This document shows positions 1-64,000 of a stretch of DNA of 64,000 bases, piece after piece. The stretch lies in the IMG/VR virus record IMGVR_UViG_3300033075_000957, positions 1 through 64,000 of that record. One strand, written 5' to 3'. The translations under genes and the position numbers were made by a program. The notes beneath the pieces were generated by a model. The model was not told the origin of the DNA, searched no databases, and saw nothing but the letters and a program-made list of their open reading frames with translations. Each line of letters begins with the position of its first letter. Position 1 is the first letter of the stretch. The DNA is from a virus (taxonomy: Duplodnaviria; Heunggongvirae; Uroviricota; Caudoviricetes).

Positions 1-166
1 CCGAGCCCGGATGGGAACGCCGTGTACGTGTAAGTCCAAAACTTTTGAAACAATTAGGACTGGGAAACAGTACGGAAGAAACGTCGATGTGGCTATCTCG
101 AACGTCCTATAATCAGCACAAGCGTGGATGGGTTTGGTCCGTCCGTTTCTGCTAAAGGTGGCTATT

Positions 167-382
167 ATGAAGAAAACATTTTTGATTATCGGTTCTGACG
201 GTACTACTGGAGGCAGTCATCTTCCGTGGTCGGCTGATAATATCCGATACAAAATCGGACAACTTTATCCGCAAGCGAACGCGAAGATTTATTCTCCCTA
301 CGAATCGCCACCGGATGAAGACGATTTTGACAGGATCGTCCAAGTGTTAGTGGAGAATGTTGCCACTAAGTGCCGATGCTAA
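167..382 (+). CDS. hypothetical small protein
   Basis: ATG at 167 (MKKTFLIIGSDG..) preceded by AAAGGTGG; lies inside the longer alternative-start ORF 128..382. Confidence 0.35.
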   Translation: MKKTFLIIGSDGTTGGSHLPWSADNIRYKIGQLYPQANAKIYSPYESPPDEDDFDRIVQVLVENVATKCRC

Positions 383-398
383 GGAGTGGGTGCTAAGC

Positions 399-626
399 AT
401 GGCCCGCCTTACAACCAATAGGGAATGGTGTAATTTCCTATGGAATAACGTACAACCGGCGGTCAAGGTCGCCAACTTGCACGTAGATTGGCCATGTGTT
501 GATGTGGACGATAATGATACACCATGGGAAGGTCGTATTAATTTTCGACCACCGGGGACGGAGCGTCCGAACAAACCCGGTACCGAGGATCACCAGAAAT
601 GGCGTAAGATGTGGAACGGATGTTGA
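399..626 (+). CDS. hypothetical protein
   Basis: ATG at 399 (MARLTTNREW..) downstream of AAGGAG; in the frame of ORF 357..626. Confidence 0.3.
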   Translation: MARLTTNREWCNFLWNNVQPAVKVANLHVDWPCVDVDDNDTPWEGRINFRPPGTERPNKPGTEDHQKWRKMWNGC

Positions 627-712
627 AAAGGAAAAACAGAGGAATTCCGATGGAATTCGGAGATATCACAATCTGTAAGGATTGACAGTCGTATGCGATC
701 AATGCTGGAGAA

Positions 713-1078
713 ATGCCGATGACTTTGATTGAATTGCTTGAGCATTGCATCTGGATTCTTTCAGACGGAAGGAATCTAGAGGATTGTCGTAAGCATCTTG
801 TTGAGGCCGGAGTGCATCGCGAAGTTATCAACGCGATTATCAACACTCTGAATGAAGATGGTACATATAAACGAACCACTCTTACAGAATCAATTAATAA
901 TGGACCTGATAAGATCGGGTCCGTCATGGTAAGCGATCAAGACGTATACAATCAACAACAAAAACAAAAACAGAAAGAATCAAAAGAAGCACTTATTGTC
1001 TGTTTGGGCCTGTATGGAATGATTGTGATTCTTTTGGTTTTTCATGTTTTTATGGCTTGGTTCGTTATATTCCTTTAG
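713..1078 (+). CDS. hypothetical protein with C-terminal hydrophobic segment
   Basis: ORF 121 aa with GGAGAA RBS; C-terminal LYGMIVILLVFHVFMAWFVIFL looks like a TM helix. Confidence 0.4.
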   Translation: MPMTLIELLEHCIWILSDGRNLEDCRKHLVEAGVHREVINAIINTLNEDGTYKRTTLTESINNGPDKIGSVMVSDQDVYNQQQKQKQKESKEALIVCLGLYGMIVILLVFHVFMAWFVIFL

Positions 1079-1084
1079 AAATGA

Positions 1085-1330
1085 GTGCAAATGAAACTTT
1101 ACCGTCTATCTCGTATTCGTCTTCGCGGCGTTGATGATATCGGCAACTCTGTGAATGTGATAGTCATTGCCGAAGACGAAACAGAAGCTAGGAAAATCGC
1201 TTCGCACAGCGAAGAAAAGATCGAATGCTTACGAGATGATAGGTTTCTTGATCCTGCGGAAACAACCTGCGAAGTCATTGATATGTCTGTTAGTCAACTT
1301 GTACTTGAAGACATTTATTCGTACGCATAA
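1085..1330 (+). CDS. hypothetical protein
   Basis: ORF 81 aa following the upstream gene closely. Confidence 0.4.
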   Translation: MQMKLYRLSRIRLRGVDDIGNSVNVIVIAEDETEARKIASHSEEKIECLRDDRFLDPAETTCEVIDMSVSQLVLEDIYSYA

Positions 1331-1788
1331 TTCTACGTTGAAACTGGTGAAATACGAACACCGTCTTTACAATCCGCTTACGAGGTAGTTAATTCAACGC
1401 TTCCATCATAAGCGTTTTCGATTATCGGGCCTTTGGCCCGAGAAAGCATAGTTAGTGGCAAAAGTGGAAGTATCGGGTTACTCGCCTGATAATAGGGCAA
1501 CCTTTCCGATCCATGTCGGATATAACCAGTTTACCGTTCCGGTAAACAAACAACATGGATAACTATGCAGAGTAGCTTGCAGCCTGCGAAAGCAGGTTGC
1601 TTGCTTTATGTACACTGTTTCATGGCGAAAATCTTTGGAAAGCAATCGATTCCGTACTGTATCAAGGACCGTGTTTGGAATTACCAAATACATTTCGGAA
1701 GAATCGGCTGCTCGACAAACTGAGAAGTTTAAGAAACATTTTCCGAACAATAATTATTATATTACAAAGATTCCAGAGGAAAAGACTT

Positions 1789-2043
1789 ATGCGTAACAAG
1801 CTGCCGACAGAAATCTTTACTCTTGTGGACGAACAGGGAAATCCTGTCTATACCGATTTGGGTATGGATGGGCATTTCGTTAAATGTACCACGCTTGGTG
1901 ACATGCTGACCTTTACCCGAGAAATTGGATGGTCGCAGATGCACCGTCTCGCCGAATGGTCAGAGAAGCACCGTGATAATGATCGGATCGTCGTATATCC
2001 GGCGAGAGTTGTCCTGAAGATTGAAAAGATTTCAGTCGAATAA
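1789..2043 (+). CDS. hypothetical protein
   Basis: Internal ATG (MRNKLPTEIF..) with GAGGAAAAG RBS; the 5' part of ORF 1597..2043 looks non-coding (homopolymeric Ile run, no RBS). Confidence 0.35.
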   Translation: MRNKLPTEIFTLVDEQGNPVYTDLGMDGHFVKCTTLGDMLTFTREIGWSQMHRLAEWSEKHRDNDRIVVYPARVVLKIEKISVE

Positions 2044-2244
2044 AAATTAACGATACGGAAGAGGCAGCACTAATTACCCATACGAAAAATGTTTCGAAGC
2101 ATCCGTTGGGAACGCAAGAGTAGAATCGTGTAAGTATAGCAACGGTAAGTACTTGCCGACACCTTGTAGGTATTATCCTGCCGTGGACTGAATCCTACTG
2201 ATTAGTGCTGTCTTTTCTGTACCGTTACCGGATGGGGTGATCAC

Positions 2245-2412
2245 ATGAGTAAAGCGTTTCAAGAAGGTTACGAAGAAGGCCGTAAATGTGGTAAACCGGG
2301 TGTAATGCGTGATGAATCCGCATTAACACGCGAAGAAAATCCTTATCCAAAGGATTCTAAAGAGCACGCTGAATGGGATCGTGGCTGGAAATGTGCTAAT
2401 GATGGATGGTAG
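2245..2412 (+). CDS. ribosome modulation factor (RMF)-like small protein
   Basis: 55-aa ORF below the ORF-track cutoff: MSKAFQEGYEEGRKCGKPGVMRDESALTREENPYPKDSKEHAEWDRGWKCANDGW. The spacing pattern GY..G..G...C...R..NPYP....W..GW matches the RMF family signature. Confidence 0.45.
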   Translation: MSKAFQEGYEEGRKCGKPGVMRDESALTREENPYPKDSKEHAEWDRGWKCANDGW

Positions 2413-2658
2413 CCCTTCGGCGATTGAGAAAATGGTTCCGGCGTGGCAGACCGGTTTATAAATACAATGCCCATTCGCTACGCGATAGCGAGTGATGCTA
2501 CTATAAGTAAGCCCAAGTTAGTGTCTAACCATCACTCTTGGAGAAAATCGGGCTTTATAACCCCTGATTCTTGGTGAAAGACCAAGTAGTAGCGTTTCCT
2601 TCGGAGATACAATCATTTCAATCAATCAATCAATCCTGATTGCAGTTCGGAGAATAAT

Positions 2659-2946
2659 ATGCTTGGTGTAGTTAGTAAAGAAACGGTTCGTCGTATTATG
2701 ACCGTGCCTAATCTCTGGGCCACGCATCCGAATGATCCGATGTTTAATACCTTGGTTGCAGAAGACACTAAACTAATACAACAAATCCAACCATTTGTTG
2801 GTACGAATAAGATAAGTCAAGACGATTTAACTCTTTTATTTGAATTTTTTGAATACCATAGTCCTACAGGTATAGGACGAAAGCCTTGCACGGATAAAAT
2901 CCGTAAAAAGATGCAGATACTAGCTGCTAGATTATCCAATGGATAG
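2659..2946 (+). CDS. hypothetical protein
   Basis: ORF 95 aa with GGAGAATAAT RBS. Confidence 0.45.
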   Translation: MLGVVSKETVRRIMTVPNLWATHPNDPMFNTLVAEDTKLIQQIQPFVGTNKISQDDLTLLFEFFEYHSPTGIGRKPCTDKIRKKMQILAARLSNG

Positions 2947-3307
2947 AGGTTTTATCATCATAGATCGCGATGAATTGACCCGATCCACGACGTAAGGTTT
3001 GTGATATCGGCGGTGGATACGTAAACATTAGCGATGCTTTGTATCATCGAAGGTTGAATTTGAAATTACTAAGTAAGGGATTGCATCCCTTAAACCCTGC
3101 TGACGATACAGGAGAATGAGTATTCCAGCACTAGCAATCTCATATGATTGGAGGATGTATGGAAACGGCGAAAGGCCAAACTGGAATACAATGCGTCAAT
3201 AAAGACCCATCAGATTGATTATCTGGTACTTTTCGGTAGTGTTAATAACGAGTCCGAATCATTCTTTTTGTATCTTGGCCCACGATTGTAGTTCGCGGAG
3301 ATATCTA

Positions 3308-3481
3308 ATGGCCGCTGCCACACTGTTTGGCTCGATGAGTCGTCCGTATAAAACACAGACGGGTACAAGTTACGACAGAAAGCCACTGTCGAAGCGAGAA
3401 GCAAAATTGCAGGAAAAGAATCGGCTACGCCGAGAAAAAGAAATCGCGAAAGTAAATACTTATGAAAAGAGACGAGATTAA
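3308..3481 (+). CDS. hypothetical small basic protein
   Basis: Internal ATG (MAAATLFGS..) with GGAGAT RBS; Lys/Arg/Glu-rich C-terminus. Confidence 0.25.
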   Translation: MAAATLFGSMSRPYKTQTGTSYDRKPLSKREAKLQEKNRLRREKEIAKVNTYEKRRD

Positions 3482-3704
3482 AACTCTTCTAGCATCTTGG
3501 CCCGTAATTCTTGAAATCGTCTTGTCAAAAGCGGATAGTATTGTCCGAATTGATTGGGAAAGTCCCGAACTTTCTATCTGTTTTAAAGTCAATACGATGT
3601 TTAACTATAAAATGCTTACAGAACTTATTGAAACAAATGAGTTTGTAGGAGTTCTTCATCGACCCGAGTGTGTTGTTCTCATATTTGAATTTCCGGAGGA
3701 ATAA
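3462..3704 (+). CDS. hypothetical protein
   Basis: ORF 80 aa. Confidence 0.4.
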   Translation: MKRDEIKTLLASWPVILEIVLSKADSIVRIDWESPELSICFKVNTMFNYKMLTELIETNEFVGVLHRPECVVLIFEFPEE

Positions 3705-3784
3705 ATGGGCAATTCTTCTTCGACCACATTAATCAGTTTGTTTGCAGCAGTACCCGAAACGGAATATAAGGATTGGTAGTATTT

Positions 3785-4093
3785 ATGAAACATGAATACG
3801 CAGATAAATATGTACAGTGTGTCGGAGATATTCCTCAGCAAGATCACTGGGCTATCTTTGAATCGTCAAGCGTTCATGTTCCGGGCGATCAACGTTCTAT
3901 TGATGCTCCGGGACATGGTTATCCTGCATATGCGGTAAACTTTGTTAATTATGAAGTTTATCTCACAGAAGATAAGTGGCGAAGACAAATTGAATATAAG
4001 ACTAATCCACAGTCTGGTTCACCAAAATCATTTGTAGCCGTTCAAATTAGGCGAGCAAAGATCAAAGCAGAAACACGAATTGAGGTAACTTAA
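3785..4093 (+). CDS. hypothetical protein
   Basis: ATG at 3785 (MKHEYADKY..) with AAGGA 13 nt upstream; ORF track start 3773 is a TTG. Confidence 0.45.
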   Translation: MKHEYADKYVQCVGDIPQQDHWAIFESSSVHVPGDQRSIDAPGHGYPAYAVNFVNYEVYLTEDKWRRQIEYKTNPQSGSPKSFVAVQIRRAKIKAETRIEVT

Positions 4094-4318
4094 ATGAGAT
4101 GTCAACGTTGTGATTCAGATCGTGTTCTAATTACACAGGCTCATGCTAGTGATTGTCAGAATTACGAGCTTAAAGACTTTGTTCGTTATACCAATTATGC
4201 CCCGGATATTTCGGAAATATGTCAAGGCGATGACTTATTTCCTCAGATTTGTCTTGACTGCGGACAAGTTCAAGGAACTTTTCCTAAGCCCACGATTCCA
4301 GAATTAGGAGAAGAATGA
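4094..4318 (+). CDS. zinc-ribbon protein
   Basis: N-terminal CxxC and C-terminal CLDC pairs; GAGGT RBS. Confidence 0.45.
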   Translation: MRCQRCDSDRVLITQAHASDCQNYELKDFVRYTNYAPDISEICQGDDLFPQICLDCGQVQGTFPKPTIPELGEE

Positions 4319-4539
4319 TCCTTCCACAAAAACTTTATAGAAAACCGCCAATAAACGGCGGAAATTTTGGATACGTCACTAAAGCTATTTTGCAACACGA
4401 CGGAATTCATTTTGTAGATCGGCTTACGAACATAGAAAATAAAATACCTTCATACGATTCCATAGAAACAATGAATAAGACCCTGAAAGGTCTGGGATTT
4501 GACGAATTTGAAATCGTTAATAAATGGCCAATAGATTAA
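4315..4539 (+). CDS. hypothetical protein
   Basis: ORF 74 aa, start overlaps upstream stop (ATGA). Confidence 0.45.
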   Translation: MILPQKLYRKPPINGGNFGYVTKAILQHDGIHFVDRLTNIENKIPSYDSIETMNKTLKGLGFDEFEIVNKWPID

Positions 4540-4572
4540 CGGTACGAAAATTTAAATGAAAGGAAAACGTAT

Positions 4573-4800
4573 ATGATGCATTTTCTCGCTAGTAATTGGT
4601 GGTGGTTGATTCCTAGTGGAGTATTGGCAGGTTTTATCGCTCTTGTTATTCAGATGGTTGTTAAATCGGAAAACATTAGGAGTACGATTTTTCTTCTTGG
4701 CCATACCATCTTCGTTCTTTCGCTTGTTGGCTATGCAATTTTTGGATTCTGTGCTGGAATTATTGGTTTGATTTTGGCTTTTATTGATTATGCAAAATAA
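4573..4800 (+). CDS. small membrane protein
   Basis: Two hydrophobic helices; AAAGGAAAA RBS. Confidence 0.5.
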   Translation: MMHFLASNWWWLIPSGVLAGFIALVIQMVVKSENIRSTIFLLGHTIFVLSLVGYAIFGFCAGIIGLILAFIDYAK

Positions 4801-4882
4801 TAAACATCGAGCATCTTTTTTGCGAAAAATATCTCGTCAAGCCGAGTTAAAGCGTAAAGAATAAAATCGCGAGGGCGATGTG

Positions 4883-4955
4883 TCCCTGATAACTCAGTTG
4901 GTAGAGTACCGAACTTTTAATTCGGGAGTCGTCGGTTCGAGCCCGACTCGGGGAA
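4883..4955 (+). tRNA. tRNA-Lys (anticodon TTT)
   Basis: Hand-folded cloverleaf: acceptor TCCCTGA/TCGGGGA, D-arm ACTC-AGTTGGTA-GAGT, anticodon stem CCGAA/TTCGG with loop CTTTTAA, T-arm GTCGG-TTCGAGC-CCGAC; 73 nt. Confidence 0.8.
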
Positions 4956-5081
4956 TTTGTACATGCAAAATTAGAGAACAAAATGTCCTACGTCATAGTA
5001 TCCAAAACTTCTAATCAGATGCTATCTCACTGGGATCAGTGTTTGAAAGTATAATCAATCGAGAAAGCAGTCGTTGTTTAT

Positions 5082-5540
5082 ATGCAAACAATAGAAACGA
5101 CCAATCTGGAATTCATTAATCAAGGAAAGGAATGCCGTGTTTATCGCCTCGACAGCAAGCGGGTTGTTAAATGTTATTTTGACGATCATATTCGATTCAA
5201 TAATCCAGTAGAAAAAGTACGTGAAGCATCAATGATTCTTGCCTCTATGGGTCTTGGACCAAAAGTGGGTCCGATGATTCGCTGGACAGATGGTTACGGC
5301 AACAATGGTTTAGGTTTTATTTGCGATTACGCTATTTCCTTTTCAGGCGAAGAGGCGTATCCAAAAGAAATGCGTAATGTTTGCTGGCAGTTTCAAATGG
5401 CTACTGGCATTAATCTAAGTGATATGTACTATGATAATATCGGGTATTACGACGATCGAGTAGTTATTCTTGACGTAGGAAGAAATGCAACAGAGATAGT
5501 ACAAAGTCATTTAGACGGTACGTGTCTTATGGGAGTATAA
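5082..5540 (+). CDS. hypothetical protein, possible small atypical kinase-like fold
   Basis: CRVYRL..RVVKCY N-lobe-like lysine and a DMYYDNIGYYDDRVVILDVG catalytic-loop/DFG-like segment; weak. Confidence 0.35.
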   Translation: MQTIETTNLEFINQGKECRVYRLDSKRVVKCYFDDHIRFNNPVEKVREASMILASMGLGPKVGPMIRWTDGYGNNGLGFICDYAISFSGEEAYPKEMRNVCWQFQMATGINLSDMYYDNIGYYDDRVVILDVGRNATEIVQSHLDGTCLMGV

Positions 5541-5541
5541 T

Positions 5542-5799
5542 ATGAGAGAACCTTGTATATGTGGAGATACGCACTGTAGCACATGTGGTCCGTTGCAAGG
5601 CAATTTCCGCTGTGAAATTTGCGATCGATGGACAGAAGACGGCGGTTGCGAAAATCCTTCTGTGTGTAACGCAAAGCGAGAGCATAATAATAAAATTCAA
5701 GATGCTCTTGATAATCATATTTCACAATTTGATTATGGTCCCGGAAACTGTGGCGATCATGACTGTCCGAAATGTCTCAAAACGGTAGGAGCGGATTAA
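5542..5799 (+). CDS. Cys-rich (zinc-binding) small protein
   Basis: Multiple CxxC pairs (CICGDTHCSTC, CEICDRW, CGDHDCPKC). Confidence 0.4.
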   Translation: MREPCICGDTHCSTCGPLQGNFRCEICDRWTEDGGCENPSVCNAKREHNNKIQDALDNHISQFDYGPGNCGDHDCPKCLKTVGAD

Positions 5800-5954
5800 T
5801 GTTTGTAATTTTTTCTACTCTTTCCAACGCATATTGGTCTAAAAAATACGGATGGGTAGAGAATATTGAACTTGCAGACACTTATTCTGAATCAGAATGC
5901 AAGTCTCATTGTTTAACTAATTTAATATCTGATGCAGAATTTAGGAGACTTTAG
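5799..5954 (+). CDS. hypothetical small protein
   Basis: ATG at 5799 with GGAGCGGA RBS; hydrophobic N-terminus. Confidence 0.3.
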   Translation: MFVIFSTLSNAYWSKKYGWVENIELADTYSESECKSHCLTNLISDAEFRRL

Positions 5955-6348
5955 ATGAAGTATGACGCCAACACTTAATGTCCATCTATCGTATTGGCAA
6001 GCGTACGCTGTTCACAGCGTTTTGTCTTTTGCCCTGTCGTGGGTAGGAATAGGTTCGATGATGCAGAAGAAGCCCGAGCATCGCAATACCTCCACCGCAC
6101 TCAGTTTTGTGTTTAATTACATAATTACTTATTAATGATGAACCTATCCGCCTTACTACGTATGGCGTGACGGTACGGAATGGGTTACAATAGGTGCCCA
6201 AAGTTCCTTCGGTAAAAGAATAACCGCTGAAAGATTGCGGGTATGTGATTAGTATTTATCCTTTGATAAGCCAAAACGCAGGGAATAAGCCCCGGTCGAA
6301 GGATATGTGAACATCACTTCCGTATCGTTTATTTTTTGAGATATCAAT

Positions 6349-6882
6349 ATGACTAGGACTCAAAGAACTCAAAAAACCAGTCTCCGTCGTATTAATCTTC
6401 GTCAATCTCTTGCCCTTAAACGTGCTAAGGTTGGCATGCTCCTTGATGGTCTACAAGATGTTGGTAATATCGGAAGCATCATGCGTCTTACCAACGCTTT
6501 TGCAACCGAAGGTACGTATTATCTAGAACGTCAACAACTTTTTGGTATGCATAAATCTGCTGTAGGAACTCAGCATTTTGAAACTTTAGAGCGGATCGAT
6601 GCTAGTCAGTTAGAGACATTCTTATCCAAATTTGATAAGATTATCGCTATTGATAATAAAGTTGCCTTTAAAACTAAGCGTTTTGAAGAAATGGTATTCC
6701 ACCGTGATTCGTCATATCTTTTCATTCTAGGTAATGAATCGAATGGGATTTCGCTTCCTCTGCTTCGTCGGGCAGATACTATTTCTACGATTACACAATA
6801 TGGATGTGTCGGCTCGCTTAATGTGGCAGTAGCGGCAGCTATTGTTCTGTATGAATATCGAAAGCAGATTGGGTCGCCATAA
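6349..6882 (+). CDS. SpoU/TrmH-family (SPOUT) RNA 2'-O-methyltransferase
   Basis: Motifs LLDGLQDVGNIGSIMRLTNAF and FILGNESNGIS..SLNVAVAAAIVLYE match the SPOUT knot motifs. Confidence 0.7.
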   Translation: MTRTQRTQKTSLRRINLRQSLALKRAKVGMLLDGLQDVGNIGSIMRLTNAFATEGTYYLERQQLFGMHKSAVGTQHFETLERIDASQLETFLSKFDKIIAIDNKVAFKTKRFEEMVFHRDSSYLFILGNESNGISLPLLRRADTISTITQYGCVGSLNVAVAAAIVLYEYRKQIGSP

Positions 6883-7763
6883 TGCGAATTCGTCTAGACC
6901 GAAACGCTAATTATCGAGCAACGTTCTTGCCTAGCGGTAAAACGCTACGATTTAAGATTGATCCTTCCAAACCGTTCGCGGCTCCGGCAACACCGGAGAT
7001 TGAAGATGTTGCTATTAACGATAAGTGTCTAGCGAATTGCTCTTACTGCTATACTTCGGCCACTAAAGATGGCAAAAATTTCGATAACATTTGTAGAAAG
7101 GCCGAAGTAGTATGGGGTTCTTTATCTCCGCAGGAACGACCGTTTCAAATTGCTATCGGCGGTGCTGGCGAATCAACTCTGCATCCTAACTGGGTTGATT
7201 TCGTTCGTACCGTTAGGGATTTGGGGATACTTCCCAATTATACTACGAACGGAATGCATCTGTCTGATGACATTCTGTCGGCGACAGCCGAATATTGTGG
7301 TGGAGTTGCGTTATCGTGGCATCCTCATATTTCGCGAGTATTCACAGAAGCAGTCAAGAAATTGACATCAATCAAGAGTCGAGTCAACTTCCATATTATT
7401 GTCGGCACTCCCCAATCTCTTGAAGACGCGAAGCGTTTGTATGAACAATATAACGAAGTTGTAGAATACTTTGTGATACTTCCGTATCAAGCTGCTGGTC
7501 GTGGAACATCGATTGAAGTTGAAAGCACTTGGAAAGAATGCTTCGCTTGGATTTCAGGAGTAAACTCTCGAAAGTTTGCGTTTGGAGCGTTGTTTTATGA
7601 TTTTCTCAAGCGGTATCCAACGCAGTTGGATATGGATGTGTATGAGCCCGAAATCTTTTCAGGCTATCGTGTTCTGAACGAAACGTTTAGAACATTAAGA
7701 AAGTCATCTTATGACTTGCGACCTAAATCGCAACAACTTACTGTAAAAGGCTTAAATGTTTAA
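6882..7763 (+). CDS. radical SAM enzyme, family unresolved
   Basis: CLANCSYC (Cx3Cx2C) motif; CSYC resembles QueE/NrdG-type clusters; start overlaps the SpoU stop (ATGA). Confidence 0.6.
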   Translation: MRIRLDRNANYRATFLPSGKTLRFKIDPSKPFAAPATPEIEDVAINDKCLANCSYCYTSATKDGKNFDNICRKAEVVWGSLSPQERPFQIAIGGAGESTLHPNWVDFVRTVRDLGILPNYTTNGMHLSDDILSATAEYCGGVALSWHPHISRVFTEAVKKLTSIKSRVNFHIIVGTPQSLEDAKRLYEQYNEVVEYFVILPYQAAGRGTSIEVESTWKECFAWISGVNSRKFAFGALFYDFLKRYPTQLDMDVYEPEIFSGYRVLNETFRTLRKSSYDLRPKSQQLTVKGLNV

Positions 7764-8103
7764 CAAACCTATTGTCTTAACCATTTTCTCTGATCCTGAC
7801 CGGTGGCTACGTGAAAATCTACCTGATATTAATACGGATGGAATCGCTGCGTGTCAGCCGATTGAATCGATTAATTTAGGAGGAAATACTCGTTATATTG
7901 ATCAAGAAGAGGGTATAGAAAAAATCTGTACTTGGGAAGATCATGTAACTGCGTTGCGATTGCTTTGCGAACAAGTTGGCAAAACTTTGTTTGTAGGAGA
8001 TATTAAAAATCCGGCAGACCTTACAGACGCCGGATGTTGGGATGTTGAAGTAGCTGATGCGTATTTTCAATTGGTCTATCGACAGGAAGTAATTTATGGG
8101 TAA
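7756..8103 (+). CDS. hypothetical protein
   Basis: ORF 115 aa. Confidence 0.45.
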   Translation: MFNKPIVLTIFSDPDRWLRENLPDINTDGIAACQPIESINLGGNTRYIDQEEGIEKICTWEDHVTALRLLCEQVGKTLFVGDIKNPADLTDAGCWDVEVADAYFQLVYRQEVIYG

Positions 8104-8602
8104 ACAAATGATAGTTTTTCAGCCAGATCATGTCATTAATATCATAACCAATTCCTCATCGGAATTGTTTGTGTTTGCAGGTAATACTCGTGAAAATGTT
8201 GTCGATATGATCAAATCTGTTTATCCGAATTTTTTGGACGAATATTATGAACTTAAATGTTCGTCAGAATTGACTGATGATGAGATTCATACTTATCTGA
8301 ATTATCATTATGTTAATGAAGACGAATATCGAAACGGCATGTTCGCATCAGATTATGATCCTTGGCAATATGAAGTAATTCCCGGTTTTGAAAAAGATGA
8401 AATTTCAACTGAAGAGATCATCAATAATAAAAAATTTCGCCGGTTGGATGACAAAAAGATCAGTAAACATCGAGAACGGCTGATTAAACTAATGGACCCT
8501 TATGGGAAGAAACTCTTCCTATTTTCGAAGGATGATAATCCAAATTATGAAATGCAAAAGGCTTTAGAGGATATTGGAGGTGTGCGTTATCATCTAGGTT
8601 AG
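8096..8602 (+). CDS. hypothetical protein
   Basis: ORF 168 aa. Confidence 0.45.
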   Translation: MGKQMIVFQPDHVINIITNSSSELFVFAGNTRENVVDMIKSVYPNFLDEYYELKCSSELTDDEIHTYLNYHYVNEDEYRNGMFASDYDPWQYEVIPGFEKDEISTEEIINNKKFRRLDDKKISKHRERLIKLMDPYGKKLFLFSKDDNPNYEMQKALEDIGGVRYHLG

Positions 8603-8610
8603 GAGTAAAA

Positions 8611-8841
8611 ATGTATAGGCTTCATATTGATATTCCTCTTGCGATTAGTCAAGAGGTAGCGATTGATCGTGCTCAACATGCAGTAGCGATTGTTATCGAC
8701 GCCTTAAGGCGTGAAGATTGGGGTGAGGGTTTAGAGCTAAATTACCGTCTTGGTAATGATGACGATCGTGGTGCAAAAAATTATCTAGATATCAATGGAA
8801 ATGGCCATTGTTCGAACAAGAAAACACGAGTAACAATTTAA
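8611..8841 (+). CDS. hypothetical protein
   Basis: ORF 76 aa with GGAGTAAAA RBS. Confidence 0.4.
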   Translation: MYRLHIDIPLAISQEVAIDRAQHAVAIVIDALRREDWGEGLELNYRLGNDDDRGAKNYLDINGNGHCSNKKTRVTI

Positions 8842-8846
8842 TTACT

Positions 8847-8919
8847 GGGCCGGTATTTCAATTGGCAGAAACTGTGATTTATAATCGTGGATGTGTGGGT
8901 TCAAATCCCACCCGGCCCA
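8847..8919 (+). tRNA. tRNA with anticodon TAT (putative tRNA-Ile reading AUA), G·U-rich anticodon stem
   Basis: Acceptor GGGCCGG/CCGGCCC, D-arm TTTC-AATTGGCA-GAAA, anticodon stem TGTGA/TCGTG (three G·U pairs) with loop TTTATAA, T-arm GTGGG-TTCAAAT-CCCAC; 73 nt. Confidence 0.5.
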
Positions 8920-8932
8920 TTTGAGATGTCAT

Positions 8933-9193
8933 ATGTTTAAAATTATCTGGCCAGAAGAAAAGATTTTAACAGAAAAGCAGATTGTGAGCATATTCCAAGA
9001 TGCTATTGCAAATGACGATATTGATATAAAAACCACTACAGAAAAAGCTGTAAAACTTCATGAGGAAGGTTTGATTACTCTCCATAAAGACTGGAAGCGT
9101 TACGTAAATGGATATTATTGTCCAAAATGCGACATGGTTTATTATAACTGTCTTTGCAAACATAGGGAAACGACATGTACAACTATATTGTAA
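8933..9193 (+). CDS. hypothetical protein
   Basis: ATG at 8933 (MFKIIWPEEK..) is the first start clear of the tRNA; C-terminal CPKCD..CLC. Confidence 0.4.
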   Translation: MFKIIWPEEKILTEKQIVSIFQDAIANDDIDIKTTTEKAVKLHEEGLITLHKDWKRYVNGYYCPKCDMVYYNCLCKHRETTCTTIL

Positions 9194-9381
9194 CTTTCAC
9201 CGCTATTAACGGTGGGATTTCTACAATCTCCAATATCATTATCCAAGACTCGCCCAAAGATGTTAACACAGTTTTTGCAGAAATTGTAAAACAATACAAT
9301 CCAGAATGTATACTGATCATTCGTAATTACGAATTTGTTTTACAATGGTCAAGAGAAAAGGGTATAACGTTTCGGGTTTAG
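9175..9381 (+). CDS. hypothetical protein
   Basis: ORF 68 aa. Confidence 0.4.
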   Translation: MYNYIVTFTAINGGISTISNIIIQDSPKDVNTVFAEIVKQYNPECILIIRNYEFVLQWSREKGITFRV

Positions 9382-9451
9382 CTCGAACGGATAGGTGGTG
9401 GAATTGTAAAACATAAAGAAATTTTACATTTTCTCTTAAATATTCTGCCAT

Positions 9452-9469
9452 ACTAGTGTATACACTAGT
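9452..9469 (+). promoter_or_regulatory. perfect 18-bp palindrome ACTAGTGTATACACTAGT containing the TAGTGTATA promoter-like motif
   Basis: Immediately upstream of the ATG at 9472. Confidence 0.4.
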
Positions 9470-9471
9470 CT

Positions 9472-10089
9472 ATGGCACAAAAGAATGTAAAATCTTGGAC
9501 TGATGAACAATTATTAAAATGCTTTCCAAAAGCAACGAGCTATCATCATTTGGCTACAATGCTGGGATTAAAACGAATAAATCGTTCTGTTCAAAGAAAA
9601 ATTAAAGAATATAATTTGGACGTTTCCAATTTAGAAAAATTGCGTAAACAACATTATCGTATTGATAAAACAAACTATAAAATAGAAGAAGTTAAAAAAT
9701 TATGTGTTGAATCATATTCTTATGCTAGTATTTTACGAAAATTAGGTTTGAGAGATTGTGGTGGTAACTATGGAACATTAAAAAAATATATCAAGCAATT
9801 TAAAATTGATATTTCTCATTTTAAAAGGGAAAGTCATTTAGCTGGAAAAACTGGATTAACTAAAGAAAAATATAAAACTAAAGCAGGTATTAGAAATCAA
9901 CTTTTAGTTAAACGTGGACACAAATGTGAAAGATGTAAAAGAACAGAATGGGAAGGAGAACAAATAAAAATAGAAATGCATCATGTAGATGGAAACAATA
10001 AAAATAATGAAGAAAGTAATTTACAACTATTATGTCCGAATTGTCATTCTTTGACACCTAATTTTCGCGGACGAAATATAGCCAAATAA
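9472..10089 (+). CDS. HNH homing endonuclease
   Basis: CERCKRTEWEG..HHVDGNNKNNEESNLQLLCPNCH is an HNH motif; its own promoter palindrome; sits between two tRNAs. Confidence 0.7.
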   Translation: MAQKNVKSWTDEQLLKCFPKATSYHHLATMLGLKRINRSVQRKIKEYNLDVSNLEKLRKQHYRIDKTNYKIEEVKKLCVESYSYASILRKLGLRDCGGNYGTLKKYIKQFKIDISHFKRESHLAGKTGLTKEKYKTKAGIRNQLLVKRGHKCERCKRTEWEGEQIKIEMHHVDGNNKNNEESNLQLLCPNCHSLTPNFRGRNIAK

Positions 10090-10094
10090 TTATT

Positions 10095-10180
10095 GGGGAT
10101 GTGTCGAAATTGCCAAACGAACTTCACTTAAAATGAAGCGGTTCTTACGAACCTTACGGGTTGAAGTCCCGTCATCCCCA
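10095..10180 (+). tRNA. tRNA-Leu (anticodon TAA), type II
   Basis: Acceptor GGGGATG/CATCCCC, anticodon stem CTTCA/TGAAG with loop CTTAAAA, long variable arm GGTTC-TTAC-GAACC, T-arm ACGGG-TTGAAGT-CCCGT. D-loop has CC where G18G19 normally sit and the T-loop has G at position 56, a compensatory swap; 86 nt. Confidence 0.65.
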
Positions 10181-10194
10181 CTTAGGAAATAAAT

Positions 10195-10329
10195 ATGCAT
10201 AAGCAAACTATTTTTTCTATCAACCTCAATCATACGATTTACTTTCTTCCTACAGAAGAAGAAAAAATCAGTATTTGGAAAGAGATAGTTCATATTGAGA
10301 AAAGATGGGAACTTGGTAGTATTTACTGA
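10195..10329 (+). CDS. hypothetical 44-aa protein
   Basis: ATG 7 nt after AGGAAATAAAT; below ORF-track cutoff; the minus ORF 10090..10350 overlapping it is rejected. Confidence 0.3.
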   Translation: MHKQTIFSINLNHTIYFLPTEEEKISIWKEIVHIEKRWELGSIY

Positions 10330-10436
10330 GGCGTGCAGTTTAGAATCCATGGAGCGGGAAGACCTCTACCCGGAGAAGATGGAAACATTTATCAGTTTGA
10401 ATAACGCTGATTTAACAATTTTATGTATCTATTTAA

Positions 10437-10772
10437 TTGGAACTGAAGATGAATGATCCATTAGATCAGTTGCAATTTTCGGATTTCGGTCCTCATTTTA
10501 TGAAACAATCTTATCTCAACTCCTACGGAGTTGAAATAGTGGGAGATAAACCACACGAATATAGTAATAATGCGTTTACTATGATTTGGAAATATGGTTT
10601 TATGCAATGCACCTCACTATCTTTCGGACGTAAAATTGCAGAGGAATGGGCGTTTTATTTTGTATGGCACTGGCTTCGGGGAGGAGACTGTGCTGATTTA
10701 GATACAAAAGCGTGTAAATTTGTGGAAGCTTCTATACGCAAGCATCCGTATTATCGAAAGTATTGCTTATAA
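10437..10772 (+). CDS. hypothetical protein
   Basis: ORF 111 aa. Confidence 0.45.
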   Translation: MELKMNDPLDQLQFSDFGPHFMKQSYLNSYGVEIVGDKPHEYSNNAFTMIWKYGFMQCTSLSFGRKIAEEWAFYFVWHWLRGGDCADLDTKACKFVEASIRKHPYYRKYCL

Positions 10773-10794
10773 TATCAATCGAGGAAGCAGTCGT

Positions 10795-11427
10795 ATGCGG
10801 ATTAAATCGAACTTCAGAGATTATTACGACGGGCTTCAATCTTTAGATACTGACAAAAATACATTGTGGATTCGTCAGCAAAAAAGAGTTGAGGTTATCT
10901 TAAATAAAAACACTCCGAAGAACATACGTTATTTCTTCGAAGATACTTTTAGGATGGCTAAATGTTATAGAAATGTCGATACTTATACATATTGGTTGAT
11001 AGTAGGTATCGCTGGAAAAATGTACCCAATATGGGTTAAAAATAAACGTTTTATATACGATCAAAGTAAGCAACCCACTGTTAGGGACTATTGTTTTTAT
11101 AATTATCATTATAAGCAAAATCCTTGGTATCAAATCTATATTAATGACGAAATGTTGTTACAACATATGTTTGATACATATGGCCCGGTATGGTCTATTG
11201 GAACAGGCGAGTTGGCAGAGTCGATTAATTTTGTGAACTGTAATCCGCGTTTAGCGGATTATGGTTTTCATAAGTTCATGCCGGTACACGAAATTTACAA
11301 CGAGTTATACAAATTTCTGTGCAATTCTCAAAGGCTGCTCCGTCCGATTCCGGAAATGGATAACGATACGAAAATTCATCAGGCAGGATTTGATCTGAAA
11401 ACTTCTTTTAGAAAGTCTAAAAAATGA
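10795..11427 (+). CDS. hypothetical protein
   Basis: ATG at 10795 (MRIKSNFRDYYDGL..) with GAGGAAG RBS. Confidence 0.45.
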   Translation: MRIKSNFRDYYDGLQSLDTDKNTLWIRQQKRVEVILNKNTPKNIRYFFEDTFRMAKCYRNVDTYTYWLIVGIAGKMYPIWVKNKRFIYDQSKQPTVRDYCFYNYHYKQNPWYQIYINDEMLLQHMFDTYGPVWSIGTGELAESINFVNCNPRLADYGFHKFMPVHEIYNELYKFLCNSQRLLRPIPEMDNDTKIHQAGFDLKTSFRKSKK

Positions 11428-12380
11428 CATGGGATAAAATTGAGGTTAAATGCGACCCGCAAGGGCTAGTGTCTAAGTATATTTTTACGAGCAAAGATGC
11501 CGTATCTGAATCTGTTCTGTACCGTTATCCCACGTACTTAGAGCGTACAGTTATCTGTTGCAGTACCCAAAGCGGATGTCCGGTTGGTTGCCGTTTCTGT
11601 GGAACAGGCGACTTCTTTGTTCGCAATCTTAACCACGACGAGATTGTTTCTCAGCCGGTGCGGTTGTTGCAGGATACCAACATTGATCCGGCCACTATTA
11701 AGCGTTTACAGATTATGTTTATGAGCATGGGCGAGCCTATGCTTAACTGGCGTAATCTTCGTGAAGCACTTCATACTTTGTATCGACTGTATCCATCTGC
11801 ACGCTTACTAATCAGTACGATTGGTCCACGCAGGGATAATGATTTCTTTGATCTTAATTGTCTGTCAATCGATATCCCAACAATCGGGCTTCAATTTTCT
11901 GTACACGAATCATCGAACGCGGCCCGCGATCGTTTGATTCCGTTCAAAGCCAAATATACTCTTGAAGAAATCGCAACAAAGGGTGCTGAATGGCATACCG
12001 CATGTGGACGTAAACCGTTTTTTAATTATTGTGTCCACGATAAGAATAATTTGATCGAAGATGCAGAGCGTTTACGTGATCTGTTTGACCCGCGTATCTG
12101 GAACGCTACCCTATCGGTTATATGTGAACGTACCGAACATGTAACTGCTTCCAATGATTATCAAAGGCAACTTGCAATTGATTTTGGTAACATGATCGGA
12201 GACATGGGATATGATTTTAGAGTTTTTGATCCTGCCGGTGCCGATACAATAGGATCGGGATGTGGCCAATTATGGTTTGTTCAAGATTGGGCTTCGAAGC
12301 ACTCAGATAAAGTTAAACGTAGTTGTGGCAATGGTTTGCCAAAAGTACATACGCCCACATTAAATCAAAAACCGATTTAA
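11424..12380 (+). CDS. RlmN/Cfr-family radical SAM RNA methyltransferase
   Basis: CCSTQSGCPVGCRFCGTGDF matches the RlmN SSQVGCxxxCxFCATG cluster; MSMGEPMLNW matches MGMGEPLLN; C-terminal GADTIGSGCGQLW matches the conserved ACGQL cysteine motif. Confidence 0.7.
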   Translation: MTWDKIEVKCDPQGLVSKYIFTSKDAVSESVLYRYPTYLERTVICCSTQSGCPVGCRFCGTGDFFVRNLNHDEIVSQPVRLLQDTNIDPATIKRLQIMFMSMGEPMLNWRNLREALHTLYRLYPSARLLISTIGPRRDNDFFDLNCLSIDIPTIGLQFSVHESSNAARDRLIPFKAKYTLEEIATKGAEWHTACGRKPFFNYCVHDKNNLIEDAERLRDLFDPRIWNATLSVICERTEHVTASNDYQRQLAIDFGNMIGDMGYDFRVFDPAGADTIGSGCGQLWFVQDWASKHSDKVKRSCGNGLPKVHTPTLNQKPI

Positions 12381-12401
12381 ATAAAAAGTGCGAAATAAAA
12401 T

Positions 12402-12572
12402 ATGCAAAAATGGGAATACCATCTCGTTTCTAGTAACAGTTTTACATATGATCGCGTAAGAATTCTTACCGACGTGGGACGCGAAGGATGGGAATTAGTT
12501 CAGATACTTTGGCGTCCGCGATCGGAAAAGATAACTCTTTTTGTGTTTAAACGTCCAATATCAGATGTGTAA
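12402..12572 (+). CDS. small protein, DUF4177-like
   Basis: 56 aa: MQKWEYHLVSS..GREGWELVQILW pattern; below ORF-track cutoff. Confidence 0.4.
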   Translation: MQKWEYHLVSSNSFTYDRVRILTDVGREGWELVQILWRPRSEKITLFVFKRPISDV

Positions 12573-12573
12573 T

Positions 12574-12855
12574 ATGAAAATTCCAACACCTGCCGAATTC
12601 ATCGCGTTGCAAGATATTAGTAATGAATCAGAGGTAAATGCCATTCAAGATAAAATTCTTTTTGATATGCAAATTAATATGAAGGGAAATACATATACTG
12701 GGACTATAAAAGGACCAGTCTCTGATCATATTATGAATCGTGTAAAATATAAATTTGAACGGGCTGGATGGAAGTTCAAATATGAACTTATTTCTGATTT
12801 GCGTTTTAGTCAAGATTACTTTTATACTATTTCACATAACTTATCTAATAATTAG
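12574..12855 (+). CDS. hypothetical protein
   Basis: ATG at 12574 (MKIPTPAEF..). Confidence 0.4.
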   Translation: MKIPTPAEFIALQDISNESEVNAIQDKILFDMQINMKGNTYTGTIKGPVSDHIMNRVKYKFERAGWKFKYELISDLRFSQDYFYTISHNLSNN

Positions 12856-12866
12856 GGGATCATAAA

Positions 12867-13133
12867 ATGCTAGATATTGGCGAAATACGTAAAATAAGCA
12901 AGATTTTTGATATAGGACGAGCCACTGGCTTATATGAAGAACGACTATATCTTTTTGCAGCTTATGTTTTTCACCGATTTCCCGATTCTGCAAAATCATA
13001 TCACGAAGAATGGGCTTTTCGATTTGCAACTGGACAAGAGTACGAGCGGTCAGATTTACACGGGCAAGCGGTTTTAAAAGAATTAGCACCAATATTTTAT
13101 GGCCACGAAAATTCTTTACAGAATAGTACATAA
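12867..13133 (+). CDS. hypothetical protein
   Basis: AGGGGAT RBS. Confidence 0.4.
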   Translation: MLDIGEIRKISKIFDIGRATGLYEERLYLFAAYVFHRFPDSAKSYHEEWAFRFATGQEYERSDLHGQAVLKELAPIFYGHENSLQNST

Positions 13134-13455
13134 ACAACACGGATTTGGTCCGTGGTATATAAATTCAGATACTTACAGAGCGTATCCTCGCGGGCGATGC
13201 TTCGATTCAAAATATCGGTTTGCTGCTCACAACTACAAGTCTTTAAAGTTTTGGATAGAGATGTTAAGAGATGAGATTGAAAATCCGCCTTCTGATTTTG
13301 AAGTTCGTATATACAGAGTAAAAAAGAAATTCACGAGATCAACAGATAAAGACAGATTATTATCGGAAAAATTGTTTGTTGTAAAACGGTCTAAACTTTT
13401 AGGAAAAATATGTTTGGATAAATTATACGGAAAATTACAAAATGATTGTCAATAA
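13099..13455 (+). CDS. hypothetical protein
   Basis: ORF 118 aa, overlaps the previous gene by 35 nt. Confidence 0.4.
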   Translation: MATKILYRIVHKQHGFGPWYINSDTYRAYPRGRCFDSKYRFAAHNYKSLKFWIEMLRDEIENPPSDFEVRIYRVKKKFTRSTDKDRLLSEKLFVVKRSKLLGKICLDKLYGKLQNDCQ

Positions 13456-13975
13456 AGAAATTTCCAACGCTTTACATTTTGCAATCCAAGCACATAATGG
13501 ACAAAAACGTTCTCACGGAGGACCGTATGTCCTGCATGTTATTCGCGTAGCCGAACGCGTTTCAGCTAATCTTCAAATTGATATGCTGAATAATTGGCAC
13601 GTTGGTAATAACGGATGGTATACCGATACCATTTGTGCCGCTTTATTACATGACACGTTAGAAGATACCACTGTAACGAGCAATGATTTAAAATCACGTT
13701 TTGGAGAACGTGTAGCAACGATGGTAAAAAGTCTAACAACTGACGGTTTAAATAACGAAGAACTTTATTCAAAAGCAAAAACGTGGCATTATTATACTCG
13801 TATTATTAAATTAGCAGATATTTATGATAACGTAAAAGAAGGCCAGTTATCATGGAGTTCTGAAAGAATTAAACGTTATGCGGCCAATAAAGCCGATTTT
13901 ATTCGTAGTTGTTTTAATGTTGCTGATGTCGGTTATAATGAAACACTTCGATTATGTGAGGAATCTCAATTATGA
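13442..13975 (+). CDS. HD-domain phosphohydrolase (RelA/SpoT-type HD)
   Basis: HGGPYVLHVIRVAE .. AALLHDTLEDT is a His..HD motif. Confidence 0.6.
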   Translation: MIVNKEISNALHFAIQAHNGQKRSHGGPYVLHVIRVAERVSANLQIDMLNNWHVGNNGWYTDTICAALLHDTLEDTTVTSNDLKSRFGERVATMVKSLTTDGLNNEELYSKAKTWHYYTRIIKLADIYDNVKEGQLSWSSERIKRYAANKADFIRSCFNVADVGYNETLRLCEESQL

Positions 13976-15144
13976 GCAGTCTAATCGTTCAAATTCGTAC
14001 TATTACCAATATTCGTCCGCATAAAAATCCGGAAAAGACTCGAATAGAGATTGCGGAAATTGATGGATGGCAATCCATTATTCCCAAGGGACAATATGCC
14101 GTTGGCGATAATGTCGTATTTATTCCGCCCGATTCGGTAATGACCAAAGAAATCTCCGATAAGTTAGGAGTTACTAACTATTTAAAGAATGGTCGAGTAA
14201 CGTCAATCAAACTCGGCGGAGAAATGTCTTTTGGTATTATTGTAAAACCTGATCAGAATTGGCCGGTTGGCACCGACGTTGCTGAGCACTATCAGATTAC
14301 AAAATACGAGCCGCCAATAGTAACTCGTAATGGTAATTGTCCTCCCGGTACGGCTCCGCAAAATCCTCGATTCTTCCATAAATTTACAGATATTGAGAAT
14401 ATTCGACACTTTAAGACTGTTTTGGACGGTCACGAAGTAATATGTCTCGAAAAGATTCACGGAGCAAACTGGCGGGCATGTCTTGGATATAATGAGAACG
14501 GTACGAAAGAGTTCGTAGTGGGTTCACGCAATACCGTTCGTAAGGTACCTACTAAAAAGATTTCGGTCTTACCGTGTAATAAACTTCACGCATTATACTT
14601 AAAGTTACGTCGTTTTGTTGGTTTTGAGAAGATGGAAGAGGTGTTTGATATTAATGCGGCACGCAAGGATTGGTATCATCATGTTCTGTGTAATCAGGCA
14701 GAGTTTGGTAATGTCCAAAAAATGATCGAAGATATATCGCGTCATACTGGTGCTATGAATGTAGCGTTATATGGCGAAACGTTTGGCGATGGTATCCAAA
14801 ACATGACGTATGGAAAAACCAATGGCCAGATGGGTTTTGTCGCTTTTGCATTGGCAGTTGATTACAAATACGTTGATTATGATGTATTCATCAATTGGTG
14901 CGTAATGTACGATATACCTACTGCACCACTTGTGTACCGTGGACCGTATCTCTTCGATACTATACGATCATTATCGAGCGGTAAGTCGCTGATTAAAGAT
15001 GCGAATCATATTCGTGAAGGCGTAGTGGTTTTGCCCACAAAAGAAATGCATGGCCCATCTGGTAGAATTATTTTCAAATCAATTAACGATGATTATCTGC
15101 TAAGTAAGGAATCGGGTAAGATTAGTGATAGTACTGATTCGTAA
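13972..15144 (+). CDS. RNA ligase (Rnl2-like nucleotidyltransferase) with N-terminal tRNA-binding OB-fold (Trbp111/CsaA/Myf-like) domain
   Basis: N-terminus VQIRTITNIRPHKNPEKTRIEIAEIDG..YAVGDNVVFIPPDSVM matches the tRNA-binding-domain pattern (V..HP.ADKL..VDVG..IVSGA.N...GD.V.VA); EKIHGANW matches ligase motif I (KxHG, as in T4 Rnl2 KIHGTN). Confidence 0.6.
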   Translation: MSSLIVQIRTITNIRPHKNPEKTRIEIAEIDGWQSIIPKGQYAVGDNVVFIPPDSVMTKEISDKLGVTNYLKNGRVTSIKLGGEMSFGIIVKPDQNWPVGTDVAEHYQITKYEPPIVTRNGNCPPGTAPQNPRFFHKFTDIENIRHFKTVLDGHEVICLEKIHGANWRACLGYNENGTKEFVVGSRNTVRKVPTKKISVLPCNKLHALYLKLRRFVGFEKMEEVFDINAARKDWYHHVLCNQAEFGNVQKMIEDISRHTGAMNVALYGETFGDGIQNMTYGKTNGQMGFVAFALAVDYKYVDYDVFINWCVMYDIPTAPLVYRGPYLFDTIRSLSSGKSLIKDANHIREGVVVLPTKEMHGPSGRIIFKSINDDYLLSKESGKISDSTDS

Positions 15145-15153
15145 TCAAACAAG

Positions 15154-15432
15154 GTGGCAGTTATGAAAGTTAGCATTACAGTTGATGATATCCTGACAGG
15201 AAATAAAAATTGTGTTTATACCAATCCTGTTGTACGATCTATCGATAGGACTTTAAACCGTACGGTTGCAACTGTTACCGAATTCAAGCATCTTTCACCG
15301 GTTTCTGTAGGTTCTGCACAGTTTGCTACAAAAAATCGTATAAGCTATATTCCAAGAGCAATAGTAGATTGGTTATGGAGATTCAACACGCATCAACCAG
15401 TATTTCCAATTGAATTTGAGGTAAATCTATGA
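15154..15432 (+). CDS. hypothetical protein
   Basis: AAGGTGG RBS. Confidence 0.45.
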   Translation: MAVMKVSITVDDILTGNKNCVYTNPVVRSIDRTLNRTVATVTEFKHLSPVSVGSAQFATKNRISYIPRAIVDWLWRFNTHQPVFPIEFEVNL

Positions 15433-15683
15433 TTATGGCGTGTATACTTTTATATTTTATTATTGGACTAATAATTACTTTCTTTTTAGATATTTCAAAA
15501 ATAGATGACTGGCATGACTGGTGGACCGTTCTTTTTGTTGGATTGTTTACAATAACGTTTTGGCCTATTGTTGTGGTTTTATTTATAGTTATTCTTCAAC
15601 GAGAACTTAATGCAGCGAGAAATACTAAAATATCCTCATCAAATATTGAAAACCAAGAGCCAAACGATACAGAAGATCGATGA
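15429..15683 (+). CDS. small membrane protein
   Basis: Two hydrophobic helices. Confidence 0.4.
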   Translation: MIMACILLYFIIGLIITFFLDISKIDDWHDWWTVLFVGLFTITFWPIVVVLFIVILQRELNAARNTKISSSNIENQEPNDTEDR

Positions 15684-16041
15684 GAATATCTTATGTTTAG
15701 CAGTAGATATTACAGATACGATTAATGCTTATCCAAATTGCGTTGGTTTAGCTGCTAACCAAATAGGAGAGCTACATCGAATTATTGGTGTATCGATAAA
15801 AAATCGTGTCAAAATAATGGTTAATCCAGTCGTTATCTCTGGATACAATATATATGCCGATAATGAAGGATGTATGTCTTGTGACGGTGCCTCTATCCCA
15901 ATCAATCGATTTAGATTCATTGATGTAGAATATACGGATTTGTGCAATAAATATCATACAGAAAAATTCATAGAATTTACTGCACGAATTATACAACATG
16001 AAATTGACCATCTAAATGGTGTTTGTATAGTAGATAAATGA
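15610..16041 (+). CDS. def: peptide deformylase
   Basis: All three PDF motifs are present: GLAANQIG (GxGxAAxQ), EGCMSC (EGCLS), QHEIDHLNG (HExxH); overlaps the upstream ORF by 74 nt in another frame. Confidence 0.7.
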   Translation: MQREILKYPHQILKTKSQTIQKIDENILCLAVDITDTINAYPNCVGLAANQIGELHRIIGVSIKNRVKIMVNPVVISGYNIYADNEGCMSCDGASIPINRFRFIDVEYTDLCNKYHTEKFIEFTARIIQHEIDHLNGVCIVDK

Positions 16042-16274
16042 GTATATTATGAGTTGGAAACGTAAAGAATTTGATGCTAAAAAGCAAACGCGTAAAGAGT
16101 TTATAGAGCGTAAAAAAATAAGCGGAAAACATCATCCAAAAAAGGTAAAATATGTTGTGGTTAAAGATACTGATTGGCTTTCCAATATCGAGTTGGCAAA
16201 AATATAAATCTCATTATTGCTAGGAAAAATATGAACTATTCATCACTAGATGAAAAAAATATTAAAGGGTCAGT

Positions 16275-16523
16275 ATGTCGGAAGAACATGATGTTAGGAA
16301 TGATTCGTCGATCGAAAACGATGAAAAACTATCAGAATACAATAGAACAGCCGAATTGCCCGCCAGTGCGATCAAAGCAAGACTTGATAATGCAAAGATT
16401 CAGATCGAAAATCTAATTAAGATTAAAGAATCTACTACTGATAAAAATTTGTTAGAAAAAATTGATAAGCGTATTTCTTACTGGAATTTGGCAATACGTT
16501 CTTATGAAACCTTGTTATCATGA
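16275..16523 (+). CDS. hypothetical protein (coiled-coil like)
   Basis: AAAGGGTCAG RBS. Confidence 0.45.
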   Translation: MSEEHDVRNDSSIENDEKLSEYNRTAELPASAIKARLDNAKIQIENLIKIKESTTDKNLLEKIDKRISYWNLAIRSYETLLS

Positions 16524-16945
16524 CAAAAATACAATTAATATCTAATGATATAAAAACTCTTGAAGAAATTTGTAGCAATCTAAGACAAGAACTAGAAGAT
16601 ATTTATTGGGATAATGAGCAAGTTTTTTGGGACGAATATCTTTGTGGTGCATGTGGAGTTGCTGCATATACATTAACACAGCGTCTAATTCGATTAGGTT
16701 ATGACGCTAAATTTTGTTGGAACAGTTGGGACGGACACTGCTTTACAGAAATAGATGGATATATTTTAGATGTTACCGCAACTCAATATGGTGCGGAACC
16801 AATTTGCATCATTCCCATCGATGAGATTTGTCAATCGTTTTGGGAAAAATATATACATGTCGATATTGATGATATTGATGATATATTTGACGGATGGCCC
16901 TATCATGAGCATCCTAAATTTGCGGAGGATCTGTGTTTGTTATAA
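16520..16945 (+). CDS. hypothetical protein
   Basis: ORF 141 aa. Confidence 0.45.
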   Translation: MTKIQLISNDIKTLEEICSNLRQELEDIYWDNEQVFWDEYLCGACGVAAYTLTQRLIRLGYDAKFCWNSWDGHCFTEIDGYILDVTATQYGAEPICIIPIDEICQSFWEKYIHVDIDDIDDIFDGWPYHEHPKFAEDLCLL

Positions 16946-17154
16946 TTTGTTTAGGAGAAAAAGGTATTTCGGATATTATTGGACCTTTTGATACTGAGCG
17001 AGAGGCTCAGTTATATATACATTCAAAAAATTGTCCGAATGATATTGCTCATGTTTTAATTTCAAAAGTCAAACCTCTTGATTGGTATAAAAAATATGAG
17101 TTTCCACGTTTAGTAAAGGAAGAAATAGATGAAACCGGCAAGACCGCGACCTAG
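16933..17154 (+). CDS. hypothetical protein
   Basis: ORF 73 aa. Confidence 0.4.
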   Translation: MFVIICLGEKGISDIIGPFDTEREAQLYIHSKNCPNDIAHVLISKVKPLDWYKKYEFPRLVKEEIDETGKTAT

Positions 17155-17344
17155 AGTAATTATTGAAGTGACTAAATCGGTAGTTATCCCGACATTACTT
17201 TTATCAGGAGAAGGAGTGCCTATTGTTTATCTGTGGGACTGGGATGCAATTTCCCAAGGAGAAGAACCTCCGGATATTCCTGAATGGGTTTATGAAGAAT
17301 ATTATTTGCGAAATGGAAAGCAATTAATTCATGAAAATTATTAA
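17129..17344 (+). CDS. hypothetical protein
   Basis: ORF 71 aa. Confidence 0.4.
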   Translation: MKPARPRPRVIIEVTKSVVIPTLLLSGEGVPIVYLWDWDAISQGEEPPDIPEWVYEEYYLRNGKQLIHENY

Positions 17345-17564
17345 ACAAAATAGAGACGTTGAATTTCTTACTAAATGTGACGGAAATCGTCCCGGACTTT
17401 ATACCGATGGTGAAAATTATTGGTTAGTAGATGTAACTGGTAAGATGGTAGGTTTTTTTGCAAAGACGGATTCCACCTACTTAACCGAAAAGGTTGCACT
17501 CAAGATCAGCTTGATAGTCATATTAGGCTTTATAAACTTGTATATGATCCTTTGTTATCTTTAA
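17331..17564 (+). CDS. hypothetical protein
   Basis: ORF 77 aa. Confidence 0.4.
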   Translation: MKIIKQNRDVEFLTKCDGNRPGLYTDGENYWLVDVTGKMVGFFAKTDSTYLTEKVALKISLIVILGFINLYMILCYL

Positions 17565-17583
17565 CTATATCAAATTAATTAGG

Positions 17584-17656
17584 GCTCTCGTGGCTCGAAT
17601 GGATAGGCATCCGCCTTCTAAGTGGAATTACGTGGGTTCGAATCCTACCGGGAGCG
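17584..17656 (+). tRNA. tRNA-Arg (anticodon TCT)
   Basis: Acceptor GCTCTCG/CGGGAGC (one G·U), D-loop GAATGGAT, anticodon stem TCCGC/GTGGA with loop CTTCTAA, T-arm GTGGG-TTCGAAT-CCTAC; 73 nt; overlapped by the spurious 5' extension of ORF 17590. Confidence 0.65.
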
Positions 17657-17658
17657 TT

Positions 17659-18114
17659 ATGAAAATATCAGATAAATATCTTCGCGGTGTTTGTAATGAT
17701 TGGCATACCGAGTTGTCATATAACGAAGAGATGAAGTGTAACGTTCATAAACGCACCAAACGATGCCTTAGATTATTAGCCGAATATATAGGAATTCCTT
17801 CAGATAAATACAGAATAAGAAGTAATTTAGCAGGATGTGCCGTCAGTGGTGAAGTAACGTTACATAGTGATCCTGTCGATCCAAACGGATCGGGAATTTA
17901 CATACAAATTGGACAAATGGACCCGTTTTCGTCAGAAACAACGGGATCGATCTTATATCGAAGATGTAAGAATCTGACAGATTATACAGGCGGTGGTAAT
18001 CGGTGGGCACTTCTTGATGATTATTTTCACGACAATAGTTCAGTGAAAGAATTTGCGAATATATGTCAATCTTTAATGGAGAAAAACTATGAATTCTTTG
18101 GCTATTGCCGATAA
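17659..18114 (+). CDS. hypothetical protein
   Basis: ATG at 17659 (MKISDKYLRGV..) with GGGAGCG 6 nt upstream (overlapping the tRNA 3' end). Confidence 0.45.
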   Translation: MKISDKYLRGVCNDWHTELSYNEEMKCNVHKRTKRCLRLLAEYIGIPSDKYRIRSNLAGCAVSGEVTLHSDPVDPNGSGIYIQIGQMDPFSSETTGSILYRRCKNLTDYTGGGNRWALLDDYFHDNSSVKEFANICQSLMEKNYEFFGYCR

Positions 18115-18646
18115 AATTCTTGGGATCATTGCTGATAAAAATAAAGTGGTAGAGCGAGCAAGCATCTTCGATGTACTCGATAACATCAGGGGTGCTAAAA
18201 TCCTGAGTGTAGTCGCGGCAACCGTGCCAGAAGTTACTGGCGGTCAATCTTCTCGATTCTATAATCGTGTGATGAGACTTTCAAATCCAACCATTCAGAT
18301 TAATTATGATTACGAAAATGCCGTCAATAAGCAACTGGATAAGAATGGACAGGAACAGGATTTTGTAGGAGGATCAACGTGGTATACAGTTGATACTGAC
18401 GAAAAAGGAAGACTGACGCCGTGGGCAAGGCACAAGAAAACGAATGAACTATACCTTCGATACCGTCTAATTCAAAATAATAAGTCAATGTATATCGATC
18501 CAATTTCTGGTAAAGAAATTCCGTTCATTGATATTGAACCATATCTGCGTAGTAATAAATCAAAAACTGGTGTAGAGGTTCGGGTAATGAAATTGGAAAA
18601 TGTAAAAGCTATTGCTTTAGATAATAAGATATTTGTAACTGTTTAA
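18089..18646 (+). CDS. hypothetical protein
   Basis: ORF 185 aa with GGAGAAAAA RBS. Confidence 0.45.
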   Translation: MNSLAIADKILGIIADKNKVVERASIFDVLDNIRGAKILSVVAATVPEVTGGQSSRFYNRVMRLSNPTIQINYDYENAVNKQLDKNGQEQDFVGGSTWYTVDTDEKGRLTPWARHKKTNELYLRYRLIQNNKSMYIDPISGKEIPFIDIEPYLRSNKSKTGVEVRVMKLENVKAIALDNKIFVTV

Positions 18647-18656
18647 GGAGACACTG

Positions 18657-19184
18657 ATGTGTAAAGATTTTTCATATATTGCTGATAATTCAAGAAATAT
18701 TTATCGACACTCAAGAAGATTTCGAGGGCATTCTCACACTAGAATATTCGCTTCGTTATTTCCAGATAAATTTCCTCAGTTATGGGGTCTTGAATCTGAA
18801 TATGTTCGATATGAAGATACTTTATATCATGGAATAAAGCTTGATGAAGATATCGTACCTAAATGGTGTAAGACTTCGGCACGAAGAGAGATTGAAAAGT
18901 ATGGCAGAGCGGCACGTAACATTAATTGGAAATTTAAGAATTTCGATAAGACTTTTTTTAAATTTAAATTAATACCAGATGAGCGTCATAACACAATAAA
19001 GATTTGCCGTCCGACGATGAGCCGCCGATGGTTAGATCCTTACACTTTTAAAAATCGCGAAGCATTTCGCAAAGCGTGTGCAGAGCAAAAAATTCCTACC
19101 CGTTTAGCTGATCTTGTGTATTCTACTCCTGCCGATGTAATGTTTGGAAAATTAAATAAAGAACATCTTAAGAAATACTTATAA
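18657..19184 (+). CDS. hypothetical protein
   Basis: AAGGAGACA RBS. Confidence 0.45.
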   Translation: MCKDFSYIADNSRNIYRHSRRFRGHSHTRIFASLFPDKFPQLWGLESEYVRYEDTLYHGIKLDEDIVPKWCKTSARREIEKYGRAARNINWKFKNFDKTFFKFKLIPDERHNTIKICRPTMSRRWLDPYTFKNREAFRKACAEQKIPTRLADLVYSTPADVMFGKLNKEHLKKYL

Positions 19185-19217
19185 AGAAGGCTGTGAATAT
19201 CGGATACAATTATCCGA

Positions 19218-19562
19218 TTGGAAAGCGAATTAAACATGATATCAGAAATTAATTGTCAGATTGAATCACGGCTATTAACCTTTTATGAATTAGAAAAAGG
19301 ATTTTATAAATGTGTTACTGGCAATTTATCTATAAATGGTATTATTATTTATCATGACGGTTGCGGAACACAAAGAGCCGATAATTATAGAACGTTTGCC
19401 ATAAATCCAAACGGTACTGTTTGTAAAATGCATAATGGATGTTTTAGAATATTGATGAATCCTTTGAGAATTTGGCCATTTATCTGGTTTGAAGGTGATC
19501 TTAAAGATTCTTTATGGAAACAAATTAGCGGCAAAATAAGTGTAGAATTGGACATTCCATGA
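19218..19562 (+). CDS. hypothetical protein
   Basis: ORF 114 aa. Confidence 0.4.
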   Translation: MESELNMISEINCQIESRLLTFYELEKGFYKCVTGNLSINGIIIYHDGCGTQRADNYRTFAINPNGTVCKMHNGCFRILMNPLRIWPFIWFEGDLKDSLWKQISGKISVELDIP

Positions 19563-19810
19563 TTATCAACGTAACACAAGAGGATATCGAAAACGGTCAG
19601 CACGGATGCTCGCGTTGTCCAATTGCTTTGGCAGCAAGTCGGGCGTATGGGCGACAGGTATATGTCGGCACGTACAATATTTACGCTGATTATGATGGAC
19701 GAAATGTTTTGGCCAAATTACCTGTAAACGCTGTGCAATTTGTCAGTCAATTTGACACATCTATGTTTGATGTGTTGCGGCCATTTTCGTTTGAAATAAA
19801 GGACAACTAA
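19559..19810 (+). CDS. hypothetical protein
   Basis: Starts on the upstream stop (ATGA). Confidence 0.4.
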   Translation: MIINVTQEDIENGQHGCSRCPIALAASRAYGRQVYVGTYNIYADYDGRNVLAKLPVNAVQFVSQFDTSMFDVLRPFSFEIKDN

Positions 19811-20100
19811 TGCTAACCGCTAAACAAGCACACGAAATATCAACTATGTCATCACAAGAAGATCGAATCGAAATTATTTGGCAGGAACTTTCTAAAGATA
19901 TTGAAAAAGCCTGTCGTGAACGTCTTCTTTGTATAAGCCATCCATACAGAACTTATGCCTATCCAATAGGAGGATTTAAATGGAAATCTTCCGAAAAGAA
20001 AGAAGTTTTCCGTCGTCTAAAAGAATTGAATTACAAAGTAACCAGAACACCCCTGTTTCTTGGGTTATATGATTTTAGGATTAGTTGGTCAAACACTTGA
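19810..20100 (+). CDS. hypothetical protein
   Basis: ORF 96 aa. Confidence 0.4.
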   Translation: MLTAKQAHEISTMSSQEDRIEIIWQELSKDIEKACRERLLCISHPYRTYAYPIGGFKWKSSEKKEVFRRLKELNYKVTRTPLFLGLYDFRISWSNT

Positions 20101-21018
20101 TAATTTCGGTCTTGTTGTTTCTTCCCATTTAACAACTACGTTGTAACCAAGAGATTTGATGTTTTCAAGACGATCGAGAGTTTCTTGATATAAGTCACCA
20201 AATGTTTTATTGGTATGCAAATTAATGTCTTTAGGATTAAAATAGTCCGGATGACCGTGCCAATACATTCCCAAATACTCATAGACCGTATTTGTTTTTG
20301 GGTCGAAGCCATCTACTCTATATTTTGTGTTTGGAATCCAGTATTCTCTTCTAGGAATGTCTAATAAATTAAGCCATTGCGTTGCGGATTTTGAAGAAGT
20401 GTGGTTCGCACATCTTGGACAACCAGAGCCATTTTGAAGATGATTATGGGCTTTGGTTTCAAAAGGACCGTGTTCTTGGCAAACTATCCATATCTTTTTA
20501 TGAGCCCCTTGATAGTCAACTAATTCATACCCATATATATCGCCATGAATCGCTTTTGCTTCGTTGATATATTGTTGAGTAGTTTTTCTTGATTTCTTAC
20601 CACAAAATTCGTTAGTACATTTTCGACATTTATAACCAGATAAATGATTTCCGGGCGTTTGTTCAAACACGCCATGATGCTTACACACAATCTTAATCTT
20701 CTTGTGATTGTTGATATATTTTGATAATGAATAATCGTATTCATTTCCATGTACCAATATTGCTTTTTCTATAAAACTTTTGGTATCTATTTTCTGAATA
20801 GATTTGTTTAGACACGATTGTCTATAACAAAATTTACAACCATGCTTTGCCTTCAGATAACGATGAGCAACTGTTTTGTATTTACCATGTTTCGGACAAA
20901 CAACAAAAATTAAAGAATTTTTTGTAAATACCTGTCCTGCAAACTCATATTCATAAGCGTTTTGAAAACGTTGCTTGGCTGTGTTTTGAAATAAAATAAA
21001 CGTCTCAATAGTACCCAT
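20089..21018 (-). CDS. homing-endonuclease-like protein: triple Zn-ribbon repeat plus Vsr/PD-(D/E)xK-like nuclease domain
   Basis: Three CxxHGxF..H..GxGCxxC modules; C-terminal YEYLGMYWHG...GYNVVVKWE resembles the DUF559/Vsr endonuclease motif; its own motif ATGTGTATAAGG directly upstream on the minus strand. Confidence 0.55.
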   Translation of the reverse strand: MGTIETFILFQNTAKQRFQNAYEYEFAGQVFTKNSLIFVVCPKHGKYKTVAHRYLKAKHGCKFCYRQSCLNKSIQKIDTKSFIEKAILVHGNEYDYSLSKYINNHKKIKIVCKHHGVFEQTPGNHLSGYKCRKCTNEFCGKKSRKTTQQYINEAKAIHGDIYGYELVDYQGAHKKIWIVCQEHGPFETKAHNHLQNGSGCPRCANHTSSKSATQWLNLLDIPRREYWIPNTKYRVDGFDPKTNTVYEYLGMYWHGHPDYFNPKDINLHTNKTFGDLYQETLDRLENIKSLGYNVVVKWEETTRPKLSSV

Positions 21019-21024
21019 AACACC

Positions 21025-21034
21025 TTATACACAT
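21025..21034 (-). promoter_or_regulatory. TGTGTATAA promoter-like motif (minus strand) for 20089..21018
   Basis: Reverse complement reads ATGTGTATAAGG 7 nt before the start codon. Confidence 0.35.
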
Positions 21035-21046
21035 AATCGAGTAAAT

Positions 21047-21856
21047 ATGCCTACTTGTAAAACAAAAATTATGGACCCAATTACGGGTCATAAAGCATCT
21101 CTTTTGACATGGACTTCCGACATGGCTGCTTGGTCGTTCAGTTTGCCAGCAGGTACATATGGTGCTTGTCCTTTAGCTGTATATGAAAATCACAGTGACG
21201 GTAGTCCTTCAATATGTGGTTCGTGCTATGCCCAAATTAACAGATATAATGCCACCAACGTCCTTGACGCCCAATATGCCCGTTTCCGTTACGTCAAGAA
21301 ATGTTTGGAAACTTCGGCAGGGCGGCGTGAATTAGAAAACCTGCTGGTGTCCAACATACAGAGTCATGTTAAGAACAACGGGCACTTCCGTTTCTTTGAC
21401 AGCGGCGACTTCCATCATCCTGCAATGATACGCCTTCTGTACCGTGTTTGTCGGCGACTGCCGACAATCAAATTCTGGTTTCCTACCAGAGTGTGGCATT
21501 CGGCGTCGGCTAGTTGGCAGAATCCTTTGCGGCGATTGGCCGCATTACCTAATGTGTCCGTTAGACCGTCCGCTTTACATTTTGATAAATCGCCTCCGGT
21601 GATTGAAGGATTAGCGGCGGGTACAACTGCGATCTCTGAGAACTCGCCAGTATTTGGGAATCTTTGTCCTAAAACTGAGTTTGGTGGTAACTGCGAAACC
21701 AACAACTGTCGTACCTGTTGGTCAACCAAGACTGAAGTTAGCTACCGTGTTCACGGATGGATGGGCAGGCATAAGCCTGCCAATGCACTTTCTGACAAAA
21801 TCCAAGCCCGTCGTGCGACGTATGCTAACCTGACAGTGAATGGAGCGAGCCTATGA
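21047..21856 (+). CDS. hypothetical protein
   Basis: ORF 269 aa, GC higher than neighbours. Confidence 0.45.
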   Translation: MPTCKTKIMDPITGHKASLLTWTSDMAAWSFSLPAGTYGACPLAVYENHSDGSPSICGSCYAQINRYNATNVLDAQYARFRYVKKCLETSAGRRELENLLVSNIQSHVKNNGHFRFFDSGDFHHPAMIRLLYRVCRRLPTIKFWFPTRVWHSASASWQNPLRRLAALPNVSVRPSALHFDKSPPVIEGLAAGTTAISENSPVFGNLCPKTEFGGNCETNNCRTCWSTKTEVSYRVHGWMGRHKPANALSDKIQARRATYANLTVNGASL

Positions 21857-22059
21857 TCAGAAATGAGTGGGTGTTATCTCTAAAATCGATCGAATCAAGT
21901 TCCGATCTTTTTCAAGAGGTATTTGATTTTCTTGATAGTCGTCATTATGCATATTTCGAACCTACGCACGCATTTGACGAGAATAACGAGATCATATATC
22001 CACAACTATACGGTATGATGTTGGTTGAAAGGTTAGAAAGTTTGTTACTATTATGTTGA
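21853..22059 (+). CDS. hypothetical small protein (paralog of 22847..23056)
   Basis: MIRNEWVLSLKS..DLFQEVFDFLDSR..IIYPQLY..LESLLLLC against MIIRQEWVLSANS..DLYQEIFDFLNDR..VIYPQLL..LESILLLC. Confidence 0.45.
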   Translation: MIRNEWVLSLKSIESSSDLFQEVFDFLDSRHYAYFEPTHAFDENNEIIYPQLYGMMLVERLESLLLLC

Positions 22060-22238
22060 AAAAGATTAAAATCGAAATAGTTATGATCTATGATGATCAA
22101 CTGACACATGATCCCGAAGGGTGGGATTGGTTTGATTTATTAGATTTACATAAGGAAGTGGCGTATATTAGCTTTAATAAGCTAGAAACCATAGAACAAG
22201 ATCAGATCGAATTTGAGAATGCGAATGCAGATTTATGA
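22053..22238 (+). CDS. hypothetical protein
   Basis: ORF 61 aa. Confidence 0.35.
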   Translation: MLKKIKIEIVMIYDDQLTHDPEGWDWFDLLDLHKEVAYISFNKLETIEQDQIEFENANADL

Positions 22239-22447
22239 TTGACATCGAACAAACCACCAAAATCTATTGGAGGGATAGAGAAGATGGCGTACCGGAAGAT
22301 GTTTTATTCGATCTTCACGCTCTGGCCCGAACCAACTGTGAAACAGAATGGTACGAGTGGTTCATTGAAGATGATGCACGTATGTATCCATCCCTCAATG
22401 AGTTTTTATGCGACCACGGTATTTACCATTGTCTGATTAAACTATGA
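22235..22447 (+). CDS. hypothetical protein
   Basis: ORF 70 aa. Confidence 0.4.
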   Translation: MIDIEQTTKIYWRDREDGVPEDVLFDLHALARTNCETEWYEWFIEDDARMYPSLNEFLCDHGIYHCLIKL

Positions 22448-22553
22448 AAGGTAAATTATGGTTAAGTTAAATACGAATGTAGGTATCCAATCGTAAATTA
22501 CTTTTTAAATAAACGAAATATTTGTCACTGTTTAATAAAATTATTAAGGAGTA

Positions 22554-22850
22554 TTGTTTTTGAATAACAAATTCCCGGCTGGGATTGTAACGCTAAATAC
22601 ACGGACAATGATGCCTGATGGTGCAGCCTATATGTATCTTTGGGCCTCTGAATGGATTGTAATTACTAATCAAATGTCTGGTATAGAAGGATTGAGAACA
22701 ACCGACAAATATCATCTTTGTGTTTATAATAATCATGGACAACCTCTTATTATAATTCCGGGTTGCCAAGTTAAGGGCTATTGTGCATCAAATAAAAATC
22801 CCGTTTTAAAGGGTGGATCGCAAATTTATTCGATTGGAACGGAAACATGA
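22554..22850 (+). CDS. hypothetical protein
   Basis: TTG start after a strong TAAGGAG RBS. Confidence 0.4.
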   Translation: MFLNNKFPAGIVTLNTRTMMPDGAAYMYLWASEWIVITNQMSGIEGLRTTDKYHLCVYNNHGQPLIIIPGCQVKGYCASNKNPVLKGGSQIYSIGTET

Positions 22851-23056
22851 TCATTCGACAGGAATGGGTTTTGTCTGCCAATTCACTCGGACCAGCAAGC
22901 GATCTATACCAAGAAATATTTGACTTCTTAAACGATAGACCGTGGGGATGGTTCGAATTACACCATGCAAGCGATGATGAAGACGAAGTTATATATCCAC
23001 AACTGCTATATCAATTAAAATCTAATAATTTGGAGAGTATTTTATTATTATGCTAA
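22847..23056 (+). CDS. hypothetical small protein (paralog of 21853..22059)
   Basis: See 21853..22059. Confidence 0.45.
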   Translation: MIIRQEWVLSANSLGPASDLYQEIFDFLNDRPWGWFELHHASDDEDEVIYPQLLYQLKSNNLESILLLC

Positions 23057-23119
23057 AAACAACGTATTAGAAGTTTTAGAATCCGACAGGATAAAGTTTG
23101 AAAATAACAAGGAGAATCT

Positions 23120-23416
23120 GTGAGTATGAAAAAAGTTACTGTGGCTCAGGAAATTGAAGTTTCTGAAAACGAATTCGGTGTACGTACATATGTTGGTAAT
23201 TATGTATTAGTTTTTACAACCACATATATTTATTATGGTTTTTTAAAGGCATGCAATTGTGATTTTATTCAGATCGATAACCCGTATATCGTGTATGAAA
23301 CAAACACTTTTTCGGAAATTAATTTTAAAGATGCCCAGAAGGTTTCGTCTAATAGTTTGTTATTGAATATTGGACACATCGAAACAATTTTTGTTACGTC
23401 TCAAAAAGTAAAATAA
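23120..23416 (+). CDS. hypothetical protein
   Basis: AAGGAGAAT RBS. Confidence 0.4.
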   Translation: MSMKKVTVAQEIEVSENEFGVRTYVGNYVLVFTTTYIYYGFLKACNCDFIQIDNPYIVYETNTFSEINFKDAQKVSSNSLLLNIGHIETIFVTSQKVK

Positions 23417-23417
23417 A

Positions 23418-23672
23418 ATGAAATGTAATTTATCACAACTAAAATCAGTTAGGTCTTGGTCTAGGTCTGGGTCTTGGTCTAGGTCTTGGTCTGGGTCTTG
23501 GTCTGGGTCTTGGTCTTGGTCTGGGTCTTGGTCTGGGTCTTGGTCTTGGTCTGGGTCTAGGTCTTGGTCTAGGTCTAGGTCTGGGTCTGGGTCTTGGTCT
23601 AGGTCTGGGTCTGGGTCTTGGTCTGGGTCTTGGTCTAGGTCTGGGTCTGGGTCTGGGTCTTGGTCTATTTGA
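23418..23672 (+). CDS. low-complexity (WSGS/WSRS)n repeat protein, doubtful
   Basis: The ORF is open only because the hexamer tract lacks stops; no clear RBS. Confidence 0.2.
   Translation: MKCNLSQLKSVRSWSRSGSWSRSWSGSWSGSWSWSGSWSGSWSWSGSRSWSRSRSGSGSWSRSGSGSWSGSWSRSGSGSGSWSI
23452..23667. repeat. (GGTCTN)x36 tandem hexanucleotide repeat
   Basis: Units GGTCTT/GGTCTA/GGTCTG repeated head-to-tail for 216 nt; stop-free in the plus (WS[GR]S)n frame and in two minus frames ((PR)n). Confidence 0.9.
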
Positions 23673-23680
23673 GATGAGTA

Positions 23681-24007
23681 TTGGGTACAATATCGGGTAA
23701 GAAAAAGAAATATAGCAAAAACACCGGTGCGGCTAGAGATAAAAGGATTGTGCGATTTAGAAAATCAAAGAGATGCCAAGGATGTCTCATTATGAATTAT
23801 CCAACATGGAAAATGCGAGGTAATCCAACTCCAAACGAAACACTTTATTGCTGTGATTCTTGTAAAAAATCCAGATGGTGTCCGTATTCGGAATCTATAC
23901 GATACTGTTATAATTGTCGTGGTAAAAAGGGTGGATACCAACGCCTGCGAAAAGCGACAGCGAAAGAAATCGCTGAAGCAAAAAAAGTTTTAAAGGATAT
24001 TATATGA
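23681..24007 (+). CDS. Cys-rich zinc-ribbon protein
   Basis: CQGC .. CCDSC .. CYNC. Confidence 0.45.
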   Translation: MGTISGKKKKYSKNTGAARDKRIVRFRKSKRCQGCLIMNYPTWKMRGNPTPNETLYCCDSCKKSRWCPYSESIRYCYNCRGKKGGYQRLRKATAKEIAEAKKVLKDII

Positions 24008-24384
24008 CAAATTTAAAACGAGGAGATAAATTCTACCAAGTTGAATGGTTAGATACGATTTTTAAAGAGCCGCCATTTGATGATGGAAAATTACGATGTA
24101 TTAGTTTTTATCGCGAAACTGATAATCCTAATTGCGGAGAATTTATCGATGATCTTGGACGAAACTTTCTATATGCGTATGATGATCTTGGAAAATGGTA
24201 TTATCCATCACAGGCTGAAGCCTATCGAATTTTTATAATAGAATTATCGAAAGGAATTGAACGAAATCAAAAAGAGATCGAAAGAATTTCAAAGTTAAAC
24301 GAAGAATTTGTTAGACAAATAAAAGTGGCGGAAAAGAAATCAATAAAGGAAACGTATGCAAACAGAAACACAGCATCTGTATGA
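24004..24384 (+). CDS. hypothetical protein
   Basis: ORF 126 aa. Confidence 0.45.
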   Translation: MTNLKRGDKFYQVEWLDTIFKEPPFDDGKLRCISFYRETDNPNCGEFIDDLGRNFLYAYDDLGKWYYPSQAEAYRIFIIELSKGIERNQKEIERISKLNEEFVRQIKVAEKKSIKETYANRNTASV

Positions 24385-25579
24385 AGCCAGCCAGCAATGG
24401 AGTTCTCGCTCTCCTGATCAGCGGTTTTGGGATGTTAATGAGTTCGAATCGGTAATGAAAGAACGCGAGTCGCGACGGGCTGAAATCGACGCCCCTGTAG
24501 ACAGTCTTCGATTCATCGCTGATGGCGAACAGAATATTGTTCTAAGTATTAACGCCCCAAGCGGTCCTATTCATGCAGACATGAATAATCTGGCATTTCG
24601 TCAAATTGTATCCCGTCTTGGATACGTTACTTCTGGACTTGATCCAGAACTGATTACGAATCGTCATATTGTAGATATTCTCAACTATCGCGTGAATCAA
24701 AGCGATCCGGAAAGCATCGTCAAGATGCTGCTCGAACAGAATGGTGACACAATTACTGTCCTATCGGCAACAAGCGACTCTTATGCACGCTTAAATAACA
24801 CCGCATGCGTAACGTTTCTTCGTAAGATGGAAGGATATGGATTTAGGCTTCCTCCAGCCCGTCCTGTCGGTTTTGAAAACGAACGAACGCGGGTTGCGAC
24901 TGAGAAAGATGTTTTGCGGAACAATCGTATTGGTGGAGGTGCTAGTATCGCCGTAGGCGATTTAATCGGCCCTGCCGGGCTTTACGCTGGCGATGAAGAC
25001 ATGTTCGCTTTCATGGTGGCTGACAGCGACGAAAATCTTGTAGACGACGGTACCGGCAACTGTTTAATGCAAGGCTACATGATGCGTAATTCCGATGTTG
25101 GCGTCGGGGCTTACAACTTTACAAGTTTTATCATGCAGGGAGTTTGCGGTAACCATATCATTTGGGATGCCAAAAATATCGTAGATATTAAATACCGTCA
25201 TATCGGCGAAGCCGTAACGCGTATTCACGAAGCGATGGGTGCCTTTACACCACAAGGTGCTCGCGAACAGCTTGACAATATGCGACGTATTATGGCATGG
25301 ATGACCGAGCACAAACTTGGATCAAACGTGACAGAGGTGGTAGAGAATGTTCGGACTATGTTGTCTGGAAAAAATCCTGTTCTCACTGAGAAACTGCTAA
25401 TTGCTGCGTATACCAATGCTGCACAATATCGTGACCGCGATGGCGATCCGCACACCTATGCGGGTTTCATGAACGCGATTACTCGCTATTCGCAGACTCT
25501 ACCTTTCCAAAATGTCCGCAAGGAGGTAGATAAGGCCGCTAGCAAACTTATCACAGTAGCCCAAAAACAAATGGGTTGA
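24356..25579 (+). CDS. hypothetical protein (407 aa)
   Basis: Long ORF, GC higher than surroundings; no motif recognised. Confidence 0.5.
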   Translation: MQTETQHLYEASQQWSSRSPDQRFWDVNEFESVMKERESRRAEIDAPVDSLRFIADGEQNIVLSINAPSGPIHADMNNLAFRQIVSRLGYVTSGLDPELITNRHIVDILNYRVNQSDPESIVKMLLEQNGDTITVLSATSDSYARLNNTACVTFLRKMEGYGFRLPPARPVGFENERTRVATEKDVLRNNRIGGGASIAVGDLIGPAGLYAGDEDMFAFMVADSDENLVDDGTGNCLMQGYMMRNSDVGVGAYNFTSFIMQGVCGNHIIWDAKNIVDIKYRHIGEAVTRIHEAMGAFTPQGAREQLDNMRRIMAWMTEHKLGSNVTEVVENVRTMLSGKNPVLTEKLLIAAYTNAAQYRDRDGDPHTYAGFMNAITRYSQTLPFQNVRKEVDKAASKLITVAQKQMG

Positions 25580-25589
25580 ATAGGAAAAT

Positions 25590-25823
25590 ATGCAAAGAGA
25601 AGTATTTAATTCCGATAGTCTACAATCAAACGAGGTCGCAGTCACAACAATATCCAAAAACGATATTTTTGCTTATGGCACCAAACTAATCCATGAAGGA
25701 AGTCTTGGTGATAATCCAAAAAATAAACGAATCGTTAAAGATGGCGTGACATATATCGTAAAGGATTTACGTTATACAGATTCAAGAGGACGCGTGTTCG
25801 ATCTGATGCGGGCGTTCAAGTAA
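25590..25823 (+). CDS. hypothetical protein
   Basis: ORF 77 aa. Confidence 0.45.
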   Translation: MQREVFNSDSLQSNEVAVTTISKNDIFAYGTKLIHEGSLGDNPKNKRIVKDGVTYIVKDLRYTDSRGRVFDLMRAFK

Positions 25824-25828
25824 TAGCA

Positions 25829-25870
25829 CGCAAGATTTGCCTCCCGGTTTGCGGGAATCTTGCGTTTTTT
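25829..25870 (+). terminator. rho-independent terminator
   Basis: CGCAAGATT..AATCTTGCG stem with an inner GC hairpin, followed by TTTTTT. Confidence 0.6.
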
Positions 25871-25969
25871 AGACATTCTGGCAAGTTTTTTTAGAAATTC
25901 GTCTTCTCGATGTCTATGATTGTCTATGAGTAGTACGAAAAAACAACGGTACAGAAAAGAGAGGGTATA

Positions 25970-26509
25970 GTGGAGTATCTTTTACAGAGTAATCCAAGTA
26001 GTCCCGAGGAAACAAGAGAGATAATCGGCAAGGCTAGAGGCGAAATCGAATCCTTCGTCAAGTCTTCTCTTAAAAAGCGTGGATGCGTACTATCAGAAGA
26101 GGATATGGAAGACCTTGTTTCTGCGTGCTGGATTCAGGTATATTCAAAAATTCCTGATTGGTATCGTCCTAATTTATCAAAACTTGAAACCGGTATCTAT
26201 ACTACAGTTCATCGTGTAATCAATAGATATCTGAATAAAATTACTACAAGAAAAAATCTTGTTAACGATTACATGCAAGCAATAAATATCGCAGACTCGT
26301 ACGAGGACGACAATTATTCGTCTTCTTTTCTTGAAGAAGAATTAGAGAAAAATTGCGTCATAGATGGAAGTCTGGTGCAACAGATACTGTATCATCGCGT
26401 TAAGGAAGACAAAACTTGGCAGGATATTAGTGCGATTACCGGAGTATCAGTTCAGTCCGCTATCAATATCGCTGAAACTTGGTGTGAGAACGTACTAGAA
26501 AAAGTTTAA
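25970..26509 (+). CDS. sigma-factor-like protein (region 2/4-like)
   Basis: C-terminal HTH (QDISAITGVSVQSAINIAETW) and N-terminal helical region; weak. Confidence 0.4.
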   Translation: MEYLLQSNPSSPEETREIIGKARGEIESFVKSSLKKRGCVLSEEDMEDLVSACWIQVYSKIPDWYRPNLSKLETGIYTTVHRVINRYLNKITTRKNLVNDYMQAINIADSYEDDNYSSSFLEEELEKNCVIDGSLVQQILYHRVKEDKTWQDISAITGVSVQSAINIAETWCENVLEKV

Positions 26510-26514
26510 AACTT

Positions 26515-26940
26515 ATGAACATCTCGGTACCGTGCGATATCCCCGCCTTAAACGGGGATATTTTACATATCTGTATGCAGATGCTTCGTATAGAAAGCGA
26601 TCTACAAAAAGATAAATGTCATTATACTATCATCACTAATAAAAATCGTATAGTGTCGATAGGTACGAATAAATTGTTTAAAACATCTCCGTTGGCAAAA
26701 CGATATGGATATCGATATGGGGCCTATCATAGTGAGCTAACTGCTTGGCAAAACGCACCACGCGATCTTGATTTTTCCAAATGTCGCTTGTGGAACGTTA
26801 GGCTCAGTAGGCTCAGTAGGAAAATAGGTAGGCCGATCATACGCATGGCTAGGCCGTGCCCGATATGTGCGGCGTGGCTCAAACCTTTAAACTTTAGAGA
26901 AATTATCTATACAACTGATGTGGGGTGGAGTAAATTATGA
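26515..26940 (+). CDS. CDA-fold zinc deaminase-like protein
   Basis: AYHSELTAW (HxE) and ARPCPICAAWL (PCxxC) zinc-binding signature. Confidence 0.45.
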   Translation: MNISVPCDIPALNGDILHICMQMLRIESDLQKDKCHYTIITNKNRIVSIGTNKLFKTSPLAKRYGYRYGAYHSELTAWQNAPRDLDFSKCRLWNVRLSRLSRKIGRPIIRMARPCPICAAWLKPLNFREIIYTTDVGWSKL

Positions 26941-27236
26941 TTAGCGAAGAATCTCAGAAAATTCACGATAGATTAAAATTATGTGGTGTAAAAACTTACA
27001 ATCTACTATTTAAGATGTATCCATCCGAATTACTACTGGAGGCTCTTGCCGCTAGATTTTTAGACGATCGATCTTTTGGAGGATGGGAATCAAAGCATAC
27101 TGTTGGGCAAAACGGTACTGATATTTACAGTATTTCTGGTTCTATTGGATGGACATATTTTGAAGTAAATGCGTCTAGTAGATTAGAGGCATTAACTTTG
27201 GCATGCGAAAAATTTGTAGACGATGAAAGAAATTAA
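26937..27236 (+). CDS. hypothetical protein
   Basis: ORF 99 aa. Confidence 0.4.
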   Translation: MISEESQKIHDRLKLCGVKTYNLLFKMYPSELLLEALAARFLDDRSFGGWESKHTVGQNGTDIYSISGSIGWTYFEVNASSRLEALTLACEKFVDDERN

Positions 27237-27238
27237 TT

Positions 27239-27661
27239 ATGTCAACCAGAGCATTGTATATTTTCTCAAACAACTTTGACGATTTTTCTTGTGAACAATA
27301 TGCTGTTTATAAACATCATGATGGATATCCGAGCGTGGCAAGAGAACATATTCGTAAAGCACAATCTCTTACATGGACGTTTCCTCGATTTGAAGCCGAT
27401 GAATTTGCAGCCGCATTTGTAGCTGCAAATAAAGATACCGAAGGAGGTATACGTTTACAACCTAATGGCAAAGTAACTGGTAAAATTATTAGCGAGTATT
27501 TCGATGTAGCATTTGTTTACTGGATTGATTTTCCTCCAAGAACCGCTCGGTCAAAACGATTTCGTAAATATCCACGAGTGCGATATCAGCAATTACCATA
27601 TAGAAAGATGTCAAATCTTCAAATTCATTGGAAAAATTATGCGAAAGATCAAATCGATTGA
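27239..27661 (+). CDS. hypothetical protein
   Basis: ORF 140 aa. Confidence 0.4.
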   Translation: MSTRALYIFSNNFDDFSCEQYAVYKHHDGYPSVAREHIRKAQSLTWTFPRFEADEFAAAFVAANKDTEGGIRLQPNGKVTGKIISEYFDVAFVYWIDFPPRTARSKRFRKYPRVRYQQLPYRKMSNLQIHWKNYAKDQID

Positions 27662-28070
27662 TCAAATTAATGATATCGATCATCGTATGTTAACTCTTGT
27701 GCAAGAATTACCATTTGATATCGCCAAGGCAACCGAAGTCTATTGGGACGGTACGGAAGCCACGCCACAGGTTCATTTAGAAATTTTGTCAGCATTACGC
27801 ACCCATTTTGATTATGGCGAAGGTATGCGTGGATATCTGTATGAAGGTTCTTTGTTTATTTATGATTGGGACTGGGAAAAAGCGAATTTTGCTAAACGAT
27901 ATAACCGTTTGGAAGATAAAACCGGAGCTTTTCTTCGTACTCACGGACTTATTGTTTTGATTAACGCCGAGGAAATTAAATTAAATAATCTTGCTTCTAG
28001 GAATAATAGTCAGTGTTTGATTTGGCCACCTATTGGAGAGCCGTATTTATATGAAAAAGATTTGGTTTAA
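27639..28070 (+). CDS. hypothetical protein
   Basis: Internal ATG (MRKIKSID..) of ORF 27513..28070, chosen to limit overlap with the upstream gene. Confidence 0.35.
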   Translation: MRKIKSIDQINDIDHRMLTLVQELPFDIAKATEVYWDGTEATPQVHLEILSALRTHFDYGEGMRGYLYEGSLFIYDWDWEKANFAKRYNRLEDKTGAFLRTHGLIVLINAEEIKLNNLASRNNSQCLIWPPIGEPYLYEKDLV

Positions 28071-28293
28071 GCCCGGACTATTTATAGTTCTTTCTACAAT
28101 AGTAGTTAGGCTCATAGAAATAATGTATGATCGAGAGATCGATATTACTCTTGCTACAAGTCAAATGGCTCAGCGAAGTGATATTTATATGGAATCGGCA
28201 AAAATTGCTGATATAATGTTTCCAATTGTGTATATTGGAATTTGTTTAATTACAGGTTATTGGTTTCTTTTGAATTGGAGAAAATCTCGTTGA
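28033..28293 (+). CDS. small membrane protein
   Basis: Two hydrophobic helices. Confidence 0.4.
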   Translation: MESRIYMKKIWFKPGLFIVLSTIVVRLIEIMYDREIDITLATSQMAQRSDIYMESAKIADIMFPIVYIGICLITGYWFLLNWRKSR

Positions 28294-29303
28294 AAAAAAT
28301 TATTAGTTTATTGACTAGTCTATTAGTTGTTAGCAGTATCATTGGTTGTCGTCCCTATGATACCCCCGAATACGTTGAGATAAAGCCAAACGAAACCGCT
28401 TTCGCTATTCCAATGGAAGGGAATACTGACGAGCAGAAAAGTTTTGAATCCGAAAACTTTTTGCGGAAAAATATGGTCGCTGCCAAACGGATTGAAGTTC
28501 CACACAGATGGAATAAAACTGGACGGTTTTACTTTAACGGTGACTACATTGATCTCATTCGCGTAGTAACCGTCGATCGTGCTCCGGTAAATCGATACTG
28601 GACTAATGAAAAGAATGATGCAATCCAAGTAGAGACTAATGATTCCGTTGGAATGAGTGTAGATATTACGTGTACAGCGATGATCGAGCAGCCGAATACA
28701 CCGCTCTTTCTGTACCGTTATTCTTCTGGCTCGCTAGCGACAGTAATGGATAACGAAATTCGTGCCAAAATTCAGACCGAACTTACCGAAGAAGTCGCCA
28801 AGTATCCACTAGAACAGGTGAAGGCAAACAAAGGTAAGATTATGGAAGCGGTTCGACCAGAAGTTGTGGCGTTTTTTGCAGAACGCGATGTTACCATTAC
28901 AACTCTTGGTATAGGTGGCGGTTTAAACTATCTGAATCCAAAGATTCAAGAATCAATCGATAAAACCGTGCAGGATCAACAATTAGCTATTAGTGCCGAA
29001 GCACGGTTTCAGGCACAGTTAAAAGAAAATGAAACTACTAAAATTACCGCATTAGCATTAGCAGAAGCTACTAGATCGAAGGCACAAGGAGAGGCCGATT
29101 CTATTAAGATGTTAGCTGATGCTAAGGCTTACGAAATAGATAAGATGAAGCAAAATCCAGAATCGTATGTGCAGCTTAGAAATTTAGAGAATTTTAATCT
29201 ATTAATTTCTCGATGGAACGGAACGCTTCCGGTCTATAATATGAATATGGGAGGGAATGGGACTTTACCCAATATACTCATGAATATGCCAGTTGAGAAA
29301 TAA
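28290..29303 (+). CDS. SPFH/band-7 (prohibitin-like) lipoprotein
   Basis: TTG start (L)KKIISLLTSLLVVSSIIGC lipobox after GGAGAAAA; C-terminal half has band-7 helical repeats (QAQLKENETTKITALALAEATRSKAQGEAD). Confidence 0.5.
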   Translation: MKKIISLLTSLLVVSSIIGCRPYDTPEYVEIKPNETAFAIPMEGNTDEQKSFESENFLRKNMVAAKRIEVPHRWNKTGRFYFNGDYIDLIRVVTVDRAPVNRYWTNEKNDAIQVETNDSVGMSVDITCTAMIEQPNTPLFLYRYSSGSLATVMDNEIRAKIQTELTEEVAKYPLEQVKANKGKIMEAVRPEVVAFFAERDVTITTLGIGGGLNYLNPKIQESIDKTVQDQQLAISAEARFQAQLKENETTKITALALAEATRSKAQGEADSIKMLADAKAYEIDKMKQNPESYVQLRNLENFNLLISRWNGTLPVYNMNMGGNGTLPNILMNMPVEK

Positions 29304-29327
29304 AATAATTTATACATACGTGAAAGC

Positions 29328-29338
29328 GTGTGTATAAT
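29328..29338 (+). promoter_or_regulatory. GTGTGTATAAT promoter-like motif upstream of the Y-RNA-like array
   Basis: Same motif family as upstream of about 11 other genes. Confidence 0.4.
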
Positions 29339-29404
29339 ATTTGGGGCCGAAGATTTTTGCTTATCTCTTGTAATGAAACAGCAATTATCACTATATGCCC
29401 CGTG

Positions 29405-29530
29405 CGAACGGTAGCCGAGCAGTTAGGCGGCAGCAAAAAAGATATCCTTAGTCGCTTATACCCTATTGGGTCGAAGACATAGGATTAACACTGGGGCTGT
29501 TATACGATGGTGCAATTCCATCCCGTTCGA
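29405..29530 (+). ncRNA. tRNA-like module A (acceptor CGAACGG/CCGTTCG, D hairpin GCCG..CGGC, T-arm GATGG-TGCAATT-CCATC) with a ~75-nt insert replacing the anticodon arm
   Basis: Hand fold; the insert contains a CCTAT[TGGGTCGAAGAC]ATAGG hairpin. Confidence 0.4.
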
Positions 29531-29701
29531 TTTGGGCCGAAGATAATCGGTTATCCAACTCTTTTTAGTGTTTGCCCGCAAGGGCTTCCGAGAGTCACTA
29601 TGCCCATTTACCCGTGCTAGGCAATGGTGCCGATCTTTCTTTCATACCGGTTGTTCGTTAGAAAGAAAAGGTAGTTCGATTCTACCAGACGGGGTTTGAT
29701 G

Positions 29702-29816
29702 GTACGTTCCGCTAGGGCGGGAATGGTTTGTCTAATCATGTCCTTTCATGGGCCGAAAGATAAACCTTATCTTATCTGAAAACAAGATTCGGTGGGTTCG
29801 AATCCCACAACGTATC
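29702..29816 (+). ncRNA. tRNA-like module C (acceptor GTACGTT/AACGTAT, hairpin CCGC-TAGG-GCGG, T-arm GTGGG-TTCGAAT-CCCAC) with an insert containing ATGGGCCGAAAGATA
   Basis: Hand fold. Confidence 0.4.
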
Positions 29817-29922
29817 CTTTGGCGAGATAGCTTAATGGTTAGAGCACTAAATCCCCTGAACGAATTATATCCTTATGGGTCGATAGGATAGAGCCATTGT
29901 CTGGTGGAGATAGAGTTTTGAG

Positions 29923-30630
29923 TTATAGTTCTAACTTCTGGTTTATTAAATTTACAATAATTGTTAAAAAGGGTTTTGCGTTCGATTTTTTAAAATATTT
30001 TAATTGAGAACTATCAATAATTACCAATTCAATTTCTTTTTCCAAACACGCCTGAAACTTTCTAGTATCATTGTTTTGAATAGATTTTAATTTTTCTTCA
30101 CCATAAATAGGCTCGTAATGAAAAATGCCATTAAGTTCAAAAGCTAATTTTAAAGAAGGAATATAAATATCTAATTCAGAATTAATAGTATCTTTACGGT
30201 TAAAATGAAATTCTAGATTTGGATAGTGTGCTATTAATTCTTTTTCTAAATATATTTCTAATTTACTACGTCGATATCCAATAGTTTTATGTGTGTTATT
30301 ATAAGTAGTGGCACAAGAAGACGAGCAAAATCGATTTTTACCAATTTTTGCACTAAAAACTCGTGTAAATAGTTTTAAACAGTATGTACATTCATATTGA
30401 AAACAAGAACCAAAATACAAAGATTTGCATTTTTTAGTACAAAACATCATTCTTTTTTTTCTTCTAGAATCGCGTATGCTAGATTTTAATCGATAAATAA
30501 TTTGTTTACATTGAGGACATTTTAAAGATAATTTATGGAAATGCTCAGACTCAAAATACTGATCTTCGGTAAATAATGGAATCATGTGAAGCATATACAC
30601 TAATAGAAATAAAATTTTCAAAACACACAT
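29923..30630 (-). CDS. homing-endonuclease-like protein (Zn-ribbon CxxC repeats plus PD-(D/E)xK-like domain)
   Basis: CPQCKQ..C..C, CTYC..CSSSC modules; ELDIYIPSLKLAFELNG..H resembles a PD-(D/E)xK core; lies between the Y-RNA-like array and the Ro60 gene. Confidence 0.5.
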   Translation of the reverse strand: MCVLKILFLLVYMLHMIPLFTEDQYFESEHFHKLSLKCPQCKQIIYRLKSSIRDSRRKKRMMFCTKKCKSLYFGSCFQYECTYCLKLFTRVFSAKIGKNRFCSSSCATTYNNTHKTIGYRRSKLEIYLEKELIAHYPNLEFHFNRKDTINSELDIYIPSLKLAFELNGIFHYEPIYGEEKLKSIQNNDTRKFQACLEKEIELVIIDSSQLKYFKKSNAKPFLTIIVNLINQKLEL

Positions 30631-30752
30631 TCACCATTTAAATTATTTCCATGTGTTTTATGAATAGATGCAATTATTGTTATACTGAAATAATTGATGG
30701 TGTTAAATAAAAGGTAACGTTTTAGTCCCATAAGGGCAGAAGGATATCGAAT

Positions 30753-32363
30753 ATGGCAAATTACGGAAACAGTCTCAAAAATCGTAAACGCACTCCGATC
30801 ACCGAAGCGGTGCCCGGTACAGCAATGGTGCCAAATAATGGCGGTGGATATGGTTATGTCGTAGACGACTTCATTCGTTTACAACGATTTCTGATTCTCG
30901 GATCGGACGGCGGTACCTACTATGTCGGCGAACGGGAGTTAACGGTTCAGAATGCTGAATGCATTACTAGATGCCTAAATTCTGATTACAAGCGTGCTAT
31001 TGATATGATCGTTAATATTAGCGATCAAGGTCGTGCTCCAAAGAATAGTCCTGCGGTTTTTGCTTTGGCAATGGCCGCTGCTCACGAAGGCAGCAACGCT
31101 CGCGAATGCCGTAAATATGCACTCGCTAACTTAGCCAAGGTCTGTCGTATCGGTACACATCTCTTTGAGTTTACCGAATACGTTACTAAAATGCGTGGAT
31201 GGGGGCGTTTGCTTAGAGACGGAGTTGCTTCGTGGTATACAGATATGGACGAGGAACGCCTTGCCTATCAGGTAATTAAGTACCCACAACGTACTATTAC
31301 TGAAGGTAACGCTTCTTCCGCATGGTCGCATAAGGACATCTTACGGTTATCCCGCCCATCTGGTAATAAAAACCATCAAACTATCTACAATTACATCCAT
31401 TCCGGAGAATTTAAATCTAGAGCAGAATCGCTCGCGATTATTGCTGGAACTGAAAAGATTAAACTGGCAAAAAATATAGATGAATGTGTAAAACTTATTT
31501 CTAAATATAATCTTCCTCATGAAGTTGTACCTAAGCAGTTTGCGAATTCGAAAGAAGTTTGGGAAACTTTGCTACCTAATCTTCCTGCTACTGCCCTGAT
31601 TCGTTCTCTTGGCCGCATGCAATCCTATGGATTATTTGAAAACGGTTCTGAATCTCTTAGGATTGCTTTAGAGAAAATTAGCGATGTAAATTGGTTGAAA
31701 AAGAGCCGTATGCATCCCCTCAATATTCTTATTGCCCAGCGTACCTATACTACTGCACACGGAACAAAAGGAAATCTTACATGGACGCCAAATCCGCAAA
31801 TTACGGAAGCTCTTGAAAAGGCATTCTATAATGCGTTTGACTATGTAGAGCCTTCTGGCAAAAACTTACTAATTGCTGTAGATATTTCTGGTAGTATGAT
31901 ATCTCGTTTTGGTACTTTTAATATTAGTTCCTGCGAAGTTGCGGCTGTTTTAGCTATGGTTGCTGCCCGAAGAGAACCTAGCTCATATATTGTCGGATTC
32001 GCTTCTCAGATTGTTGATCTAAAAATTACTAAAAATGATACTCTCGAATCTGCGTGCAAGAAATGCCAAGGAAACTGGGGTTCAACAAATTGTGCTGCTG
32101 CGATAGATCACGCAATCCAGCATCGTTTAAACGTGGATGCTTTTCTAATCATCACCGACAATGAGTCTAATACCGGTGTGCATCCTGCACAAGCTATTAA
32201 ACAATATAGAAATCAGGTTAACAAACCGAATGCTAAACTGATAAGTTTAGCGACTACAAGTACTCGTACTACAATTAATGATCCTAACGATTTCGATTGC
32301 CTCGATCTTGTCGGATTCGATACTGCGGTACCAGAACTTATCACGAATTTCATTCGCGAATAA
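30753..32363 (+). CDS. rsr: Ro60 ortholog (TROVE domain plus vWA domain; bacterial Rsr-like)
   Basis: 536 aa; N-terminal TROVE-like region (FIRLQRFLILGSDGGTYY); C-terminal vWA domain with MIDAS motif LLIAVDISGSM and ITDNESNTG; the size and architecture match bacterial Rsr. Confidence 0.7.
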   Translation: MANYGNSLKNRKRTPITEAVPGTAMVPNNGGGYGYVVDDFIRLQRFLILGSDGGTYYVGERELTVQNAECITRCLNSDYKRAIDMIVNISDQGRAPKNSPAVFALAMAAAHEGSNARECRKYALANLAKVCRIGTHLFEFTEYVTKMRGWGRLLRDGVASWYTDMDEERLAYQVIKYPQRTITEGNASSAWSHKDILRLSRPSGNKNHQTIYNYIHSGEFKSRAESLAIIAGTEKIKLAKNIDECVKLISKYNLPHEVVPKQFANSKEVWETLLPNLPATALIRSLGRMQSYGLFENGSESLRIALEKISDVNWLKKSRMHPLNILIAQRTYTTAHGTKGNLTWTPNPQITEALEKAFYNAFDYVEPSGKNLLIAVDISGSMISRFGTFNISSCEVAAVLAMVAARREPSSYIVGFASQIVDLKITKNDTLESACKKCQGNWGSTNCAAAIDHAIQHRLNVDAFLIITDNESNTGVHPAQAIKQYRNQVNKPNAKLISLATTSTRTTINDPNDFDCLDLVGFDTAVPELITNFIRE

Positions 32364-32472
32364 TGATATGAGTGCGATTCCGTAACTGAAAAAAAGGATT
32401 TCCTCACGGAGTGCCGAGAAATCGGCAGACACTTTCGGACGGGCCGTGAGATAGGAAAAACATGCACTTATT

Positions 32473-32544
32473 AGGATACTAGTTCACCGGAAGAACGCTC
32501 GCTTGATAAGCGAGAAGTACTTGGTTCAACTCCAAGGTATCCTA
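32473..32544 (+). tRNA. tRNA-Ile (anticodon GAT)
   Basis: Acceptor AGGATAC/GTATCCT, D-arm GTTC-ACCGGAA-GAAC, anticodon stem CTCGC/GCGAG with loop TTGATAA, T-arm CTTGG-TTCAACT-CCAAG; 72 nt. Confidence 0.7.
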
Positions 32545-32548
32545 TGAA

Positions 32549-32634
32549 TACTAGGTGGCCGAGGTTGGTCGATGGCACAAAACTGTTAATTTTGCGGCGA
32601 AAGCCCGTCGTAGGTTCAAATCCTACCCTAGTAG
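32549..32634 (+). tRNA. type-II (long variable arm) tRNA, identity uncertain; the 7-nt loop CTGTTAA reads as anticodon GTT
   Basis: Acceptor TACTAGG/CCTAGTA perfect, D-stem GCC/GGC with 13-nt loop, anticodon stem CAAAA/TTTTG, variable arm CGGCGAAAGCCCGTC, T-arm GTAGG-TTCAAAT-CCTAC; 86 nt. Confidence 0.5.
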
Positions 32635-32720
32635 TTTAATCAGCAATGTGCTGATAAATTTGCGGCATATGCCGCGTTCACCCTTGTTGCTTATGGCAAC
32701 AATATTGAAAGGATAGTAGT

Positions 32721-33083
32721 ATGATTCGTAGATATGTTCGAGTTCCTGACGGCAATCATCGCGAAGATGGCAGTTTAAGCCGTGGTCGTCCTGTTGGTCT
32801 AGTACTAGGTGAAAATAGAAATGGTATTATACATCTTGGATATTCAAGATGTTCGGATGCTGATCAGTATAATCCGCAATCGGCCGATCAAATTGCTCTC
32901 AGTCGTTTACAATCATCTGAATTCTGGTATGATTCTAATAATGATACTTATTCTGGTGATTTAACTCGTGATCTTTATTCATCATTTTCTGATATGATTG
33001 AGGAGATTGAATGGGTTATTACAGAAACTCTAGATCATCCAGAACGAAATTGTCGAATGCCTAAATATAGTTCAGCAAATTAA
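32721..33083 (+). CDS. hypothetical protein
   Basis: GAAAGGATAGTAGT RBS. Confidence 0.45.
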   Translation: MIRRYVRVPDGNHREDGSLSRGRPVGLVLGENRNGIIHLGYSRCSDADQYNPQSADQIALSRLQSSEFWYDSNNDTYSGDLTRDLYSSFSDMIEEIEWVITETLDHPERNCRMPKYSSAN

Positions 33084-33087
33084 TAAT

Positions 33088-33116
33088 GGTCCCGTGAAAA
33101 CGGGATCATTTATTTT
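33088..33116 (+). terminator. rho-independent terminator
   Basis: GGTCCCG-TGAAAA-CGGGATC stem-loop followed by ATTTATTTT. Confidence 0.55.
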
Positions 33117-33782
33117 ATGATTAAAACTTTACAAGGACCACTTCTTTTAGTTGGTGATATTCATGGTAATTTTGATTATGTAACAAATTTACATGAAGAA
33201 TATTCAGATTCGACTATTATTCAAATCGGTGATTTTGGTATTGGGTTTGGTAATGATGTTCCGAATCAATTTGATAAATATAATCGTTTATATTGGATTG
33301 CAGGAAATCATGATGATAGAAACCAATGCGTTCGACATTCTGGATATTTAGGACATTATGGATGGTTTCAGTGGTATCCACTCGTCGATCATCCTAAATC
33401 ATTTAAAGTCTTTTATATTTCTGGTGCATGGTCAATTGACAGAGCAGTTCGTACGCCGGGAATAGACTGGTGGCATTACGAAGAACTTTCTCGGGATGAA
33501 ATGGTTGCATGTCAAGAAATGTACAATGAAGTTAAGCCAGATATCGTAATTTCTCACGATAGTCCATCTAGTTGCTGGTCAGAATTGATTAAAAGAACTA
33601 AGATGCTTTTTGGTGATCAGCAAAGACTTACACGAACAGGAGAATTCTTAGAGCAACTCAGATTGCTTCATTCGCCCTCGCGATGGTATTTTGGACACTA
33701 TCATCCACCACGCAATCTGTCTTTCATACAAAATGAAATTGAATATAATTGTTTACGAATTAATGGGATATCTTTTTTATAG
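33117..33782 (+). CDS. calcineurin-like metallophosphoesterase
   Basis: GDIHGN .. IQIGDFG .. WIAGNHDD matches the phosphoesterase motifs. Confidence 0.65.
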   Translation: MIKTLQGPLLLVGDIHGNFDYVTNLHEEYSDSTIIQIGDFGIGFGNDVPNQFDKYNRLYWIAGNHDDRNQCVRHSGYLGHYGWFQWYPLVDHPKSFKVFYISGAWSIDRAVRTPGIDWWHYEELSRDEMVACQEMYNEVKPDIVISHDSPSSCWSELIKRTKMLFGDQQRLTRTGEFLEQLRLLHSPSRWYFGHYHPPRNLSFIQNEIEYNCLRINGISFL

Positions 33783-33817
33783 AATTCAAATCCCATTTGT
33801 TCTTTTAAGGAAAAATT

Positions 33818-33952
33818 ATGGAAGGATTTCTATTTCTTGTTGGCATGGCTTTGATTTTATGGGTACTCAATGATTGTCCCGGATTAAACTTATCTTGTAA
33901 TATTTGTAGATGCAATAAATGTGACCGTGGTGTTTCTGTCAAAAAGAAATAA
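33818..33952 (+). CDS. 44-aa membrane/Cys-rich peptide
   Basis: AAGGAAAAATT RBS; MEGFLFLVGMALILWVL.. then CNICRCNKC; below ORF-track cutoff. Confidence 0.3.
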   Translation: MEGFLFLVGMALILWVLNDCPGLNLSCNICRCNKCDRGVSVKKK

Positions 33953-33955
33953 ATT

Positions 33956-34180
33956 ATGGAAAATAAAATCTGGCTAGTATACAGCAGAGAGCATAATGCA
34001 TGGTGGAAAGAAAACGCTTGCGGTTATGCGTCTCGCGTCGAAGATGCTGGTCGATTTACTTTTGACGAAGCCACAAAACACGCTCAAACACGTTCGAAAT
34101 ATATTAGTAAAGATTGGGGCGAACCAGAATTCATAATGCTTGCTCCAGAAAATTATGCAAACATTCTTGCCATATCCTAA
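33956..34180 (+). CDS. hypothetical protein
   Basis: ORF 74 aa. Confidence 0.4.
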   Translation: MENKIWLVYSREHNAWWKENACGYASRVEDAGRFTFDEATKHAQTRSKYISKDWGEPEFIMLAPENYANILAIS

Positions 34181-34628
34181 TTATCATAATTCCGCAGCGT
34201 GTCTTGATAATAAACGATGTTGGAAACAAGTAGTAGAAGCCAAACAAATTTTAAACGCTTTGCGTTTAAAAATAGAAGGTATTAAGTCTGGATGGCAAAA
34301 TCATCCAGCGACACTTATGTGGGAAGGTCACGACACTCAACTGTGTAAATATGGAATTATATTTGCCGAAGAATCTTTACGTCGAGGAATAAAGCACAAA
34401 CAATTACCAATATTAATTGACCTTTGTGTATCGTTGCAGGGGTACGGGGATGCAATCCCCGATTGGATGGGAGATGATAGAATCCATGCTTCACACCGTG
34501 CCAGATTGCTTTACAAAAATCCCGATTGGTACCAGCAGTTTGGTTGGAGTGAAAAACCTCGATCCGAAGCGGAGGGTTATTTCTGGCCGGTACGAACTTC
34601 CGGCAGGGAAATTGTTGGACAAATATAA
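34140..34628 (+). CDS. hypothetical protein
   Basis: ORF 162 aa. Confidence 0.4.
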   Translation: MLQKIMQTFLPYPNYHNSAACLDNKRCWKQVVEAKQILNALRLKIEGIKSGWQNHPATLMWEGHDTQLCKYGIIFAEESLRRGIKHKQLPILIDLCVSLQGYGDAIPDWMGDDRIHASHRARLLYKNPDWYQQFGWSEKPRSEAEGYFWPVRTSGREIVGQI

Positions 34629-35049
34629 TATTGGGCTTCTTTTCAAACCACATCCAACTGTATCTTCTTGGGCATGTTTTGATGTTTGCACTAAACAAAT
34701 TTTTATTAATCTTAAAAAAAACCCATCTTATTTTTTAGAAATTTCTTTTTTACATGAATTATGTCATGCGATAGATATAACCAAATATTATAAATATTAT
34801 TCGTCTTATCGAAGAATATATTTTGATAATATTCCTTATACTATAAATGAATTAGAAGCCCATGTTGGACACGCGATGAAGATTCTTAAAGATCATGTAT
34901 TTTTTCCATTTGGTGCTTATGAACATTCGCAAAGATATGCTAAAAAATGGTGCGAAAATTATGAATCTGAACGTTATAGAAAACGTGGAAAAGAAATTGC
35001 TGACGAAATTATTCCGTATTTAAATCAAACAAAAATAATCTATTTATAA
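34417..35049 (+). CDS. putative zinc metallopeptidase (HExxH), start uncertain
   Basis: FLHELCHAIDI is an HExxH motif. The 5' third overlaps 34140..34628 in another frame and there is no in-frame ATG with an RBS after 34628, so this may be a frameshifted fusion with the upstream ORF or an overlapping gene. Confidence 0.35.
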   Translation: MTFVYRCRGTGMQSPIGWEMIESMLHTVPDCFTKIPIGTSSLVGVKNLDPKRRVISGRYELPAGKLLDKYNIGLLFKPHPTVSSWACFDVCTKQIFINLKKNPSYFLEISFLHELCHAIDITKYYKYYSSYRRIYFDNIPYTINELEAHVGHAMKILKDHVFFPFGAYEHSQRYAKKWCENYESERYRKRGKEIADEIIPYLNQTKIIYL

Positions 35050-35194
35050 AAGGTCAAGCAGTATGCATAAAAGTATTAAGAAAGTATATCTTATAGACTG
35101 GTTAGAAACTCCAGAAAAAGTTAAAAAAGAAATTCAAGAAATTTATGACGATGATCCGTGTGGTAATGTACTTTATCAGAAAGAAAATAGATAA

Positions 35195-36637
35195 ATGAAC
35201 GAATCATTTCTTTGTTTCGATAGCTATAAACTGAGTCATCATGCTATGTACCCTCCGGGTTTAACGAATATGTATTCGTATCTAGAGACACGGAATCCCT
35301 CATCTTATTCAGATAAAACGCTTTTCTTTGGTTTACAAGGAATTCTTAATAAACTTGCAGAACCATTATCAGCATTATATATCGAAGACCTGAGACGTTT
35401 TTGTTCTGTACATTTTGGCTCTACTGAAGTTTTTAATCGGCAATGGAGACGTTTATTCGAAAAACATCATTATTGGCCAGTTCGAATTAAAGCTGTTCCA
35501 GAAGGAACATTAGTACCAATCGGCAATGTTTTACTTACTATTGAAAATACAGACCCCGAATTTCCTTGGGTTACAAATCTTCTTGAAACTTTACTACTCC
35601 AAGTTTGGTATCCAACTACTGTTGCAACATATAGTTACGCAGTAAAAAAGATTTGTAAACAATTTCTCTTTGCAACAACCGATACAAATCGCATCGATGG
35701 TCATTTACAATTCATGCTGCATGACTTTGGTTTTCGTGGTGCCAGCAGTTATGAATCAGCAGGAATTGCAGGTGCGGCACATCTTGTATCTTTTTCTGGC
35801 ACCGATACTATCGCAGCATTTGAGTATATTGTCAGAAATTACTCAAATAGCATTAATTTTGATTGGAAGACGGATTGCGTAGGATTTAGCATTCCCGCTA
35901 CCGAGCATTCGATTATGACTATGCTGGGCGAAGAGGGAGAAGTACAAACGATACAGAATGTGTTAAATGCCTACCCAACAGGGCTCTTGGCGATGGTTAT
36001 TGATTCCTATGACCCTTATCAATTCATTGATAAGTTAGCAGAAAACTTTCGTAAAGAAGTTGAAACTCGTCAAGGAAGAATTGTTCTTCGTCCAGACAGC
36101 GGCGATCCTATTGAAGTTAGTGTTAAAGTGCTGGAACGCATTGGTCAGTATTTCACACCTACGGTAAATAGTAAGGGTTACCGCGTTCTTCCTGACTATA
36201 TTCGTGTTATTTATGGCGATGGAATCAATATCAATTCGATCAAGAATATCCTAACCGCCATGCAACAAGCAGGATGGGCGGCGGAAAATATAGTCTTCGG
36301 ATGCGGTGGCAAGCTGCTACAGTCCCATAATCGAGATAATTTTGGATTCGCGTTAAAAACGTCATCCGTAATTATAAATGGAAAAACAATTGAGGTATTC
36401 AAAAATCCATCAACACAGATAAATAAAATAAGCAAACGAGGAAGACTAGGCTTAGTCCTAAATGGCGATGGATTTACTACTGTTTCTGAAATACGAGCAG
36501 AAAGAGGCGGAAACTATTTAAGAACAGTTCTTGAAAATGGTAAACTGTTTAATATCGAATCATTTGATACTATTAAAAAGCGAACTCAAGAATGGTTTAG
36601 TTCTGAAAATAAATATTGCGACACTTTTGGCTTTTAA
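35195..36637 (+). CDS. nadV: nicotinamide phosphoribosyltransferase
   Basis: N-terminus FLCFDSYKLSHHAMYPPGLTNMYSYLETR matches the NAMPT signature (DSYK..H...YP); 480 aa. Confidence 0.75.
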   Translation: MNESFLCFDSYKLSHHAMYPPGLTNMYSYLETRNPSSYSDKTLFFGLQGILNKLAEPLSALYIEDLRRFCSVHFGSTEVFNRQWRRLFEKHHYWPVRIKAVPEGTLVPIGNVLLTIENTDPEFPWVTNLLETLLLQVWYPTTVATYSYAVKKICKQFLFATTDTNRIDGHLQFMLHDFGFRGASSYESAGIAGAAHLVSFSGTDTIAAFEYIVRNYSNSINFDWKTDCVGFSIPATEHSIMTMLGEEGEVQTIQNVLNAYPTGLLAMVIDSYDPYQFIDKLAENFRKEVETRQGRIVLRPDSGDPIEVSVKVLERIGQYFTPTVNSKGYRVLPDYIRVIYGDGININSIKNILTAMQQAGWAAENIVFGCGGKLLQSHNRDNFGFALKTSSVIINGKTIEVFKNPSTQINKISKRGRLGLVLNGDGFTTVSEIRAERGGNYLRTVLENGKLFNIESFDTIKKRTQEWFSSENKYCDTFGF

Positions 36638-36646
36638 GTGTATAAA
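36637..36646 (+). promoter_or_regulatory. AGTGTATAAA promoter-like motif
   Basis: 6 nt before the ATG at 36652. Confidence 0.35.
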
Positions 36647-36651
36647 GCAAT

Positions 36652-37287
36652 ATGAATCACAGAAAACCCTTTGAAAAATATCAACATATTGATGGTAAGA
36701 TTCCTCATAATCGTAAAGATTTAACAGGAGAAACGTTTACGAACTTAACGGTTGTTGGATTAGGTGGTAAACGCGATAGATTATTGTACTGGGAATGTAA
36801 ATGCAAGTGTGGAAATACCACCTTTGTACAAGCAGCCAAACTAAATGCTGGAAAAATTCGGTCTTGTGGTTGTATACAAAAAAATCAACCATCTCCAAAT
36901 CGCGGTGGTTATAAAGAATTAAGCCAAACCTATTGGAGTAAAATGCAAATGGGTGCTAAGCATCGTAATTTAGAATTTGCTATCACTGCTCAACAAGCAT
37001 ATGAACTTTTAGAAAAGCAACAATTTAAATGTGCTTTAAGCGGTGTTCCAATTAAATTATCAGCCAAATATTATTCCAGTTTTAAAAACGGGCGTCGTAC
37101 AGAACAAACCGCCTCGTTAGATCGAATTGATTCTTCAAAAGGATATACGATTGATAATATACAGTGGCTTCATAAAGAAGTAAATTTTATTAAAACAGAT
37201 TTTTCGCAAAACGAAATTATAGATTGGTGCCACAAAATTTCGGATTATCAAAGATCATTAAAGGAGCACTGTGACATATCTTCTTAA
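36652..37287 (+). CDS. HNH_3-family homing endonuclease
   Basis: WECKCKCGN..CGC Zn module; LDRIDSSKGYTIDNIQWLHKEVN matches HNH_3 (IDHID..NN.I.NLRWVT..EN); inserted between nadV and the NMNAT gene. Confidence 0.6.
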   Translation: MNHRKPFEKYQHIDGKIPHNRKDLTGETFTNLTVVGLGGKRDRLLYWECKCKCGNTTFVQAAKLNAGKIRSCGCIQKNQPSPNRGGYKELSQTYWSKMQMGAKHRNLEFAITAQQAYELLEKQQFKCALSGVPIKLSAKYYSSFKNGRRTEQTASLDRIDSSKGYTIDNIQWLHKEVNFIKTDFSQNEIIDWCHKISDYQRSLKEHCDISS

Positions 37288-37792
37288 AAAGATCTTATCA
37301 GAATCAAAAGAATACTCGGACAGTGGTCGTCCACAGATATTGTCAGTCATTTCTGGTGGCGGAATGTCATGGCTTTATCCTACTCTTTTTACAGGTAGTA
37401 GTGCATACTTGCATTCGGTAATCATACCATATGATCGATCTTCTTGGACTGCATTTGGAATTACTTCTGATTATCCTAAAGTAGATACTAACACAACACA
37501 AATATTATTGAATAAGTTAAAATCTTTTTATTATCCACAAGATGGTTTAACCTATTTAGTAATTAATGCCGCACTTAGAACCAATAGAGAGCGTAAAGGT
37601 CAAGATCGGGCTATCATTGGAATCGAAAAGGACGGATATGTAAATATCGATACTTTTACTTTTCCTAAGTATCCTTTAAAGGACATGGACAGCGACCGAC
37701 GTTTTCAAGACGTTATAATATCTGATTATGTATGGACTAAATTAACAGATCCTTTATATTTGAATGCAACGCAAAGCACAGCTTTATATTGA
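37271..37792 (+). CDS. hypothetical protein
   Basis: ORF 173 aa. Confidence 0.4.
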   Translation: MTYLLKKILSESKEYSDSGRPQILSVISGGGMSWLYPTLFTGSSAYLHSVIIPYDRSSWTAFGITSDYPKVDTNTTQILLNKLKSFYYPQDGLTYLVINAALRTNRERKGQDRAIIGIEKDGYVNIDTFTFPKYPLKDMDSDRRFQDVIISDYVWTKLTDPLYLNATQSTALY

Positions 37793-37798
37793 GGTTAT

Positions 37799-38380
37799 AT
37801 GACCTATCCCTTTCTGTACCGTCAACTCGTAGAACGTAAAGTTCCATTTATCCAGTCTGAAAATGGATATTATTATTCTCTAGATAATTGGTTATATACG
37901 AATGGATGGGGAGGAATCACCATTTTTGGTGGTTCTTTTAATCCATTGCATGATGGACATATAGAAATATTAGATATCCTACGATCCAATTACTCATATG
38001 ATGTTTTTGCCGAAATTTCTATTCACCATGTAAGTAAGCCATCTATCACGGAAAACGACTTATACGATCGACTACTTCCGTTTGTTGGACGCTATCCTGT
38101 TTTAGTGACGGACGAGCCTTTAATAGTAAATAAACTTGGAATTCTGAAAGAACATGGCATCGCTCGGGTTACAATGGCTATGGGGGCAGATGTTGCCCAT
38201 AAGTTTATTGCTATGCACGGAAAACTGTTTGTATCTGCTCTAAATACCTCATTCGAGGTTTTCGGACGTAACGGTACAGAAGAGATCAAGCATCCTCCGC
38301 GAAATATGAATTATCATGACATTCCAAACGCTAAGTATCGCGGAATGTCTTCGACCGCTATAAGAGAGGGCAGTGTTTAA
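37799..38380 (+). CDS. nicotinamide-nucleotide adenylyltransferase (NMNAT)
   Basis: ITIFGGSFNPLHDGHIEIL matches the GxFxPxHxGH cytidylyltransferase-fold motif. Confidence 0.6.
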   Translation: MTYPFLYRQLVERKVPFIQSENGYYYSLDNWLYTNGWGGITIFGGSFNPLHDGHIEILDILRSNYSYDVFAEISIHHVSKPSITENDLYDRLLPFVGRYPVLVTDEPLIVNKLGILKEHGIARVTMAMGADVAHKFIAMHGKLFVSALNTSFEVFGRNGTEEIKHPPRNMNYHDIPNAKYRGMSSTAIREGSV

Positions 38381-38564
38381 GATGATATCGTTAATTTTTA
38401 TATATTTGTTTATGGGTCTTATTTCTTGTATATTATGCTGGAATCATAGAAAGGTATATCGTGCTAAATATCAATTCGTTCTTGATTTAGTCATAAGTAT
38501 TTTGTTAGCACCGATTGCACTTATTTTTTGGAGTATTTTTTGTATTCATACAATTCGGCGTTAA
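38373..38564 (+). CDS. small membrane protein
   Basis: Two TM helices. Confidence 0.4.
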   Translation: MFKMISLIFIYLFMGLISCILCWNHRKVYRAKYQFVLDLVISILLAPIALIFWSIFCIHTIRR

Positions 38565-38899
38565 ATGACCCACAAAGTTGGATTCAGGATCAACATAAAA
38601 TCTTTGATAAACGATTAGAAGAAGCAAGAAAACAATTTGATAAAAAAGAATATAAAGATTACGAAAAAAATTACGTAAATAATATTACTTTATTTGTCTT
38701 AAACGAACTCTTTAAAGAAGGAGAATTTGACAGACATTGTTTTATCATTTCAGATAAAAACGAATCATCTAGCGATCTTGCTGTTAAACAATTAATAAAA
38801 ACCGCACTAGAATACGTTAAAAATAAAGAAAATATACAGAAGTATAAAAAATATTTAGCCAGTGGTGGTTTTATTTTTGAGGATATAGACAATGAATAA
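38528..38899 (+). CDS. hypothetical protein
   Basis: ORF 123 aa. Confidence 0.4.
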   Translation: MEYFLYSYNSALNDPQSWIQDQHKIFDKRLEEARKQFDKKEYKDYEKNYVNNITLFVLNELFKEGEFDRHCFIISDKNESSSDLAVKQLIKTALEYVKNKENIQKYKKYLASGGFIFEDIDNE

Positions 38900-40079
38900 T
38901 GGAATTACCGCATTGGTTCGACCGCAAACGCTTGATGATGTAGTAGGTATGGAGACAAATAAGCGTGTTATTACCTATTACGTTAAAGGAGCACAAGCAA
39001 GAAACGAACCGATTCCTAGTTTTATTTGTGGTGGGCCTCCCGGATGCGGTAAATCTACTATTTCAGATATTATTGGAAAAGAAAGTGGTGGCTCTGTACA
39101 CAAGAAAATGGGTGCCGATCTAAAAGATATAGACGATGTTTTTAAACTAGCTATTGACTGTCGTGACGGAGACTGTATCTTTATCGAAGAATGCGAAGCG
39201 ATTGGTGGCGGCAAAAAGGGACGTATCGTCCAGCATTATCTTTATGAATGGATAGAAAATTTCAACCTCCCCGGAAGCCAAAGCTTCGGAATAAGTATTG
39301 TTCCTAAAGTTTGTTTTGTTTTTGCTACGACCGATCCGGGAAAACTACTTCCAGCTTTACGCAGTAGGTGTAAAAGACTCGACGTATCCTACTATGGCAT
39401 CGAAGATATGTCAAAGATTATTTTGCGTGCTGCGTTAAAACTCGGTCATGATTTTAGTACCGATCAAGATGCACTTATGTTATTGGCACAATCGAGTCGA
39501 GGTATGCCTCGTGTAGCTATTATGCAACGACTCGACGCACTACTAAATGTGATGGCTGTTGATAAGTTGCAGTTTAATATAGAAACCGTAGAACGATTTT
39601 TACAAATAATGGATATCCATCCTTTTGGATTAGAGCCTAATGATATCGCATATTGTCGTGCTCTATATGAAACGATGCAAGAGAATGGCGGAAAGCCAGT
39701 ATCGTTAAAGACGATTCAACAGGTAACCGGTTTTGCTGATAATCTTGTGACCGAAGTAATAGAATCGTATCTCTTACAGTCTAAACTTATTCTTGTTAGT
39801 TCCCGTGGCCGAGTACTTACCGGCAAAGCATATGAAGTACTTAAATGGAAACCTATTAGTAGTTCTTACGCGGAAGATTCGCATTTTCATCAATTAGATA
39901 ATCTTGGAGAAATTCTTCAAGACGAAGGAACGACGGAACTAGGCGTACAAGGACTAATGGGTGTATTCAATCTTAAGTACAGTGACCAAAGAGATAGAGC
40001 CGCGTTTTACGCGGCCCTAGATAAATTAGGCTATGTTGTCAAGCGTGGAAGAAACGGCGGAATTCTTAAGAAAGATTAG
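38892..40079 (+). CDS. AAA+ clamp-loader subunit (RFC-small / gp44-like) with C-terminal winged-helix tail
   Basis: RPQTLDDVVGME..GGPPGCGKST Walker A; SRC motif (LRSRC); C-terminal KRGRNGGIL. Confidence 0.6.
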   Translation: MNNGITALVRPQTLDDVVGMETNKRVITYYVKGAQARNEPIPSFICGGPPGCGKSTISDIIGKESGGSVHKKMGADLKDIDDVFKLAIDCRDGDCIFIEECEAIGGGKKGRIVQHYLYEWIENFNLPGSQSFGISIVPKVCFVFATTDPGKLLPALRSRCKRLDVSYYGIEDMSKIILRAALKLGHDFSTDQDALMLLAQSSRGMPRVAIMQRLDALLNVMAVDKLQFNIETVERFLQIMDIHPFGLEPNDIAYCRALYETMQENGGKPVSLKTIQQVTGFADNLVTEVIESYLLQSKLILVSSRGRVLTGKAYEVLKWKPISSSYAEDSHFHQLDNLGEILQDEGTTELGVQGLMGVFNLKYSDQRDRAAFYAALDKLGYVVKRGRNGGILKKD

Positions 40080-40194
40080 TCTTATCTTTTACCGCACCAA
40101 CAACCTTCTCAACACTCTGTTTGTTCTTACGACCAACAAGAATACCAGCCACGAATCCAACTACTAAACATCCAACAGCTACTAAGAATACCAT
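40066..40194 (-). CDS. 42-aa membrane peptide (convergent with the clamp loader)
   Basis: Minus-strand ATG preceded by AAGGAG and by TAGTGTATAAA (plus 40216..40225); MVFLVAVGCLVVGFVAGILVGRKNKQ.. Confidence 0.35.
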   Translation of the reverse strand: MVFLVAVGCLVVGFVAGILVGRKNKQSVEKVVGAVKDKTNLS

Positions 40195-40315
40195 GTGAAT
40201 CTCCTTGTGTACCGTTTATACACTAAAAAAAACAATTTCTTTGATAGAATCCGAGAGTTCTCCGGACTATAATATATAGACAGAAATAAGTCTGTCAATT
40301 GATAAAAGGATCAAT

Positions 40316-40519
40316 ATGTCCAATAATACCGAAGTACAATTGAATATGACAGAAATCGAGACGCTTATCCGTAATGGAAAATTTAGCGTAAGTGCATATG
40401 CCACTCAGATAGGTGTAAGTCAAACAAAAATTCGTTCTGCAATTGTCGCTCATTTTGGCAACAAAATTGAGTTCAAGAAAGGTCGCAACGGCGGAGTAAG
40501 ATTAACAAATGCTACTTAA
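40316..40519 (+). CDS. small HTH/winged-helix-like DNA-binding protein
   Basis: C-terminal KKGRNGGVRL echoes the clamp-loader tail KRGRNGGIL. Confidence 0.4.
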   Translation: MSNNTEVQLNMTEIETLIRNGKFSVSAYATQIGVSQTKIRSAIVAHFGNKIEFKKGRNGGVRLTNAT

Positions 40520-40719
40520 AATAGTTGAATTACTTAATCACGGTTTAGCGGTAGGCGTTCCTGCTTCTAGTCCTGACATGCGAAATCACTCGATAATCGT
40601 TTCTTGTAACGGTCATATTATTGACGAAAACTTAACATATAGTTTTCGACCACATAATTTTTTCCTTAGAGGCAATTACGTTCGCGGCGTATTAGCTTCC
40701 CCAATTTCTCTGGAGGAAA

Positions 40720-41061
40720 ATGCCAGCAGACGATCAAGTAACTTTACTCATTAAATATTCCGATAATGGAATTGAATTTGATATAGATAAAAATTTATCC
40801 CCCAATCGTATTGGGGGTTTATTATTTTTACTACAATCTAAACATATTTGCGAGGCGTTTAGTAAATATTTAATAGAGTTGTATAAAGACGATTCTCGTC
40901 TTGCAAAAATTGTTGAAACATATAATCAGTGCATGTTTCTTGATCAAATCGAAGAAGAAAATGCGACGGATTGGATAAAGCCATATATATCTAATCATAC
41001 ATTAGAAGAAATCGACACAGAAGATAATTATATAGAAACGGAAGACGAAGAAGATGACTGA
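40720..41061 (+). CDS. hypothetical acidic protein
   Basis: C-terminal ETEDEEDD. Confidence 0.4.
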   Translation: MPADDQVTLLIKYSDNGIEFDIDKNLSPNRIGGLLFLLQSKHICEAFSKYLIELYKDDSRLAKIVETYNQCMFLDQIEEENATDWIKPYISNHTLEEIDTEDNYIETEDEEDD

Positions 41062-41902
41062 AATTAATGCCAAAATTATTGCGGATTCAATTAATCCAGA
41101 CGATAATCGGGTAACTACTTTTTTGTTAGTATATCCAAGATATATACATTCAGAAATTATGACCCATCGGGCATTTAGTCGTAACGCCGCGTCTTCAAGA
41201 GCCATTCCTATTAGCAAGATAATCGATCAGGTATATATGGATCGAGCAATGCCGATTTCTTGGGGTAAGAATCAAAAAGGAATGCAGGCATCTCTTAGTT
41301 ATACAGAACGGGAACAGATTCGTGAATGCGAAGAGGCGTGGATTCATGCCGCTAATTCAGCTATTGAATCGGCAAAACTACTACAAAATATAGGTTTACA
41401 TAAACAGATTGTTAATCGTGTGCTTGAGCCTTTTACATGGATGACGACTCTTGTGACTGCTACAGAATGGGAAAACTTTTATAGTTTACGTTTACATAAA
41501 GATGCCCAGCCCGAATTTCAGCGATTAGCATATGTGATGCTAAAAACATATTTAAGTTCACAACCAGAATATAAAAAATGGGGAGAATGGCATATCCCAT
41601 TTTGTGATAACGATATCGATCTTGAAACCTCTCTCAAGATTGCAACTGCGAGAGCGGCTAGAACATCGTACGTTTCTTTTGATAAGGATCATTCGATTAA
41701 AGATGATATCGAATTGCATGACAAATTAATGGAATCTGGACACTGGTCACCTTTTGAACATGCGTGTCAAGCAGATAAGTATGATTCCTCCGGAAATCTT
41801 TATGGATGGAAACAATATCGACATTTCTTTAAAGATGAAAATAGACGATGCGATCTTAAATTATTATTAAAACAATACGAGGAATATGATGCAAACGCTT
41901 AA
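41054..41902 (+). CDS. ThyX-like flavin-dependent thymidylate synthase (divergent motif)
   Basis: IMTHRAFSRNAASSRAIP resembles the ThyX RHRxxxxxxxSxR signature but has THR in place of RHR. Confidence 0.45.
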   Translation: MTEINAKIIADSINPDDNRVTTFLLVYPRYIHSEIMTHRAFSRNAASSRAIPISKIIDQVYMDRAMPISWGKNQKGMQASLSYTEREQIRECEEAWIHAANSAIESAKLLQNIGLHKQIVNRVLEPFTWMTTLVTATEWENFYSLRLHKDAQPEFQRLAYVMLKTYLSSQPEYKKWGEWHIPFCDNDIDLETSLKIATARAARTSYVSFDKDHSIKDDIELHDKLMESGHWSPFEHACQADKYDSSGNLYGWKQYRHFFKDENRRCDLKLLLKQYEEYDANA

Positions 41903-42224
41903 AATTATTCATCCAAACGGTTTACCATTATGGGTTAAAAAATATGTTCATGATGTTTATGAATTAACTAACACAATAAATTCATATAATATTGCATGCG
42001 TATCGTTATTAAATAATTCAGATCTAACCACTGATGAGCATACTAAAACATTAGTACTAGCATTACCAAATCTTTCCGCGTGTGAAAATTATGGCGAATG
42101 GATAAATGATTGCATGGTGGATTTTGTTAATTTGGGTTGGTTATTAAATTCAGATAAATTTGAAATTTTTACAATAGATAATGATAATAATTTTTCATTC
42201 CTAATACGTTTACAATGGAATTAA
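41886..42224 (+). CDS. hypothetical protein
   Basis: ORF 112 aa. Confidence 0.4.
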   Translation: MMQTLKIIHPNGLPLWVKKYVHDVYELTNTINSYNIACVSLLNNSDLTTDEHTKTLVLALPNLSACENYGEWINDCMVDFVNLGWLLNSDKFEIFTIDNDNNFSFLIRLQWN

Positions 42225-42227
42225 ATT

Positions 42228-42761
42228 ATGAATATATTTTCGGGTGATCCAATACTCAAATGGGAAAAAATGTTATGCACGTTTTGCGGAAATCCTACCG
42301 GATGTAATTCTGGATGCGAAGATGTTCCTGTAAAAGAACGTGTAGCGAATATGATGTCCATCAATGGACAAATAAAAAGACTATACAATGCTAACTGTTA
42401 TTTTAAACAATTAAATACTTGGATAGCGTATACTAACTTTCCAGTATCAAAATCGCTTATTGAAAAACTTGCTAAAATTTCTGGTATTGAATCGATCAAT
42501 CCTTTAAGTGCCTATAGCTTTGAGATAGATATTGCAAAAATTTATGACGAAAATAAGGTAAAACAAAATATTGTCTCTGCATACAAAACTTTTATTAAGG
42601 AAAAACAGGCTTTAATTTCGACTAAAAAACAGTTGCAAAATAATCAGGTTTTAGTTTTCCCTAATGGGGCAAAGTATATCGCTAGAACCTCTGAAGAGAA
42701 GCTATTGGCAGAAGAAATAGATCAAATGTTTGGAAATATTCAAAGAACCGAAGAAAATTAG
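42228..42761 (+). CDS. hypothetical protein
   Basis: ORF 177 aa. Confidence 0.45.
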   Translation: MNIFSGDPILKWEKMLCTFCGNPTGCNSGCEDVPVKERVANMMSINGQIKRLYNANCYFKQLNTWIAYTNFPVSKSLIEKLAKISGIESINPLSAYSFEIDIAKIYDENKVKQNIVSAYKTFIKEKQALISTKKQLQNNQVLVFPNGAKYIARTSEEKLLAEEIDQMFGNIQRTEEN

Positions 42762-42769
42762 TGTATAAG
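42759..42769 (+). promoter_or_regulatory. TAGTGTATAAG promoter-like motif
   Basis: 33 nt upstream of the ATG at 42802. Confidence 0.35.
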
Positions 42770-42801
42770 ATTTCAGTTTCTAATTTTCAAAGGTTTTAAA
42801 A

Positions 42802-43332
42802 ATGCCAAGCATTCTCACTAGCGGCGTAGGTTTAGATGGTGTTCAAATTAATATTGACGGTGCGTTTGCGAAGCTTGGTAGCACTAATGCCGGTTTATGT
42901 ACGGCAGGCACCAATAACAGCAAAATGCAAGAAGCGGTAACCCCTGTAATTTATCAGGGTGCAGACGCTGATCTAGCAGCACTACATTCCGCTACTAGCG
43001 GCACTACCCGTCAGCCCATCTTCCTGAATGCTGGTGGTATTTCTGCTGCCAATGACTTTAGAGTAGGCGTAGAAGTCGCGTTAGGCGATCAGGGTGCTCG
43101 TGAAGACGGCGACCTTCACGCCATAACAAAGCATAGCGAGGTTATCGCTACGGGTTGGTCTATGCTCCGCGATGGGCGATGGATGTCTCCAACCGGTGCT
43201 GTCGTATCTATTCTCCCCGTATCGGTCGGAACAGGCATTAGCCTTGGTTCTGATAATACTACAGGTGTAGTAACCGAATACTGGTTTAATCAGGGCGGAA
43301 CTTCTCTCGGTAATATCTCTCTTACTAGATAA
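42802..43332 (+). CDS. Gly/Ser/Thr-rich protein (paralog of 43346..43927), possibly structural
   Basis: MPSILTSGVGLDGVQINIDGAFAKLGSTNAGLCTAG against MGSILTSGNGLDGFIMPNASAYNKLGTMNIGSCTV. Confidence 0.5.
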   Translation: MPSILTSGVGLDGVQINIDGAFAKLGSTNAGLCTAGTNNSKMQEAVTPVIYQGADADLAALHSATSGTTRQPIFLNAGGISAANDFRVGVEVALGDQGAREDGDLHAITKHSEVIATGWSMLRDGRWMSPTGAVVSILPVSVGTGISLGSDNTTGVVTEYWFNQGGTSLGNISLTR

Positions 43333-43345
43333 AGGTAGCCAATAG

Positions 43346-43927
43346 ATGGGATCAATTCTAACATCTGGTAACGGTCTTGACGGCTTTATTATGCCAAACG
43401 CTAGTGCCTATAATAAATTAGGTACTATGAATATTGGCTCGTGTACCGTCAATTCTTTAAATACTAAAACCGAACAAGTTGTTACAAATACTATTCACCA
43501 ATCATCAGAAGAGAGCCTAGAGGCTCTTGCCTCTGGAGCGGCAATTGCTAATTATGTAAATTATTTGCAAGGCATTCTTATCCATTTTGACGGGGATGCG
43601 AATTCACCAACCAGTCTGACTCCGCCCACTGACTATAGTATAGGTGCCGAAATTAGTCTCGGCGACCATGCCGCTGGCGAACGAGGTGATTTAAATAATA
43701 TTTTACAGGGTTATGTGTCTCCAACAGGATTTATGAGAGTAGATGGTAAAATGCTCGGTGTTACGGGTGCGATTCTTAATCCAGATTCAGTAAGAAACTC
43801 AGCGAGTATTTGGGCAACCTATGGCACATTAACCACTTTTGGTTCCGATAATACTTCAGGCATTGCTGCCAAAATTTATACTAATTTTGGAGGCACATCT
43901 GTTCCAACGATTACAAAATCTAGATAA
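43346..43927 (+). CDS. Gly/Ser/Thr-rich protein (paralog of 42802..43332)
   Basis: Tandem duplicate. Confidence 0.5.
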   Translation: MGSILTSGNGLDGFIMPNASAYNKLGTMNIGSCTVNSLNTKTEQVVTNTIHQSSEESLEALASGAAIANYVNYLQGILIHFDGDANSPTSLTPPTDYSIGAEISLGDHAAGERGDLNNILQGYVSPTGFMRVDGKMLGVTGAILNPDSVRNSASIWATYGTLTTFGSDNTSGIAAKIYTNFGGTSVPTITKSR

Positions 43928-43931
43928 GAAA

Positions 43932-43941
43932 AAGTGTATAG
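43932..43941 (+). promoter_or_regulatory. AAGTGTATAG promoter-like motif
   Basis: 7 nt before the ATG at 43948. Confidence 0.35.
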
Positions 43942-43947
43942 TTTGGC

Positions 43948-44376
43948 ATGGCCAAAATACGTACACAATTAGTATTTCGTCCTGATAAACCAAATTACGA
44001 TAATCTTGAAAAGATAAAGTTTTTAGAAAAATTAACGTTTCCGACCGATCAGCCCTACGAAAGACACAGTGCGTGTTATTGGTGGGGCTTTTTTTCTGGC
44101 AAAGAAATGATAGGATATGCCGGTTTAGATCCTAATAGAACAAGAGGATTTTTGTGTGCTTGCGGAATTCTTCCTAAATATAGGGGATTAGGACTCCAGA
44201 AAAAAGCTATAGTTCTTAGAACTAAATATGCTAAAAAAATAGGACTTAGCTGCGTCCACACCTATACTAGTTCAGATAATTTTCCAAGTATTTGTTCTTT
44301 ATTAAAATGTGGGTATATAATGTTTAAAGCGGAGAAATATGATCCGCGATGGATATCCTTCAAAAAGGAATTTTAG
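43948..44376 (+). CDS. GNAT-family N-acetyltransferase
   Basis: Motif A-like ILPKYRGLGLQKKAI. Confidence 0.5.
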   Translation: MAKIRTQLVFRPDKPNYDNLEKIKFLEKLTFPTDQPYERHSACYWWGFFSGKEMIGYAGLDPNRTRGFLCACGILPKYRGLGLQKKAIVLRTKYAKKIGLSCVHTYTSSDNFPSICSLLKCGYIMFKAEKYDPRWISFKKEF

Positions 44377-45236
44377 TGATAAATGTATTTCTACAGGATA
44401 AATCGTTTCGTCCAGATTTGTCAACTGTTCGCGGACGGGCACCAGCATATTGGCAGTATGTCGATAATATCGGCCATTCTGCTATAACAGTTAAAACTCA
44501 TTTTGAAATCTTTCAAAATTTTCAAACACATCCAAAACAGAATCAGTTCGGGATGGCGTGGGAATCGCCAGCGATTGTTCCGCAACTATACGATGCATTA
44601 ATGATGCATCATAAAGAATTGAAAAAATATTATCAACATATTTTCACATATCATCCGTCTCTACTCGAACGGGATAGTGATCTTTTTAAATACGCTCCAT
44701 CATATGGTCATTGGATCAATACAAATTATGGCGGTTACTATGATGATAAAATAGAAAAAACGGAATGTTGTTCATTAGTCGTTTCAGATAAACAGATGAC
44801 TGGTGGTCATGCTATGCGAGCGTGGCTCGCACAACGGTACACGAAGCAGGGCCTACATGTGTTTGGGGCTGGCGTCAGTAATCCATTCGCTAAATCTACT
44901 GACGTATTAGGTAGGTATAGATTCCATCTAGCTATTGAGAATCACGTATGCAAAAACTATATTACTGAAAAGATTCTTAATTGTTTTGCTACTGAAACGA
45001 TTCCCATTTATTGGGGTTGTCCAAATCTAGGAGATTGGTTCAATCTTAATGGTGTAATTGGATTCGAAGAATTTGTAGAAGGATGTAAGACTGGTAGGAT
45101 AGACAATTATCTTACCGAATCTTTGTACCGTTCAAAACTCTCAGCGATAAAAGAAAATCTTCAACGCGTACAAGCGTGGGGTGTTCCCATTGAAGATTAT
45201 ATTCACGAAACATATTTGAAAGGATATTATGCTTAA
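44349..45236 (+). CDS. glycosyltransferase, GT10 (alpha-1,3-fucosyltransferase)-like
   Basis: RYRFHLAIENHVCKNYITEKILNCFATETIPIYWG matches the GT10 C-terminal motif (FYLAFENS..DYITEKFW...VPVV.G). Confidence 0.5.
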   Translation: MDILQKGILVINVFLQDKSFRPDLSTVRGRAPAYWQYVDNIGHSAITVKTHFEIFQNFQTHPKQNQFGMAWESPAIVPQLYDALMMHHKELKKYYQHIFTYHPSLLERDSDLFKYAPSYGHWINTNYGGYYDDKIEKTECCSLVVSDKQMTGGHAMRAWLAQRYTKQGLHVFGAGVSNPFAKSTDVLGRYRFHLAIENHVCKNYITEKILNCFATETIPIYWGCPNLGDWFNLNGVIGFEEFVEGCKTGRIDNYLTESLYRSKLSAIKENLQRVQAWGVPIEDYIHETYLKGYYA

Positions 45237-45786
45237 GGAAACAGTGTCGTTATCAGAATTTATTCGTCGGTTAGTTAGTATCGGAAACAATGAATCTAAT
45301 CCAAGTTATTCGTACGGAGATACTTTTTCAATTAAATTGGTTGAAGATTATTTATATTCCGATGGAGTTCGTGTAGAAATTCATACTAATACAGCAGAAA
45401 CATTTAGAGAAGCAGTTGCCGCTTCATTTAATAAAAACGCATCTAAGAAAACACAAAAACCTTTAAACATACGAATTGCACCAACATCTAAAGGTATTAA
45501 CATTCCGCTTAAAGCGATTCAGTATTTAGGAAATGGTGATAGAGTTTATCTACGTCCTCTTGAGGGAGAAACCGAAAAGTTTCTAATTAATGCATCAGCC
45601 GGTGAAGGAGTGTGTTATCCAATTTATCGTCGTGGCGATAGATTTATCATTACTCCTACGATTCAGCGAAAAGCATTCGGTCAACGTATTGATGGATATA
45701 ATGACTATCGTTATAGTCACAGTAAAGTATGGTCTGTTTCACAAAATGGACAAAATCACAATAGTCTTTATTTTTCACGTAATTAG
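45229..45786 (+). CDS. hypothetical protein
   Basis: ORF 185 aa. Confidence 0.45.
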   Translation: MLKETVSLSEFIRRLVSIGNNESNPSYSYGDTFSIKLVEDYLYSDGVRVEIHTNTAETFREAVAASFNKNASKKTQKPLNIRIAPTSKGINIPLKAIQYLGNGDRVYLRPLEGETEKFLINASAGEGVCYPIYRRGDRFIITPTIQRKAFGQRIDGYNDYRYSHSKVWSVSQNGQNHNSLYFSRN

Positions 45787-45794
45787 TGTATAAT
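45784..45794 (+). promoter_or_regulatory. TAGTGTATAAT promoter-like motif
   Basis: Upstream of the ATG at 45822. Confidence 0.35.
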
Positions 45795-45821
45795 CTTGCG
45801 TTCCTGACGGAGAACGCACAG

Positions 45822-46016
45822 ATGAAAACAGCCAAATTTATTTCTGCTTTCAATAAGTTTTTATTCAAATGCTGCAAATGTGATAAAGCAATTATTTGCG
45901 ATCGCAAAATCTTTGAAAAGAATCCGTCAACTATTGAATGTTATAAATGTAAATGCGTACACAAAGTAGTTGGTTATAAAGTACGCAAATACGGATTACA
46001 AATTGATATAATTTAA
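45822..46016 (+). CDS. small Cys-rich zinc-ribbon protein
   Basis: ATG with GGAGAA RBS; CCKCD..C .. CYKCKC. Confidence 0.4.
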   Translation: MKTAKFISAFNKFLFKCCKCDKAIICDRKIFEKNPSTIECYKCKCVHKVVGYKVRKYGLQIDII

Positions 46017-47575
46017 GCTAGTCCCACGCGAGAGCGTGCCCAATCATTAAATGCTGCGGCGGTAGCCCAAGCGGCACCGTCGTCTTTTAACGCTTCATCC
46101 ATGAAACGATCATAAGTGCATTCGTTATTCGGTAGACCAACTGATTCGCGTAGATATGTTTCAATACGCACATCAAACAGGTTTGTATAAGCCGTAGCGG
46201 TTTGCGTACTACCGGGATCAAGAATGGGTGCTTTTTCATTACCGATAATCATCGGACTATGATCCCATCCTTCCATACGAATTTGCCAACGTGCATTCGG
46301 AGCCCACCAAGTATTAATCATGCACATTTCAGCTACCTGTTCTGGTAAAACAAACTGGCGATTAAGAGCAGTAACGCTCCACTGAGAACTATTAACGATT
46401 TTTAAGATCGTTTCGTTTTCACGAACTAGATAATAGTTTCCCGTAAACCCGCCTTCGCTTCTCTCGGAAAGAACGAGTGCTGGCGACCAATCACAAATTA
46501 CATTATCGTGTACAATAGGATTACCAGACTTACGTCTGCGAACATTTGCATTGATTAAAGAGGTATATTCAAACGCTTCTTTATTGCCGTAGCACAAAGC
46601 ACCAAACGAACTTGAAGCAGAAGTGCCGTCTTTATGAGAGATTATATTGTTACCAACTTCGGTCCCGTCCTCTGTCATCGCAATTGCGATTCCACAAGAA
46701 ATAGGATTAACGCCTAAATCGCGTCCATATAATACGACGTTATTTACAATCTTACCGCCGCATTCTTTTTTATCAGTTCCGCTTCCCATCGTGATACCAA
46801 ATGCACACTTGGTCACTAAATTATTAATAACATTGAAGCGGCCACCGCGACATTGAATGCCTACGTTACCATCACACTGAATAATATTTTCTTCAATGGT
46901 AGCAGAAATCGAATCGCCGTGTAGATACAATCCTTGATCGAACTGATCATTAACGTTACCTACGTTTTTCATAGCGTTTCTGCGAATAATCAGATTAGCA
47001 AATCCTTGCTGATATCCACCACCCGAATGGGATTGAGTTGACTTCATATCACTAATCTTATTATCTTCGATAATAAAATCGCGAAGATGCCCACCAGCCG
47101 AAGCGTCCGGTGGACGGAATGCCCATGCTGACATTAGTCCTGTAAAAGTGCAATGATGAACGTGAACATTTTGACCAACAGCTTTCCAATCTAAACCGAT
47201 ATTTTGATATTTAATAGGAGTAGCAAATTTTAATCGGGTTATTTCTGTGTAGCTAATACCCGTGCCCGCCTGACCTATTATTCCATAAATTTGCGGTAAA
47301 GGCCCGTCACCATAGCTAGAAATTTTTAGCTTGGCCGATGCTGTTCCTGTGCGATTGATGCTAACGATTTGATCGGTAATCGTACCACGTTTTAAAAGAA
47401 TGTCCACCGGCTGGACTAGAATATATGGAATCGGACTTTTATCTGGATGTACCTCTCCAAAATCAAGAGGTTGCGTAAAGAATCTGCTTAACCGACGCAT
47501 AGGGGTTGAAGCACTTAATCCGTCGTTAAGATCGTTACCATCAATAGGATCGACATAATAGGTAATTTTATCCAT
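46013..47575 (-). CDS. right-handed parallel beta-helix protein (tailspike / polysaccharide depolymerase-like)
   Basis: N-terminus MDKITYYVDPIDGNDLNDGLSASTPMRRLS typical of pectate-lyase-fold proteins; repetitive N/G/I-rich beta-helix rungs; own minus-strand motif AAGTGTATAGTATG abutting the start. Confidence 0.55.
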   Translation of the reverse strand: MDKITYYVDPIDGNDLNDGLSASTPMRRLSRFFTQPLDFGEVHPDKSPIPYILVQPVDILLKRGTITDQIVSINRTGTASAKLKISSYGDGPLPQIYGIIGQAGTGISYTEITRLKFATPIKYQNIGLDWKAVGQNVHVHHCTFTGLMSAWAFRPPDASAGGHLRDFIIEDNKISDMKSTQSHSGGGYQQGFANLIIRRNAMKNVGNVNDQFDQGLYLHGDSISATIEENIIQCDGNVGIQCRGGRFNVINNLVTKCAFGITMGSGTDKKECGGKIVNNVVLYGRDLGVNPISCGIAIAMTEDGTEVGNNIISHKDGTSASSSFGALCYGNKEAFEYTSLINANVRRRKSGNPIVHDNVICDWSPALVLSERSEGGFTGNYYLVRENETILKIVNSSQWSVTALNRQFVLPEQVAEMCMINTWWAPNARWQIRMEGWDHSPMIIGNEKAPILDPGSTQTATAYTNLFDVRIETYLRESVGLPNNECTYDRFMDEALKDDGAAWATAAAFNDWARSRVGLA

Positions 47576-47580
47576 AACAT

Positions 47581-47590
47581 ACTATACACT
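47581..47590 (-). promoter_or_regulatory. AGTGTATAGT promoter-like motif (minus strand) for 46013..47575
   Basis: Reverse complement of plus ACTATACACT, 6 nt from the minus start codon. Confidence 0.35.
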
Positions 47591-47606
47591 TACCGAAAGG
47601 AATAAT

Positions 47607-48044
47607 TTGGAAGAAATCAAGTATTTAGTAAATCATTCGGCGACCGTACCTTCAAAAGCACATGCTACAGATAGCGGGTTTGATCTTATAGCTACTAGCT
47701 GTAGTGTTCACGATAAGAATTCAGACATTTTAGTATACGGAACTGGAATTAGAGTGCAAATTCCAGCAGGTTTCGAATTACAGCTTCGTCCGCGTTCTTC
47801 GATAAGAAATTATGATTTGATTTTAATAAATTCACCCGGAACAATTGACCAAGAATATACCGGTGAAATTATGGTAAGTTTTAGAAAAATACCTCGTTCA
47901 GATGGAACGATACGTACATATTCTGTAGGTGATAAGATTGCACAGGTTGTACTGACACCTGTAGTACAGGCGGTATTTGTACCTGTTTTGTCTTTAGAGA
48001 CAACAGAGCGAGGTTCTAAAGGTTTTGGAAGTAGCGGAGTTTAA
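47607..48044 (+). CDS. dut: dUTP diphosphatase (trimeric dUTPase)
   Basis: TDSGFDL, RPRSS, GTIDQEYTGEI, ERGSKGFGSSG are dUTPase motifs 1-5; TTG start after AAAGGA. Confidence 0.7.
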   Translation: MEEIKYLVNHSATVPSKAHATDSGFDLIATSCSVHDKNSDILVYGTGIRVQIPAGFELQLRPRSSIRNYDLILINSPGTIDQEYTGEIMVSFRKIPRSDGTIRTYSVGDKIAQVVLTPVVQAVFVPVLSLETTERGSKGFGSSGV

Positions 48045-48065
48045 AATTTGAGAATATTTATAATT

Positions 48066-48076
48066 AAGTGTATAAT
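48066..48076 (+). promoter_or_regulatory. AAGTGTATAAT promoter-like motif
   Basis: About 150 nt upstream of the HNH ORF, followed by a structured leader. Confidence 0.35.
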
Positions 48077-48223
48077 GCTATTGACTGCAATAGCAGTTTA
48101 TCAGTGTGTGGGGTAGCAGCCGCCCGCTTGCTTTGGGAGCAAGTATACGCAAGTGCAATTCTTGCCACATTGACTTTGGGCCAGTAACTCAATATGTAGA
48201 GTGCCGATTTTGCAAATCGGAGG

Positions 48224-48833
48224 TTGCGAAGTCGCATTCGCCTGTGTCCATTGATGATCGGTATTAGAATTAAAGAAAACGATTTGTTTGTTGTTGAACA
48301 CGGCGTTAAAAGACGTGCTGAAAAAGTTTTGTGCAAAGTATGTAATAAAAAATTTATTCGCCGGATTGGAAGGAAAACTAGTAGATGTTCTCGATCTTGT
48401 TTTTATAAAACGACACGTCATAAAAAGACTGTTCTTGAATGTTTCAATTGCCATCAAAAATTTGAAAGATTGCCAAATAAACTAAAGGGTGCTAGGCACG
48501 GTATTTATTTTTGTTCAAGAAAATGCAAAGACTTTGCTCAGAGTTTGCGAGGAAATTGTCCAAAAATTAGACCATCGCATTATGGCACTACAGACGAATA
48601 TTTAGTTAAAGATTTTTATAAAGAGCATTTTCATAAAGGATGTTTGTGCGGAGAAAAAGAATTATCTTTTACAAATCCATCATGTAGACGGAAATCATTC
48701 CAACAATCAATCAGAAAATTTAGAAATCGTCTGTGCTAACTGCCATATTAAACGACATCTGGTGTATAAAAACGGAACTTGGACATATTGTATGTCAAAA
48801 TTAACTCCTAGGGATCAGTTAGATAAAGTTTAA
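48224..48833 (+). pseudogene. HNH homing endonuclease interrupted by a frame change near the A-run 48651-48661
   Basis: CxxC Zn modules in the frame of ORF 48224..48739; the HNH core (LQIHHVDGNHSNNQSENLEIVCANCH) continues in the +1 frame 48606..48833; junction is CLCGEKE | KNYLLQIHH. Confidence 0.5.
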
Positions 48834-48907
48834 TGTCTTCGTGTTGTAATCAGAAGCAACCCTGTTTTGTACTCAGGAAGCGGGCGAGCATAGCGTCCCG
48901 GAGGCTT

Positions 48908-48940
48908 TAAAAATATTGTCAGACAAACATAATCGTTTTT
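48908..48940 (+). terminator. weak hairpin terminator candidate
   Basis: GTCAGA..TCTGAC stem with a 16-nt loop followed by ATTTT. Confidence 0.25.
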
Positions 48941-49063
48941 CTGACATTTTGCGGGCAGGACAAAGAGTAAGTCGTAACGCTCATAACGTTAAGAACTAGG
49001 TGCGACTCCTAGGCTCCGCAATTGCGAGTAAAATTGATTATAAATTAAACAAGTTTCATAATC

Positions 49064-49074
49064 TAGTGTATATA
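49064..49074 (+). promoter_or_regulatory. TAGTGTATATA promoter-like motif
   Basis: 6 nt before the ATG at 49080. Confidence 0.35.
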
Positions 49075-49079
49075 CTGTT

Positions 49080-49523
49080 ATGAAAATCTGTAATAAATGT
49101 TTAATTGAAAAAACCGATGGTGAGTTTCAAAAACGAGCATATGAGAAGGGTTTACAACCCTATTGTAAATCTTGTAATAAAATCAGTTTTCGTCGATATT
49201 ACGAAAAAAACAGCGAGTATATTGGTAAAAGAATCAATGGCAAAAAGACTAAAATTAGAAAATGGATTGCTGATTATAAGTTAGACAAACGATGCGAACG
49301 ATGCGAGGAAAACGCTCCGGAATGTCTAGAATTTCATCATCTTAATCCTTCGGAAAAGTCTTTTACAATTGGTCTTGCTGTTACGCAAAATAAAAAACTT
49401 TCTGAGATTCAAGAAGAAATTAAGAAGTGTATTGTGTTGTGTAAAAACTGTCACGCTAAATTACATTTCCAAGAAAAATTAAGTAAATCTGCGGTTGGTC
49501 CAGCGATCAATCAAGACCCATAA
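49080..49523 (+). CDS. HNH homing endonuclease
   Basis: CNKC..CKSC, CERCEEN..EFHHLNP..CKNCH. Confidence 0.65.
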   Translation: MKICNKCLIEKTDGEFQKRAYEKGLQPYCKSCNKISFRRYYEKNSEYIGKRINGKKTKIRKWIADYKLDKRCERCEENAPECLEFHHLNPSEKSFTIGLAVTQNKKLSEIQEEIKKCIVLCKNCHAKLHFQEKLSKSAVGPAINQDP

Positions 49524-49861
49524 TCTTGACAGCAAAGGGCAGCACTTTGGTCCGCAATTTTTCAAGTGTTGAGGACAAGCAACGAAAAGTAGGCAATAAC
49601 TCGAACCATCCATTCGATAGCCGGGAGTAGTTCCAGTTCCAAGCGATAATGCTTCTTTCTGAACACCGGGAGGTAAGTAAGAAAGGATTTTGCAAAATTG
49701 GTGTAATTGGCAGCACGTTAGCCTTCCAAGCTAATAGTATCCGATCGTGGCGGATATTTTGCATTGTCTTAATTTCTAAGGTACTGACTTTAATCGTTTA
49801 CGCCATTAGTCAGAGGCGGTACAAACCAATTAGAATACAGGTTATTCTTTTGGAGTATCGT

Positions 49862-50635
49862 ATGTCTTGGCAACCAACAAAACATGAAGACCGAATTGGC
49901 TATAAATATTATAAATTAACTATTATCGATAAAATAATTGAAAATAATTGGTTTTACTGGATATGTTCTTGCGAATGCGGCAAAACAATTAAATTAAAAC
50001 ACTGTAATCTTTTTGGAAAAAGAAAAGTTAGAAGTTGTGGTTGCTATCATTCTTATCCTAAAATCGATTTATTAAATAAAAAGATAGGAAAACTCACTCC
50101 CTTTAAGTTTATTAAAGAAGGGAAACAAAATTATTGGCAATGTAAATGCGATTGTGGACAGGAAATAATTAAAAAGCATAGTTATTTAGTAAATGCTCAA
50201 TATCCTGCTTGTGAAAAATGTCTTTCAGATAAAAGAAAACAAAACAATAGTAAAGTAGGAAAAAGATCCGATAAAAATCTTTACAAAAATCTGTATAGAC
50301 AGTACAGCAAATCAGCTGAACAAAGAGATTTAAAGTTCGAACTATCATTAGAAGATTGTAAAAAATTTTTTAATAAAAGATGTTTTTATTGCGATACTCT
50401 TCCACAAAATATTATTAAAAATTCTCATTATGAAATTATTTGGAATGGAATAGACAGAATTGATTCATCGGTAGGATATAATAAAGAAAACTGCGTCACT
50501 TGCTGTACCATCTGTAATTTTGCTAAAAGATCATTGTCTATAAACGAATTTAAAGATCATATAGAAAAAATTTATACAAATTTTATAAATTATCAGAAAA
50601 AAGACAGTAAGCAACTAATGTTATTTGACTGTTAA
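49862..50635 (+). CDS. HNH_3-family homing endonuclease
   Basis: ATG (MSWQPTKHED..) with GGAGTA RBS; CSCECG..CGC and CKCDCG Zn modules; GIDRIDSSVGYNKENCVTCCTICNFAK is HNH_3. Confidence 0.55.
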   Translation: MSWQPTKHEDRIGYKYYKLTIIDKIIENNWFYWICSCECGKTIKLKHCNLFGKRKVRSCGCYHSYPKIDLLNKKIGKLTPFKFIKEGKQNYWQCKCDCGQEIIKKHSYLVNAQYPACEKCLSDKRKQNNSKVGKRSDKNLYKNLYRQYSKSAEQRDLKFELSLEDCKKFFNKRCFYCDTLPQNIIKNSHYEIIWNGIDRIDSSVGYNKENCVTCCTICNFAKRSLSINEFKDHIEKIYTNFINYQKKDSKQLMLFDC

Positions 50636-50707
50636 TCAGTCAAGACGACCTACCGGTTTTTCAACGATGATAGGGAATACTGGCGTCCTGTCAGAGAATT
50701 ACCAGCA

Positions 50708-50740
50708 TCTTTGATTTCATTACTGAAATCAAAGATTTTC
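50708..50740 (+). terminator. rho-independent terminator
   Basis: Perfect 11-bp stem TCTTTGATTTC/GAAATCAAAGA with loop ATTACT, then TTTTC. Confidence 0.6.
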
Positions 50741-50825
50741 GACAGAGTAGGCAAGAGGCATAACCCGGTGGTGTACGGCCACCGCCCTTCAATGGTGTCA
50801 ACGGTTCGAATCCGTTTCTCTGTCA
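50741..50825 (+). tRNA. tRNA-like gene, paralog-like to the downstream tRNA-Tyr but with a non-canonical anticodon loop (TGTACGG) and one extra nucleotide before the 3' acceptor strand
   Basis: Acceptor GACAGAG/CTCTGTC perfect, T-arm AACGG-TTCGAAT-CCGTT, D region GGCAAGAGGCATAA aligns with the tRNA-Tyr D region GGCAAGCGGCAAAG, same 16-nt variable-arm length; the hairpin GGTGG-TGTACGG-CCACC puts G at position 33. Confidence 0.4.
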
Positions 50826-51024
50826 TTATAACGATTTGAGTTTGTGGACTTTCAATTCTATACTCATGGAGTTTTCCTTACTTACGATTCCCAAAGGGAT
50901 AGATGGAAGACTAGAAGGTAGGCCAAAATGCATTGGCACGAAAAAACATGGCACGGGTTTCCGATACGAAGGTTTGCATAGGGGTGATCCCTAACCGACT
51001 TCAAAGGCCGCCGTTTACGGCGAA

Positions 51025-51108
51025 GGGAGTGTAGGCAAGCGGCAAAGTTGCCACGCTGTAAACGTGGTGCCCGTAAGGGCTTCGGGGGTTCGAGTCCCTC
51101 TTCTCCCA
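51025..51108 (+). tRNA. tRNA-Tyr (anticodon GTA), type II
   Basis: Anticodon stem CCACG/CGTGG with canonical Tyr loop CTGTAAA; D-loop AGCGGCAAAG like bacterial tRNA-Tyr; variable hairpin GCCC-GTAA-GGGC; T-arm GGGGG-TTCGAGT-CCCTC; acceptor GGGAGTG/TTCTCCC has one mismatch; 84 nt. Confidence 0.6.
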
Positions 51109-51110
51109 TT

Positions 51111-51383
51111 ATGAAAATAAAACAATTAGCATTTATATTTCTTTTATCTACATCTTTAAGCCTTGTCTCATGTGAGGAACCTACTTTTTATACGACTGGA
51201 GAAATTATTAAAATTGAGAATCTTTCTGGTACGGAATTTATGAAAGATTTTGCTCAATATAACTATATTGTTCATTTTAAGTCTGATGACGGGCAGTTGT
51301 ATATGAAGTATTTTATATCGACAGGTTATAAGGTAAATGATAAAATAAAAATAGATATTAATAACGGATGGAGGAGCGAATGA
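51111..51383 (+). CDS. lipoprotein
   Basis: ATG at 51111: MKIKQLAFIFLLSTSLSLVSC with lipobox LVSC; the ORF-track start 51048 runs through the tRNA. Confidence 0.5.
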   Translation: MKIKQLAFIFLLSTSLSLVSCEEPTFYTTGEIIKIENLSGTEFMKDFAQYNYIVHFKSDDGQLYMKYFISTGYKVNDKIKIDINNGWRSE

Positions 51384-51823
51384 GCAGGAAACTGGATGCA
51401 CTGGTGGCGGAGAGGGTCATGGGGTTTACATGGTGGTCGGCGTGCGGAAAGTCTCACCTGATACCGCCGTGGGTGGAAGGTCTTTACGGATTCAGCGACG
51501 GGAGGCATTACCACTTTATCGCGGGCAAGCACTACGAAGCCACGCCCATTGAGTTGTCGTACAGCAACTATCAGAACCTTGCAACGCCGCCGTTCTCCAC
51601 CGACATCTCCGTAGCGTGGAAGGTGGTCGAGAAGATGAAAAATGACAACTGGAGAGGTTCTATCGAGGATTTTGGGAATCGATACCGCATCAACTTTTCT
51701 AAAGGCCCTTTGTGGCAAGCGTTTAATAGCGTGGAACATATTGATGTCCCGTTGGGCATCTGTCTCGCTGCCCTCCGTGTCATTGGCGTAGACGAGGCGA
51801 CCATTCAGGAGGCGATGAAATGA
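51380..51823 (+). CDS. hypothetical protein (GC-rich island gene 1; N-terminus reminiscent of phage ABA-sandwich-domain proteins)
   Basis: ATG at 51380 with GGAGGAGCG RBS; MSRKLDALVAERVMGFTWW; local GC about 55% against about 33% in the flanks. Confidence 0.45.
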   Translation: MSRKLDALVAERVMGFTWWSACGKSHLIPPWVEGLYGFSDGRHYHFIAGKHYEATPIELSYSNYQNLATPPFSTDISVAWKVVEKMKNDNWRGSIEDFGNRYRINFSKGPLWQAFNSVEHIDVPLGICLAALRVIGVDEATIQEAMK

Positions 51824-52050
51824 CCACCGACGAAATGAAGGCGGCGATTGAGAGGCTGAAGCAACTTCAATGCGACTCGCTTGATGAATACGACACGGTT
51901 CTCGCCCTCGCCGAGATCGGGCTGCTGGCGGTGGAGGCTGCTATCGAAGGCAACAAGCCGTCAAACGGTCACGATGATGAGTACAAAGCAATGCTGGACA
52001 GGACCAATGAGGCGGCTAACGCCTTCCTCGCCAAGCACGGATTGGAATAA
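51820..52050 (+). CDS. hypothetical protein (GC-rich island gene 2)
   Basis: ATGA start overlap; GC-rich, Ala/Glu-rich. Confidence 0.45.
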   Translation: MTTDEMKAAIERLKQLQCDSLDEYDTVLALAEIGLLAVEAAIEGNKPSNGHDDEYKAMLDRTNEAANAFLAKHGLE

Positions 52051-52052
52051 AA

Positions 52053-52292
52053 GTGAAGCACAAATGTGATATTTGTAATAAAATGGTCGATAATTTAATG
52101 ATAATGAGATTCTATGATATAGAAGCCCGAGACGGAAAGCTACGAACTTCAAAATTTCCACTTTCTTCCGGAGGAATTTTGAATCAAGTAGTTGGTTGTG
52201 GATCGGTTAAATGCTGGGAAAAAGCTATGTTTCTAAGAAAACAGGAAATCGAAAATGAATTACAAGAAAATAATTCAACTTCTAAAAAATAA
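52053..52292 (+). CDS. hypothetical protein
   Basis: CDICNK Zn-ribbon-like start. Confidence 0.4.
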   Translation: MKHKCDICNKMVDNLMIMRFYDIEARDGKLRTSKFPLSSGGILNQVVGCGSVKCWEKAMFLRKQEIENELQENNSTSKK

Positions 52293-52327
52293 TAAGTTAT
52301 TTATTTTAACTCATCATACTAAATACG

Positions 52328-52951
52328 GTGATTTTTCTTATATTCGATCTTAAAGAAAGAATAGATAATAGATATATAACGTTGCCTAAACCTCCGATCC
52401 AGCCTTCGCTTTCTAGAAATCAAGCGAATTCTTTACCAGAAGGAAAAGTTAAAACGATAGCTTTATCTGAAATCAAAAACTATGAAAAAGAATTTGCAGA
52501 ATATCACGGTGATCTTTTTGGATTAACGAAAAAGGCTATACAATGGCATATCGACGAGGATTTCCGACGCGAGCATCAGGCTCGTGAGCGTGAAATCGAA
52601 TATCTAAAACAACAAAAACTGTTTTTAGATACAAAAACCGCATTACCTCCTATCGATCTGCCGAAAGACGAACACATTAATTTTCTTTCTAGTGTTGAAG
52701 AAATCTTTGACGAAGGAGAGAAAATGCAACATTGCGTTTCTTCTTATGCAAAAATGGCTGTTGATGGTGGATTATATATTTTTCATTGTACTTACAAAAA
52801 TGCCGAAGCAACTATCGCTATCAATCCAGACGGAACGGTGCGGCAGTCCCGTGGTCCGGGAAACGAATCTAATAAAGCTTCTGCGTACGCTGAAAAAATT
52901 CTAAAAAAATGGGGAGAAGGCTTCCCAAAGCCTATAATATCTAGTGAATGA
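52328..52951 (+). CDS. hypothetical protein (PcfJ-like C-terminal region?)
   Basis: MQHCVSSYAKMAVDGGLYIFH..RQSRGPGNE resembles PcfJ-type motifs; weak. Confidence 0.4.
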   Translation: MIFLIFDLKERIDNRYITLPKPPIQPSLSRNQANSLPEGKVKTIALSEIKNYEKEFAEYHGDLFGLTKKAIQWHIDEDFRREHQAREREIEYLKQQKLFLDTKTALPPIDLPKDEHINFLSSVEEIFDEGEKMQHCVSSYAKMAVDGGLYIFHCTYKNAEATIAINPDGTVRQSRGPGNESNKASAYAEKILKKWGEGFPKPIISSE

Positions 52952-53652
52952 TTTTTGCTATCACTGGTGATTCGGCTTCTGGTAAGAGTACGCTTGCTGG
53001 ATTATTAAAAAATAATCTACGAGACGCATTCTTGCTCGAATGTGACCGTTATCATCGGTGGGAGCGGGACGACATACACTGGAAATCTTATACGCATCTT
53101 AATCCAGACGCTAATTTTCTCGATAAAATGCGGCAAGATATAGTTTCGCTTAAAAGTGGCGAAGCTATTAAACAGGTCGAATATGACCATAATAATGGAA
53201 AATTTACAGAACCATTAATAGAAAATTCATCTGAAAATATCATAGTATGCGGACTACACTCATTCTATACAGAAGATCATCTTTATGATTTAAAAATATT
53301 TATGGACCCTGATCCTCAATTACGTATTCAGTGGAAGGTTGATCGGGACACCATTAAACGTAATTATTCTGAAGAAAAGGTACTTAAACAAATTGCTGAG
53401 CGTAAAGAAGATTTTGAAAAATATGTATTGCCTCAGCGAAGTTTGGCCGATCTTATCGTTAATTTTAATTCTTTAGGATTAGCTTTGTTGATTCGTCGTA
53501 AATATGATATTTCGAAATTAAAATTAGAAAATCATATCGTAGGCAGCGTCGATCCCGATTTCTACATTCTTCGTTTTGCTCCTGATAGCCGCGAAATACA
53601 TTATCAACAAATCGTATCTATTATTCTTTCTCTTGTGGAGCCAGCAGTATGA
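52948..53652 (+). CDS. P-loop kinase of the phosphoribulokinase/uridine kinase (PRK/UK) family
   Basis: IFAITGDSASGKSTLA Walker A; LECDRYH, YDHNNGKF, CGLHSF, LRIQWKVDRDTIKR parallel PRK motifs (CLDDYH, YNH.TG, EGLH, KFAWKIQRD). Confidence 0.6.
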   Translation: MIFAITGDSASGKSTLAGLLKNNLRDAFLLECDRYHRWERDDIHWKSYTHLNPDANFLDKMRQDIVSLKSGEAIKQVEYDHNNGKFTEPLIENSSENIIVCGLHSFYTEDHLYDLKIFMDPDPQLRIQWKVDRDTIKRNYSEEKVLKQIAERKEDFEKYVLPQRSLADLIVNFNSLGLALLIRRKYDISKLKLENHIVGSVDPDFYILRFAPDSREIHYQQIVSIILSLVEPAV

Positions 53653-54359
53653 AATGGGTTGTTTATTCACATACCGACTATCTAGATGTGTTGGAAGTTT
53701 TTACTGACTACGCCAAAACAATTACAAATAAGGTATTATTGGTAAATGGGCCAGTGCCAGAAACGATACGGAAAGCATACGATGATATTATCTATTACGA
53801 CGATAAACTCCCCTACGCCAGTCGCCTACTGGAGTTGAAGCAATTACCGGATAAGTATATCTTATTTACTCATGATATCGATATTGTACTATATCGTGAT
53901 GATCCTGCTCTAGAGATTGTTCAAGAGTATATGGAGAAATTTGATTTTGATCGTGTTGATCTTAAGCCTAGCGGTAGCGAAAAACCTAACGGTTCCTTAG
54001 ACCGTATTACCGATCCTCTGGACTATCCATACAATGTTAACCCTTCCATATGGAAGCTTGAAACGTTTATGAAGATCATGTCTGATTGGCAAAATGAGAC
54101 TTATCGGACTATCGAAGGTTTGCCAGTTCAACACGATTGTTTAAAATACGAAATTTATCGACCAGTATCTACCTCGTCTGTATCGTGCGGTTATTTTAAG
54201 TGTTTACCTTGGTATCAGTTTTTGCACATTACACATCACGGTAAATTTATGCCTCCATGCAATGAACACATGGATCAAGAAATCGCAAAAATCTATACTG
54301 ATATTTGCGTGAAATATTTAAATAAATCAAAAAGAGAATTTAGAAAGAGTATGTGGTAA
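53649..54359 (+). CDS. hypothetical protein
   Basis: ORF 236 aa. Confidence 0.45.
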   Translation: MKWVVYSHTDYLDVLEVFTDYAKTITNKVLLVNGPVPETIRKAYDDIIYYDDKLPYASRLLELKQLPDKYILFTHDIDIVLYRDDPALEIVQEYMEKFDFDRVDLKPSGSEKPNGSLDRITDPLDYPYNVNPSIWKLETFMKIMSDWQNETYRTIEGLPVQHDCLKYEIYRPVSTSSVSCGYFKCLPWYQFLHITHHGKFMPPCNEHMDQEIAKIYTDICVKYLNKSKREFRKSMW

Positions 54360-55111
54360 TGACAACATTAATCATGCCAATGGCAGGACGCGGATCAAGA
54401 TTTGGAGAAGCTTACAGCCTTCCCAAGCCTCTCTTGCCAGTTGACGGTGGAATACCGATGGTTGTACGAGCTATTCAGGATTTACCTAATTGTGAACGTA
54501 AGATTTTCATCACTCAATGGGAACATGTTCTAAGATATGAAGCTGACCTTCGTCTTAGAAAATATTTTCCCGAAGCTTTGATTTTAGCACTTGGTTATAT
54601 AACTGATGGTCAAGCGACTACATGTAAATTAGGTATTCAGGAGTTTGACGTATCTGATGACGACCCTATAATGATCTCAGCCTGTGATCATGGTCAACTT
54701 TACGATTATGAGGCTTGGCTGGCGACGGAAGCGGATCAATCAATTGATGTTGCAGTCTGGTCTATCACTGGTCACCCAACAATGATTGCCAAGCCGGAGG
54801 CTTGGGGCTGGTTGCGTGCCGCAAACGGCAAAGTTACTGACGTACATTGCAAGTATCTTCCTTCAGACTTAGAGGCGGCAACTACGCCCGTGATAACGGG
54901 CACTATGTTTTTTAGGAAAGCGAAATATTTCCTAGACGGCTTGCGTCGGAACCGGAAACTAGGGTTCCGAACGAATGGGGAATTTTATGTAGATAACGTG
55001 TTAAATCGATGTATTGAAAACGGTCTTAATGTCTGCACGTTCTCCGTGCAGAAATATATTTGTTGGGGATTACCAGAAGATTATGAACAAAATAGAAACC
55101 AAATTGCGTAA
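54353..55111 (+). CDS. sugar-/polyol-phosphate nucleotidyltransferase (MobA/IspD/TarI-like NTP-transferase fold)
   Basis: N-terminus IMPMAGRGSRFGEAYSLPKPLLPVDGGIPMV matches the NTP_transferase signature (PMAGxGxRxxxxxPKxLLxV). Confidence 0.6.
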   Translation: MVMTTLIMPMAGRGSRFGEAYSLPKPLLPVDGGIPMVVRAIQDLPNCERKIFITQWEHVLRYEADLRLRKYFPEALILALGYITDGQATTCKLGIQEFDVSDDDPIMISACDHGQLYDYEAWLATEADQSIDVAVWSITGHPTMIAKPEAWGWLRAANGKVTDVHCKYLPSDLEAATTPVITGTMFFRKAKYFLDGLRRNRKLGFRTNGEFYVDNVLNRCIENGLNVCTFSVQKYICWGLPEDYEQNRNQIA

Positions 55112-55388
55112 TAAAGGATGGGGTAATACACGAATTGATAAAATATCTTGCCCGTCTTGGCCCGAAAAACATTATCGTGTATCTATGTGGGATTTAAACC
55201 GTCCGGTTATTTTTTCTCTCGACGGAGATGCTATAGGCTTTGAATATGCCGATGGCGATGGTCAAACAATTAGTCAGGCTTTTAAGAACTTAAAAAGAAA
55301 TATTGAAAAAGGTTATAGTCGATATTTTCCGGGATCATATAATAATCCTGTAGAAAAAGATTATAAAGCTTGGAAAAGGTCTAAATAA
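55083..55388 (+). CDS. hypothetical protein
   Basis: Internal ATG (MNKIETKLRN..) of ORF 55014..55388. Confidence 0.35.
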   Translation: MNKIETKLRNKGWGNTRIDKISCPSWPEKHYRVSMWDLNRPVIFSLDGDAIGFEYADGDGQTISQAFKNLKRNIEKGYSRYFPGSYNNPVEKDYKAWKRSK

Positions 55389-55513
55389 AATGAATCGAAA
55401 ACATTCTATCCAAATATTAAAAATCGCATTGCCATCGGTGTAGAAACTTTATTAGATAAAATTATCTGGTTTGGATCAGGTCTTTTACTTGGCTTTATGT
55501 TCTGGAAGGTCTT

Positions 55514-56017
55514 ATGCTATTTATTTCACATCGTGGTAACCTAAACGGTCCTCTCCCTGAAAGGGAGAATTCGCCTGATTACATCGATGAGGCAATAGCC
55601 GCAGGATTTCATGTAGAAATCGATGTTCACGTAGTGAATAAAGAAATTTTTTTAGGACACAAAGATTTGACTTACAAAGTAAGTCAAGAGTGGTTAGAAA
55701 AACGTTCTGACAAATTACTTCTACATCTTAAAAATATAGAAGCTGTTTCTTTGTTTTCCAGAACATACTGTGGATGGCATTATTTTTGTAATGAAAAAGA
55801 CGAATTTTCTCTAACAAGTCGTGGATATATTTTATATTGGTCACATAATGTTAAAAAAGATATAGTGAATAAATATTGTCTTTTACCTTTTATCGAAAAA
55901 GAAACTCTTTGGAAATATTCGCATCTAATATCTTCTGCTGGCGGTGTTATTTCAGATTATGCAAAATCATTAAAGGAACTTCATGATATTTCCTCTCGTT
56001 TTAATATGTCATCGTAA
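55514..56017 (+). CDS. glycerophosphodiester phosphodiesterase (GDPD)-like protein, short form (paralog 1)
   Basis: ISHRGNLNGPLPERENSPDYIDEAIAAGFHVEIDVHVV..LGHKD matches the GDPD N-terminal catalytic motif (HRG..ENT...A...GAD.IE.DV..T.DG..VV.HD). Confidence 0.5.
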   Translation: MLFISHRGNLNGPLPERENSPDYIDEAIAAGFHVEIDVHVVNKEIFLGHKDLTYKVSQEWLEKRSDKLLLHLKNIEAVSLFSRTYCGWHYFCNEKDEFSLTSRGYILYWSHNVKKDIVNKYCLLPFIEKETLWKYSHLISSAGGVISDYAKSLKELHDISSRFNMSS

Positions 56018-56537
56018 TCGTCAAGAATCATACTGGCGGAATGAACTTGATTGGAGCCTTGACTTTCGTTTAAGAATTCATATCGTTTCTGATGAAAAAG
56101 AACTTATTGATTATATTAATGAATTTGAAACATATCATATAAATGAAATAATAAAATTACAAGAGACTTGGACTAATTTGGAAACAGATTTTCCTGGTTA
56201 TTACGCTTTATCACTGACGAATGGATATCAGGATTTTTGTTCTTTTTGTATCGATGATATCGATGATCAAATTTTGGACAAAAATTGTCTATCGGATAAT
56301 CTAAACGAAAATTTAGAAGAATATCAGACAAATTGGTTACCTATCAAAGTTAGAATAAATAAGTTTTTATCTCAATCTAAATCTTTAATAGAACAAAAAG
56401 TAAAAGCCAATATAATTGCTAAAGAACAAAAAAAATTGGTACAACAAAAACAAAATGAAGAAAAACGCGAGCAGGCTGAAAGATTAGAATATCAAAGATT
56501 AAAGGCAAAATATGATTCTGATATCTCATCGCGGTAA
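55983..56537 (+). CDS. hypothetical protein with C-terminal K/E/Q-rich coiled coil
   Basis: Overlaps both GDPD paralogs at its ends. Confidence 0.4.
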   Translation: MIFPLVLICHRNRQESYWRNELDWSLDFRLRIHIVSDEKELIDYINEFETYHINEIIKLQETWTNLETDFPGYYALSLTNGYQDFCSFCIDDIDDQILDKNCLSDNLNENLEEYQTNWLPIKVRINKFLSQSKSLIEQKVKANIIAKEQKKLVQQKQNEEKREQAERLEYQRLKAKYDSDISSR

Positions 56538-56988
56538 TTTGTCGGGTCCAGACCCAACAAAAGAAAATTCTCCCTCCTATATCTTGGCTGCAATAGCAGC
56601 CAATTATGATGTGGAAATTGATCTTAGAATGTTAGATGGCAAACTATATCTAGGACACGATAGAGCAGATTATCAAGTAGTGTTCGATTGGCTTTTATCG
56701 CTACGCGATAAATTATGGATACATTGTAAAAACTACGAGGCTATCAAATTTATGTCTGAATGTCAGATATTCAGATGGTTCTGTCATCAAAATGACATGG
56801 CTGGTATAGTAATGGACGGATATTTCTCGGGCTATTTATGGTATTCCGATCTTTCAAGTCTTCCGCACCCGAAATGTATCATTCCTCTACTGTCCCGAGA
56901 ACAGGTGGATGCTTATCCAAAAGAATTTCTAGCCGCTTGCGGCGGCGTATGTTCTGACTATATAGAAGAATTAAGAAATAATCTATGA
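56512..56988 (+). CDS. GDPD-like protein, short form (paralog 2)
   Basis: ISHRGNLSGPDPTKENSPSYILAAIAANYDVEIDLRMLDGKLYLGHDR. Confidence 0.5.
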   Translation: MILISHRGNLSGPDPTKENSPSYILAAIAANYDVEIDLRMLDGKLYLGHDRADYQVVFDWLLSLRDKLWIHCKNYEAIKFMSECQIFRWFCHQNDMAGIVMDGYFSGYLWYSDLSSLPHPKCIIPLLSREQVDAYPKEFLAACGGVCSDYIEELRNNL

Positions 56989-57791
56989 AATTTGAACATA
57001 AAAATAATAGAGTGAATTCCACAAATCTTCGAAAAATGACTTTAATTGAAGAATATCAGCATATTTCCAATCATTTAGGATTATCTGGATATTTGAACGG
57101 TACAGGAGGCAACTGCTCTGTCAAGTCAAATGACGAAATCATAATATCGGCTTCTGGCGAGGGAATAGGAGGCACTCCCTGTCTCTGTAGATTAGAATCT
57201 CTTGCTGACGTAAAAACTGAGAAAGAATACTTCGCTAAAGGGAAAACTCTCGTCATCGAACCCAATGGTCTACGTCCTTCGATGGAATATGGTTTTCACT
57301 TTTTGCTTCCACAAAAATATGTCGTACATTTACATATACCAGCATTAAATGTTATCTTATGTTCACAAGAATCTTTTCAAATCATTATAGATTTATTCGA
57401 TAATATAACTACTTTTTATTATCAATCCTACATTACTCCGGGTTTTGATTTATTTAGAAATTTTTATAATAAAACTTATATTGATCAACGAAAAATATAT
57501 TTTTTAGAAAATCATGGATTAATAGTTACTAGCAACAATGTTACAGAAATATTTGATAAATTATTTTTGATTAATAGCACAATCACCAGTTGGATGAATA
57601 GACCACTTTATCCTGATGCCGCGATTCTTCCAGAAAAGAATATTGCGGAAAATAAAGAAATTTTAAGAAAAATGATAAATCTCGGATTGACGCCTAATTT
57701 TCTTTCAGAAAATCAGATTCAAGAATTAAAAAATTTAGAGTACGAAAAATATCGCTCAGGCCGCGTGGCCGGGAACGATACGGAAAGGTGA
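56985..57791 (+). CDS. class II aldolase/adducin-fold protein (AraD / fuculose-phosphate aldolase-like)
   Basis: LSGYLNGTGGNCSVKS..IIISASGEG and VVHLHIPALNVILCS resemble the N-terminal and metal-binding His motifs. Confidence 0.4.
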   Translation: MKFEHKNNRVNSTNLRKMTLIEEYQHISNHLGLSGYLNGTGGNCSVKSNDEIIISASGEGIGGTPCLCRLESLADVKTEKEYFAKGKTLVIEPNGLRPSMEYGFHFLLPQKYVVHLHIPALNVILCSQESFQIIIDLFDNITTFYYQSYITPGFDLFRNFYNKTYIDQRKIYFLENHGLIVTSNNVTEIFDKLFLINSTITSWMNRPLYPDAAILPEKNIAENKEILRKMINLGLTPNFLSENQIQELKNLEYEKYRSGRVAGNDTER

Positions 57792-58042
57792 ATATGAAAA
57801 TAGAAATTGATTACAATATGAGAGATGTTGCTAGATGGGCGTTTATATCCTATATAATAATTGCAGCAATTGCTGCGATTTGTTTTATTAGCGATGGATA
57901 TCGCACTGAACGTAAATACGCTTTAGAACACGGTTTAATTCCACAAACTACAGTGATCCATCGACAGCCAATGCTGATGGACGAATACACGAAATCAAAT
58001 ACTATTGGTGATTTTAAACCAAATGATTGGTTAACTAAATAA
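57788..58042 (+). CDS. membrane protein
   Basis: One TM helix. Confidence 0.4.
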   Translation: MNMKIEIDYNMRDVARWAFISYIIIAAIAAICFISDGYRTERKYALEHGLIPQTTVIHRQPMLMDEYTKSNTIGDFKPNDWLTK

Positions 58043-58044
58043 CT

Positions 58045-58368
58045 ATGCAGATAGATGTAAATCGTATATTTTCTAGCTTTTTACTTTTAACGATTCTTTC
58101 AATTTTAATTGAGCGTGCTCTTTCCTTATTTTTTGAACATCAGGCAATTTCTTGTGTTATTCGAGGAAAAGGATTAAAAGAACTTATCGCTTTAGCGGTC
58201 AGTTGGTCTGTTTGTTATTATTGGAAAATTGATACAATTTCTAGTATTTTGAATGACGAATCTCAAAATTTAGGAATCTTTCTGACAGCAGCAACAATAG
58301 CTGGTGGTAGTAAGGCAAGTATCGTGCTATTTCAAGATGTTATTGGAGCGACAAAAAGGAATGTGTAA
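58045..58368 (+). CDS. membrane protein
   Basis: Hydrophobic helices. Confidence 0.4.
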   Translation: MQIDVNRIFSSFLLLTILSILIERALSLFFEHQAISCVIRGKGLKELIALAVSWSVCYYWKIDTISSILNDESQNLGIFLTAATIAGGSKASIVLFQDVIGATKRNV

Positions 58369-58574
58369 TGAGTAAAGAACCTAAAAGCGGTGTAATAATT
58401 TACACTTCACGGAGTGGTCAACAGTATCCGTCATTTTTTGACGAAAAAAATGATTACGATTTGGCCGAATCTCCGTCTGGAGATTTTAGGATTATTGAAA
58501 TAAATAATTATACTACATCGGCATTCTATGCGTGTGATGTTAAAGAAATAGTAAAGGCAATTGTGAATGAGTGA
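58368..58574 (+). CDS. hypothetical protein
   Basis: ORF 68 aa. Confidence 0.4.
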   Translation: MSKEPKSGVIIYTSRSGQQYPSFFDEKNDYDLAESPSGDFRIIEINNYTTSAFYACDVKEIVKAIVNE

Positions 58575-59172
58575 AACAAATATTTTATCTTGGACTAAAT
58601 GCCCTTTTGCAATTATTAAAGGCGTTGAAGTAGAATCCTCGCTACTGGCTGCGTATACGCACGCGAGCGTTCACAGCCCCGATCCGTCTACTCAATTAGG
58701 AGCCGTACTTGCTGCTCGCCGTGGTGATAAAACATTTACTATGGTAGGCAACAATGGTCCAAGTCGCGGTATACAATTGTCTGACGAGTTGCTAAACAAT
58801 AGAAATCTTAAACTCACCGCTTTTGTTCATGCTGAACAAGCCGCGATTTTATCGGCAGCATCAGCGGGATTTCAATGCCGTGGAGCAACACTGTTCGTAC
58901 CGTGGTACGCCTGCATTGATTGTGCAAAAAATATTGTCGGTGCAGGAATTATTCGTGTTGTAGGCCATAAGCAAATGATGGAAAAGACGCCTGAACACTG
59001 GCGAGCGTCCATTAATGCGGGTCTATCAATCCTGACTATAGCTGGCGTTGAATGTTGTTTATTTGATGGTCCCGTTGGACCATCGGGAGATGATGGGGTA
59101 ACTGTTAGATTTAACGGGGAAACATGGAAGCCGGGTGAAATCTTGGAGATTGTTAATGGAAATAACGGGTAG
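58567..59172 (+). CDS. dCMP deaminase (CDA family)
   Basis: HAEQAAILSAA .. VPWYACIDCAKNIVGAGIIRVV is the HAE...PCxxC zinc motif. Confidence 0.65.
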   Translation: MSETNILSWTKCPFAIIKGVEVESSLLAAYTHASVHSPDPSTQLGAVLAARRGDKTFTMVGNNGPSRGIQLSDELLNNRNLKLTAFVHAEQAAILSAASAGFQCRGATLFVPWYACIDCAKNIVGAGIIRVVGHKQMMEKTPEHWRASINAGLSILTIAGVECCLFDGPVGPSGDDGVTVRFNGETWKPGEILEIVNGNNG

Positions 59173-59428
59173 AGAAGCCATAGATATTATCGATCATAAT
59201 CATCAACGATTTGATACTATTCAAAACGAATTGGTGGACGTTGACGACCATGGCGACTCAACACGCGAAATAATTTTTGAAGACGAAAATGGCTTATATT
59301 TTCGTTTCGATTATATTCAGCAAAAAGAATGGGGAATGATGATCGAAAATGACGATGTAATTGAATGCGAACAGGTTAGAAAAGTAATCAAACAAATAAC
59401 AGTCTATGAATCCATCAATACAAAATGA
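59135..59428 (+). CDS. hypothetical protein
   Basis: ORF 97 aa overlapping the deaminase 3' end. Confidence 0.35.
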   Translation: MKSWRLLMEITGREAIDIIDHNHQRFDTIQNELVDVDDHGDSTREIIFEDENGLYFRFDYIQQKEWGMMIENDDVIECEQVRKVIKQITVYESINTK

Positions 59429-59566
59429 TTTACACGAAATTTCTACCGCTGTAAAAATGGCACAGAAATATAATTTAGTTTTAGAAGTATTATTGAGTAG
59501 TATGAAATATTTGCAAGAACATCCTCACGCATCAATCAAAGACGCTACTGATTATGGCATTAATGA

Positions 59567-59983
59567 ATGGTTAAAATAATGAAAATTCTTTTTTTAGATG
59601 ACGAAAAATATCGGCATAATGAGTTTGCTCAAAATGCTATTGGAGCTACGGTTACACATGTCTATTCAGCCGACGAAGCGATACGCGAATTACAGACCAA
59701 TGAGTACAGTTTAGTCTTTCTCGATCATGATTTGGAACCAGCACATTATCGCGAACGCAAACCAGAAGATAAAGATGGTCAATATATAGCCGATAAAATC
59801 GTTGAACTTGATATTGAGTTGCCCTTTATCGTTATTCATTCGCTTAACCCATTAGGGGCTGCCAAAATGTTGGAGAAACTCGGTACTCTATATCGTAGCC
59901 GAGCTATATACGTCCCAATGGGATGGAAATTCTTTGCGGTTACTCAGAACGGGTGGTCTTTTAACTATAATTTTCCTGATTAA
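59567..59983 (+). CDS. stand-alone response-regulator receiver (REC/CheY-like) domain protein
   Basis: KILFLDDE .. SADEAIREL .. YSLVFLDHDL .. matches the receiver-domain pattern (D-D pocket, conserved Asp in LVFLDHDL, Ser/Thr and Lys positions plausible). Confidence 0.5.
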   Translation: MVKIMKILFLDDEKYRHNEFAQNAIGATVTHVYSADEAIRELQTNEYSLVFLDHDLEPAHYRERKPEDKDGQYIADKIVELDIELPFIVIHSLNPLGAAKMLEKLGTLYRSRAIYVPMGWKFFAVTQNGWSFNYNFPD

Positions 59984-60051
59984 AAACGACTACAATGTCA
60001 TAAAACAAATCGTGACTAGGGTATAATGACTCTACCAAAAGAAAGATTGTC

Positions 60052-62985
60052 ATGACTACATTTATCGACCATAACGAAATTTTAAGTCCAGAGTTTTTGC
60101 AGAAATATGTTGGCAAGCACCCAAAATGGGGTTTTAACGGATTAGGATATATAGTATATAAAAGAACTTATGCCAGATGGATTCCAGAACTTAAGCGGAC
60201 TGAAGAATGGTGGGAAACCGTCGCTAGATGCATTCGCGGTGCTCAAAAAATTGGGGCAGGATATACGGTACAGGAAGCAGAGCGTTTATACGATCATGTT
60301 TTTAATCTGCGTTGTAATTTTGCCGGGCGTATGTTATGGCAATTGGGAACAGAAACTGTTGATAAGATAGGACTTCCGAGTCTTTGCAATTGCTGGAATG
60401 TTAACATCAATTCTTTAGAATCATTTTGTTTTATCTTCGAGCATCTTATGCTCGGTGGCGGGGTGGGCTTCAGTGTAAAAAAGGAACATGTCCACGAATT
60501 ACCAAAGGTTAAAGACGGCGTAGTCATCAAACATCTGGCCACTAAAGACGCTGATTTTATAGTCCCTGATTCCCGTGAAGGATGGGTAGAATTACTACGC
60601 AAAATACTTAATGCTTATTTTGTAACCGGAAAAGGCTTTACTTACTCTACGATTTTAATTCGTGGAGCCGGAGAAAAGATTAATGGATTCGGCGGTACGG
60701 CCAGTGGTCCACAAATTTTAATTGATGGACTAAATAATATTTTTGGCGTGATCTCAAAGCGTGTTGGTAAGAAATTAAGAAGTATTGACGCATTAGATAT
60801 CGCTAATATTCTAGGCAGTATCGTAGTTGCCGGAAACGTTAGAAGAAGTGCTCAGTTAGCTCTTGGCGATGCGGATGATAAATTATTTCTTAATGCTAAA
60901 CGCTGGGACTTAGGTAATATTCCTAACTGGCGTGCTATGTCAAATAATACTGTAAGTGCAGATGATTTCACTTATCTTAGCAATGATTTTTGGCGTGGAT
61001 ATGAGGGCGACGGAGAGCCTTATGGTTTAGCAAATATTGATTTATGTCGAAAGTTTGGCCGTTTAATCGACGGGCCTATGTCTAAATGTTCTTTGTATCC
61101 ACAAAGAGAAGATAAGGTAGAAGGTTTAAATCCTTGCCAACCAAAATGGGCGTTTGTTTTAACTAAAAACGGTATTAGACAATTTGGCAAGCTACAGATT
61201 GGAGACGAAATTTGGTCTTCAGAAGGTTGGACGAAAGTTGTAAAGAAATGGTCCACCGGTATTAAAAATGTGTATAAATACACAACTACAGCAGGTATTT
61301 TTTATGGAACAGAAAACCATAGAGTACTTAGTGACAACAAAAAAATCGAAGTACAAGAAGCGGAATCTATCGACATTCTTCGAGGAGGATTATCAACAGA
61401 AGACGATCTGCTACCACAAGACATCATGGATGGACTAGTTATTGGCGATGGTATGGTGCATAAAGCATCCAATAATTTAGTTCTTTTATGTATTGGACAA
61501 GATGATCAGGATTATTTTCAGAGCGAAATTACACCGCTGATACTTATCGATCGCTTTGGTATAAGCGACAATGCTTATGAAATACAAACCACAATTAAAT
61601 CAGAAGAACTTGCTAGAACTTTTGATCGAACAATCCCTGATCGTTTTGTAACTGGATCGGCGAAAACAATTCAAGGATTTTTAAGAGGGCTATATTCTGC
61701 CAACGGTTCGGTTTGCGGCAATCGTATTACATTAAAAGCAACTTCGCTTGCCCTGATCGAACAGGTACAAGTGATGCTTAGTGCTATTGGAATCAAATCT
61801 TATTATACCACAAACAAATCGTCATTGGTAACATTTGAAAACGGCGAATATCTTTGTAAACAAAGTTATGATTTAAACATTACTATTGATCGCCATCAGT
61901 TTGTTAAAAAAATTGGATTTATTCAATCTTATAAGAACGATAAAATTCGGAGTTCCAATCCAGTTCAAAATGAAAAAGTATCCTACGATATTAAATCTGT
62001 TGAACTGGTATCTCGCGAAGAAGTTTTTGATATTACTGTTGACAATCTTTCGCACACCTATTGGACTCATGGATGTAACGTGTCTAATTGTGCCGAAGCC
62101 ACGCTTGAACACGGTGAACCGTGTGATCTAGCTGAACAATATCTTCACAATCTTTCTTCACAGGAAGAATTTAATGATTGTGCAATGTTGCTATATAAAA
62201 CGCAAAAAGCTATCTTACGTTTAGATTCTATCTCCGATTGGACTAACGCAGTAGTGAAGCGAAACATGCGTGTTGGTCTTGGCGTAACTGGTGTTTGTGA
62301 AGATATCAAAAAGATTGTATGGTTAGATGATGGATATCGCTCACTTCGAGCGATAGATAAAGAGTGGTCTAAGAAACGTGGCTGGCCTGAAAGTATAAAG
62401 CTAACGGTTGTCAAGCCGTCAGGCACGTTAAGTTTGCTCGCCGGATGCACTCCCGGATGCCATCCCGCTTACGATAAATACTATATCCGTAGAGTACGGA
62501 TGGCCTCTTCTGATTCATTAGTTAATACTTGTCGTAATTTAGGTTGTAAAATTGAATATCAGATCGGTTTTGATGGAAAAGAACAGCACGACACTGTGGT
62601 TGTAGAATTTCCTTGCAAAGCCTCAGATAACGCAATTATTGCCAAAGATATGACTGCGGTAGAACAATTAGAAATTATGAAGACTTTACAGTCAGTTTGG
62701 GCCGATCAGGCTGTATCGGTAACAGTTTATTATCGTAAAGAAGAATTGCCAGCAATTAAATTATGGCTTGAAGAAAACTATGAAACATCGGTTAAAAGTG
62801 TAAGTTTCTTACTTCATAACGACCACGGATTCCGGCAGGCCCCGTATGAATCTATTACTAAAGAAAAATATGAAGAACTTATTAAGAATATGAAACCTTT
62901 AAATTCGTTGATAACTAATAATGATATTGGTGGCGAATTAGTAGAGGGTGTAGAATGCGTTAATGGAGCATGTCCCATTAGATAA
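60052..62985 (+). CDS. ribonucleotide reductase catalytic subunit (class II-like) carrying an intein
   Basis: 977 aa; MLGGGVGFS glycine-rich motif; active-site NPC|AE split by the intein (GLNP-[intein]-CAEATLE); C-terminal CVNGAC redox pair. Confidence 0.65.
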   Translation: MTTFIDHNEILSPEFLQKYVGKHPKWGFNGLGYIVYKRTYARWIPELKRTEEWWETVARCIRGAQKIGAGYTVQEAERLYDHVFNLRCNFAGRMLWQLGTETVDKIGLPSLCNCWNVNINSLESFCFIFEHLMLGGGVGFSVKKEHVHELPKVKDGVVIKHLATKDADFIVPDSREGWVELLRKILNAYFVTGKGFTYSTILIRGAGEKINGFGGTASGPQILIDGLNNIFGVISKRVGKKLRSIDALDIANILGSIVVAGNVRRSAQLALGDADDKLFLNAKRWDLGNIPNWRAMSNNTVSADDFTYLSNDFWRGYEGDGEPYGLANIDLCRKFGRLIDGPMSKCSLYPQREDKVEGLNPCQPKWAFVLTKNGIRQFGKLQIGDEIWSSEGWTKVVKKWSTGIKNVYKYTTTAGIFYGTENHRVLSDNKKIEVQEAESIDILRGGLSTEDDLLPQDIMDGLVIGDGMVHKASNNLVLLCIGQDDQDYFQSEITPLILIDRFGISDNAYEIQTTIKSEELARTFDRTIPDRFVTGSAKTIQGFLRGLYSANGSVCGNRITLKATSLALIEQVQVMLSAIGIKSYYTTNKSSLVTFENGEYLCKQSYDLNITIDRHQFVKKIGFIQSYKNDKIRSSNPVQNEKVSYDIKSVELVSREEVFDITVDNLSHTYWTHGCNVSNCAEATLEHGEPCDLAEQYLHNLSSQEEFNDCAMLLYKTQKAILRLDSISDWTNAVVKRNMRVGLGVTGVCEDIKKIVWLDDGYRSLRAIDKEWSKKRGWPESIKLTVVKPSGTLSLLAGCTPGCHPAYDKYYIRRVRMASSDSLVNTCRNLGCKIEYQIGFDGKEQHDTVVVEFPCKASDNAIIAKDMTAVEQLEIMKTLQSVWADQAVSVTVYYRKEELPAIKLWLEENYETSVKSVSFLLHNDHGFRQAPYESITKEKYEELIKNMKPLNSLITNNDIGGELVEGVECVNGACPIR
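61135..62088 (+). mobile_element. intein (318 aa) with LAGLIDADG homing-endonuclease domain, inserted before the catalytic Cys of the RNR NPCxE motif
   Basis: Begins CQPKWAFVLTKNG (block A), TENHRVL (block B), LAGLIDADG motifs GLVIGDGMVH and GFLRGLYSANGSV, ends ..CNVSN followed by the extein Cys. Confidence 0.55.
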
Positions 62986-63151
62986 AGGAGATTTTATGAA
63001 AAACATTTATATTGATAACGGTTATGTTTACGAGCAATTGGCAGAAATTCGTGAAGATGGTGTCAGTGCGGTATGTATTGGATGGCTTAAAGATAATCAA
63101 CTAATTCTAGTTAATCCGGACCATAGAATGGTAAATATTACAAATACATAA
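62963..63151 (+). CDS. hypothetical protein
   Basis: ORF 62 aa. Confidence 0.35.
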   Translation: MEHVPLDKGDFMKNIYIDNGYVYEQLAEIREDGVSAVCIGWLKDNQLILVNPDHRMVNITNT

Positions 63152-63160
63152 GGAATCGTT

Positions 63161-63349
63161 ATGTCAGAAGCGAATACTACGGAAGAAGCGTTAATCGCAC
63201 AGCCCAAAGATCCGTGTGCAGCAGCGGTAACCGCCGTGCGTTTAGCACAAGAGTCATTAACAGCCGCCCAAGCCGTTCTTGCCCTTTGTAGGGCAACTAA
63301 TCCACCAAAATCCTCTACACCAGCCGGTTCAAATCAGGCAGAGGCGTAA
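63161..63349 (+). CDS. hypothetical Ala-rich protein
   Basis: AGGAATCGTT RBS. Confidence 0.4.
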   Translation: MSEANTTEEALIAQPKDPCAAAVTAVRLAQESLTAAQAVLALCRATNPPKSSTPAGSNQAEA

Positions 63350-63381
63350 AATTGCTCTTAATTTGAAGAATTTTACAAATT

Positions 63382-63391
63382 TAGTGTATAT
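63382..63391 (+). promoter_or_regulatory. TAGTGTATAT promoter-like motif
   Basis: Upstream of the ATG at 63398. Confidence 0.35.
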
Positions 63392-63397
63392 GGCTAT

Positions 63398-64000
63398 ATG
63401 AAGCGTCTTTTGGCGTTAATACTTATCACTTCCCTTTGTGTACCGTTATCTTCTTGCAAAACACTCGGTTTGGGTGGTCCGATCAAAGATAACGTTCAGG
63501 AAATTTATCAAAATACCACGAAAACTAGAAGTGAAGCAGATGTTGCCGCCAAAGAAGCACCGATTATTGCACCACGCATGCAGGTTATCAAAGAATCGCA
63601 GAATCAAATCGATTCTTTAGCTTCAAACATTGGTAAATCAAGTACAGCTACTGATAAAGAATTATTAGCTATTAAGAAAGAAAATGAATCTCTTAAGAAT
63701 AAAAATTCTCAATTATATAGTAAATGGCTCTATACCATTATTATTGCAGCCGGTCTATTTTGTACAGTCTCGGTTGCTCTTTTTCTACTCGGACATTTCA
63801 AGAGTCTTACTTTTACTGTCCTAAGTGCTAGCGTATTACTTGGAGCAATTGCTCTACAGTTTCTATTACAATATTTAATATGGATCGGTCTTGGCGTGAC
63901 TATAATTGTGGCGGGATGCGTGGTATACGCCGTATGGAAAAACAAAAATGCTCTTAAACAAACTGTACGAACCGTCGAGGAAACCAAGCCTTTAATCGCT
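63398..64000 (+). CDS. lipoprotein with coiled-coil middle and C-terminal TM segments (3' partial; u-spanin-like architecture)
   Basis: MKRLLALILITSLCVPLSSC lipobox; later ..IIIAAGLFCTVSVALFLL.. TM; runs off the window end. Confidence 0.4.
   Translation, partial: MKRLLALILITSLCVPLSSCKTLGLGGPIKDNVQEIYQNTTKTRSEADVAAKEAPIIAPRMQVIKESQNQIDSLASNIGKSSTATDKELLAIKKENESLKNKNSQLYSKWLYTIIIAAGLFCTVSVALFLLGHFKSLTFTVLSASVLLGAIALQFLLQYLIWIGLGVTIIVAGCVVYAVWKNKNALKQTVRTVEETKPLIA

What the first reader, a model, noticed from the sequence alone, without database searches (positions are those of the whole stretch)
2245..2412. Unlisted 55-aa ORF resembling ribosome modulation factor (RMF)
The ORF is below the 60-aa track cutoff. 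Its sequence MSKAFQEGYEEGRKCGKPGVMRDES..NPYPKDSKEHAEWDRGWKCANDGW reproduces the RMF pattern (GY..G..G....CPY......W..GW). It has its own RBS and is flanked by 200-250-nt structured intergenic regions. A phage-encoded ribosome hibernation factor would be a direct means of manipulating host translation.
Basis: partly seen in the sequence, partly recalled or inferred. Interest (0 to 1): 0.55.

Follow-up and report, generated by a model that had tools for sequence, protein, structure and literature searches.

The report
Acidic RMF-like small phage gene
The 55-codon reading frame is a real, conserved gene of an uncultured large phage. Its protein is a distant relative of the bacterial ribosome modulation factor but lacks the positively charged residues that factor uses to grip ribosomal RNA, so it is probably not a ribosome-hibernation factor.

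Summary
The ORF at 2245-2412 (+) exists as described. It is a real gene: three homologues differ mostly at synonymous sites (dN/dS 0.07-0.15).

It belongs to the RMF/CrpP-like domain superfamily, but only weakly. The Pfam RMF match has E 8e-5 and 23.1 bits, below the 27.9-bit cut-off. A profile comparison gives 97% probability to a non-canonical RMF-like clade and 76% to true RMFs, the latter over the C-terminal half only.

It is not an RMF orthologue:
- It is acidic (net -2, pI 5.3). Eighty canonical RMFs have net +4 to +11 and pI 9.9-11.5.
- It lacks the basic N-terminal KRQKRDR segment.
- It keeps at most one or two of the five Arg/Lys residues that contact 16S rRNA.

Structure prediction was low-confidence and did not recover RMF. 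RMF-domain proteins of unknown function are already annotated in phages, so this is a divergent variant of a known kind.

The flanking intergenic regions are structured:
- The downstream element (2462-2594) is conserved in related phage contigs. Eight of 35 base pairs show compensatory changes, and there is no Rfam match.
- The upstream element has the strongest inverted repeat in the window.

Whether these RNAs work with the protein is unknown.

The parts
2245..2412 (+). 55-aa protein-coding gene: an acidic, divergent RMF/CrpP-like domain protein. The RMF-like core is roughly residues 16-53, and residues 1-15 form a clade-specific N-terminal helix.
   Evidence: ORF confirmed. dN/dS 0.07-0.15 against two homologues. 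Pfam RMF E 7.9e-5. hhalign 97% probability to the RMF-like clade and 76% to canonical RMF. Net charge -2, pI 5.3. AlphaFold helices at 3-14, 18-25 and 39-52, mean pLDDT 64-69.
2234..2239 (+). Shine-Dalgarno-like GGGGTG, 5 nt upstream of the ATG.
   Evidence: Read directly from the sequence. No experimental support.
2048..2227 (+). Element A: a structured intergenic RNA candidate. A long closing stem (27-nt arms, 85% complementary) encloses about 126 nt with several hairpins. It is associated with the gene, but no functional link is shown.
   Evidence: Strongest inverted repeat in the 64-kb window. RNA folding z-score -4.97, with 0 of 200 shuffles folding as well. The 3' part is weakly similar to L009 1-170, whose 5' end is cut by the contig end. 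No Rfam match.
2433..2461 (+). Conserved leader of element B: the hairpin CCGGCGTGGCAGACCGG followed by TTATAAATACAA. It could be a promoter-like or terminator-like signal, and this is unresolved.
   Evidence: Nearly invariant between the window and L009. The sigma-70 consensus scan calls no + strand promoter here.
2462..2594 (+). Element B: a conserved structured non-coding RNA of about 130 nt with five or six hairpins. It contains a single-stranded GGAGAA, a hairpin with the conserved loop CUUUAUA(A)C, and a terminal tRNA T-arm-like hairpin CUUGG-UGAAAGA-CCAAG.
   Evidence: 82% identical to L009 203-357, more than the ORF itself at 77%. All 35 pairs are paired, 8 changed on both sides, and 3 of 500 shuffles reach this; slid controls pair 30-42%. 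G-U pairs place it on the + strand. A covariance model finds a weak full-length match in L002 2668-2808. The motif GGAGAA-N-GGCTTTATA(N)CCCC occurs once each in the window and L002, with 0 expected, followed in L002 by a perfect T-arm. No Rfam family and no tRNA call.

Best explanation
Window 2245-2412 is a genuine small gene of an uncultured large phage. The window carries many tRNAs and genes for Ro60, RNA ligase, NAMPT and ribonucleotide reductase. The identical protein is recorded once, on a 156-kb JGI contig.

The product is a 55-residue acidic helical protein. Its C-terminal two-thirds (about residues 16-53, with the motif G...NPYP...W.RGW) are homologous to the RMF/CrpP-like domain.

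Shown:
- It is under purifying selection.
- It is homologous to the RMF superfamily, and closer to uncharacterised non-canonical RMF-like proteins than to true RMF.
- It lacks the basic N-terminal arm and the basic helix-1 face of RMF.

Inferred: without those residues it cannot clamp the 16S rRNA backbone between h28 and h37/h40 as RMF does. So it most likely does not induce 100S ribosome hibernation. It more probably uses the conserved linker and helix-2 hairpin as a small docking module for a protein partner, host or phage, during early infection. The partner is unidentified. A ribosome-associated target remains possible, because the part retained corresponds to the part of RMF that touches S7, S1 domain 4 and the 16S 3' end.

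The gene sits between two structured RNA elements that are co-conserved with it in related contigs. Their position relative to the gene differs between lineages, which argues that they are separate RNA genes rather than its dedicated leader or trailer.
For: Real gene:
- Homologues P0002 and P0003 have 69-71% identity.
- dN/dS is 0.07-0.15 with near-saturated synonymous change.
- Between the window and the L001/L002-type contigs only this ORF and a metallophosphatase gene give a tblastx match. Element B leaves only a weak covariance-model and motif match in L002.

Superfamily membership:
- Pfam RMF E 7.9e-5, and all three members hit.
- hhalign to the clade whose members pass Pfam's cut-off (P0022 33.8 bits, P0006 45.1 bits) gives 97% probability, E 1.2e-10, over 38 ungapped columns.
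- An independent HMM of that clade picks this ORF at E 1.2e-5 among 1,405 ORFs. The next best is 0.13.

Not RMF proper:
- The scores are below all curated cut-offs.
- A canonical-RMF-only profile gives E 0.013.
- hhalign to canonical RMFs gives 76% probability over only 28 C-terminal columns.
- Net charge is -2 and pI 4.9-5.3 in all three homologues. Eighty canonical RMFs have net +4 to +11 and pI 9.85-11.5.
- The conserved basic residues that bind the 16S backbone are missing in both possible alignment registers.

Phage context: Pfam and PHROG annotations of neighbouring large genes, and 11 tRNA calls.
Against: - No direct evidence for any partner or activity.
- The region shared with RMF (linker and helix 2) contacts the 16S 3' end, S7 and S1 in the 100S structure. 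Ribosome binding by a different mode is therefore not excluded.
- The host is unknown, so it cannot be said whether the host has RMF or HPF.
- 'Protein-docking module' is a generic inference from charge and size, not a tested mechanism.
Confidence: 0.55

Rival explanations
1. The protein is a functional phage-encoded RMF that binds the 30S subunit at the anti-Shine-Dalgarno pocket and drives ribosome dimerisation or hibernation to shut off host translation.
For: - RMF is the only Pfam family hit.
- The conserved motif NPY...W..GW matches the RMF linker and helix 2. In the E. coli 100S structure this region helps fix the 16S 3' end.
- The length matches E. coli RMF (55 aa).
- The surrounding genome is rich in translation- and RNA-related genes.
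Against: - Acidic, against a uniformly basic RMF family.
- The KRQKRDR arm is absent, and Arg3/Lys5/Arg8/Arg11/Arg15 are mostly missing.
- Scores are below every curated cut-off.
- It is closer to non-RMF clades.
- RMF needs HPF and S1 contacts specific to Gammaproteobacteria, and the host is unknown.
Confidence: 0.12
2. An anti-hibernation decoy. The acidic RMF-like protein mimics part of RMF and occupies or titrates an RMF partner (S1 domain 4, the S7 tail, or RMF's pocket) without locking the ribosome. This would prevent or reverse host 100S formation so the phage can translate in starved cells.
For: It retains the linker and helix-2 half, which contacts S7 and S1 in the 100S structure. It has lost the rRNA-anchoring half. 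This is inference only.
Against: No evidence for any interaction. The non-canonical RMF-like clade it resembles occurs in bacteria that are not known to use RMF, such as Rhodopila and Caldimonas. That suggests the domain has ribosome-independent roles.
Confidence: 0.1
3. The protein works with the flanking structured RNAs as a small ribonucleoprotein or RNA chaperone. The module would be A + ORF + B.
For: The ORF and element B co-occur in three divergent phage lineages, although almost nothing else in the neighbourhood is conserved. Element B is better conserved than the ORF. Element B exposes an SD-like GGAGAA and a tRNA-like T-arm.
Against: An acidic 55-aa protein is a poor candidate for RNA binding. 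The relative position varies: B is 20 nt downstream in the window, directly upstream in L009, and 1.35 kb upstream in L002. Co-occurrence may simply reflect common descent of the region.
Confidence: 0.1
4. It is not a gene. A chance ORF lies inside a cluster of non-coding RNA genes, and the RMF-like pattern is coincidental.
For: 55-aa ORFs are abundant by chance (75 ORFs of at least 30 aa in the first 6 kb). The surroundings are RNA-rich.
Against: dN/dS 0.07-0.15 with 59-74% of synonymous sites changed. Identical start and stop register in three lineages. Independent profile hits in all three.
Confidence: 0.03

Closest known systems
Ribosome modulation factor RMF of Gammaproteobacteria (Pfam PF04957; NCBIfam NF011162/PRK14563; PDB 6H4N chain v, 4V8G, 2JRM)
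   Same: - About 55 residues.
- Shares the linker and helix-2 motif (C/N)PY...W..GW.
- It is the only Pfam family hit.
   Different: - Acidic (pI 5.3) against basic (pI 9.9-11.5).
- No KRQKRDR N-terminal arm.
- At most one or two of the five 16S-contacting basic residues are kept.
- Scores are below the curated cut-offs.
- Only 28 columns align at 76% probability.

Non-canonical RMF-like domain proteins ('EDEGYLAAEAG...NPYP.GT.R...WRRGW' clade; single or tandem domains; e.g. hypothetical proteins of Rhodopila sp.; P0006, P0007, P0015, P0022)
   Same: This is the best profile match: 97% probability, E 1.2e-10, over 38 ungapped columns covering residues 16-53. It shares NPYP and W.RGW.
   Different: - Those proteins pass Pfam's RMF cut-off.
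- They have the aromatic GY at the start of the core, where the window clade has GV.
- They carry a C-terminal basic tail.
- They are often tandem.
- The window clade has its own N-terminal helix (FxEGYEEGRKxGKPG) and ends right after helix 2.
- Their function is equally unknown.
[quoted passage not shown]
   Same: They are small RMF-like proteins encoded by phages or mobile elements, with no demonstrated function. tblastn finds weak matches (E about 0.1) to hypothetical proteins in Rhizobium, Burkholderia and Roseobacter phages.
   Different: The window clade hits no PHROG. It scores 16.1 bits against the 28-bit cut-off of NF041886. It has no relative in IMG/VR or in 185,579 species genomes.
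For flanking element B: tRNA-like stable RNAs of phage tRNA regions and YrlA-type Y RNAs
   Same: - It has a terminal T-arm-like hairpin, which is a perfect GGUUCGAAUCC-type T-arm in the L002 version.
- It has a multi-hairpin architecture.
- It lies in a phage that encodes Ro60 and many tRNAs.

   Different: - No GNCGAA(N)G Ro60-binding motif.
- It lies 28 kb from the Ro60 gene, whereas YrlA genes lie within about 4 kb.
- It is not called by ARAGORN or by any Rfam model.
- The true YrlA-like candidates lie at 29.3-29.9 kb.

Membership tests
RMF proper (ribosome hibernation factor; Pfam PF04957, NCBIfam NF011162 equivalog) | Profile score at or above the curated cut-off | tested here: not met
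   Pfam 23.1 bits against 27.9. NF011162 16.3 bits against 40. A profile built only from canonical RMFs gives E 0.013, 11.8 bits.
RMF proper (ribosome hibernation factor; Pfam PF04957, NCBIfam NF011162 equivalog) | Conserved basic N-terminal arm and helix-1 residues (Arg3, Lys5, Arg8, Arg11, Arg15) that bind the 16S rRNA backbone | tested here: not met
   The residues are defined. K2, R3, K5, R6 and R11 are invariant in 11 canonical RMFs. In the BLASTP/Pfam register the ORF starts at RMF position 9, with K3 at Arg11 and E7 at Arg15. In the MAFFT/hhalign register only K3 (and perhaps K17) is retained.
RMF proper (ribosome hibernation factor; Pfam PF04957, NCBIfam NF011162 equivalog) | Strongly basic protein | tested here: not met
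   Window clade: net -2, pI 4.9-5.3. Eighty canonical RMFs: net +4 to +11, pI 9.85-11.5.
RMF proper (ribosome hibernation factor; Pfam PF04957, NCBIfam NF011162 equivalog) | Linker and helix-2 motif (C/N)PY...W..GW | tested here: met
   N32-P33-Y34, W44, G47 and W48 are invariant in the clade and aligned to RMF C29-P30-Y31, W40, G43 and W44.
RMF proper (ribosome hibernation factor; Pfam PF04957, NCBIfam NF011162 equivalog) | Two-helix hairpin fold superposable on solved RMF | tested here: inconclusive
RMF proper (ribosome hibernation factor; Pfam PF04957, NCBIfam NF011162 equivalog) | Binds 30S and, with HPF, converts 70S to 100S; occurs in Gammaproteobacteria | not testable with these tools
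   This needs biochemistry. The host of the phage could not be inferred, because the closest phage proteins are only about 30% identical and come from diverse hosts.
RMF/CrpP-like domain superfamily (Pfam RMF domain in the broad sense) | Significant profile-profile similarity to proteins that themselves pass the Pfam RMF cut-off | tested here: met
   hhalign gives 97% probability, E 1.2e-10, to the clade of P0022 and P0006. Those score 33.8 and 45.1 bits against the 27.9-bit cut-off. An independent HMM gives E 1.2e-5.
RMF/CrpP-like domain superfamily (NCBIfam NF041886 Rmf_CrpP_fam) | Score at or above the curated cut-off | tested here: not met
   16.1 bits against 28, matching residues 33-49 only.
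YrlA-type Y RNA (considered for flanking elements A and B) | GNCGAA(N0-1)G motif near the 5' end, and a location within about 4 kb of the Ro60 gene on the same strand | tested here: not met
   The criteria come from Chen et al. 2014. The motif is not present in 2048-2227 or 2433-2594 (read). The Ro60 gene is at 30753-32363, about 28 kb away. Motif-bearing candidates lie at 29.3-29.9 kb instead.
tRNA (considered for element B) | Cloverleaf recognised by ARAGORN or the Rfam tRNA model, with a 7-nt anticodon loop | tested here: not met
   There is no call at 2433-2594. Only a T-arm-like hairpin is present. The conserved loop CUUUAUA(A)C(C) is 8-10 nt long.

The most novel reading that the evidence does not exclude
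The acidic RMF-like protein and the two co-conserved structured RNAs beside it form a phage module aimed at the host ribosome's anti-Shine-Dalgarno and RMF pocket. One of the RNAs has an exposed SD-like GGAGAA and a tRNA-like T-arm. The protein would be a charge-inverted RMF mimic that blocks or reverses host hibernation, or retargets S1/S7. The RNA would engage the 16S 3' end. Together they would let the phage translate in dormant cells.
Probability: 0.08. Interest if true: 0.75.

Novelty: new variant of a known kind. Interest (0 to 1): 0.3.

Why it matters
If the protein did act on ribosomes, it would be the first characterised phage use of the RMF fold. It would also give a handle on how phages cope with hibernating ribosomes in starved hosts.

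On the evidence here the case is more modest. The gene adds a rare clade to the poorly understood RMF/CrpP-like domain family: three sequences among 5.8 billion, acidic, with an N-terminal extension. No member of that family outside canonical RMF has a demonstrated function. It also shows that a Pfam 'RMF' label on phage proteins should not be read as 'hibernation factor'.

The side observation may be of equal value. A conserved, covarying RNA of about 130 nt with tRNA-like features and no Rfam family lies next to the gene. It sits in a phage that also carries Ro60 and several Y-RNA-like genes.

Tried and rejected
1. Nucleotide search of 1500-4500 against 50,697 phage records found no match. 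tblastn of the ORF found only marginal hits, E at least 0.09.
2. PHROGs and PADLOC gave no family for the ORF or its neighbours. Pfam found nothing for ten neighbouring small ORFs.
3. A PDB sequence search with the ORF and with its 3-sequence profile did not reach RMF.
5. Scans of IMG/VR and GTDB genomes for relatives of the protein found none. The metagenome scan found only two distant RMF-like loci in high-GC prophage-like contexts.
6. The window protein itself could not be located by exact look-up, so the source sample and the rest of the 156-kb contig stayed out of reach.
7. IMG/VR scans with conserved 16-17-mers and a gapped motif of element B returned only chance matches.
8. Rfam at relaxed thresholds on each flank gave only chance-level hits: PK-repZ, HOTAIRM1_3 and snR75, with E between 0.66 and 1.6.
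9. I considered that elements A and B are Y RNAs for the phage Ro60. I rejected this on the motif and the distance.
10. I considered that A and B are halves of an intron carrying the ORF. Nothing supports this: there is no Rfam intron hit, the flanking ORFs are unrelated, and in L009 a terminator-like hairpin separates A from B.
11. Host inference through a clamp-loader-like protein failed. The hits are about 30% identical and come from mixed hosts.
12. A literature search found no study of a phage RMF homologue. Only annotations exist: phage Milano, and for other hibernation factors HPF in rV5-like phages and a Balon-like protein in TayeBlu.

Full report
**1. Observation**

The ORF is present exactly as described: window 2245-2412, + strand, ATG to TAG, 55 aa, MSKAFQEGYEEGRKCGKPGVMRDESALTREENPYPKDSKEHAEWDRGWKCANDGW. 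An SD-like GGGGTG (2234-2239) precedes the ATG by 5 nt.

The window is a stretch of a large uncultured phage:
- Nearly all long ORFs are on the + strand.
- ARAGORN tRNAs and Rfam.
- It carries genes for ribonucleotide reductase (with a LAGLIDADG insert), Ro60/TROVE, NAMPT, RNA ligase and a clamp-loader-like AAA+ protein.
- It has no nucleotide match among 50,697 phage records.

**2. Is it a gene?**

Yes.
- The word-indexed search of 5.8 billion proteins found the identical protein once (a JGI contig of 156,166 bp) and one homologue, P0002 (54 aa, 69% identity, on 16 contigs).
- The exhaustive search of 1.84 billion representatives added P0003 (55 aa, 71% identity) and three longer proteins with repeated weaker matches.
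- Pairwise Nei-Gojobori estimates give dN/dS of 0.11, 0.15 and 0.07, with 59-74% of synonymous sites changed.
- Start, stop and length are the same in all three.
- Between the window and the L001/L002-type contigs, tblastx finds only this ORF and a metallophosphatase gene that lies 31 kb away in the window. The small gene is therefore among the best-conserved features of the neighbourhood.
- No relative exists in IMG/VR or in one genome for each of 185,579 prokaryotic species.

**3. Relationship to RMF**

Curated libraries:
- Pfam gives RMF (PF04957) as the only family: E 7.9e-5, 23.1 bits, below the 27.9-bit gathering score. All three homologues hit it, best 1.1e-5.
- NCBIfam gives Rmf_CrpP_fam at 16.1 bits (cut-off 28) and the RMF equivalog at 16.3 bits (cut-off 40).
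- PHROGs gives nothing.

Direct and profile comparisons:
- BLASTP against E. coli RMF gives 22% identity over 49 columns with a 12-residue gap, E 0.007.
- hhalign of the 3-sequence clade against 11 canonical RMFs gives 76% probability, E 2.2e-5, over only 28 C-terminal columns, residues 25-53.
- Against a clade of non-canonical RMF-like proteins (consensus EDEGYLAAEAG..L.ENPYP.GT.RH..WRRGW) it gives 97% probability, E 1.2e-10, over 38 ungapped columns, residues 16-53. Members of that clade pass Pfam's cut-off at 33.8 and 45.1 bits.
- HMMs I built from those two sets, neither containing the ORF, both rank it first among the window's 1,405 six-frame ORFs. The non-canonical clade gives E 1.2e-5 and canonical RMFs give E 0.013. 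There is no second RMF-like ORF in the window.

So the protein is a member of the RMF-like domain superfamily by transitive homology. It is nearer to the uncharacterised members than to RMF.

The ungapped alignments place RMF's G16-Y17 opposite G19-V20 of the ORF. Pfam's alignment uses the other register.

**4. Why it is unlikely to work as RMF**

In the E. coli hibernating ribosome, helix 1 of RMF inserts between 16S helices h28 and h37/h40. The conserved Arg3, Lys5, Arg8, Arg11 and Arg15 hydrogen-bond the rRNA backbone, and the N-terminal extension intertwines with that of S7. The linker and helix 2 hold the 16S 3' end and touch S7 and S1 domain 4 (Beckert et al., bioRxiv 10.1101/382572).

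- K2, R3, K5, R6 and R11 are invariant in the 11 canonical RMFs aligned.
- In the BLASTP register the ORF begins at RMF position 9, so Arg3, Lys5 and Arg8 have no counterpart. Arg11 corresponds to Lys3, which is missing in P0002. Arg15 corresponds to an invariant Glu7.
- In the MAFFT register only Lys3 is kept. Lys5, Arg8 and Arg11 face Phe, Gly and Glu.
- All three clade members have net charge -2 and pI 4.9-5.3. Eighty canonical RMFs from the search have net +4 to +11 (median +7) and pI 9.85-11.5.

What is retained is the half of RMF that contacts S7, S1 and the anti-SD strand. This keeps a ribosome-related role possible but does not demonstrate it.

**5. Structure**

- AlphaFold with the 3-sequence alignment gave mean pLDDT 64, with helices at 3-14 and 39-52.
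- With a 17-sequence alignment it gave pLDDT 68.6, with helices at 3-14, 18-25 and 39-52.
- This fits 'N-terminal extra helix plus RMF-like helix-linker-helix', but confidence is low.
- The fold test is inconclusive.
- Positions 15 and 50 are Cys/Cys in two homologues and Tyr/Tyr in the third. This hints that they are in contact (inference).

**6. What is known about such proteins**

- RMF-domain proteins have been noted in phage genomes. [quoted passage not shown]
- E. coli RMF and the prophage-borne P0066 both match phrog_10492, whose function is unknown.
- Distant RMF-like ORFs sit in prophage-like, high-GC loci next to an ORF that by eye looks like a RuvC-type resolvase (not scanned), or as a domain inside a 205-aa protein.
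- Other hibernation factors have been annotated in phages: HPF in rV5-like phages, and a Balon-like protein in TayeBlu.
- I found no experimental study of a phage RMF homologue.
- The kind is therefore known. This clade is a rare, acidic variant with an N-terminal extension.

**7. The flanks**

Upstream (2044-2244):
- The RNA fold has z-score -4.97.
- It contains the strongest inverted repeat of the whole window, with arms 2048-2074 and 2201-2227 enclosing 126 nt.

Downstream element:
- 2433-2590 is 82% identical to L009 203-357. There it lies immediately upstream of the homologous ORF. The ORFs themselves are 77% identical.
- RNAalifold finds 43 pairs, none broken, 9 with compensatory double changes.
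- On the trimmed core (2462-2594) all 35 pairs are kept and 8 are changed on both sides. Three of 500 shuffles reach this, and slid controls pair only 30-42%.
- G-U pairs indicate a + strand RNA.

Other lineages:
- A covariance model of this core finds a weak full-length match in L002 2668-2808 (16.2 bits, E about 0.004-0.007). It lies 1.35 kb upstream of that lineage's RMF-like gene, inside a 1.7-kb gene-free stretch.
- The shared module GGAGAA-N(2-5)-GGCTTTATA(N)CCCC occurs once in each source, with none expected. It occurred only once, by chance, in all of IMG/VR.
- In L002 it is followed by a perfect tRNA T-arm, CUUGG-UUCGAAU-CCAAG. The window has CUUGG-UGAAAGA-CCAAG.
- L009 1-170 also resembles the 3' part of the upstream element, and a terminator-like hairpin separates the two elements there.

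Interpretation:
- The order is A-ORF-B in the window and A-B-ORF in L009, and B is distant from the ORF in L002. I read A and B as independent stable RNA genes of unknown function that share a neighbourhood with the small gene, not as its dedicated UTRs.
- No Rfam family matches either element.
- They lack the GNCGAA(N)G motif of YrlA-type Y RNAs and lie 28 kb from Ro60. Good Y-RNA candidates sit at 29.3-29.9 kb.

**8. Verdict**

- The functional part (a ribosome hibernation factor) is not supported by charge, key residues, profile scores or nearest relatives.
- Most likely this is a small acidic docking protein of the RMF/CrpP-like superfamily with an unknown partner. Residual ribosome-related roles (RMF-like about 0.12, anti-hibernation decoy about 0.10, RNP with the flanking RNAs about 0.10) remain open.
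- Interest is modest. The conserved unclassified RNA next to the gene deserves its own follow-up.

Noticed in passing
window 2433-2594 (+); L009 203-357; L002 2668-2808: A conserved structured RNA ('element B') with 8-9 compensatory pair changes between two phage lineages. It has an SD-like single-stranded GGAGAA, a hairpin with the conserved loop CUUUAUA(A)C, and a T-arm-like terminal hairpin. There is no Rfam family and no tRNA call. Its position relative to the RMF-like gene differs in each lineage.
   Followed up: partly
window 2048-2227 (+): 'Element A' is the strongest inverted repeat of the 64-kb window, with 27-nt arms enclosing 126 nt of further hairpins. The RNA fold z-score is -4.97. 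Its 3' part is weakly conserved in L009, where the 5' arm is cut off by the contig end, so covariation could not be tested.
   Followed up: partly
window 29304-29920 (+), upstream of the Ro60/TROVE gene 30753-32363: A gene-free stretch carries four copies of the Ro60-binding-type motif GNCGAA(N)G (GGGCCGAAGAU twice, GGGUCGAAGAC, GGGCCGAAAGAU), plus a looser GGGUCGAUAGG that does not fit it, and three tRNA-like T-arms. This looks like a cluster of YrlA-type Y RNAs. ARAGORN's 84-nt 'tRNA-Glu' at 29611-29694, which Rfam does not confirm, is probably the tRNA-like domain of one of them.
   Followed up: partly
L002 2135-3871: A 1.7-kb stretch with no called genes lies upstream of the 94-aa gene and the RMF-like gene. 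It holds several sigma-70-like promoters (TTGACA...TAnAAT), terminator hairpins and two perfect T-arms (AAAGG-UUCGAAU-CCUUU at about 2337, CUUGG-UUCGAAU-CCAAG at about 2784). ARAGORN and Rfam call no tRNA. This looks like a cluster of tRNA-like non-coding RNA genes.
   Followed up: partly
window 60052-62985 (+): A 977-aa class II (B12-dependent type) ribonucleotide reductase carries an internal LAGLIDADG domain at residues 541-589. This suggests an intein.
   Followed up: no
window 10095-10181, 50741-50825, 48178-48250, 49691-49764: The tRNA calls disagree between tools. ARAGORN's tRNA-Leu (10095) and tRNA-Val (50741) are not confirmed at Rfam's gathering score. Rfam calls an extra tRNA at 48178-48250. 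The tRNA-Gly at 49691-49764 lies inside the mechanically listed ORF 49649-50635 (HNH-endonuclease-like), whose true start is probably further downstream.
   Followed up: no
window ORF residues 15 and 50 (codons at 2287-2289 and 2392-2394): The only two cysteines co-vary. They are Cys/Cys in the window protein and P0002, and Tyr/Tyr in P0003. This suggests that the two positions touch in the folded protein.
   Followed up: no
L010 5686-6303; P0004, P0005, P0006, P0007: The RMF-like domain also occurs as a module inside larger proteins (a 205-aa protein in a high-GC contig) and as two to five tandem repeats (up to a 455-aa protein). This is hard to reconcile with a purely RMF-type ribosome-pocket function for the wider family.
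   Followed up: partly

Follow-up and report, generated by a model that had tools for sequence, protein, structure and literature searches.

A SpoU-type methyltransferase, a viral radical-SAM module and an RlmN/Cfr-like methylase in the tRNA-rich arm of a large phage

Introduction

Do the enzyme genes at positions 6349-12380 of a 64,000-nucleotide stretch of viral DNA (IMGVR_UViG_3300033075_000957:1-64000, hereafter the window) work together in modifying RNA? A preliminary description had proposed a two-enzyme operon of a SpoU methyltransferase (ORF1) and a radical-SAM protein (ORF2), followed by an RlmN/Cfr-like methylase (ORF3) that could act on host ribosomes or on tRNAs encoded by the phage. 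The three ORFs were located on the plus strand with the motifs quoted for them (CLANCSYC, GCPVGCRFCGTG, MGEPMLN and CGQL), and the contig is phage-like, as had been supposed. The best explanation of the locus as a whole, which we regard as fairly likely, is nevertheless that of three functionally independent genes and not of a single RNA-modification operon, since comparison of related loci showed no link between SpoU and ORF2 and no enrichment of tRNAs near RlmN-like genes. Two of the three genes plausibly modify RNA, and the third is part of an undescribed module found almost exclusively in viral contigs. A literature search did not find papers on the families of ORF1, ORF2 or ORF3.

Gene content of the region

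The setting is an accessory arm of a large phage that is rich in tRNA genes, and all features described here are on the plus strand. ORF1 (6349-6882, 177 aa) encodes a divergent, minimal RNA 2'-O-methyltransferase of the SpoU/TrmH family (SPOUT) and ORF2 (6882-7763, 293 aa) a radical-SAM enzyme whose family is almost confined to viral contigs. An ORF of 115 aa (7756-8103) overlaps by 8 nt both with ORF2 and with the following gene (8096-8602, 168 aa), referred to below as the ORF2 partner. These four genes overlap end to end and are almost certainly co-transcribed in this phage, and the overlaps leave room for a lineage-specific functional link. The junction between ORF1 and ORF2 reads TAATG, an overlap of 1 nt; the ATGA coupling that had been ascribed to it is found at 11424, between ORF3 and the ORF upstream. 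The 115-aa ORF had no match in Pfam, PHROG or PADLOC and none by BLASTP against 87 loci, and membership of the partner family was ruled out, as a partner-family HMM and phmmer were both blank.

Further downstream follow genes for tRNA-Ile (UAU) (8846-8920; ARAGORN, Rfam RF00005 56 bits), an HNH homing-type endonuclease (9472-10089; PF01844 25.6 bits, phrog_10822 E=5e-34) and tRNA-Leu (UAA) (10095-10181; ARAGORN only, below the Rfam gathering score). Both tRNAs have A37, and their position between the enzyme genes is as first described. The ORF at 10720-11427 matches phrog_4243 (E=4e-7, residues 26-235) and probably starts at the Met at residue 26 (~10795); it shares the ATGA overlap with ORF3 (11424-12380, 318 aa), and its homologues are absent from 83 loci with RlmN-like genes. 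Beyond ORF3 lie an HD_4 (RelA/SpoT-type HD) phosphohydrolase (13442-13975; PF13328 46.5 bits, phrog_990 E=3e-33) and an RNA ligase that has an OB domain at its N-terminus (13972-15144; PF09414 57.5 bits, PF21189 28.9 bits, phrog_968 E=8e-39), and a tRNA-Lys (UUU) gene is situated upstream of the cluster (4883-4955; Rfam 65.9 bits).

ORF1, a divergent SpoU-type methyltransferase

A Pfam search matched ORF1 to PF00588 with 79.2 bits (cut-off 29.7) over profile positions 4-142 of 142. Alignment to the TrmH and RlmB structures 7qiu, 1zjr and 5kzk showed that the catalytic motifs are intact, with GNIGSIMR (N40..R46) as motif 1, GNESNG as motif 2 and GSLNVAVAAAIVLYE, containing SLNV, as motif 3. ORF1 thereby carries the N..R, GNE.G and SLNV signatures of TrmH/RlmB-type SpoU enzymes, and in size it resembles a minimal TrmH- or TrmL-like enzyme, whereas the L30e-like N-terminal domain of RlmB is lacking. 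Judged from its sequence, ORF1 is a very divergent member of the SpoU/TrmH family with all three catalytic motifs, in agreement with the preliminary description. The top NCBIfam matches were RlmB (63.6 bits, cut-off 160) and TrmH (42.7 bits, cut-off 227), and identification as RlmB, TrmH, TrmL, TrmJ or NshR was rejected as all equivalog scores fell well under their cut-offs. Relatives are rare: 18 matches at E<=1e-10 were obtained among 1.84e9 representatives, the nearest 39% identical, with eight weak INPHARED matches for sequenced phages and zero IMG/VR matches in a scan for close relatives. Most likely, ORF1 would act as a stand-alone SAM-dependent enzyme that 2'-O-methylates ribose in a structured RNA, presumably tRNA or rRNA. 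Its 29 N-terminal residues are basic (9 R/K, zero D/E), and this tail probably serves in RNA binding.

ORF2 and its partner form a viral two-gene module

Homologues of ORF2 were found at 84 loci, mostly viral, and a SpoU-like ORF was present at none of them, either by BLASTP or with a SpoU profile HMM that gave 181 bits for its positive control (±8 kb around the homologue, but ±6 kb for four loci). What accompanies ORF2 is instead a small protein with the N-terminal motif HSxxDxITNSS[ST]E, present at 84/84 loci in one to six copies each. In the window this is the partner at 8096-8602, in which the motif reads DHVINIITNSSSELF and which ends in RYHLG-COOH. The closest relatives of ORF2 (68-70% identity) have the partner directly downstream and lack SpoU. 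Conversely, the related phage L170 encodes a SpoU protein 59% identical to ORF1, and neither ORF2 nor the partner occurs within the 20 kb examined there. Taken together, ORF2 and the 8096-8602 protein constitute a two-gene module, nearly all examples of which are in viral contigs, and the proposed pairing of SpoU with ORF2 in a two-enzyme operon finds no support. The HSxxDxITNSS[ST]E segment is invariant and predicted to be flexible, forming the low-confidence N-terminal part of the structure model, and most members end in aromatic-x-Gly. Partner paralogues are divergent, and the termini are the sole parts that they share.

ORF2 itself has the features of the radical SAM superfamily, with CX3CX2C at C49/C53/C56 (CLANCSYC, residues 49-56), a GGE-type SAM motif (GGAGE) and a partial TIM barrel. 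SPASM/twitch cysteines and a C-terminal Cys motif are absent, and the only further conserved Cys is C139, within the barrel. QueE, NrdG and viperin were rejected as identities, with scores under the family cut-offs. At the sequence level there were only weak N-terminal matches, to viperin, a tungsten-cofactor maturase and GDGT-MAS. The predicted ORF2 model is nearest to SkfB and SuiB, with 250-260 residues aligned and Z above that of viperin, and the fold groups most closely with radical-SAM maturases that modify peptides or proteins (SkfB, SuiB, PqqE, anSME) and not with RNA enzymes. The earlier view of ORF2 as an RNA-modification enzyme thus comes close to being overturned. ORF2 also differs from SkfB, SuiB, PqqE, anSME and ChlB, as it has neither the SPASM/twitch cysteines nor a recognisable RRE domain, its partners, at 100-290 aa, are folded proteins and not short peptides, and its family is almost restricted to viral contigs. 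As the likeliest mechanism, ORF2 would generate a 5'-deoxyadenosyl radical and then modify the partner post-translationally at one of its conserved termini (N or C). The invariant polar motif of the partner could instead be a catalytic site.

ORF3 and the RlmN/Cfr family

In ORF3 the hallmark motifs lie at residues 51-62 (GCPVGCRFCGTG), 102-108 (MGEPMLN) and 280-283 (CGQL). The cluster cysteines C52/C56/C59 align with RlmN C125/C129/C132, and the two extra cysteines are kept as C45 (E. coli RlmN C118, Cfr C105) and C280 in CGQL (RlmN C355, Cfr C338). All of these are invariant across 20 aligned sequences, as are the equivalents of E105, GEP, N184, S233, H235 and N286. In RlmN, C355 is the methyl carrier and C118 resolves the cross-link (PMC13001441, PMC5130265). 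ORF3 further shares with RlmN and Cfr the radical-SAM core, the GEP, S-x-H and N286 motifs and a beta-sheet extension before the core, and its top PDB matches are Cfr 9p0p and RlmN 6fz6. From the shared catalytic residues a ping-pong methyl-synthase chemistry is expected, in which a SAM-derived methyl group would be placed on C280, an H atom abstracted, the methylene added to adenine C2 or C8 and the cross-link finally resolved by C45.

The designation of ORF3 as RlmN is right as to homology and mechanistic residues, but it fails at the level of the equivalog. Against TIGR00048 (RlmN) the score was 95.5 bits (cut-off 290), with model positions 78-342 of 355 matched from residue 13 onwards, and against Cfr it was 76.0 bits for TIGR04432 (cut-off 550) and 80.7 bits for NF000424 (cut-off 530). 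About 85 RlmN residues are unmatched in the alignment and the N-terminal HhH2 domain, through which Cfr and RlmN contact rRNA (PMC13001441), is absent. ORF3 differs also by a clade-specific insertion past the core strand and by a conserved, basic C-terminal tail of ~35 residues. In an NJ tree its clade is separate, with 25-26% identity to RlmN and Cfr as compared to 36-38% between these two. Relatives with 47-60% identity occur in 13 phage genomes, cultured or uncultured; relatives are also encoded in 172 IMG/VR stretches and by a prophage in Cupriavidus necator, and the clade is thus one of phages and prophages, not of a housekeeping or plasmid resistance gene. On these comparisons ORF3 belongs to a third, phage- or prophage-borne clade of class-A radical-SAM methylases that is widespread and unstudied. 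The enzyme probably C-methylates adenine in RNA. Since the rRNA-docking HhH2 domain is missing, the presumed target may be another RNA and position than A2503 or A37, and the basic tail may stand in for the missing RNA-binding domain.

A link between ORF3 and the neighbouring phage tRNAs, which had also been suggested, found no backing: tRNAs were near RlmN-like genes at 15/80 loci, compared with 24/80 control loci, and the Ile-UAU, Leu-UAA and Lys-UUU tRNAs are not of the type modified by E. coli RlmN (PMC5130265). In Stenotrophomonas phage ANB28 the RlmN-like copy sits within a tRNA cluster. Among the 83 RlmN-like loci we found no obligate neighbour and no SpoU gene. The commonest neighbours, judged from their sequences, were putative genes of NAD salvage (NAMPT, NMNAT-Nudix; 22-23 loci) and a putative macro domain (14 loci), and an RNA ligase was nearby at eight.

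Alternative explanations

The reading closest to the preliminary description, a SpoU-ORF2 operon for RNA modification together with an RlmN/Cfr orthologue that methylates host 23S A2503 and/or A37 of phage tRNA, could draw on the TAATG overlap on one strand, on the retention of every RlmN/Cfr catalytic residue in ORF3, on the tRNA genes between the enzyme genes, on the tRNA-cluster setting of the ANB28 copy, and on the joint presence of SpoU and the RlmN-like gene in two related phages. We consider it very improbable, as SpoU is missing from every comparison locus of either radical-SAM gene, ORF2 is invariably accompanied by another partner, ORF3 lacks the rRNA-binding domain (PMC13001441) and scores far under the equivalog cut-offs, tRNAs accompany RlmN-like genes no more often than they do the control gene, and the adjacent tRNAs are of the wrong type for RlmN (PMC5130265). 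It is likewise unlikely, although less so, that ORF2 acts on a nucleotide or small molecule like viperin, BlsE or MoaA, with the NSSS-motif proteins as accessory or downstream enzymes and not substrates; the product could, for example, be a chain-terminating or modified nucleotide, directed against the host or used for genome modification. Such a substrate is suggested by the lack in ORF2, as in viperin, of the auxiliary clusters usual in most peptide maturases, by the viperin matches as the sole specific similarities in sequence (NF038283 32 bits, PADLOC pVip 38.7 bits) and by a partner motif rich in residues of catalytic type (H, S, D, T, N, S, S, E). Against this, those matches are confined to the first ~100 residues, the cluster- and SAM-binding part, and lie far under the cut-off of 180; the SkfB and SuiB alignments are much longer and have higher Z; no nucleotide-metabolism gene consistently adjoins ORF2 homologues; and one to six divergent paralogues that share only their termini are more reminiscent of multi-precursor RiPP-type loci than of a fixed pathway. 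Modification of the partner by ORF2 is consequently the reading that we prefer for this module.

For the remaining genes, SpoU, the RlmN-like methylase, the RNA ligase and the HD phosphohydrolase might together be a phage toolkit for tRNA protection and repair, by analogy with T4 Pnkp/Rnl1 and the bacterial Pnkp/Hen1 system. Methyl groups on ribose or base at or near cut sites in the anticodon loop would keep host anticodon nucleases from acting, and tRNAs already cut would be rejoined by the ligase. We hold this to be rather doubtful compared with three independent genes, as the associations are weak (no obligate neighbour, SpoU at 0/83 RlmN-like loci, tRNAs not enriched), a kinase-phosphatase (Pnkp) was not identified in the interval and the functional links would all derive from gene content. 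In its favour, L170 retains the RlmN-like gene (79% identity) and the RNA ligase (Rnl, 56%) together with SpoU, and this set common to the two phages fits the broader idea of an RNA-modification set. The ligases found near RlmN-like genes are in line with the toolkit, as is the tRNA-Lys (UUU) gene just upstream, this tRNA being the classical target of PrrC. The same applies to the putative NAD-salvage and macro-domain neighbours, as genes of these kinds act in counter-defence.

Organization of the region and its tRNA genes

The window represents the accessory arm of a large phage, and the region considered here is most readily understood as three accessory genes or modules that are independent of each other. 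ORF calling returned the three genes, all on the + strand, that the preliminary description had listed: a SpoU gene at 6349-6882 (ORF1, 177 aa), a radical-SAM gene at 6882-7763 (ORF2, 293 aa) and an RlmN/Cfr-like gene at 11424-12380 (ORF3, 318 aa). The motifs claimed for them were also recovered, i.e. CLANCSYC in ORF2 and GCPVGCRFCGTG, MGEPMLN and CGQL in ORF3. The ATGA coupling said to join the SpoU gene to ORF2 was not found, as the actual junction reads TAATG with a 1-base overlap; an ATGA overlap is located at the start of ORF3. Further genes in the window encode an RNA ligase, an HD phosphohydrolase, an HNH endonuclease, a Ro60/TROVE protein, NAMPT, ThyX and a class II RNR. Megablast found no near-identical phage genome in INPHARED. 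A promoter and terminator scan was uninformative, with signals no higher than the shuffled expectation. The ~400 nt 5' of the SpoU gene (5954-6349) hold no convincing ORF and no Rfam match, and a terminator-like hairpin lies ahead of the gene at 6005-6020.

ARAGORN predicted 11 tRNA genes in the window. Two are situated between the noted genes on the + strand, tRNA-Ile(UAU) at 8846-8920, which also reached the Rfam gathering score, and tRNA-Leu(UAA) at 10095-10181, which fell below it. Upstream of these genes is tRNA-Lys(UUU) (4883-4955, +), detected by ARAGORN and by Rfam at the gathering score. The two callers disagreed at tRNA-Leu(UAA), at 48178-48250 (+), where an extra tRNA was found by Rfam and missed by ARAGORN, and at 50741-50825, where ARAGORN called a tRNA-Val(UAC) with G at position 37 and Rfam gave none at the gathering score. 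An HNH endonuclease gene (9472-10089, +) ends 5 nt short of tRNA-Leu(UAA) and looks like a homing-endonuclease insertion into the tRNA cluster.

ORF2 is accompanied by a small NSSS protein

The SpoU gene and ORF2 had been proposed to form a two-enzyme operon. We compared the neighbourhoods of 84 ORF2 loci, 80 from IMG/VR contigs and four from jumbo-phage-like contigs of >400 kb, over ±8 kb (±6 kb for the four jumbo-like loci). BLASTP and a SpoU profile HMM, for which the SpoU protein of the window served as positive control (181 bits), found no SpoU-like ORF near ORF2 in any of them (0/84), and on this basis the coupling was rejected. In the related phage contig L170 the SpoU gene is present with neither ORF2 nor the partner described below in the 20 kb examined. 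In a phage genome with such tight packing, adjacent genes made the operon a plausible inference, which is corrected here.

When all neighbouring ORFs were clustered de novo, one single family proved to occur in 84/84 ORF2 loci, in 1-6 copies each, a small protein with an NSSS motif near its N-terminus. In all inspected loci but one the copies share the strand of ORF2 and are adjacent to it or within ~5 kb, and in the closest ORF2 relatives (68-70% identity) the partner is directly downstream and overlapping, with DUF3228 or another non-SpoU gene as the 5' neighbour of ORF2. The copy in the window (8096-8602, 168 aa) scored 84 bits on the family HMM. The 115-aa ORF at 7756-8103 (ending ...IYG) was considered as a degenerate NSSS paralogue and rejected, since phmmer and the family HMM gave no support.

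Both termini of the NSSS family are conserved features. The N-terminal signature is [KNQ][IVL][HQ]S-x-x-D-[VLI]-I-T-N-S-S-[ST]-E-[LI]-[FY], and its core, [TS]NSS[ST], was present in 157 of the 164 unique members, with N-S-S invariant. A C-terminal glycine (RYHLG, xRDG, xYDG, xYNG) is found in 59% of the members, as compared to 2.5% of the other ORFs in these loci, and in 90% the last five residues include an aromatic one or His. The family had no match in Pfam or PHROG, and fold searches gave just generic ferredoxin/ACT-like matches in PDB and none in BFVD. Among remoter relatives, no NSSS motif was found within ±4 kb of the ORF2 homologue (27%) of Microcystis phage Ma-LMM01. In Vibrio phage D479 a distant ORF2-like gene (27% identity, 401 aa) has, 1.4 kb upstream of it, a 132-aa ORF (~2029-2427) with FVSNSSSSSFVI ('FVSNSSSSSF') close to the N-terminus, suggesting that the NSSS signature may reach beyond the close family.

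ORF2 itself scored 26.3 against the Pfam Radical_SAM model, slightly below the threshold of 29.5, and its remaining sequence matches are weak and N-terminal only (viperin, a tungsten-cofactor maturase and GDGT-MAS). The family is tight, at ~285 aa and around 60% identity, and comprises at least 402 matching clusters at 90% identity. Invariant positions are numerous and include C49/C53/C56 and GGAGE; no auxiliary-cluster cysteines were found in the family. Inteins interrupt some members; two homologues (P0039 and P0100, 416-419 aa) have Hint/intein domains (PF07591, PF14890). The genes in which inteins settle are usually ones that matter to the phage. In a set of 185,579 species genomes, relatives of ORF2 were confined to 4 short MAG contigs.

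Taken together, the constant partner, the lack of SpoU, the pattern in L170 and the near-absence from species genomes argue that ORF2 and the NSSS protein form a separable two-gene module. This module, which has no name in PHROGs, is nearly absent from bacterial genomes and almost confined to viral contigs, where large and jumbo phages commonly have it; in this phage the SpoU gene happens to be its neighbour. As the most economical mechanism, the radical-SAM chemistry of ORF2 would modify one or the other conserved terminus of the NSSS partner. As the main alternative, ORF2 would act on a nucleotide or small molecule, and the NSSS protein would be an accessory enzyme. If ORF2 does modify its partner, the module would introduce a post-translational modification or cross-link of a new kind, placed at the conserved termini of the 1-6 proteins encoded with it. 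As a source of new radical-SAM protein chemistry the module is a clean candidate.

ORF3 belongs to a phage clade beside RlmN and Cfr

The RlmN/Cfr call for ORF3 stands as to family and catalytic residues, and fails as to RlmN or Cfr proper. The best PDB matches were Cfr (9p0p) and RlmN (6fz6). In an alignment of 20 sequences, including E. coli RlmN, S. aureus Cfr and Bacillus RlmN, the residues E105, C118, C125/C129/C132, G179-E180, S233, H235, N286, C355, G356 and L358 (RlmN numbering) were invariant, and the equivalents of M178, P181, N184 and Q357 each differed in one sequence. The two non-cluster cysteines, C355 and C118 in RlmN, have been assigned as methyl carrier and cross-link resolver, respectively (PMC13001441; see also PMC5130265). 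From these residues, the adenine C-methyl synthase chemistry is very likely conserved in ORF3.

However, ORF3 is outside RlmN or Cfr proper. It scored 95.5 bits against the NCBIfam RlmN model (TIGR00048, cut-off 290), with a match that starts at model position 78, and 76-81 bits against the Cfr models (cut-offs 530-550). RlmN and Cfr share 36-38% identity, whereas ORF3 has 25-26% with each of them; in an NJ tree the phage ORF3-type sequences formed a clade of their own. ORF3 lacks a counterpart to the first ~85 residues of RlmN, which make up the N-terminal HhH2 domain; in place of this region the phage proteins of the clade have a conserved, net-basic C-terminal tail (WFVQDW...G.G.P.VHTP). 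In Cfr, cryo-EM showed that the N-terminal HhH2 domain provides a basic surface that anchors the enzyme at the H90-H92 junction of 23S rRNA (PMC13001441). A large phage sister clade of RlmN/Cfr that has very likely kept the chemistry and has lost the substrate-docking domain raises the question of what phages methylate.

Members of this clade are abundant. The best 120 metagenomic matches to ORF3 all had 59-79% identity and were mostly ~310-330 aa, and clade-specific peptides were present in 172 IMG/VR stretches. Thirteen INPHARED genomes carry relatives (47-60% identity), namely phages of Stenotrophomonas, Xanthomonas, Salmonella (Arash), Vibrio and Aeromonas and a 462-kb uncultured phage; these copies are annotated as RlmN, 'prohibitin', 'radical SAM, partial' or hypothetical. 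A relative in Cupriavidus necator sits in a prophage, and plasmids gave only true cfr and rlmN (<31% identity to ORF3). One RlmN-like homologue (P0135, 547 aa) is fused to a histidine-phosphatase domain (PF00300), a possible functional hint.

Neighbourhood analysis of 83 RlmN-like loci found no obligate partner, and the SpoU profile HMM found no SpoU near these genes (0/83). The commonest neighbours, putative identities judged by eye from representative sequences, were NMNAT-Nudix (23/83), NAMPT (22/83), a macro-like domain (14/83) and RNA ligase (8/83). The NAMPT, NMNAT-Nudix and macro neighbours suggest that the RlmN-like gene resides in NAD-salvage or counter-defence islands. The window has a NAMPT gene of its own at 35195-36637 (+; PF04095, PF18127).

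The neighbouring phage tRNAs had been offered as possible targets of ORF3, and this link found no support. A tRNA gene was present within ±8 kb in 15/80 RlmN-like loci as compared to 24/80 ORF2 control loci, and with 0.66 vs. 1.47 tRNAs per 10 kb an enrichment near RlmN-like genes was rejected. The tRNAs Lys-UUU, Ile-UAU and Leu-UAA of the window all have A37 and are outside the substrate set of E. coli RlmN, which consists of tRNAs Arg-ACG, Asp, Gln, Glu and His (PMC5130265).

ORF1 is a minimal SpoU protein

The assignment of ORF1 to the SpoU/SPOUT family was borne out, with 79.2 bits against PF00588 (cut-off 29.7) over the entire profile, and alignment to solved TrmH/RlmB-type structures showed the three SpoU motifs to be intact (GNIGSIMR, GNESNG and GSLNVAVAAAIVLYE). 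None of the characterised subfamily models came near its cut-off (RlmB 63.6 vs. 160, TrmH 42.7 vs. 227). The protein is minimal in size, with a basic N-terminal tail and without an L30e-type domain. It is also isolated: just 18 matches with E<=1e-10 were found among 1.84 billion cluster representatives, the nearest at 39% identity, INPHARED gave eight weak matches only, and a close-relative scan of IMG/VR gave none. An orthologue with 59% identity is present in L170 (162,929 bp). We take ORF1 to be a genuine SPOUT 2'-O-methyltransferase of RNA that is probably active.

Significance and further observations

The window phage and L170 have the SpoU gene, the RlmN-like gene and the RNA ligase in common, an association confined to this lineage. 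These genes fit a loose RNA modification and repair theme, possibly one that protects tRNA or rRNA from host nucleases. In L170 a peptide deformylase gene (PF01327, 8665-9093), another translation-related accessory gene, lies between the RNA ligase and the RlmN-like gene.

To our knowledge, RlmN and Cfr are the sole characterised adenine C-methylating enzymes of RNA, and Cfr matters in the clinic as a determinant of multidrug resistance. A search of the accessible literature library found no publications on phage RlmN-like/Cfr-like enzymes, phage radical-SAM maturases or the ORF2/NSSS module; the ORF3-type enzyme is new as a variant of RlmN/Cfr chemistry, and the ORF2 module is undescribed. 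We advance only tentatively, and as rather doubtful in its entirety, the combined proposal that a domain-truncated RlmN/Cfr-type phage clade C-methylates adenine at a phage-chosen target and that ORF2/NSSS is a near-exclusively viral radical-SAM protein-maturation system. The phage clade also raises the question whether its methylation alters the drug sensitivity of ribosomes or evades tRNA-targeting defence. An m8A or m2A mark at A2503 of the host ribosome would make phages a reservoir for resistance of the Cfr type to antibiotics or toxins of the peptidyl-transferase centre; a target in tRNA anticodon loops would amount to a new counter-defence directed at tRNA-cleaving immunity.

Two further loci in the window deserve mention. 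A Ro60/TROVE and vWA protein is encoded at 30753-32363 (+; PF05731 121.8 bits, PF25045 155.3 bits), with tRNA-Ile and tRNA-Asn directly 3' (32472-32634) and an odd 84-nt 'tRNA-Glu' 5' of it (29611-29694), which was called by ARAGORN only, with the anticodon at position 31, and not by Rfam. A Y-RNA/YrlA-like partner RNA is one possibility here; the stretch 29250-33200 yielded no Y-RNA family in an Rfam E-value scan. The class II (B12-dependent) ribonucleotide reductase gene (60052-62985, +) includes a LAGLIDADG homing-endonuclease domain, which suggests an intein insertion.

What the first reader, a model, noticed from the sequence alone, without database searches (positions are those of the whole stretch)
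9452..63391. Recurrent TAGTGTATAW promoter-like motif in front of about 12 genes on both strands
Near-identical copies lie 5-35 nt before start codons at 9452 (embedded in a perfect 18-bp palindrome), 29328, 36637, 42759, 43932, 45784, 48066, 49064 and 63382 on the plus strand. Minus-strand copies serve the genes at 21018, 40194 and 47575. Many of the served genes are homing endonucleases, lipoproteins or the Y-RNA array. The consensus resembles a -10 element (TATAAT) with a fixed GTG extension rather than the classical TGn extension. A sigma-like ORF (25970..26509) is present, so this could be a phage-specific (middle or late) promoter class.
Basis: seen in the sequence. Interest (0 to 1): 0.55.

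Follow-up and report, generated by a model that had tools for sequence, protein, structure and literature searches.

The report
Phage promoter motif fused to start codons
An uncultivated ~156-kb phage carries a short signal, GTGTATA(A/T), in front of about 14 genes; it is most likely a phage-type promoter, and it often sits exactly 6 bases before the ATG, so that the mRNAs (many of them for selfish homing endonucleases) would have no leader.

Summary
GTGTATA is the most enriched 7-mer upstream of ORF starts. TAGTGTATAW occurs 6 times against 0.36 expected.

At 8 sites a long ORF's ATG starts 6-8 nt after GTGTATAW, mostly exactly 6 (P about 1e-14). There is no room for a Shine-Dalgarno sequence, and the base before the ATG is always a pyrimidine. 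The other sites have 21-33 nt leaders or precede a tRNA cluster and a non-coding RNA array beside a Ro60 gene.

The motif and its geometry recur at orthologous genes in three related metagenomic phages whose flanks have diverged. They also recur in front of endonucleases of at least five families.

The best reading is a -10-type promoter with no strong -35 element, giving leaderless transcripts. The closest known case is the phiEco32 gp36-dependent promoter (tAATGTAtA, start 6-8 bp downstream).

ORF 25970-26509 is a genuine two-domain ECF-like sigma factor, but it shows no detectable homology to gp36. Its link to the motif is unproven, and the host primary sigma remains a serious rival. No transcript data exist and the host is unknown.

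The parts
9454..9463 (+). Motif copy TAGTGTATAC, inside the 18-bp palindrome 9452-9469. The ATG of HNH endonuclease gene 9472-10089 starts 8 nt after the 8-mer.
9458..9467 (-). Palindromic partner copy. An ATG at 9451 lies 6 nt downstream and opens only a 44-codon ORF. Function is uncertain; it could be a bidirectional promoter or an operator.
21025..21034 (-). ATGTGTATAA, 6 nt before the ATG of the DUF723-type homing endonuclease gene 20089-21018.
   Evidence: orthologue L002 3847
25970..26509 (+). Two-domain ECF-like sigma factor gene (179 aa). It is the candidate specificity factor, but the link to the motif is not shown.
29328..29337 (+). GTGTGTATAA in front of the non-coding RNA array 29343-29920, next to the Ro60 gene. 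The first repeat unit, GGGGCCGAAG, begins 6 nt after the 8-mer.
30593..30602 (-).
36636..36645 (+). AAGTGTATAA, overlapping the stop codon of the NAMPT gene, 6 nt before the ATG of HNH/EndoVII-like gene 36652-37287.
40216..40225 (-). TAGTGTATAA, 21 nt before the ATG of the 42-aa membrane protein gene 40066-40194. The leader carries AAGGAG.
   Evidence: orthologues L005 11353 and L006 11303
42759..42768 (+). TAGTGTATAA, whose TAG is the stop codon of ORF 42228-42761, 33 nt before gene 42802-43332.
   Evidence: orthologue L005 14459
43932..43941 (+). AAGTGTATAG, 6 nt before the ATG of GNAT acetyltransferase gene 43948-44376.
   Evidence: orthologues L005 15644 (gap 6) and L006 20016 (gap 8)
45784..45793 (+). 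TAGTGTATAA, whose TAG is the stop codon of ORF 45229-45786, followed by the conserved hairpin GCGTTC-N8-GAACGC and the ATG at 45822 of a 64-aa zinc-ribbon protein.
   Evidence: orthologue L005 18156
47582..47591 (-). AAGTGTATAG, 6 nt before the ATG of the 520-aa gene 46013-47575.
   Evidence: orthologue L005 19963, gap 6
48066..48075 (+). AAGTGTATAA, 26 nt before tRNA-Pro (48102-48174) and a second tRNA (48178-48250). It also has a TTGAGA -35-like hexamer at 17-nt spacing.
   Evidence: orthologue L005 20545
49064..49073 (+). TAGTGTATAT, 6 nt before the ATG of HNH endonuclease gene 49080-49523.
63382..63391 (+). TAGTGTATAT, 6 nt before ATG 63398 of a lipoprotein-like membrane protein, whose ORF runs off the window.
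60017..60026 (+). Candidate variant TAGGGTATAA(T), 25 nt before the class II ribonucleotide reductase gene 60052-62985. The same variant, GGGTATAA plus 6 nt plus ATG, precedes the DUF723 endonuclease gene in L003.

Best explanation
GTGTATA(A/T), usually preceded by (T/A)A, is the core of a promoter class used by this phage lineage. It is a short -10-type element with no strongly conserved -35 element, read by the bacterial RNA polymerase core carrying a sigma subunit.

Transcription would start about 7 nt after the last motif base. At roughly half of the sites that position is the A of the ATG, so the mRNA is leaderless. An internal copy of the same ATG on a read-through transcript has no Shine-Dalgarno sequence and would stay untranslated. 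These genes, mostly free-standing homing endonucleases, would therefore be expressed only from their own promoter. At the remaining sites the same promoter drives leadered mRNAs, a tRNA cluster and a non-coding RNA array beside the Ro60 gene.

Shown: the enrichment, the orientation, the fixed spacing, the pyrimidine before the ATG, the conservation in relatives, and the sigma nature of ORF 25970-26509.

Inferred: the promoter function (about 0.8), the leaderless starts (about 0.65), and that the specificity factor is the phage's own fast-evolving ECF-like sigma rather than the host primary sigma (about 0.4-0.45).
For: Enrichment: 6 exact copies against 0.36 expected, and GTGTATA is the top upstream 7-mer at p 7e-8.

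Geometry: 8 of 18 GTGTATA copies have an ATG opening an ORF of at least 100 aa at 6-8 nt, against a background of 0.49% per position (binomial 1.5e-14). By my tally of the sequences shown, all 17 short-gap start codons in the window and its relatives follow a pyrimidine. That compares with 59% at other ATG genes in the window. All of them use ATG. No leaderless-type TATA-N5-ATG gene start lacks the GTG.

The motif also precedes RNA genes: tRNA-Pro at 48102, and the non-coding RNA array, whose first unit begins where transcription is predicted to start.

Conservation with diverged flanks: L005 has 10 copies against 2.2 expected. The GNAT gene, the 520-aa gene, the small membrane gene opposite the RuvB-like gene, the 42802 and 45822 orthologues and the tRNA cluster all keep the motif and its spacing in L005 and/or L006. 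L002 15206 and L003 9548 have gap 6.

The genes served include endonucleases of at least five families, so the motif is not a repeat inherited by descent.

There is no strong -35 element: only a weak T at about -35 and A at about -31, each 19 of 26 sites. Two-hexamer sigma-70 sites are not above shuffles.

Known analogue: phiEco32 gp36-dependent promoters have the single element tAATGTAtA with the start 6-8 bp downstream (PMC8948821); AATGTA is centred at -11.5 and -11G is read by the sigma (PMC12276001).

Sigma: a profile of the ORF 25970-26509 family matches ECF sigma structures over both domains at E 5e-8, and all top Foldseek hits are sigma factors. A syntenic, fast-evolving sigma is present in every relative examined.
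Against: No 5'-end or expression data exist, and the host is unknown.

TATAW also fits the first five positions of an ordinary -10 hexamer, so the host primary sigma could read it.

The phage sigma is not detectably related to gp36 (BLASTP E 2.1; hhalign probability 1%).

It has a sigma-4 domain, and ECF sigmas normally need a -35 element, which is at best weak here.

Motif presence does not track sigma similarity. L006 keeps the motif at three gene starts although its syntenic sigma is detectable only by profile comparison. L007, whose sigma is 24% identical, lacks the motif.

Only 64 kb of about 156 kb was visible, so the temporal class cannot be inferred.
Confidence: 0.55

Rival explanations
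1. It is the same promoter, but read by the host primary sigma (sigma-70 or sigma-A). TATAWn would be the -10 hexamer. The GTG would be an unusual upstream extension, or a contact for a phage co-factor that makes -35 recognition dispensable, as in Thermus phage P23-45 (from my own knowledge of that system).
For: TATA(A/T) matches positions -12 to -8 of TATAAT. Sites driving RNA genes or long leaders read TATAAT in full (29330, 45786, 48068; L005 15644, 18156, 20545). There is a weak TTnAAA-like pattern 17-18 bp upstream. The motif survives in L006 although the phage sigma has diverged beyond BLAST recognition. Other plain TATAAT sites exist upstream of genes at 128, 5082 and 40316.
Against: The invariant G-T-G is not the TGn extension, because the TG abuts the hexamer. 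The position corresponding to -7 T, which is essential for sigma-70, is not conserved (A5/T5/G4 of 14 sites). All leaderless-geometry starts carry GTG and none uses a plain TATAAT. The motif is lineage-restricted: it is absent from L007 at orthologous positions and not enriched in L009.
Confidence: 0.3
2. The motif acts in RNA rather than DNA. It would be a binding site for a translational repressor or activator (in the manner of T4 RegA), or an endoribonuclease processing site placed at a fixed distance from the AUG.
For: It is strand-specific and sits at a fixed 6-nt distance from the AUG at half of the sites. Several copies lie inside operons, directly after the stop codon of the upstream gene, so they would be transcribed.
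Against: The motif also precedes tRNA and non-coding RNA genes, which are not translated. At other genes the distance is 21-33 nt and a normal Shine-Dalgarno sequence lies in between. The sequence and position match a known DNA promoter element. The pyrimidine/purine pair at the predicted start is a transcription-start signature.
Confidence: 0.07
3. The motif is a by-product of homing-endonuclease mobility: a cassette end, a target-site remnant or a repeat copied together with the endonuclease genes, with no function of its own.
For: Five of about 14 sites in the window, and five more in the relatives, precede endonuclease genes. The DUF723 endonuclease gene and its upstream region sit in a 2.5-kb block that is 89% identical to L002, against 64-73% in the neighbouring DNA.
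Against: The endonucleases belong to at least five unrelated families and share nothing beyond about 10 nt. Non-mobile genes (GNAT, the 520-aa gene, the membrane protein, the tRNAs) keep the motif at orthologous positions in genomes with 50-77% protein identity.
Confidence: 0.04

Closest known systems
phiEco32 (Kuravirus) middle/late promoters read by the phage sigma gp36, consensus tAATGTAtA
   Same: Both are a single conserved element of about 9 bp in the -10 region, and 8 of 9 bases are identical (tAGTGTATA against tAATGTAtA). In both, a G sits in the position that gp36 flips out at -11. The mapped phiEco32 start lies 6-8 bp downstream, which here would fall on the ATG. Both phages encode a small, highly diverged sigma-70-family protein (PMC8948821; PMC12276001).
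   Different: The sigma here shows no detectable homology to gp36. Its C-terminal domain looks like an ordinary ECF sigma-4. No gp79-like co-factor has been identified. The genome is about 156 kb and unrelated to Kuravirus. The promoters abut start codons, which is not described for phiEco32.
T4 late promoters (TATAAATA; gp55 with gp33 and gp45) and the late-promoter control of T4 homing endonuclease genes
   Same: Both are 8-bp, -10-only phage promoters. In both phages, free-standing endonuclease genes carry their own phage-class promoter inside host-class operons. In T4, translation of I-TevI is limited to the late transcript (from my own knowledge).
   Different: The consensus differs. No gp55-like protein was seen in the window, and the sigma found has two domains. 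T4 restricts translation with a hairpin that occludes the ribosome-binding site; here the restriction would come from the leaderless design.
Extended -10 sigma-70 promoters (TGnTATAAT) and the Gram-positive -16 TRTG motif
   Same: Both have a TG-containing extension upstream of a TATA-type hexamer and a weak or absent -35 element.
   Different: The TG is one base too close to the hexamer, a second G is invariant, and the -7 T is not conserved.
Leaderless mRNAs (lambda cI from PRM; many genes of Actinobacteria, Deinococcus-Thermus and their phages)
   Same: In both, a -10 element lies 5-8 nt before an AUG, with no Shine-Dalgarno sequence and a strict AUG start.
   Different: Here leaderless geometry is confined to one promoter class in a 38% G+C phage. 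About half of its other ATG genes have Shine-Dalgarno-like sequences (39 of 81).

Membership tests
phiEco32 gp36-type single-element promoters | One conserved element, tAATGTAtA, in the -10 region | tested here: met
   The consensus here is (t/a)(t)A-GTGTATA-(A/T), 8 of 9 identical to tAATGTAtA.
phiEco32 gp36-type single-element promoters | Transcription starts 6-8 bp downstream of the element | not testable with these tools
   This is only inferred. The ATG begins 7 nt after GTGTATA at 7 window sites, and the preceding base is always a pyrimidine.
phiEco32 gp36-type single-element promoters | Read by a gp36-family sigma | tested here: not met
   ORF 25970-26509 against gp36: BLASTP E 2.1; hhalign probability 1.1%.
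phiEco32 gp36-type single-element promoters | A gp79-like co-activator / sigma-70 inhibitor is encoded | not tested
   Only 64 kb of about 156 kb was seen, and the small ORFs were not compared with gp79.
Extended -10 sigma-70 promoters | TG at -15/-14, separated by one base from a TATAAT hexamer | tested here: not met
   The TG directly abuts TATA at all 26 sites.
Extended -10 sigma-70 promoters | Conserved T at -7 of the hexamer | tested here: not met
   The base after TATAW is A5/T5/G4 among 14 window sites.
T4-type late promoters | Consensus TATAAATA and a gp55-like single-domain sigma | tested here: not met
   The consensus differs. The sigma has both sigma-2 and sigma-4 domains. No gp55 PHROG hit was found among the ORFs scanned.
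ECF sigma promoters | Bipartite promoter with a conserved -35 (AAC type) and a -10 (CGT type) | tested here: not met
   Only a weak T at about -35 and A at about -31 are seen, and no AAC or CGT.
Leaderless mRNA genes | A -10 element 5-8 nt before the start codon, an AUG start, and no Shine-Dalgarno sequence | tested here: met
   Eight window genes and seven in relatives fit. All use ATG, with spacers of 6-8 nt.
Leaderless mRNA genes | Mapped 5' triphosphate end at the A of the AUG | not testable with these tools
   No transcript data are available.
Sigma-70 family (ORF 25970-26509) | Sigma-2 and sigma-4 domains | tested here: met
   Pfam Sigma70_r2 scores E 3.5e-4, below the curated cut-off. 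PHROG sigma factor scores E 7e-7. The family profile against PDB matches SigE, SigW and SigH at E 5e-8 over residues 15-170. All top Foldseek hits are sigma factors, although the model pLDDT is only 68.

The most novel reading that the evidence does not exclude
The phage lineage has a dedicated expression channel for 'autonomous' genes. A sigma-specific -10-only promoter is fused directly to the AUG. Free-standing homing endonucleases of many families, and a few other insert-like genes, would then be translated only from their own leaderless transcripts and stay silent on operon read-through. The specificity factor would be a very fast-evolving phage ECF-like sigma that has converged on almost the same DNA element as phiEco32 gp36.
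Probability: 0.3. Interest if true: 0.65.

Novelty: new member of a known kind. Interest (0 to 1): 0.45.

Why it matters
If confirmed, the motif gives a ready-made promoter map for a family of large (150-190 kb) uncultivated phages that has no isolate.

It would also show a second, apparently independent case of a phage sigma reading a G-containing, single-element -10 promoter like that of phiEco32.

It suggests a simple way in which selfish endonuclease genes tie their expression to the phage programme: a leaderless start directly behind a phage-class promoter. This differs from the RNA-hairpin solution known in T4.

In practice, the fixed geometry corrects several start-codon calls (for example 30585, L003 9562). 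It also predicts the 5' end of the Ro60-associated non-coding RNAs.

Tried and rejected
- **Close relatives in public collections.** None was found in GenBank phages with DNA or the sigma protein. IMG/VR scans with the sigma and the 520-aa protein found none either. A JGI metagenome scan with the sigma alignment also gave nothing.
- **How relatives were reached.** Exact-protein look-ups of homologues worked.
- **Host identification.** A NAMPT scan of bacterial genomes failed. An exact search for the promoter-plus-endonuclease junction in viral and bacterial contigs found nothing. tblastn of the RuvB-like and DUF932 proteins gave no informative hosts. Sample identifiers were not found in the literature.
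- **Bacteroidota -7 motif TAnnTTTG.** Not enriched: 76 matches against 74 expected.
- **Canonical two-hexamer sigma-70 promoters.** Not enriched.
- **Rfam.** No Y-RNA family match in the array.
- **Literature.** Searching for GTGTATAA as a promoter found nothing relevant.
- **De novo motif hunting in relatives.** L007 (repeat finder) and L002/L008 (k-mer enrichment) gave no alternative promoter motif.
- **Other transcription factors near the sigma gene.** PHROG scans found none.
- **Alternative -10 register TAGTGT (TAnnnT).** Considered and set aside, because the first T is variable and the start would then fall 3-4 nt before the ATG.

Full report
**What the window is.**
The window is 64 kb of a phage genome with about 38% G+C. 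It holds about 120 mostly plus-strand ORFs, 11-12 tRNA genes and auxiliary genes:
- a class II ribonucleotide reductase with an intein-sized insert;
- NAMPT, ThyX, a RuvB-like ATPase, an RNA ligase and radical SAM proteins;
- a Ro60/TROVE protein.

It has no close relative in GenBank phages or IMG/VR. The same or a nearly identical phage sits on a 156-kb JGI contig. The host is unknown.

**Check of the observation.**
TAGTGTATAW occurs 6 times against 0.36 expected, and GTGTATAD 15 times against 6.7. I counted 7-mers in the 60 nt upstream of 126 greedily chosen ORFs, without any prior. GTGTATA came out as the most enriched word, with 10 of its 18 occurrences there (p 7e-8). Next came Shine-Dalgarno-like AAGGA words.

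Only five fit the 10-mer exactly. The first two bases and the last are soft, so the real consensus is (t/a)(t)A-GTGTATA-(A/T).

There is one more exact copy at 30593-30602 on the minus strand. The 18-bp palindrome at 9452-9469 contains a second, minus-strand copy. At most four GTGTATA copies lie in probable coding or pseudogene sequence (15440, 28228, 48762, 61270).

At eight sites an ATG that opens a long ORF (142 to 520 aa) begins 6-8 nt after GTGTATAW:
- gap 6 at 36652, 43948, 49080, 63398, 21018- and 47575-;
- gap 7 at 30585-;
- gap 8 at 9472.

The chance that a random position has such an ATG at 6-8 nt is 0.49%. Eight of 18 gives P about 1.5e-14. Six nucleotides leave no room for a Shine-Dalgarno sequence, whereas 39 of 81 other ATG genes have one.

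All these starts are ATG, and the base before the ATG is always C or T. Adding the short-gap sites in the relatives, my tally from the sequences is 17 of 17. The figure for other ATG genes in the window is 59%. A pyrimidine at -1 and a purine at +1 is the usual signature of a bacterial transcription start.

No gene in the window has a TATA-type hexamer at leaderless distance without the GTG.

The remaining sites are of two kinds. Some have 21-33 nt leaders (40194- with AAGGAG; 42802; 45822 behind a conserved hairpin). The others precede RNA genes. One is tRNA-Pro, 26 nt downstream of the 48066 copy. The other is the non-coding array next to Ro60, whose first repeat unit, GGGGCCGAAG, starts exactly where transcription from the 29328 copy is predicted to begin.

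**Related genomes.**
HMMER and word searches with the sigma-like, RuvB-like and DUF932 proteins led to several metagenomic relatives.

| Loci | Contig | Similarity to the window |
|---|---|---|
| L002 + L005 | one 163-kb contig | RuvB 77%, sigma 44% identical |
| L003 | 10 kb | sigma 35% |
| L006 + L008 | 156 kb | RuvB 50% |
| L007 | 151 kb | RuvB 44% |
| L009 | 141 kb | DUF932 cluster representative 43% |

In L005 GTGTATA occurs 10 times against 2.2 expected. Orthologous genes keep the motif and its spacing while the surrounding spacer sequence has diverged:
- the GNAT gene (gap 6 in the window and L005, gap 8 in L006);
- the 520-aa gene (gap 6 in both);
- the small membrane protein gene opposite the RuvB-like gene (window, L005, L006);
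- the 42802 and 45822 orthologues;
- the tRNA cluster.

L002 15206 and L003 9548 are further gap-6 sites. L003 has the variant GGGTATAA plus 6 nt plus ATG before its DUF723 endonuclease gene.

L007 lacks the motif, including at the orthologous GNAT and RuvB-downstream positions. L008 and L009 show no enrichment. The motif is therefore lineage-restricted within a larger phage family.

**What the motif serves.**
In the window, five sites precede free-standing endonuclease genes:
- HNH of two PHROG families, plus an HNH/EndoVII-like gene;
- a DUF723 type;
- a phrog_559-like type.

In the relatives the same arrangement precedes an EndoVII-like gene and two phrog_4645 endonucleases. These proteins are unrelated to one another, and the sites share only about 10 nt. 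The motif is therefore not a repeat carried by descent.

The DUF723 gene lies in a 2.5-kb block that is 89% identical between the window and L002, whereas neighbouring syntenic DNA is 64-73% identical. That is the pattern expected of recent homing with co-conversion. It suggests that the endonuclease genes travel together with this promoter.

**Which polymerase specificity?**
No strongly conserved -35 element exists. With 26 sites, only a T at about -35 and an A at about -31 (19 of 26 each) stand out from an AT-rich background. Two-hexamer sigma-70 sites are not more frequent than in shuffles. One good canonical site, TTGACA-16-TATATT, lies upstream of the 40223 copy.

The motif is not a classical extended -10. 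The TG abuts the TATA, a second G is invariant, and the base at the -7 position is not conserved.

The closest described element is the phiEco32 middle/late promoter:
- In the cryo-EM structure the phage sigma gp36 reads -14A, -13A and -12T and flips out -11G (PMC12276001).

The present consensus, tAGTGTATA, differs at one base, and the predicted start falls on the ATG.

ORF 25970-26509 is a real sigma-70-family protein. It aligns with an ordinary ECF sigma (P0005) over regions 2 and 4. Its family profile hits SigE, SigW and SigH structures at E 5e-8, and all top Foldseek hits are sigma factors (model pLDDT 68).

It is not detectably related to gp36, so it cannot be filed in that family. The resemblance is one of mechanism, possibly convergent.

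A syntenic sigma is present in every relative but evolves very fast: 44%, 35% and 24% identity, and detectable only by profile comparison in L008. Motif presence does not follow sigma similarity neatly, because L006/L008 keeps the motif and L007 does not. The link between this sigma and the motif therefore remains an inference. The host primary sigma is a serious rival.

**Mechanism proposed.**
- RNA polymerase holoenzyme recognises GTGTATA(A/T) at about -14 to -7 and starts about 7 nt downstream. This step is inferred.
- Where the ATG sits at that point, the mRNA is leaderless and can be translated from its 5'-terminal AUG.
- The same AUG inside a read-through transcript has no ribosome-binding site. 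Several of these genes sit directly behind the stop codon of an upstream gene, and the motif's TAG or TAA is that stop codon at 36636, 42759 and 45784.
- These genes would therefore be expressed only when this promoter class is active.
- This parallels the known restriction of T4 I-TevI translation to its late transcript, but by a different device (my own knowledge of T4).

**Verdict.**
The promoter interpretation is well supported by computation. The sigma and temporal-class assignment remains open.

It is a new member of a known kind (phage-class -10-only promoters), with an unusual and systematic coupling to leaderless starts. Interest is moderate.

Noticed in passing
window 29343-29920 and 30753-32363: A Ro60/TROVE gene is preceded by a non-coding array of about 600 nt with three units that start GGGCCGAAGAT (29343, 29533, 29753). 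The array includes a tRNA-Glu-like element (29611-29694) and a tmRNA-like T-arm fragment. It has no Rfam Y-RNA match. Unit 1 folds with a z-score of -2.3. It is possibly a new YrlA-like RNA family.
   Followed up: partly
window 19559-22066 versus L002 2361-4878: A 2.5-kb block around the DUF723 homing endonuclease gene is 89% identical between the two phages, whereas flanking syntenic DNA is 64-73% identical. This is the signature of recent homing with co-conversion of the flanks.
   Followed up: partly
window 9452-9469: A perfect 18-bp palindrome, ACTAGTGTATACACTAGT, is made of two back-to-back motif copies. Its last base is the unusual C. The minus-strand copy faces only a 44-codon ORF. It could be a bidirectional promoter or an operator.
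   Followed up: partly
window 60052-62985: The class II ribonucleotide reductase (977 aa) aligns to relatives in two pieces, with an insert of about 340 aa that is probably an intein. A GTGTATAAATA copy at 61270 lies inside the gene.
   Followed up: no
window 45794-45821 and L005 18164-18192: A conserved hairpin, GCGTTC-N8-GAACGC, lies directly after the promoter. Its loop and 3' arm hold the GGAG in front of a 64-aa zinc-ribbon gene. The stems are identical in both phages and the loops differ.
   Followed up: no
window 48224-48833: An HNH endonuclease remnant appears frameshifted: the C-terminal CANCHIKRH motif continues in another frame to 48833. The GTGTATAA at 48762 lies inside this remnant and is probably not a promoter.
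   Followed up: no
window 40271-40298 (minus strand): A near-consensus sigma-70 promoter, TTGACA-16-TATATT, lies about 50 nt upstream of the 40223 motif copy. This suggests tandem promoters of two classes for the 42-aa membrane protein gene.
   Followed up: no
window 1-6400: This region has higher G+C (about 42%) and many spacers of 150-270 nt between small ORFs. Terminator-like hairpins are in excess in 1-20000 (29 against 12.8 expected). No motif copy occurs here. It may be an early region or rich in small RNAs.
   Followed up: no
L008 12695-13276, L007 4124-4666, L006 17960-18496: The sigma gene next to the DUF932 gene is conserved in position across the phage family but evolves far faster than its neighbours, down to similarity detectable only by profile comparison. 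The L006/L008 phage carries a second, unrelated sigma-like gene.
   Followed up: partly
window 23488-23660: GGTCTG-type hexamer repeats lie inside ORF 23418-23672. They encode a Gly-Leu repeat and are picked up as pseudo-terminators.
   Followed up: no
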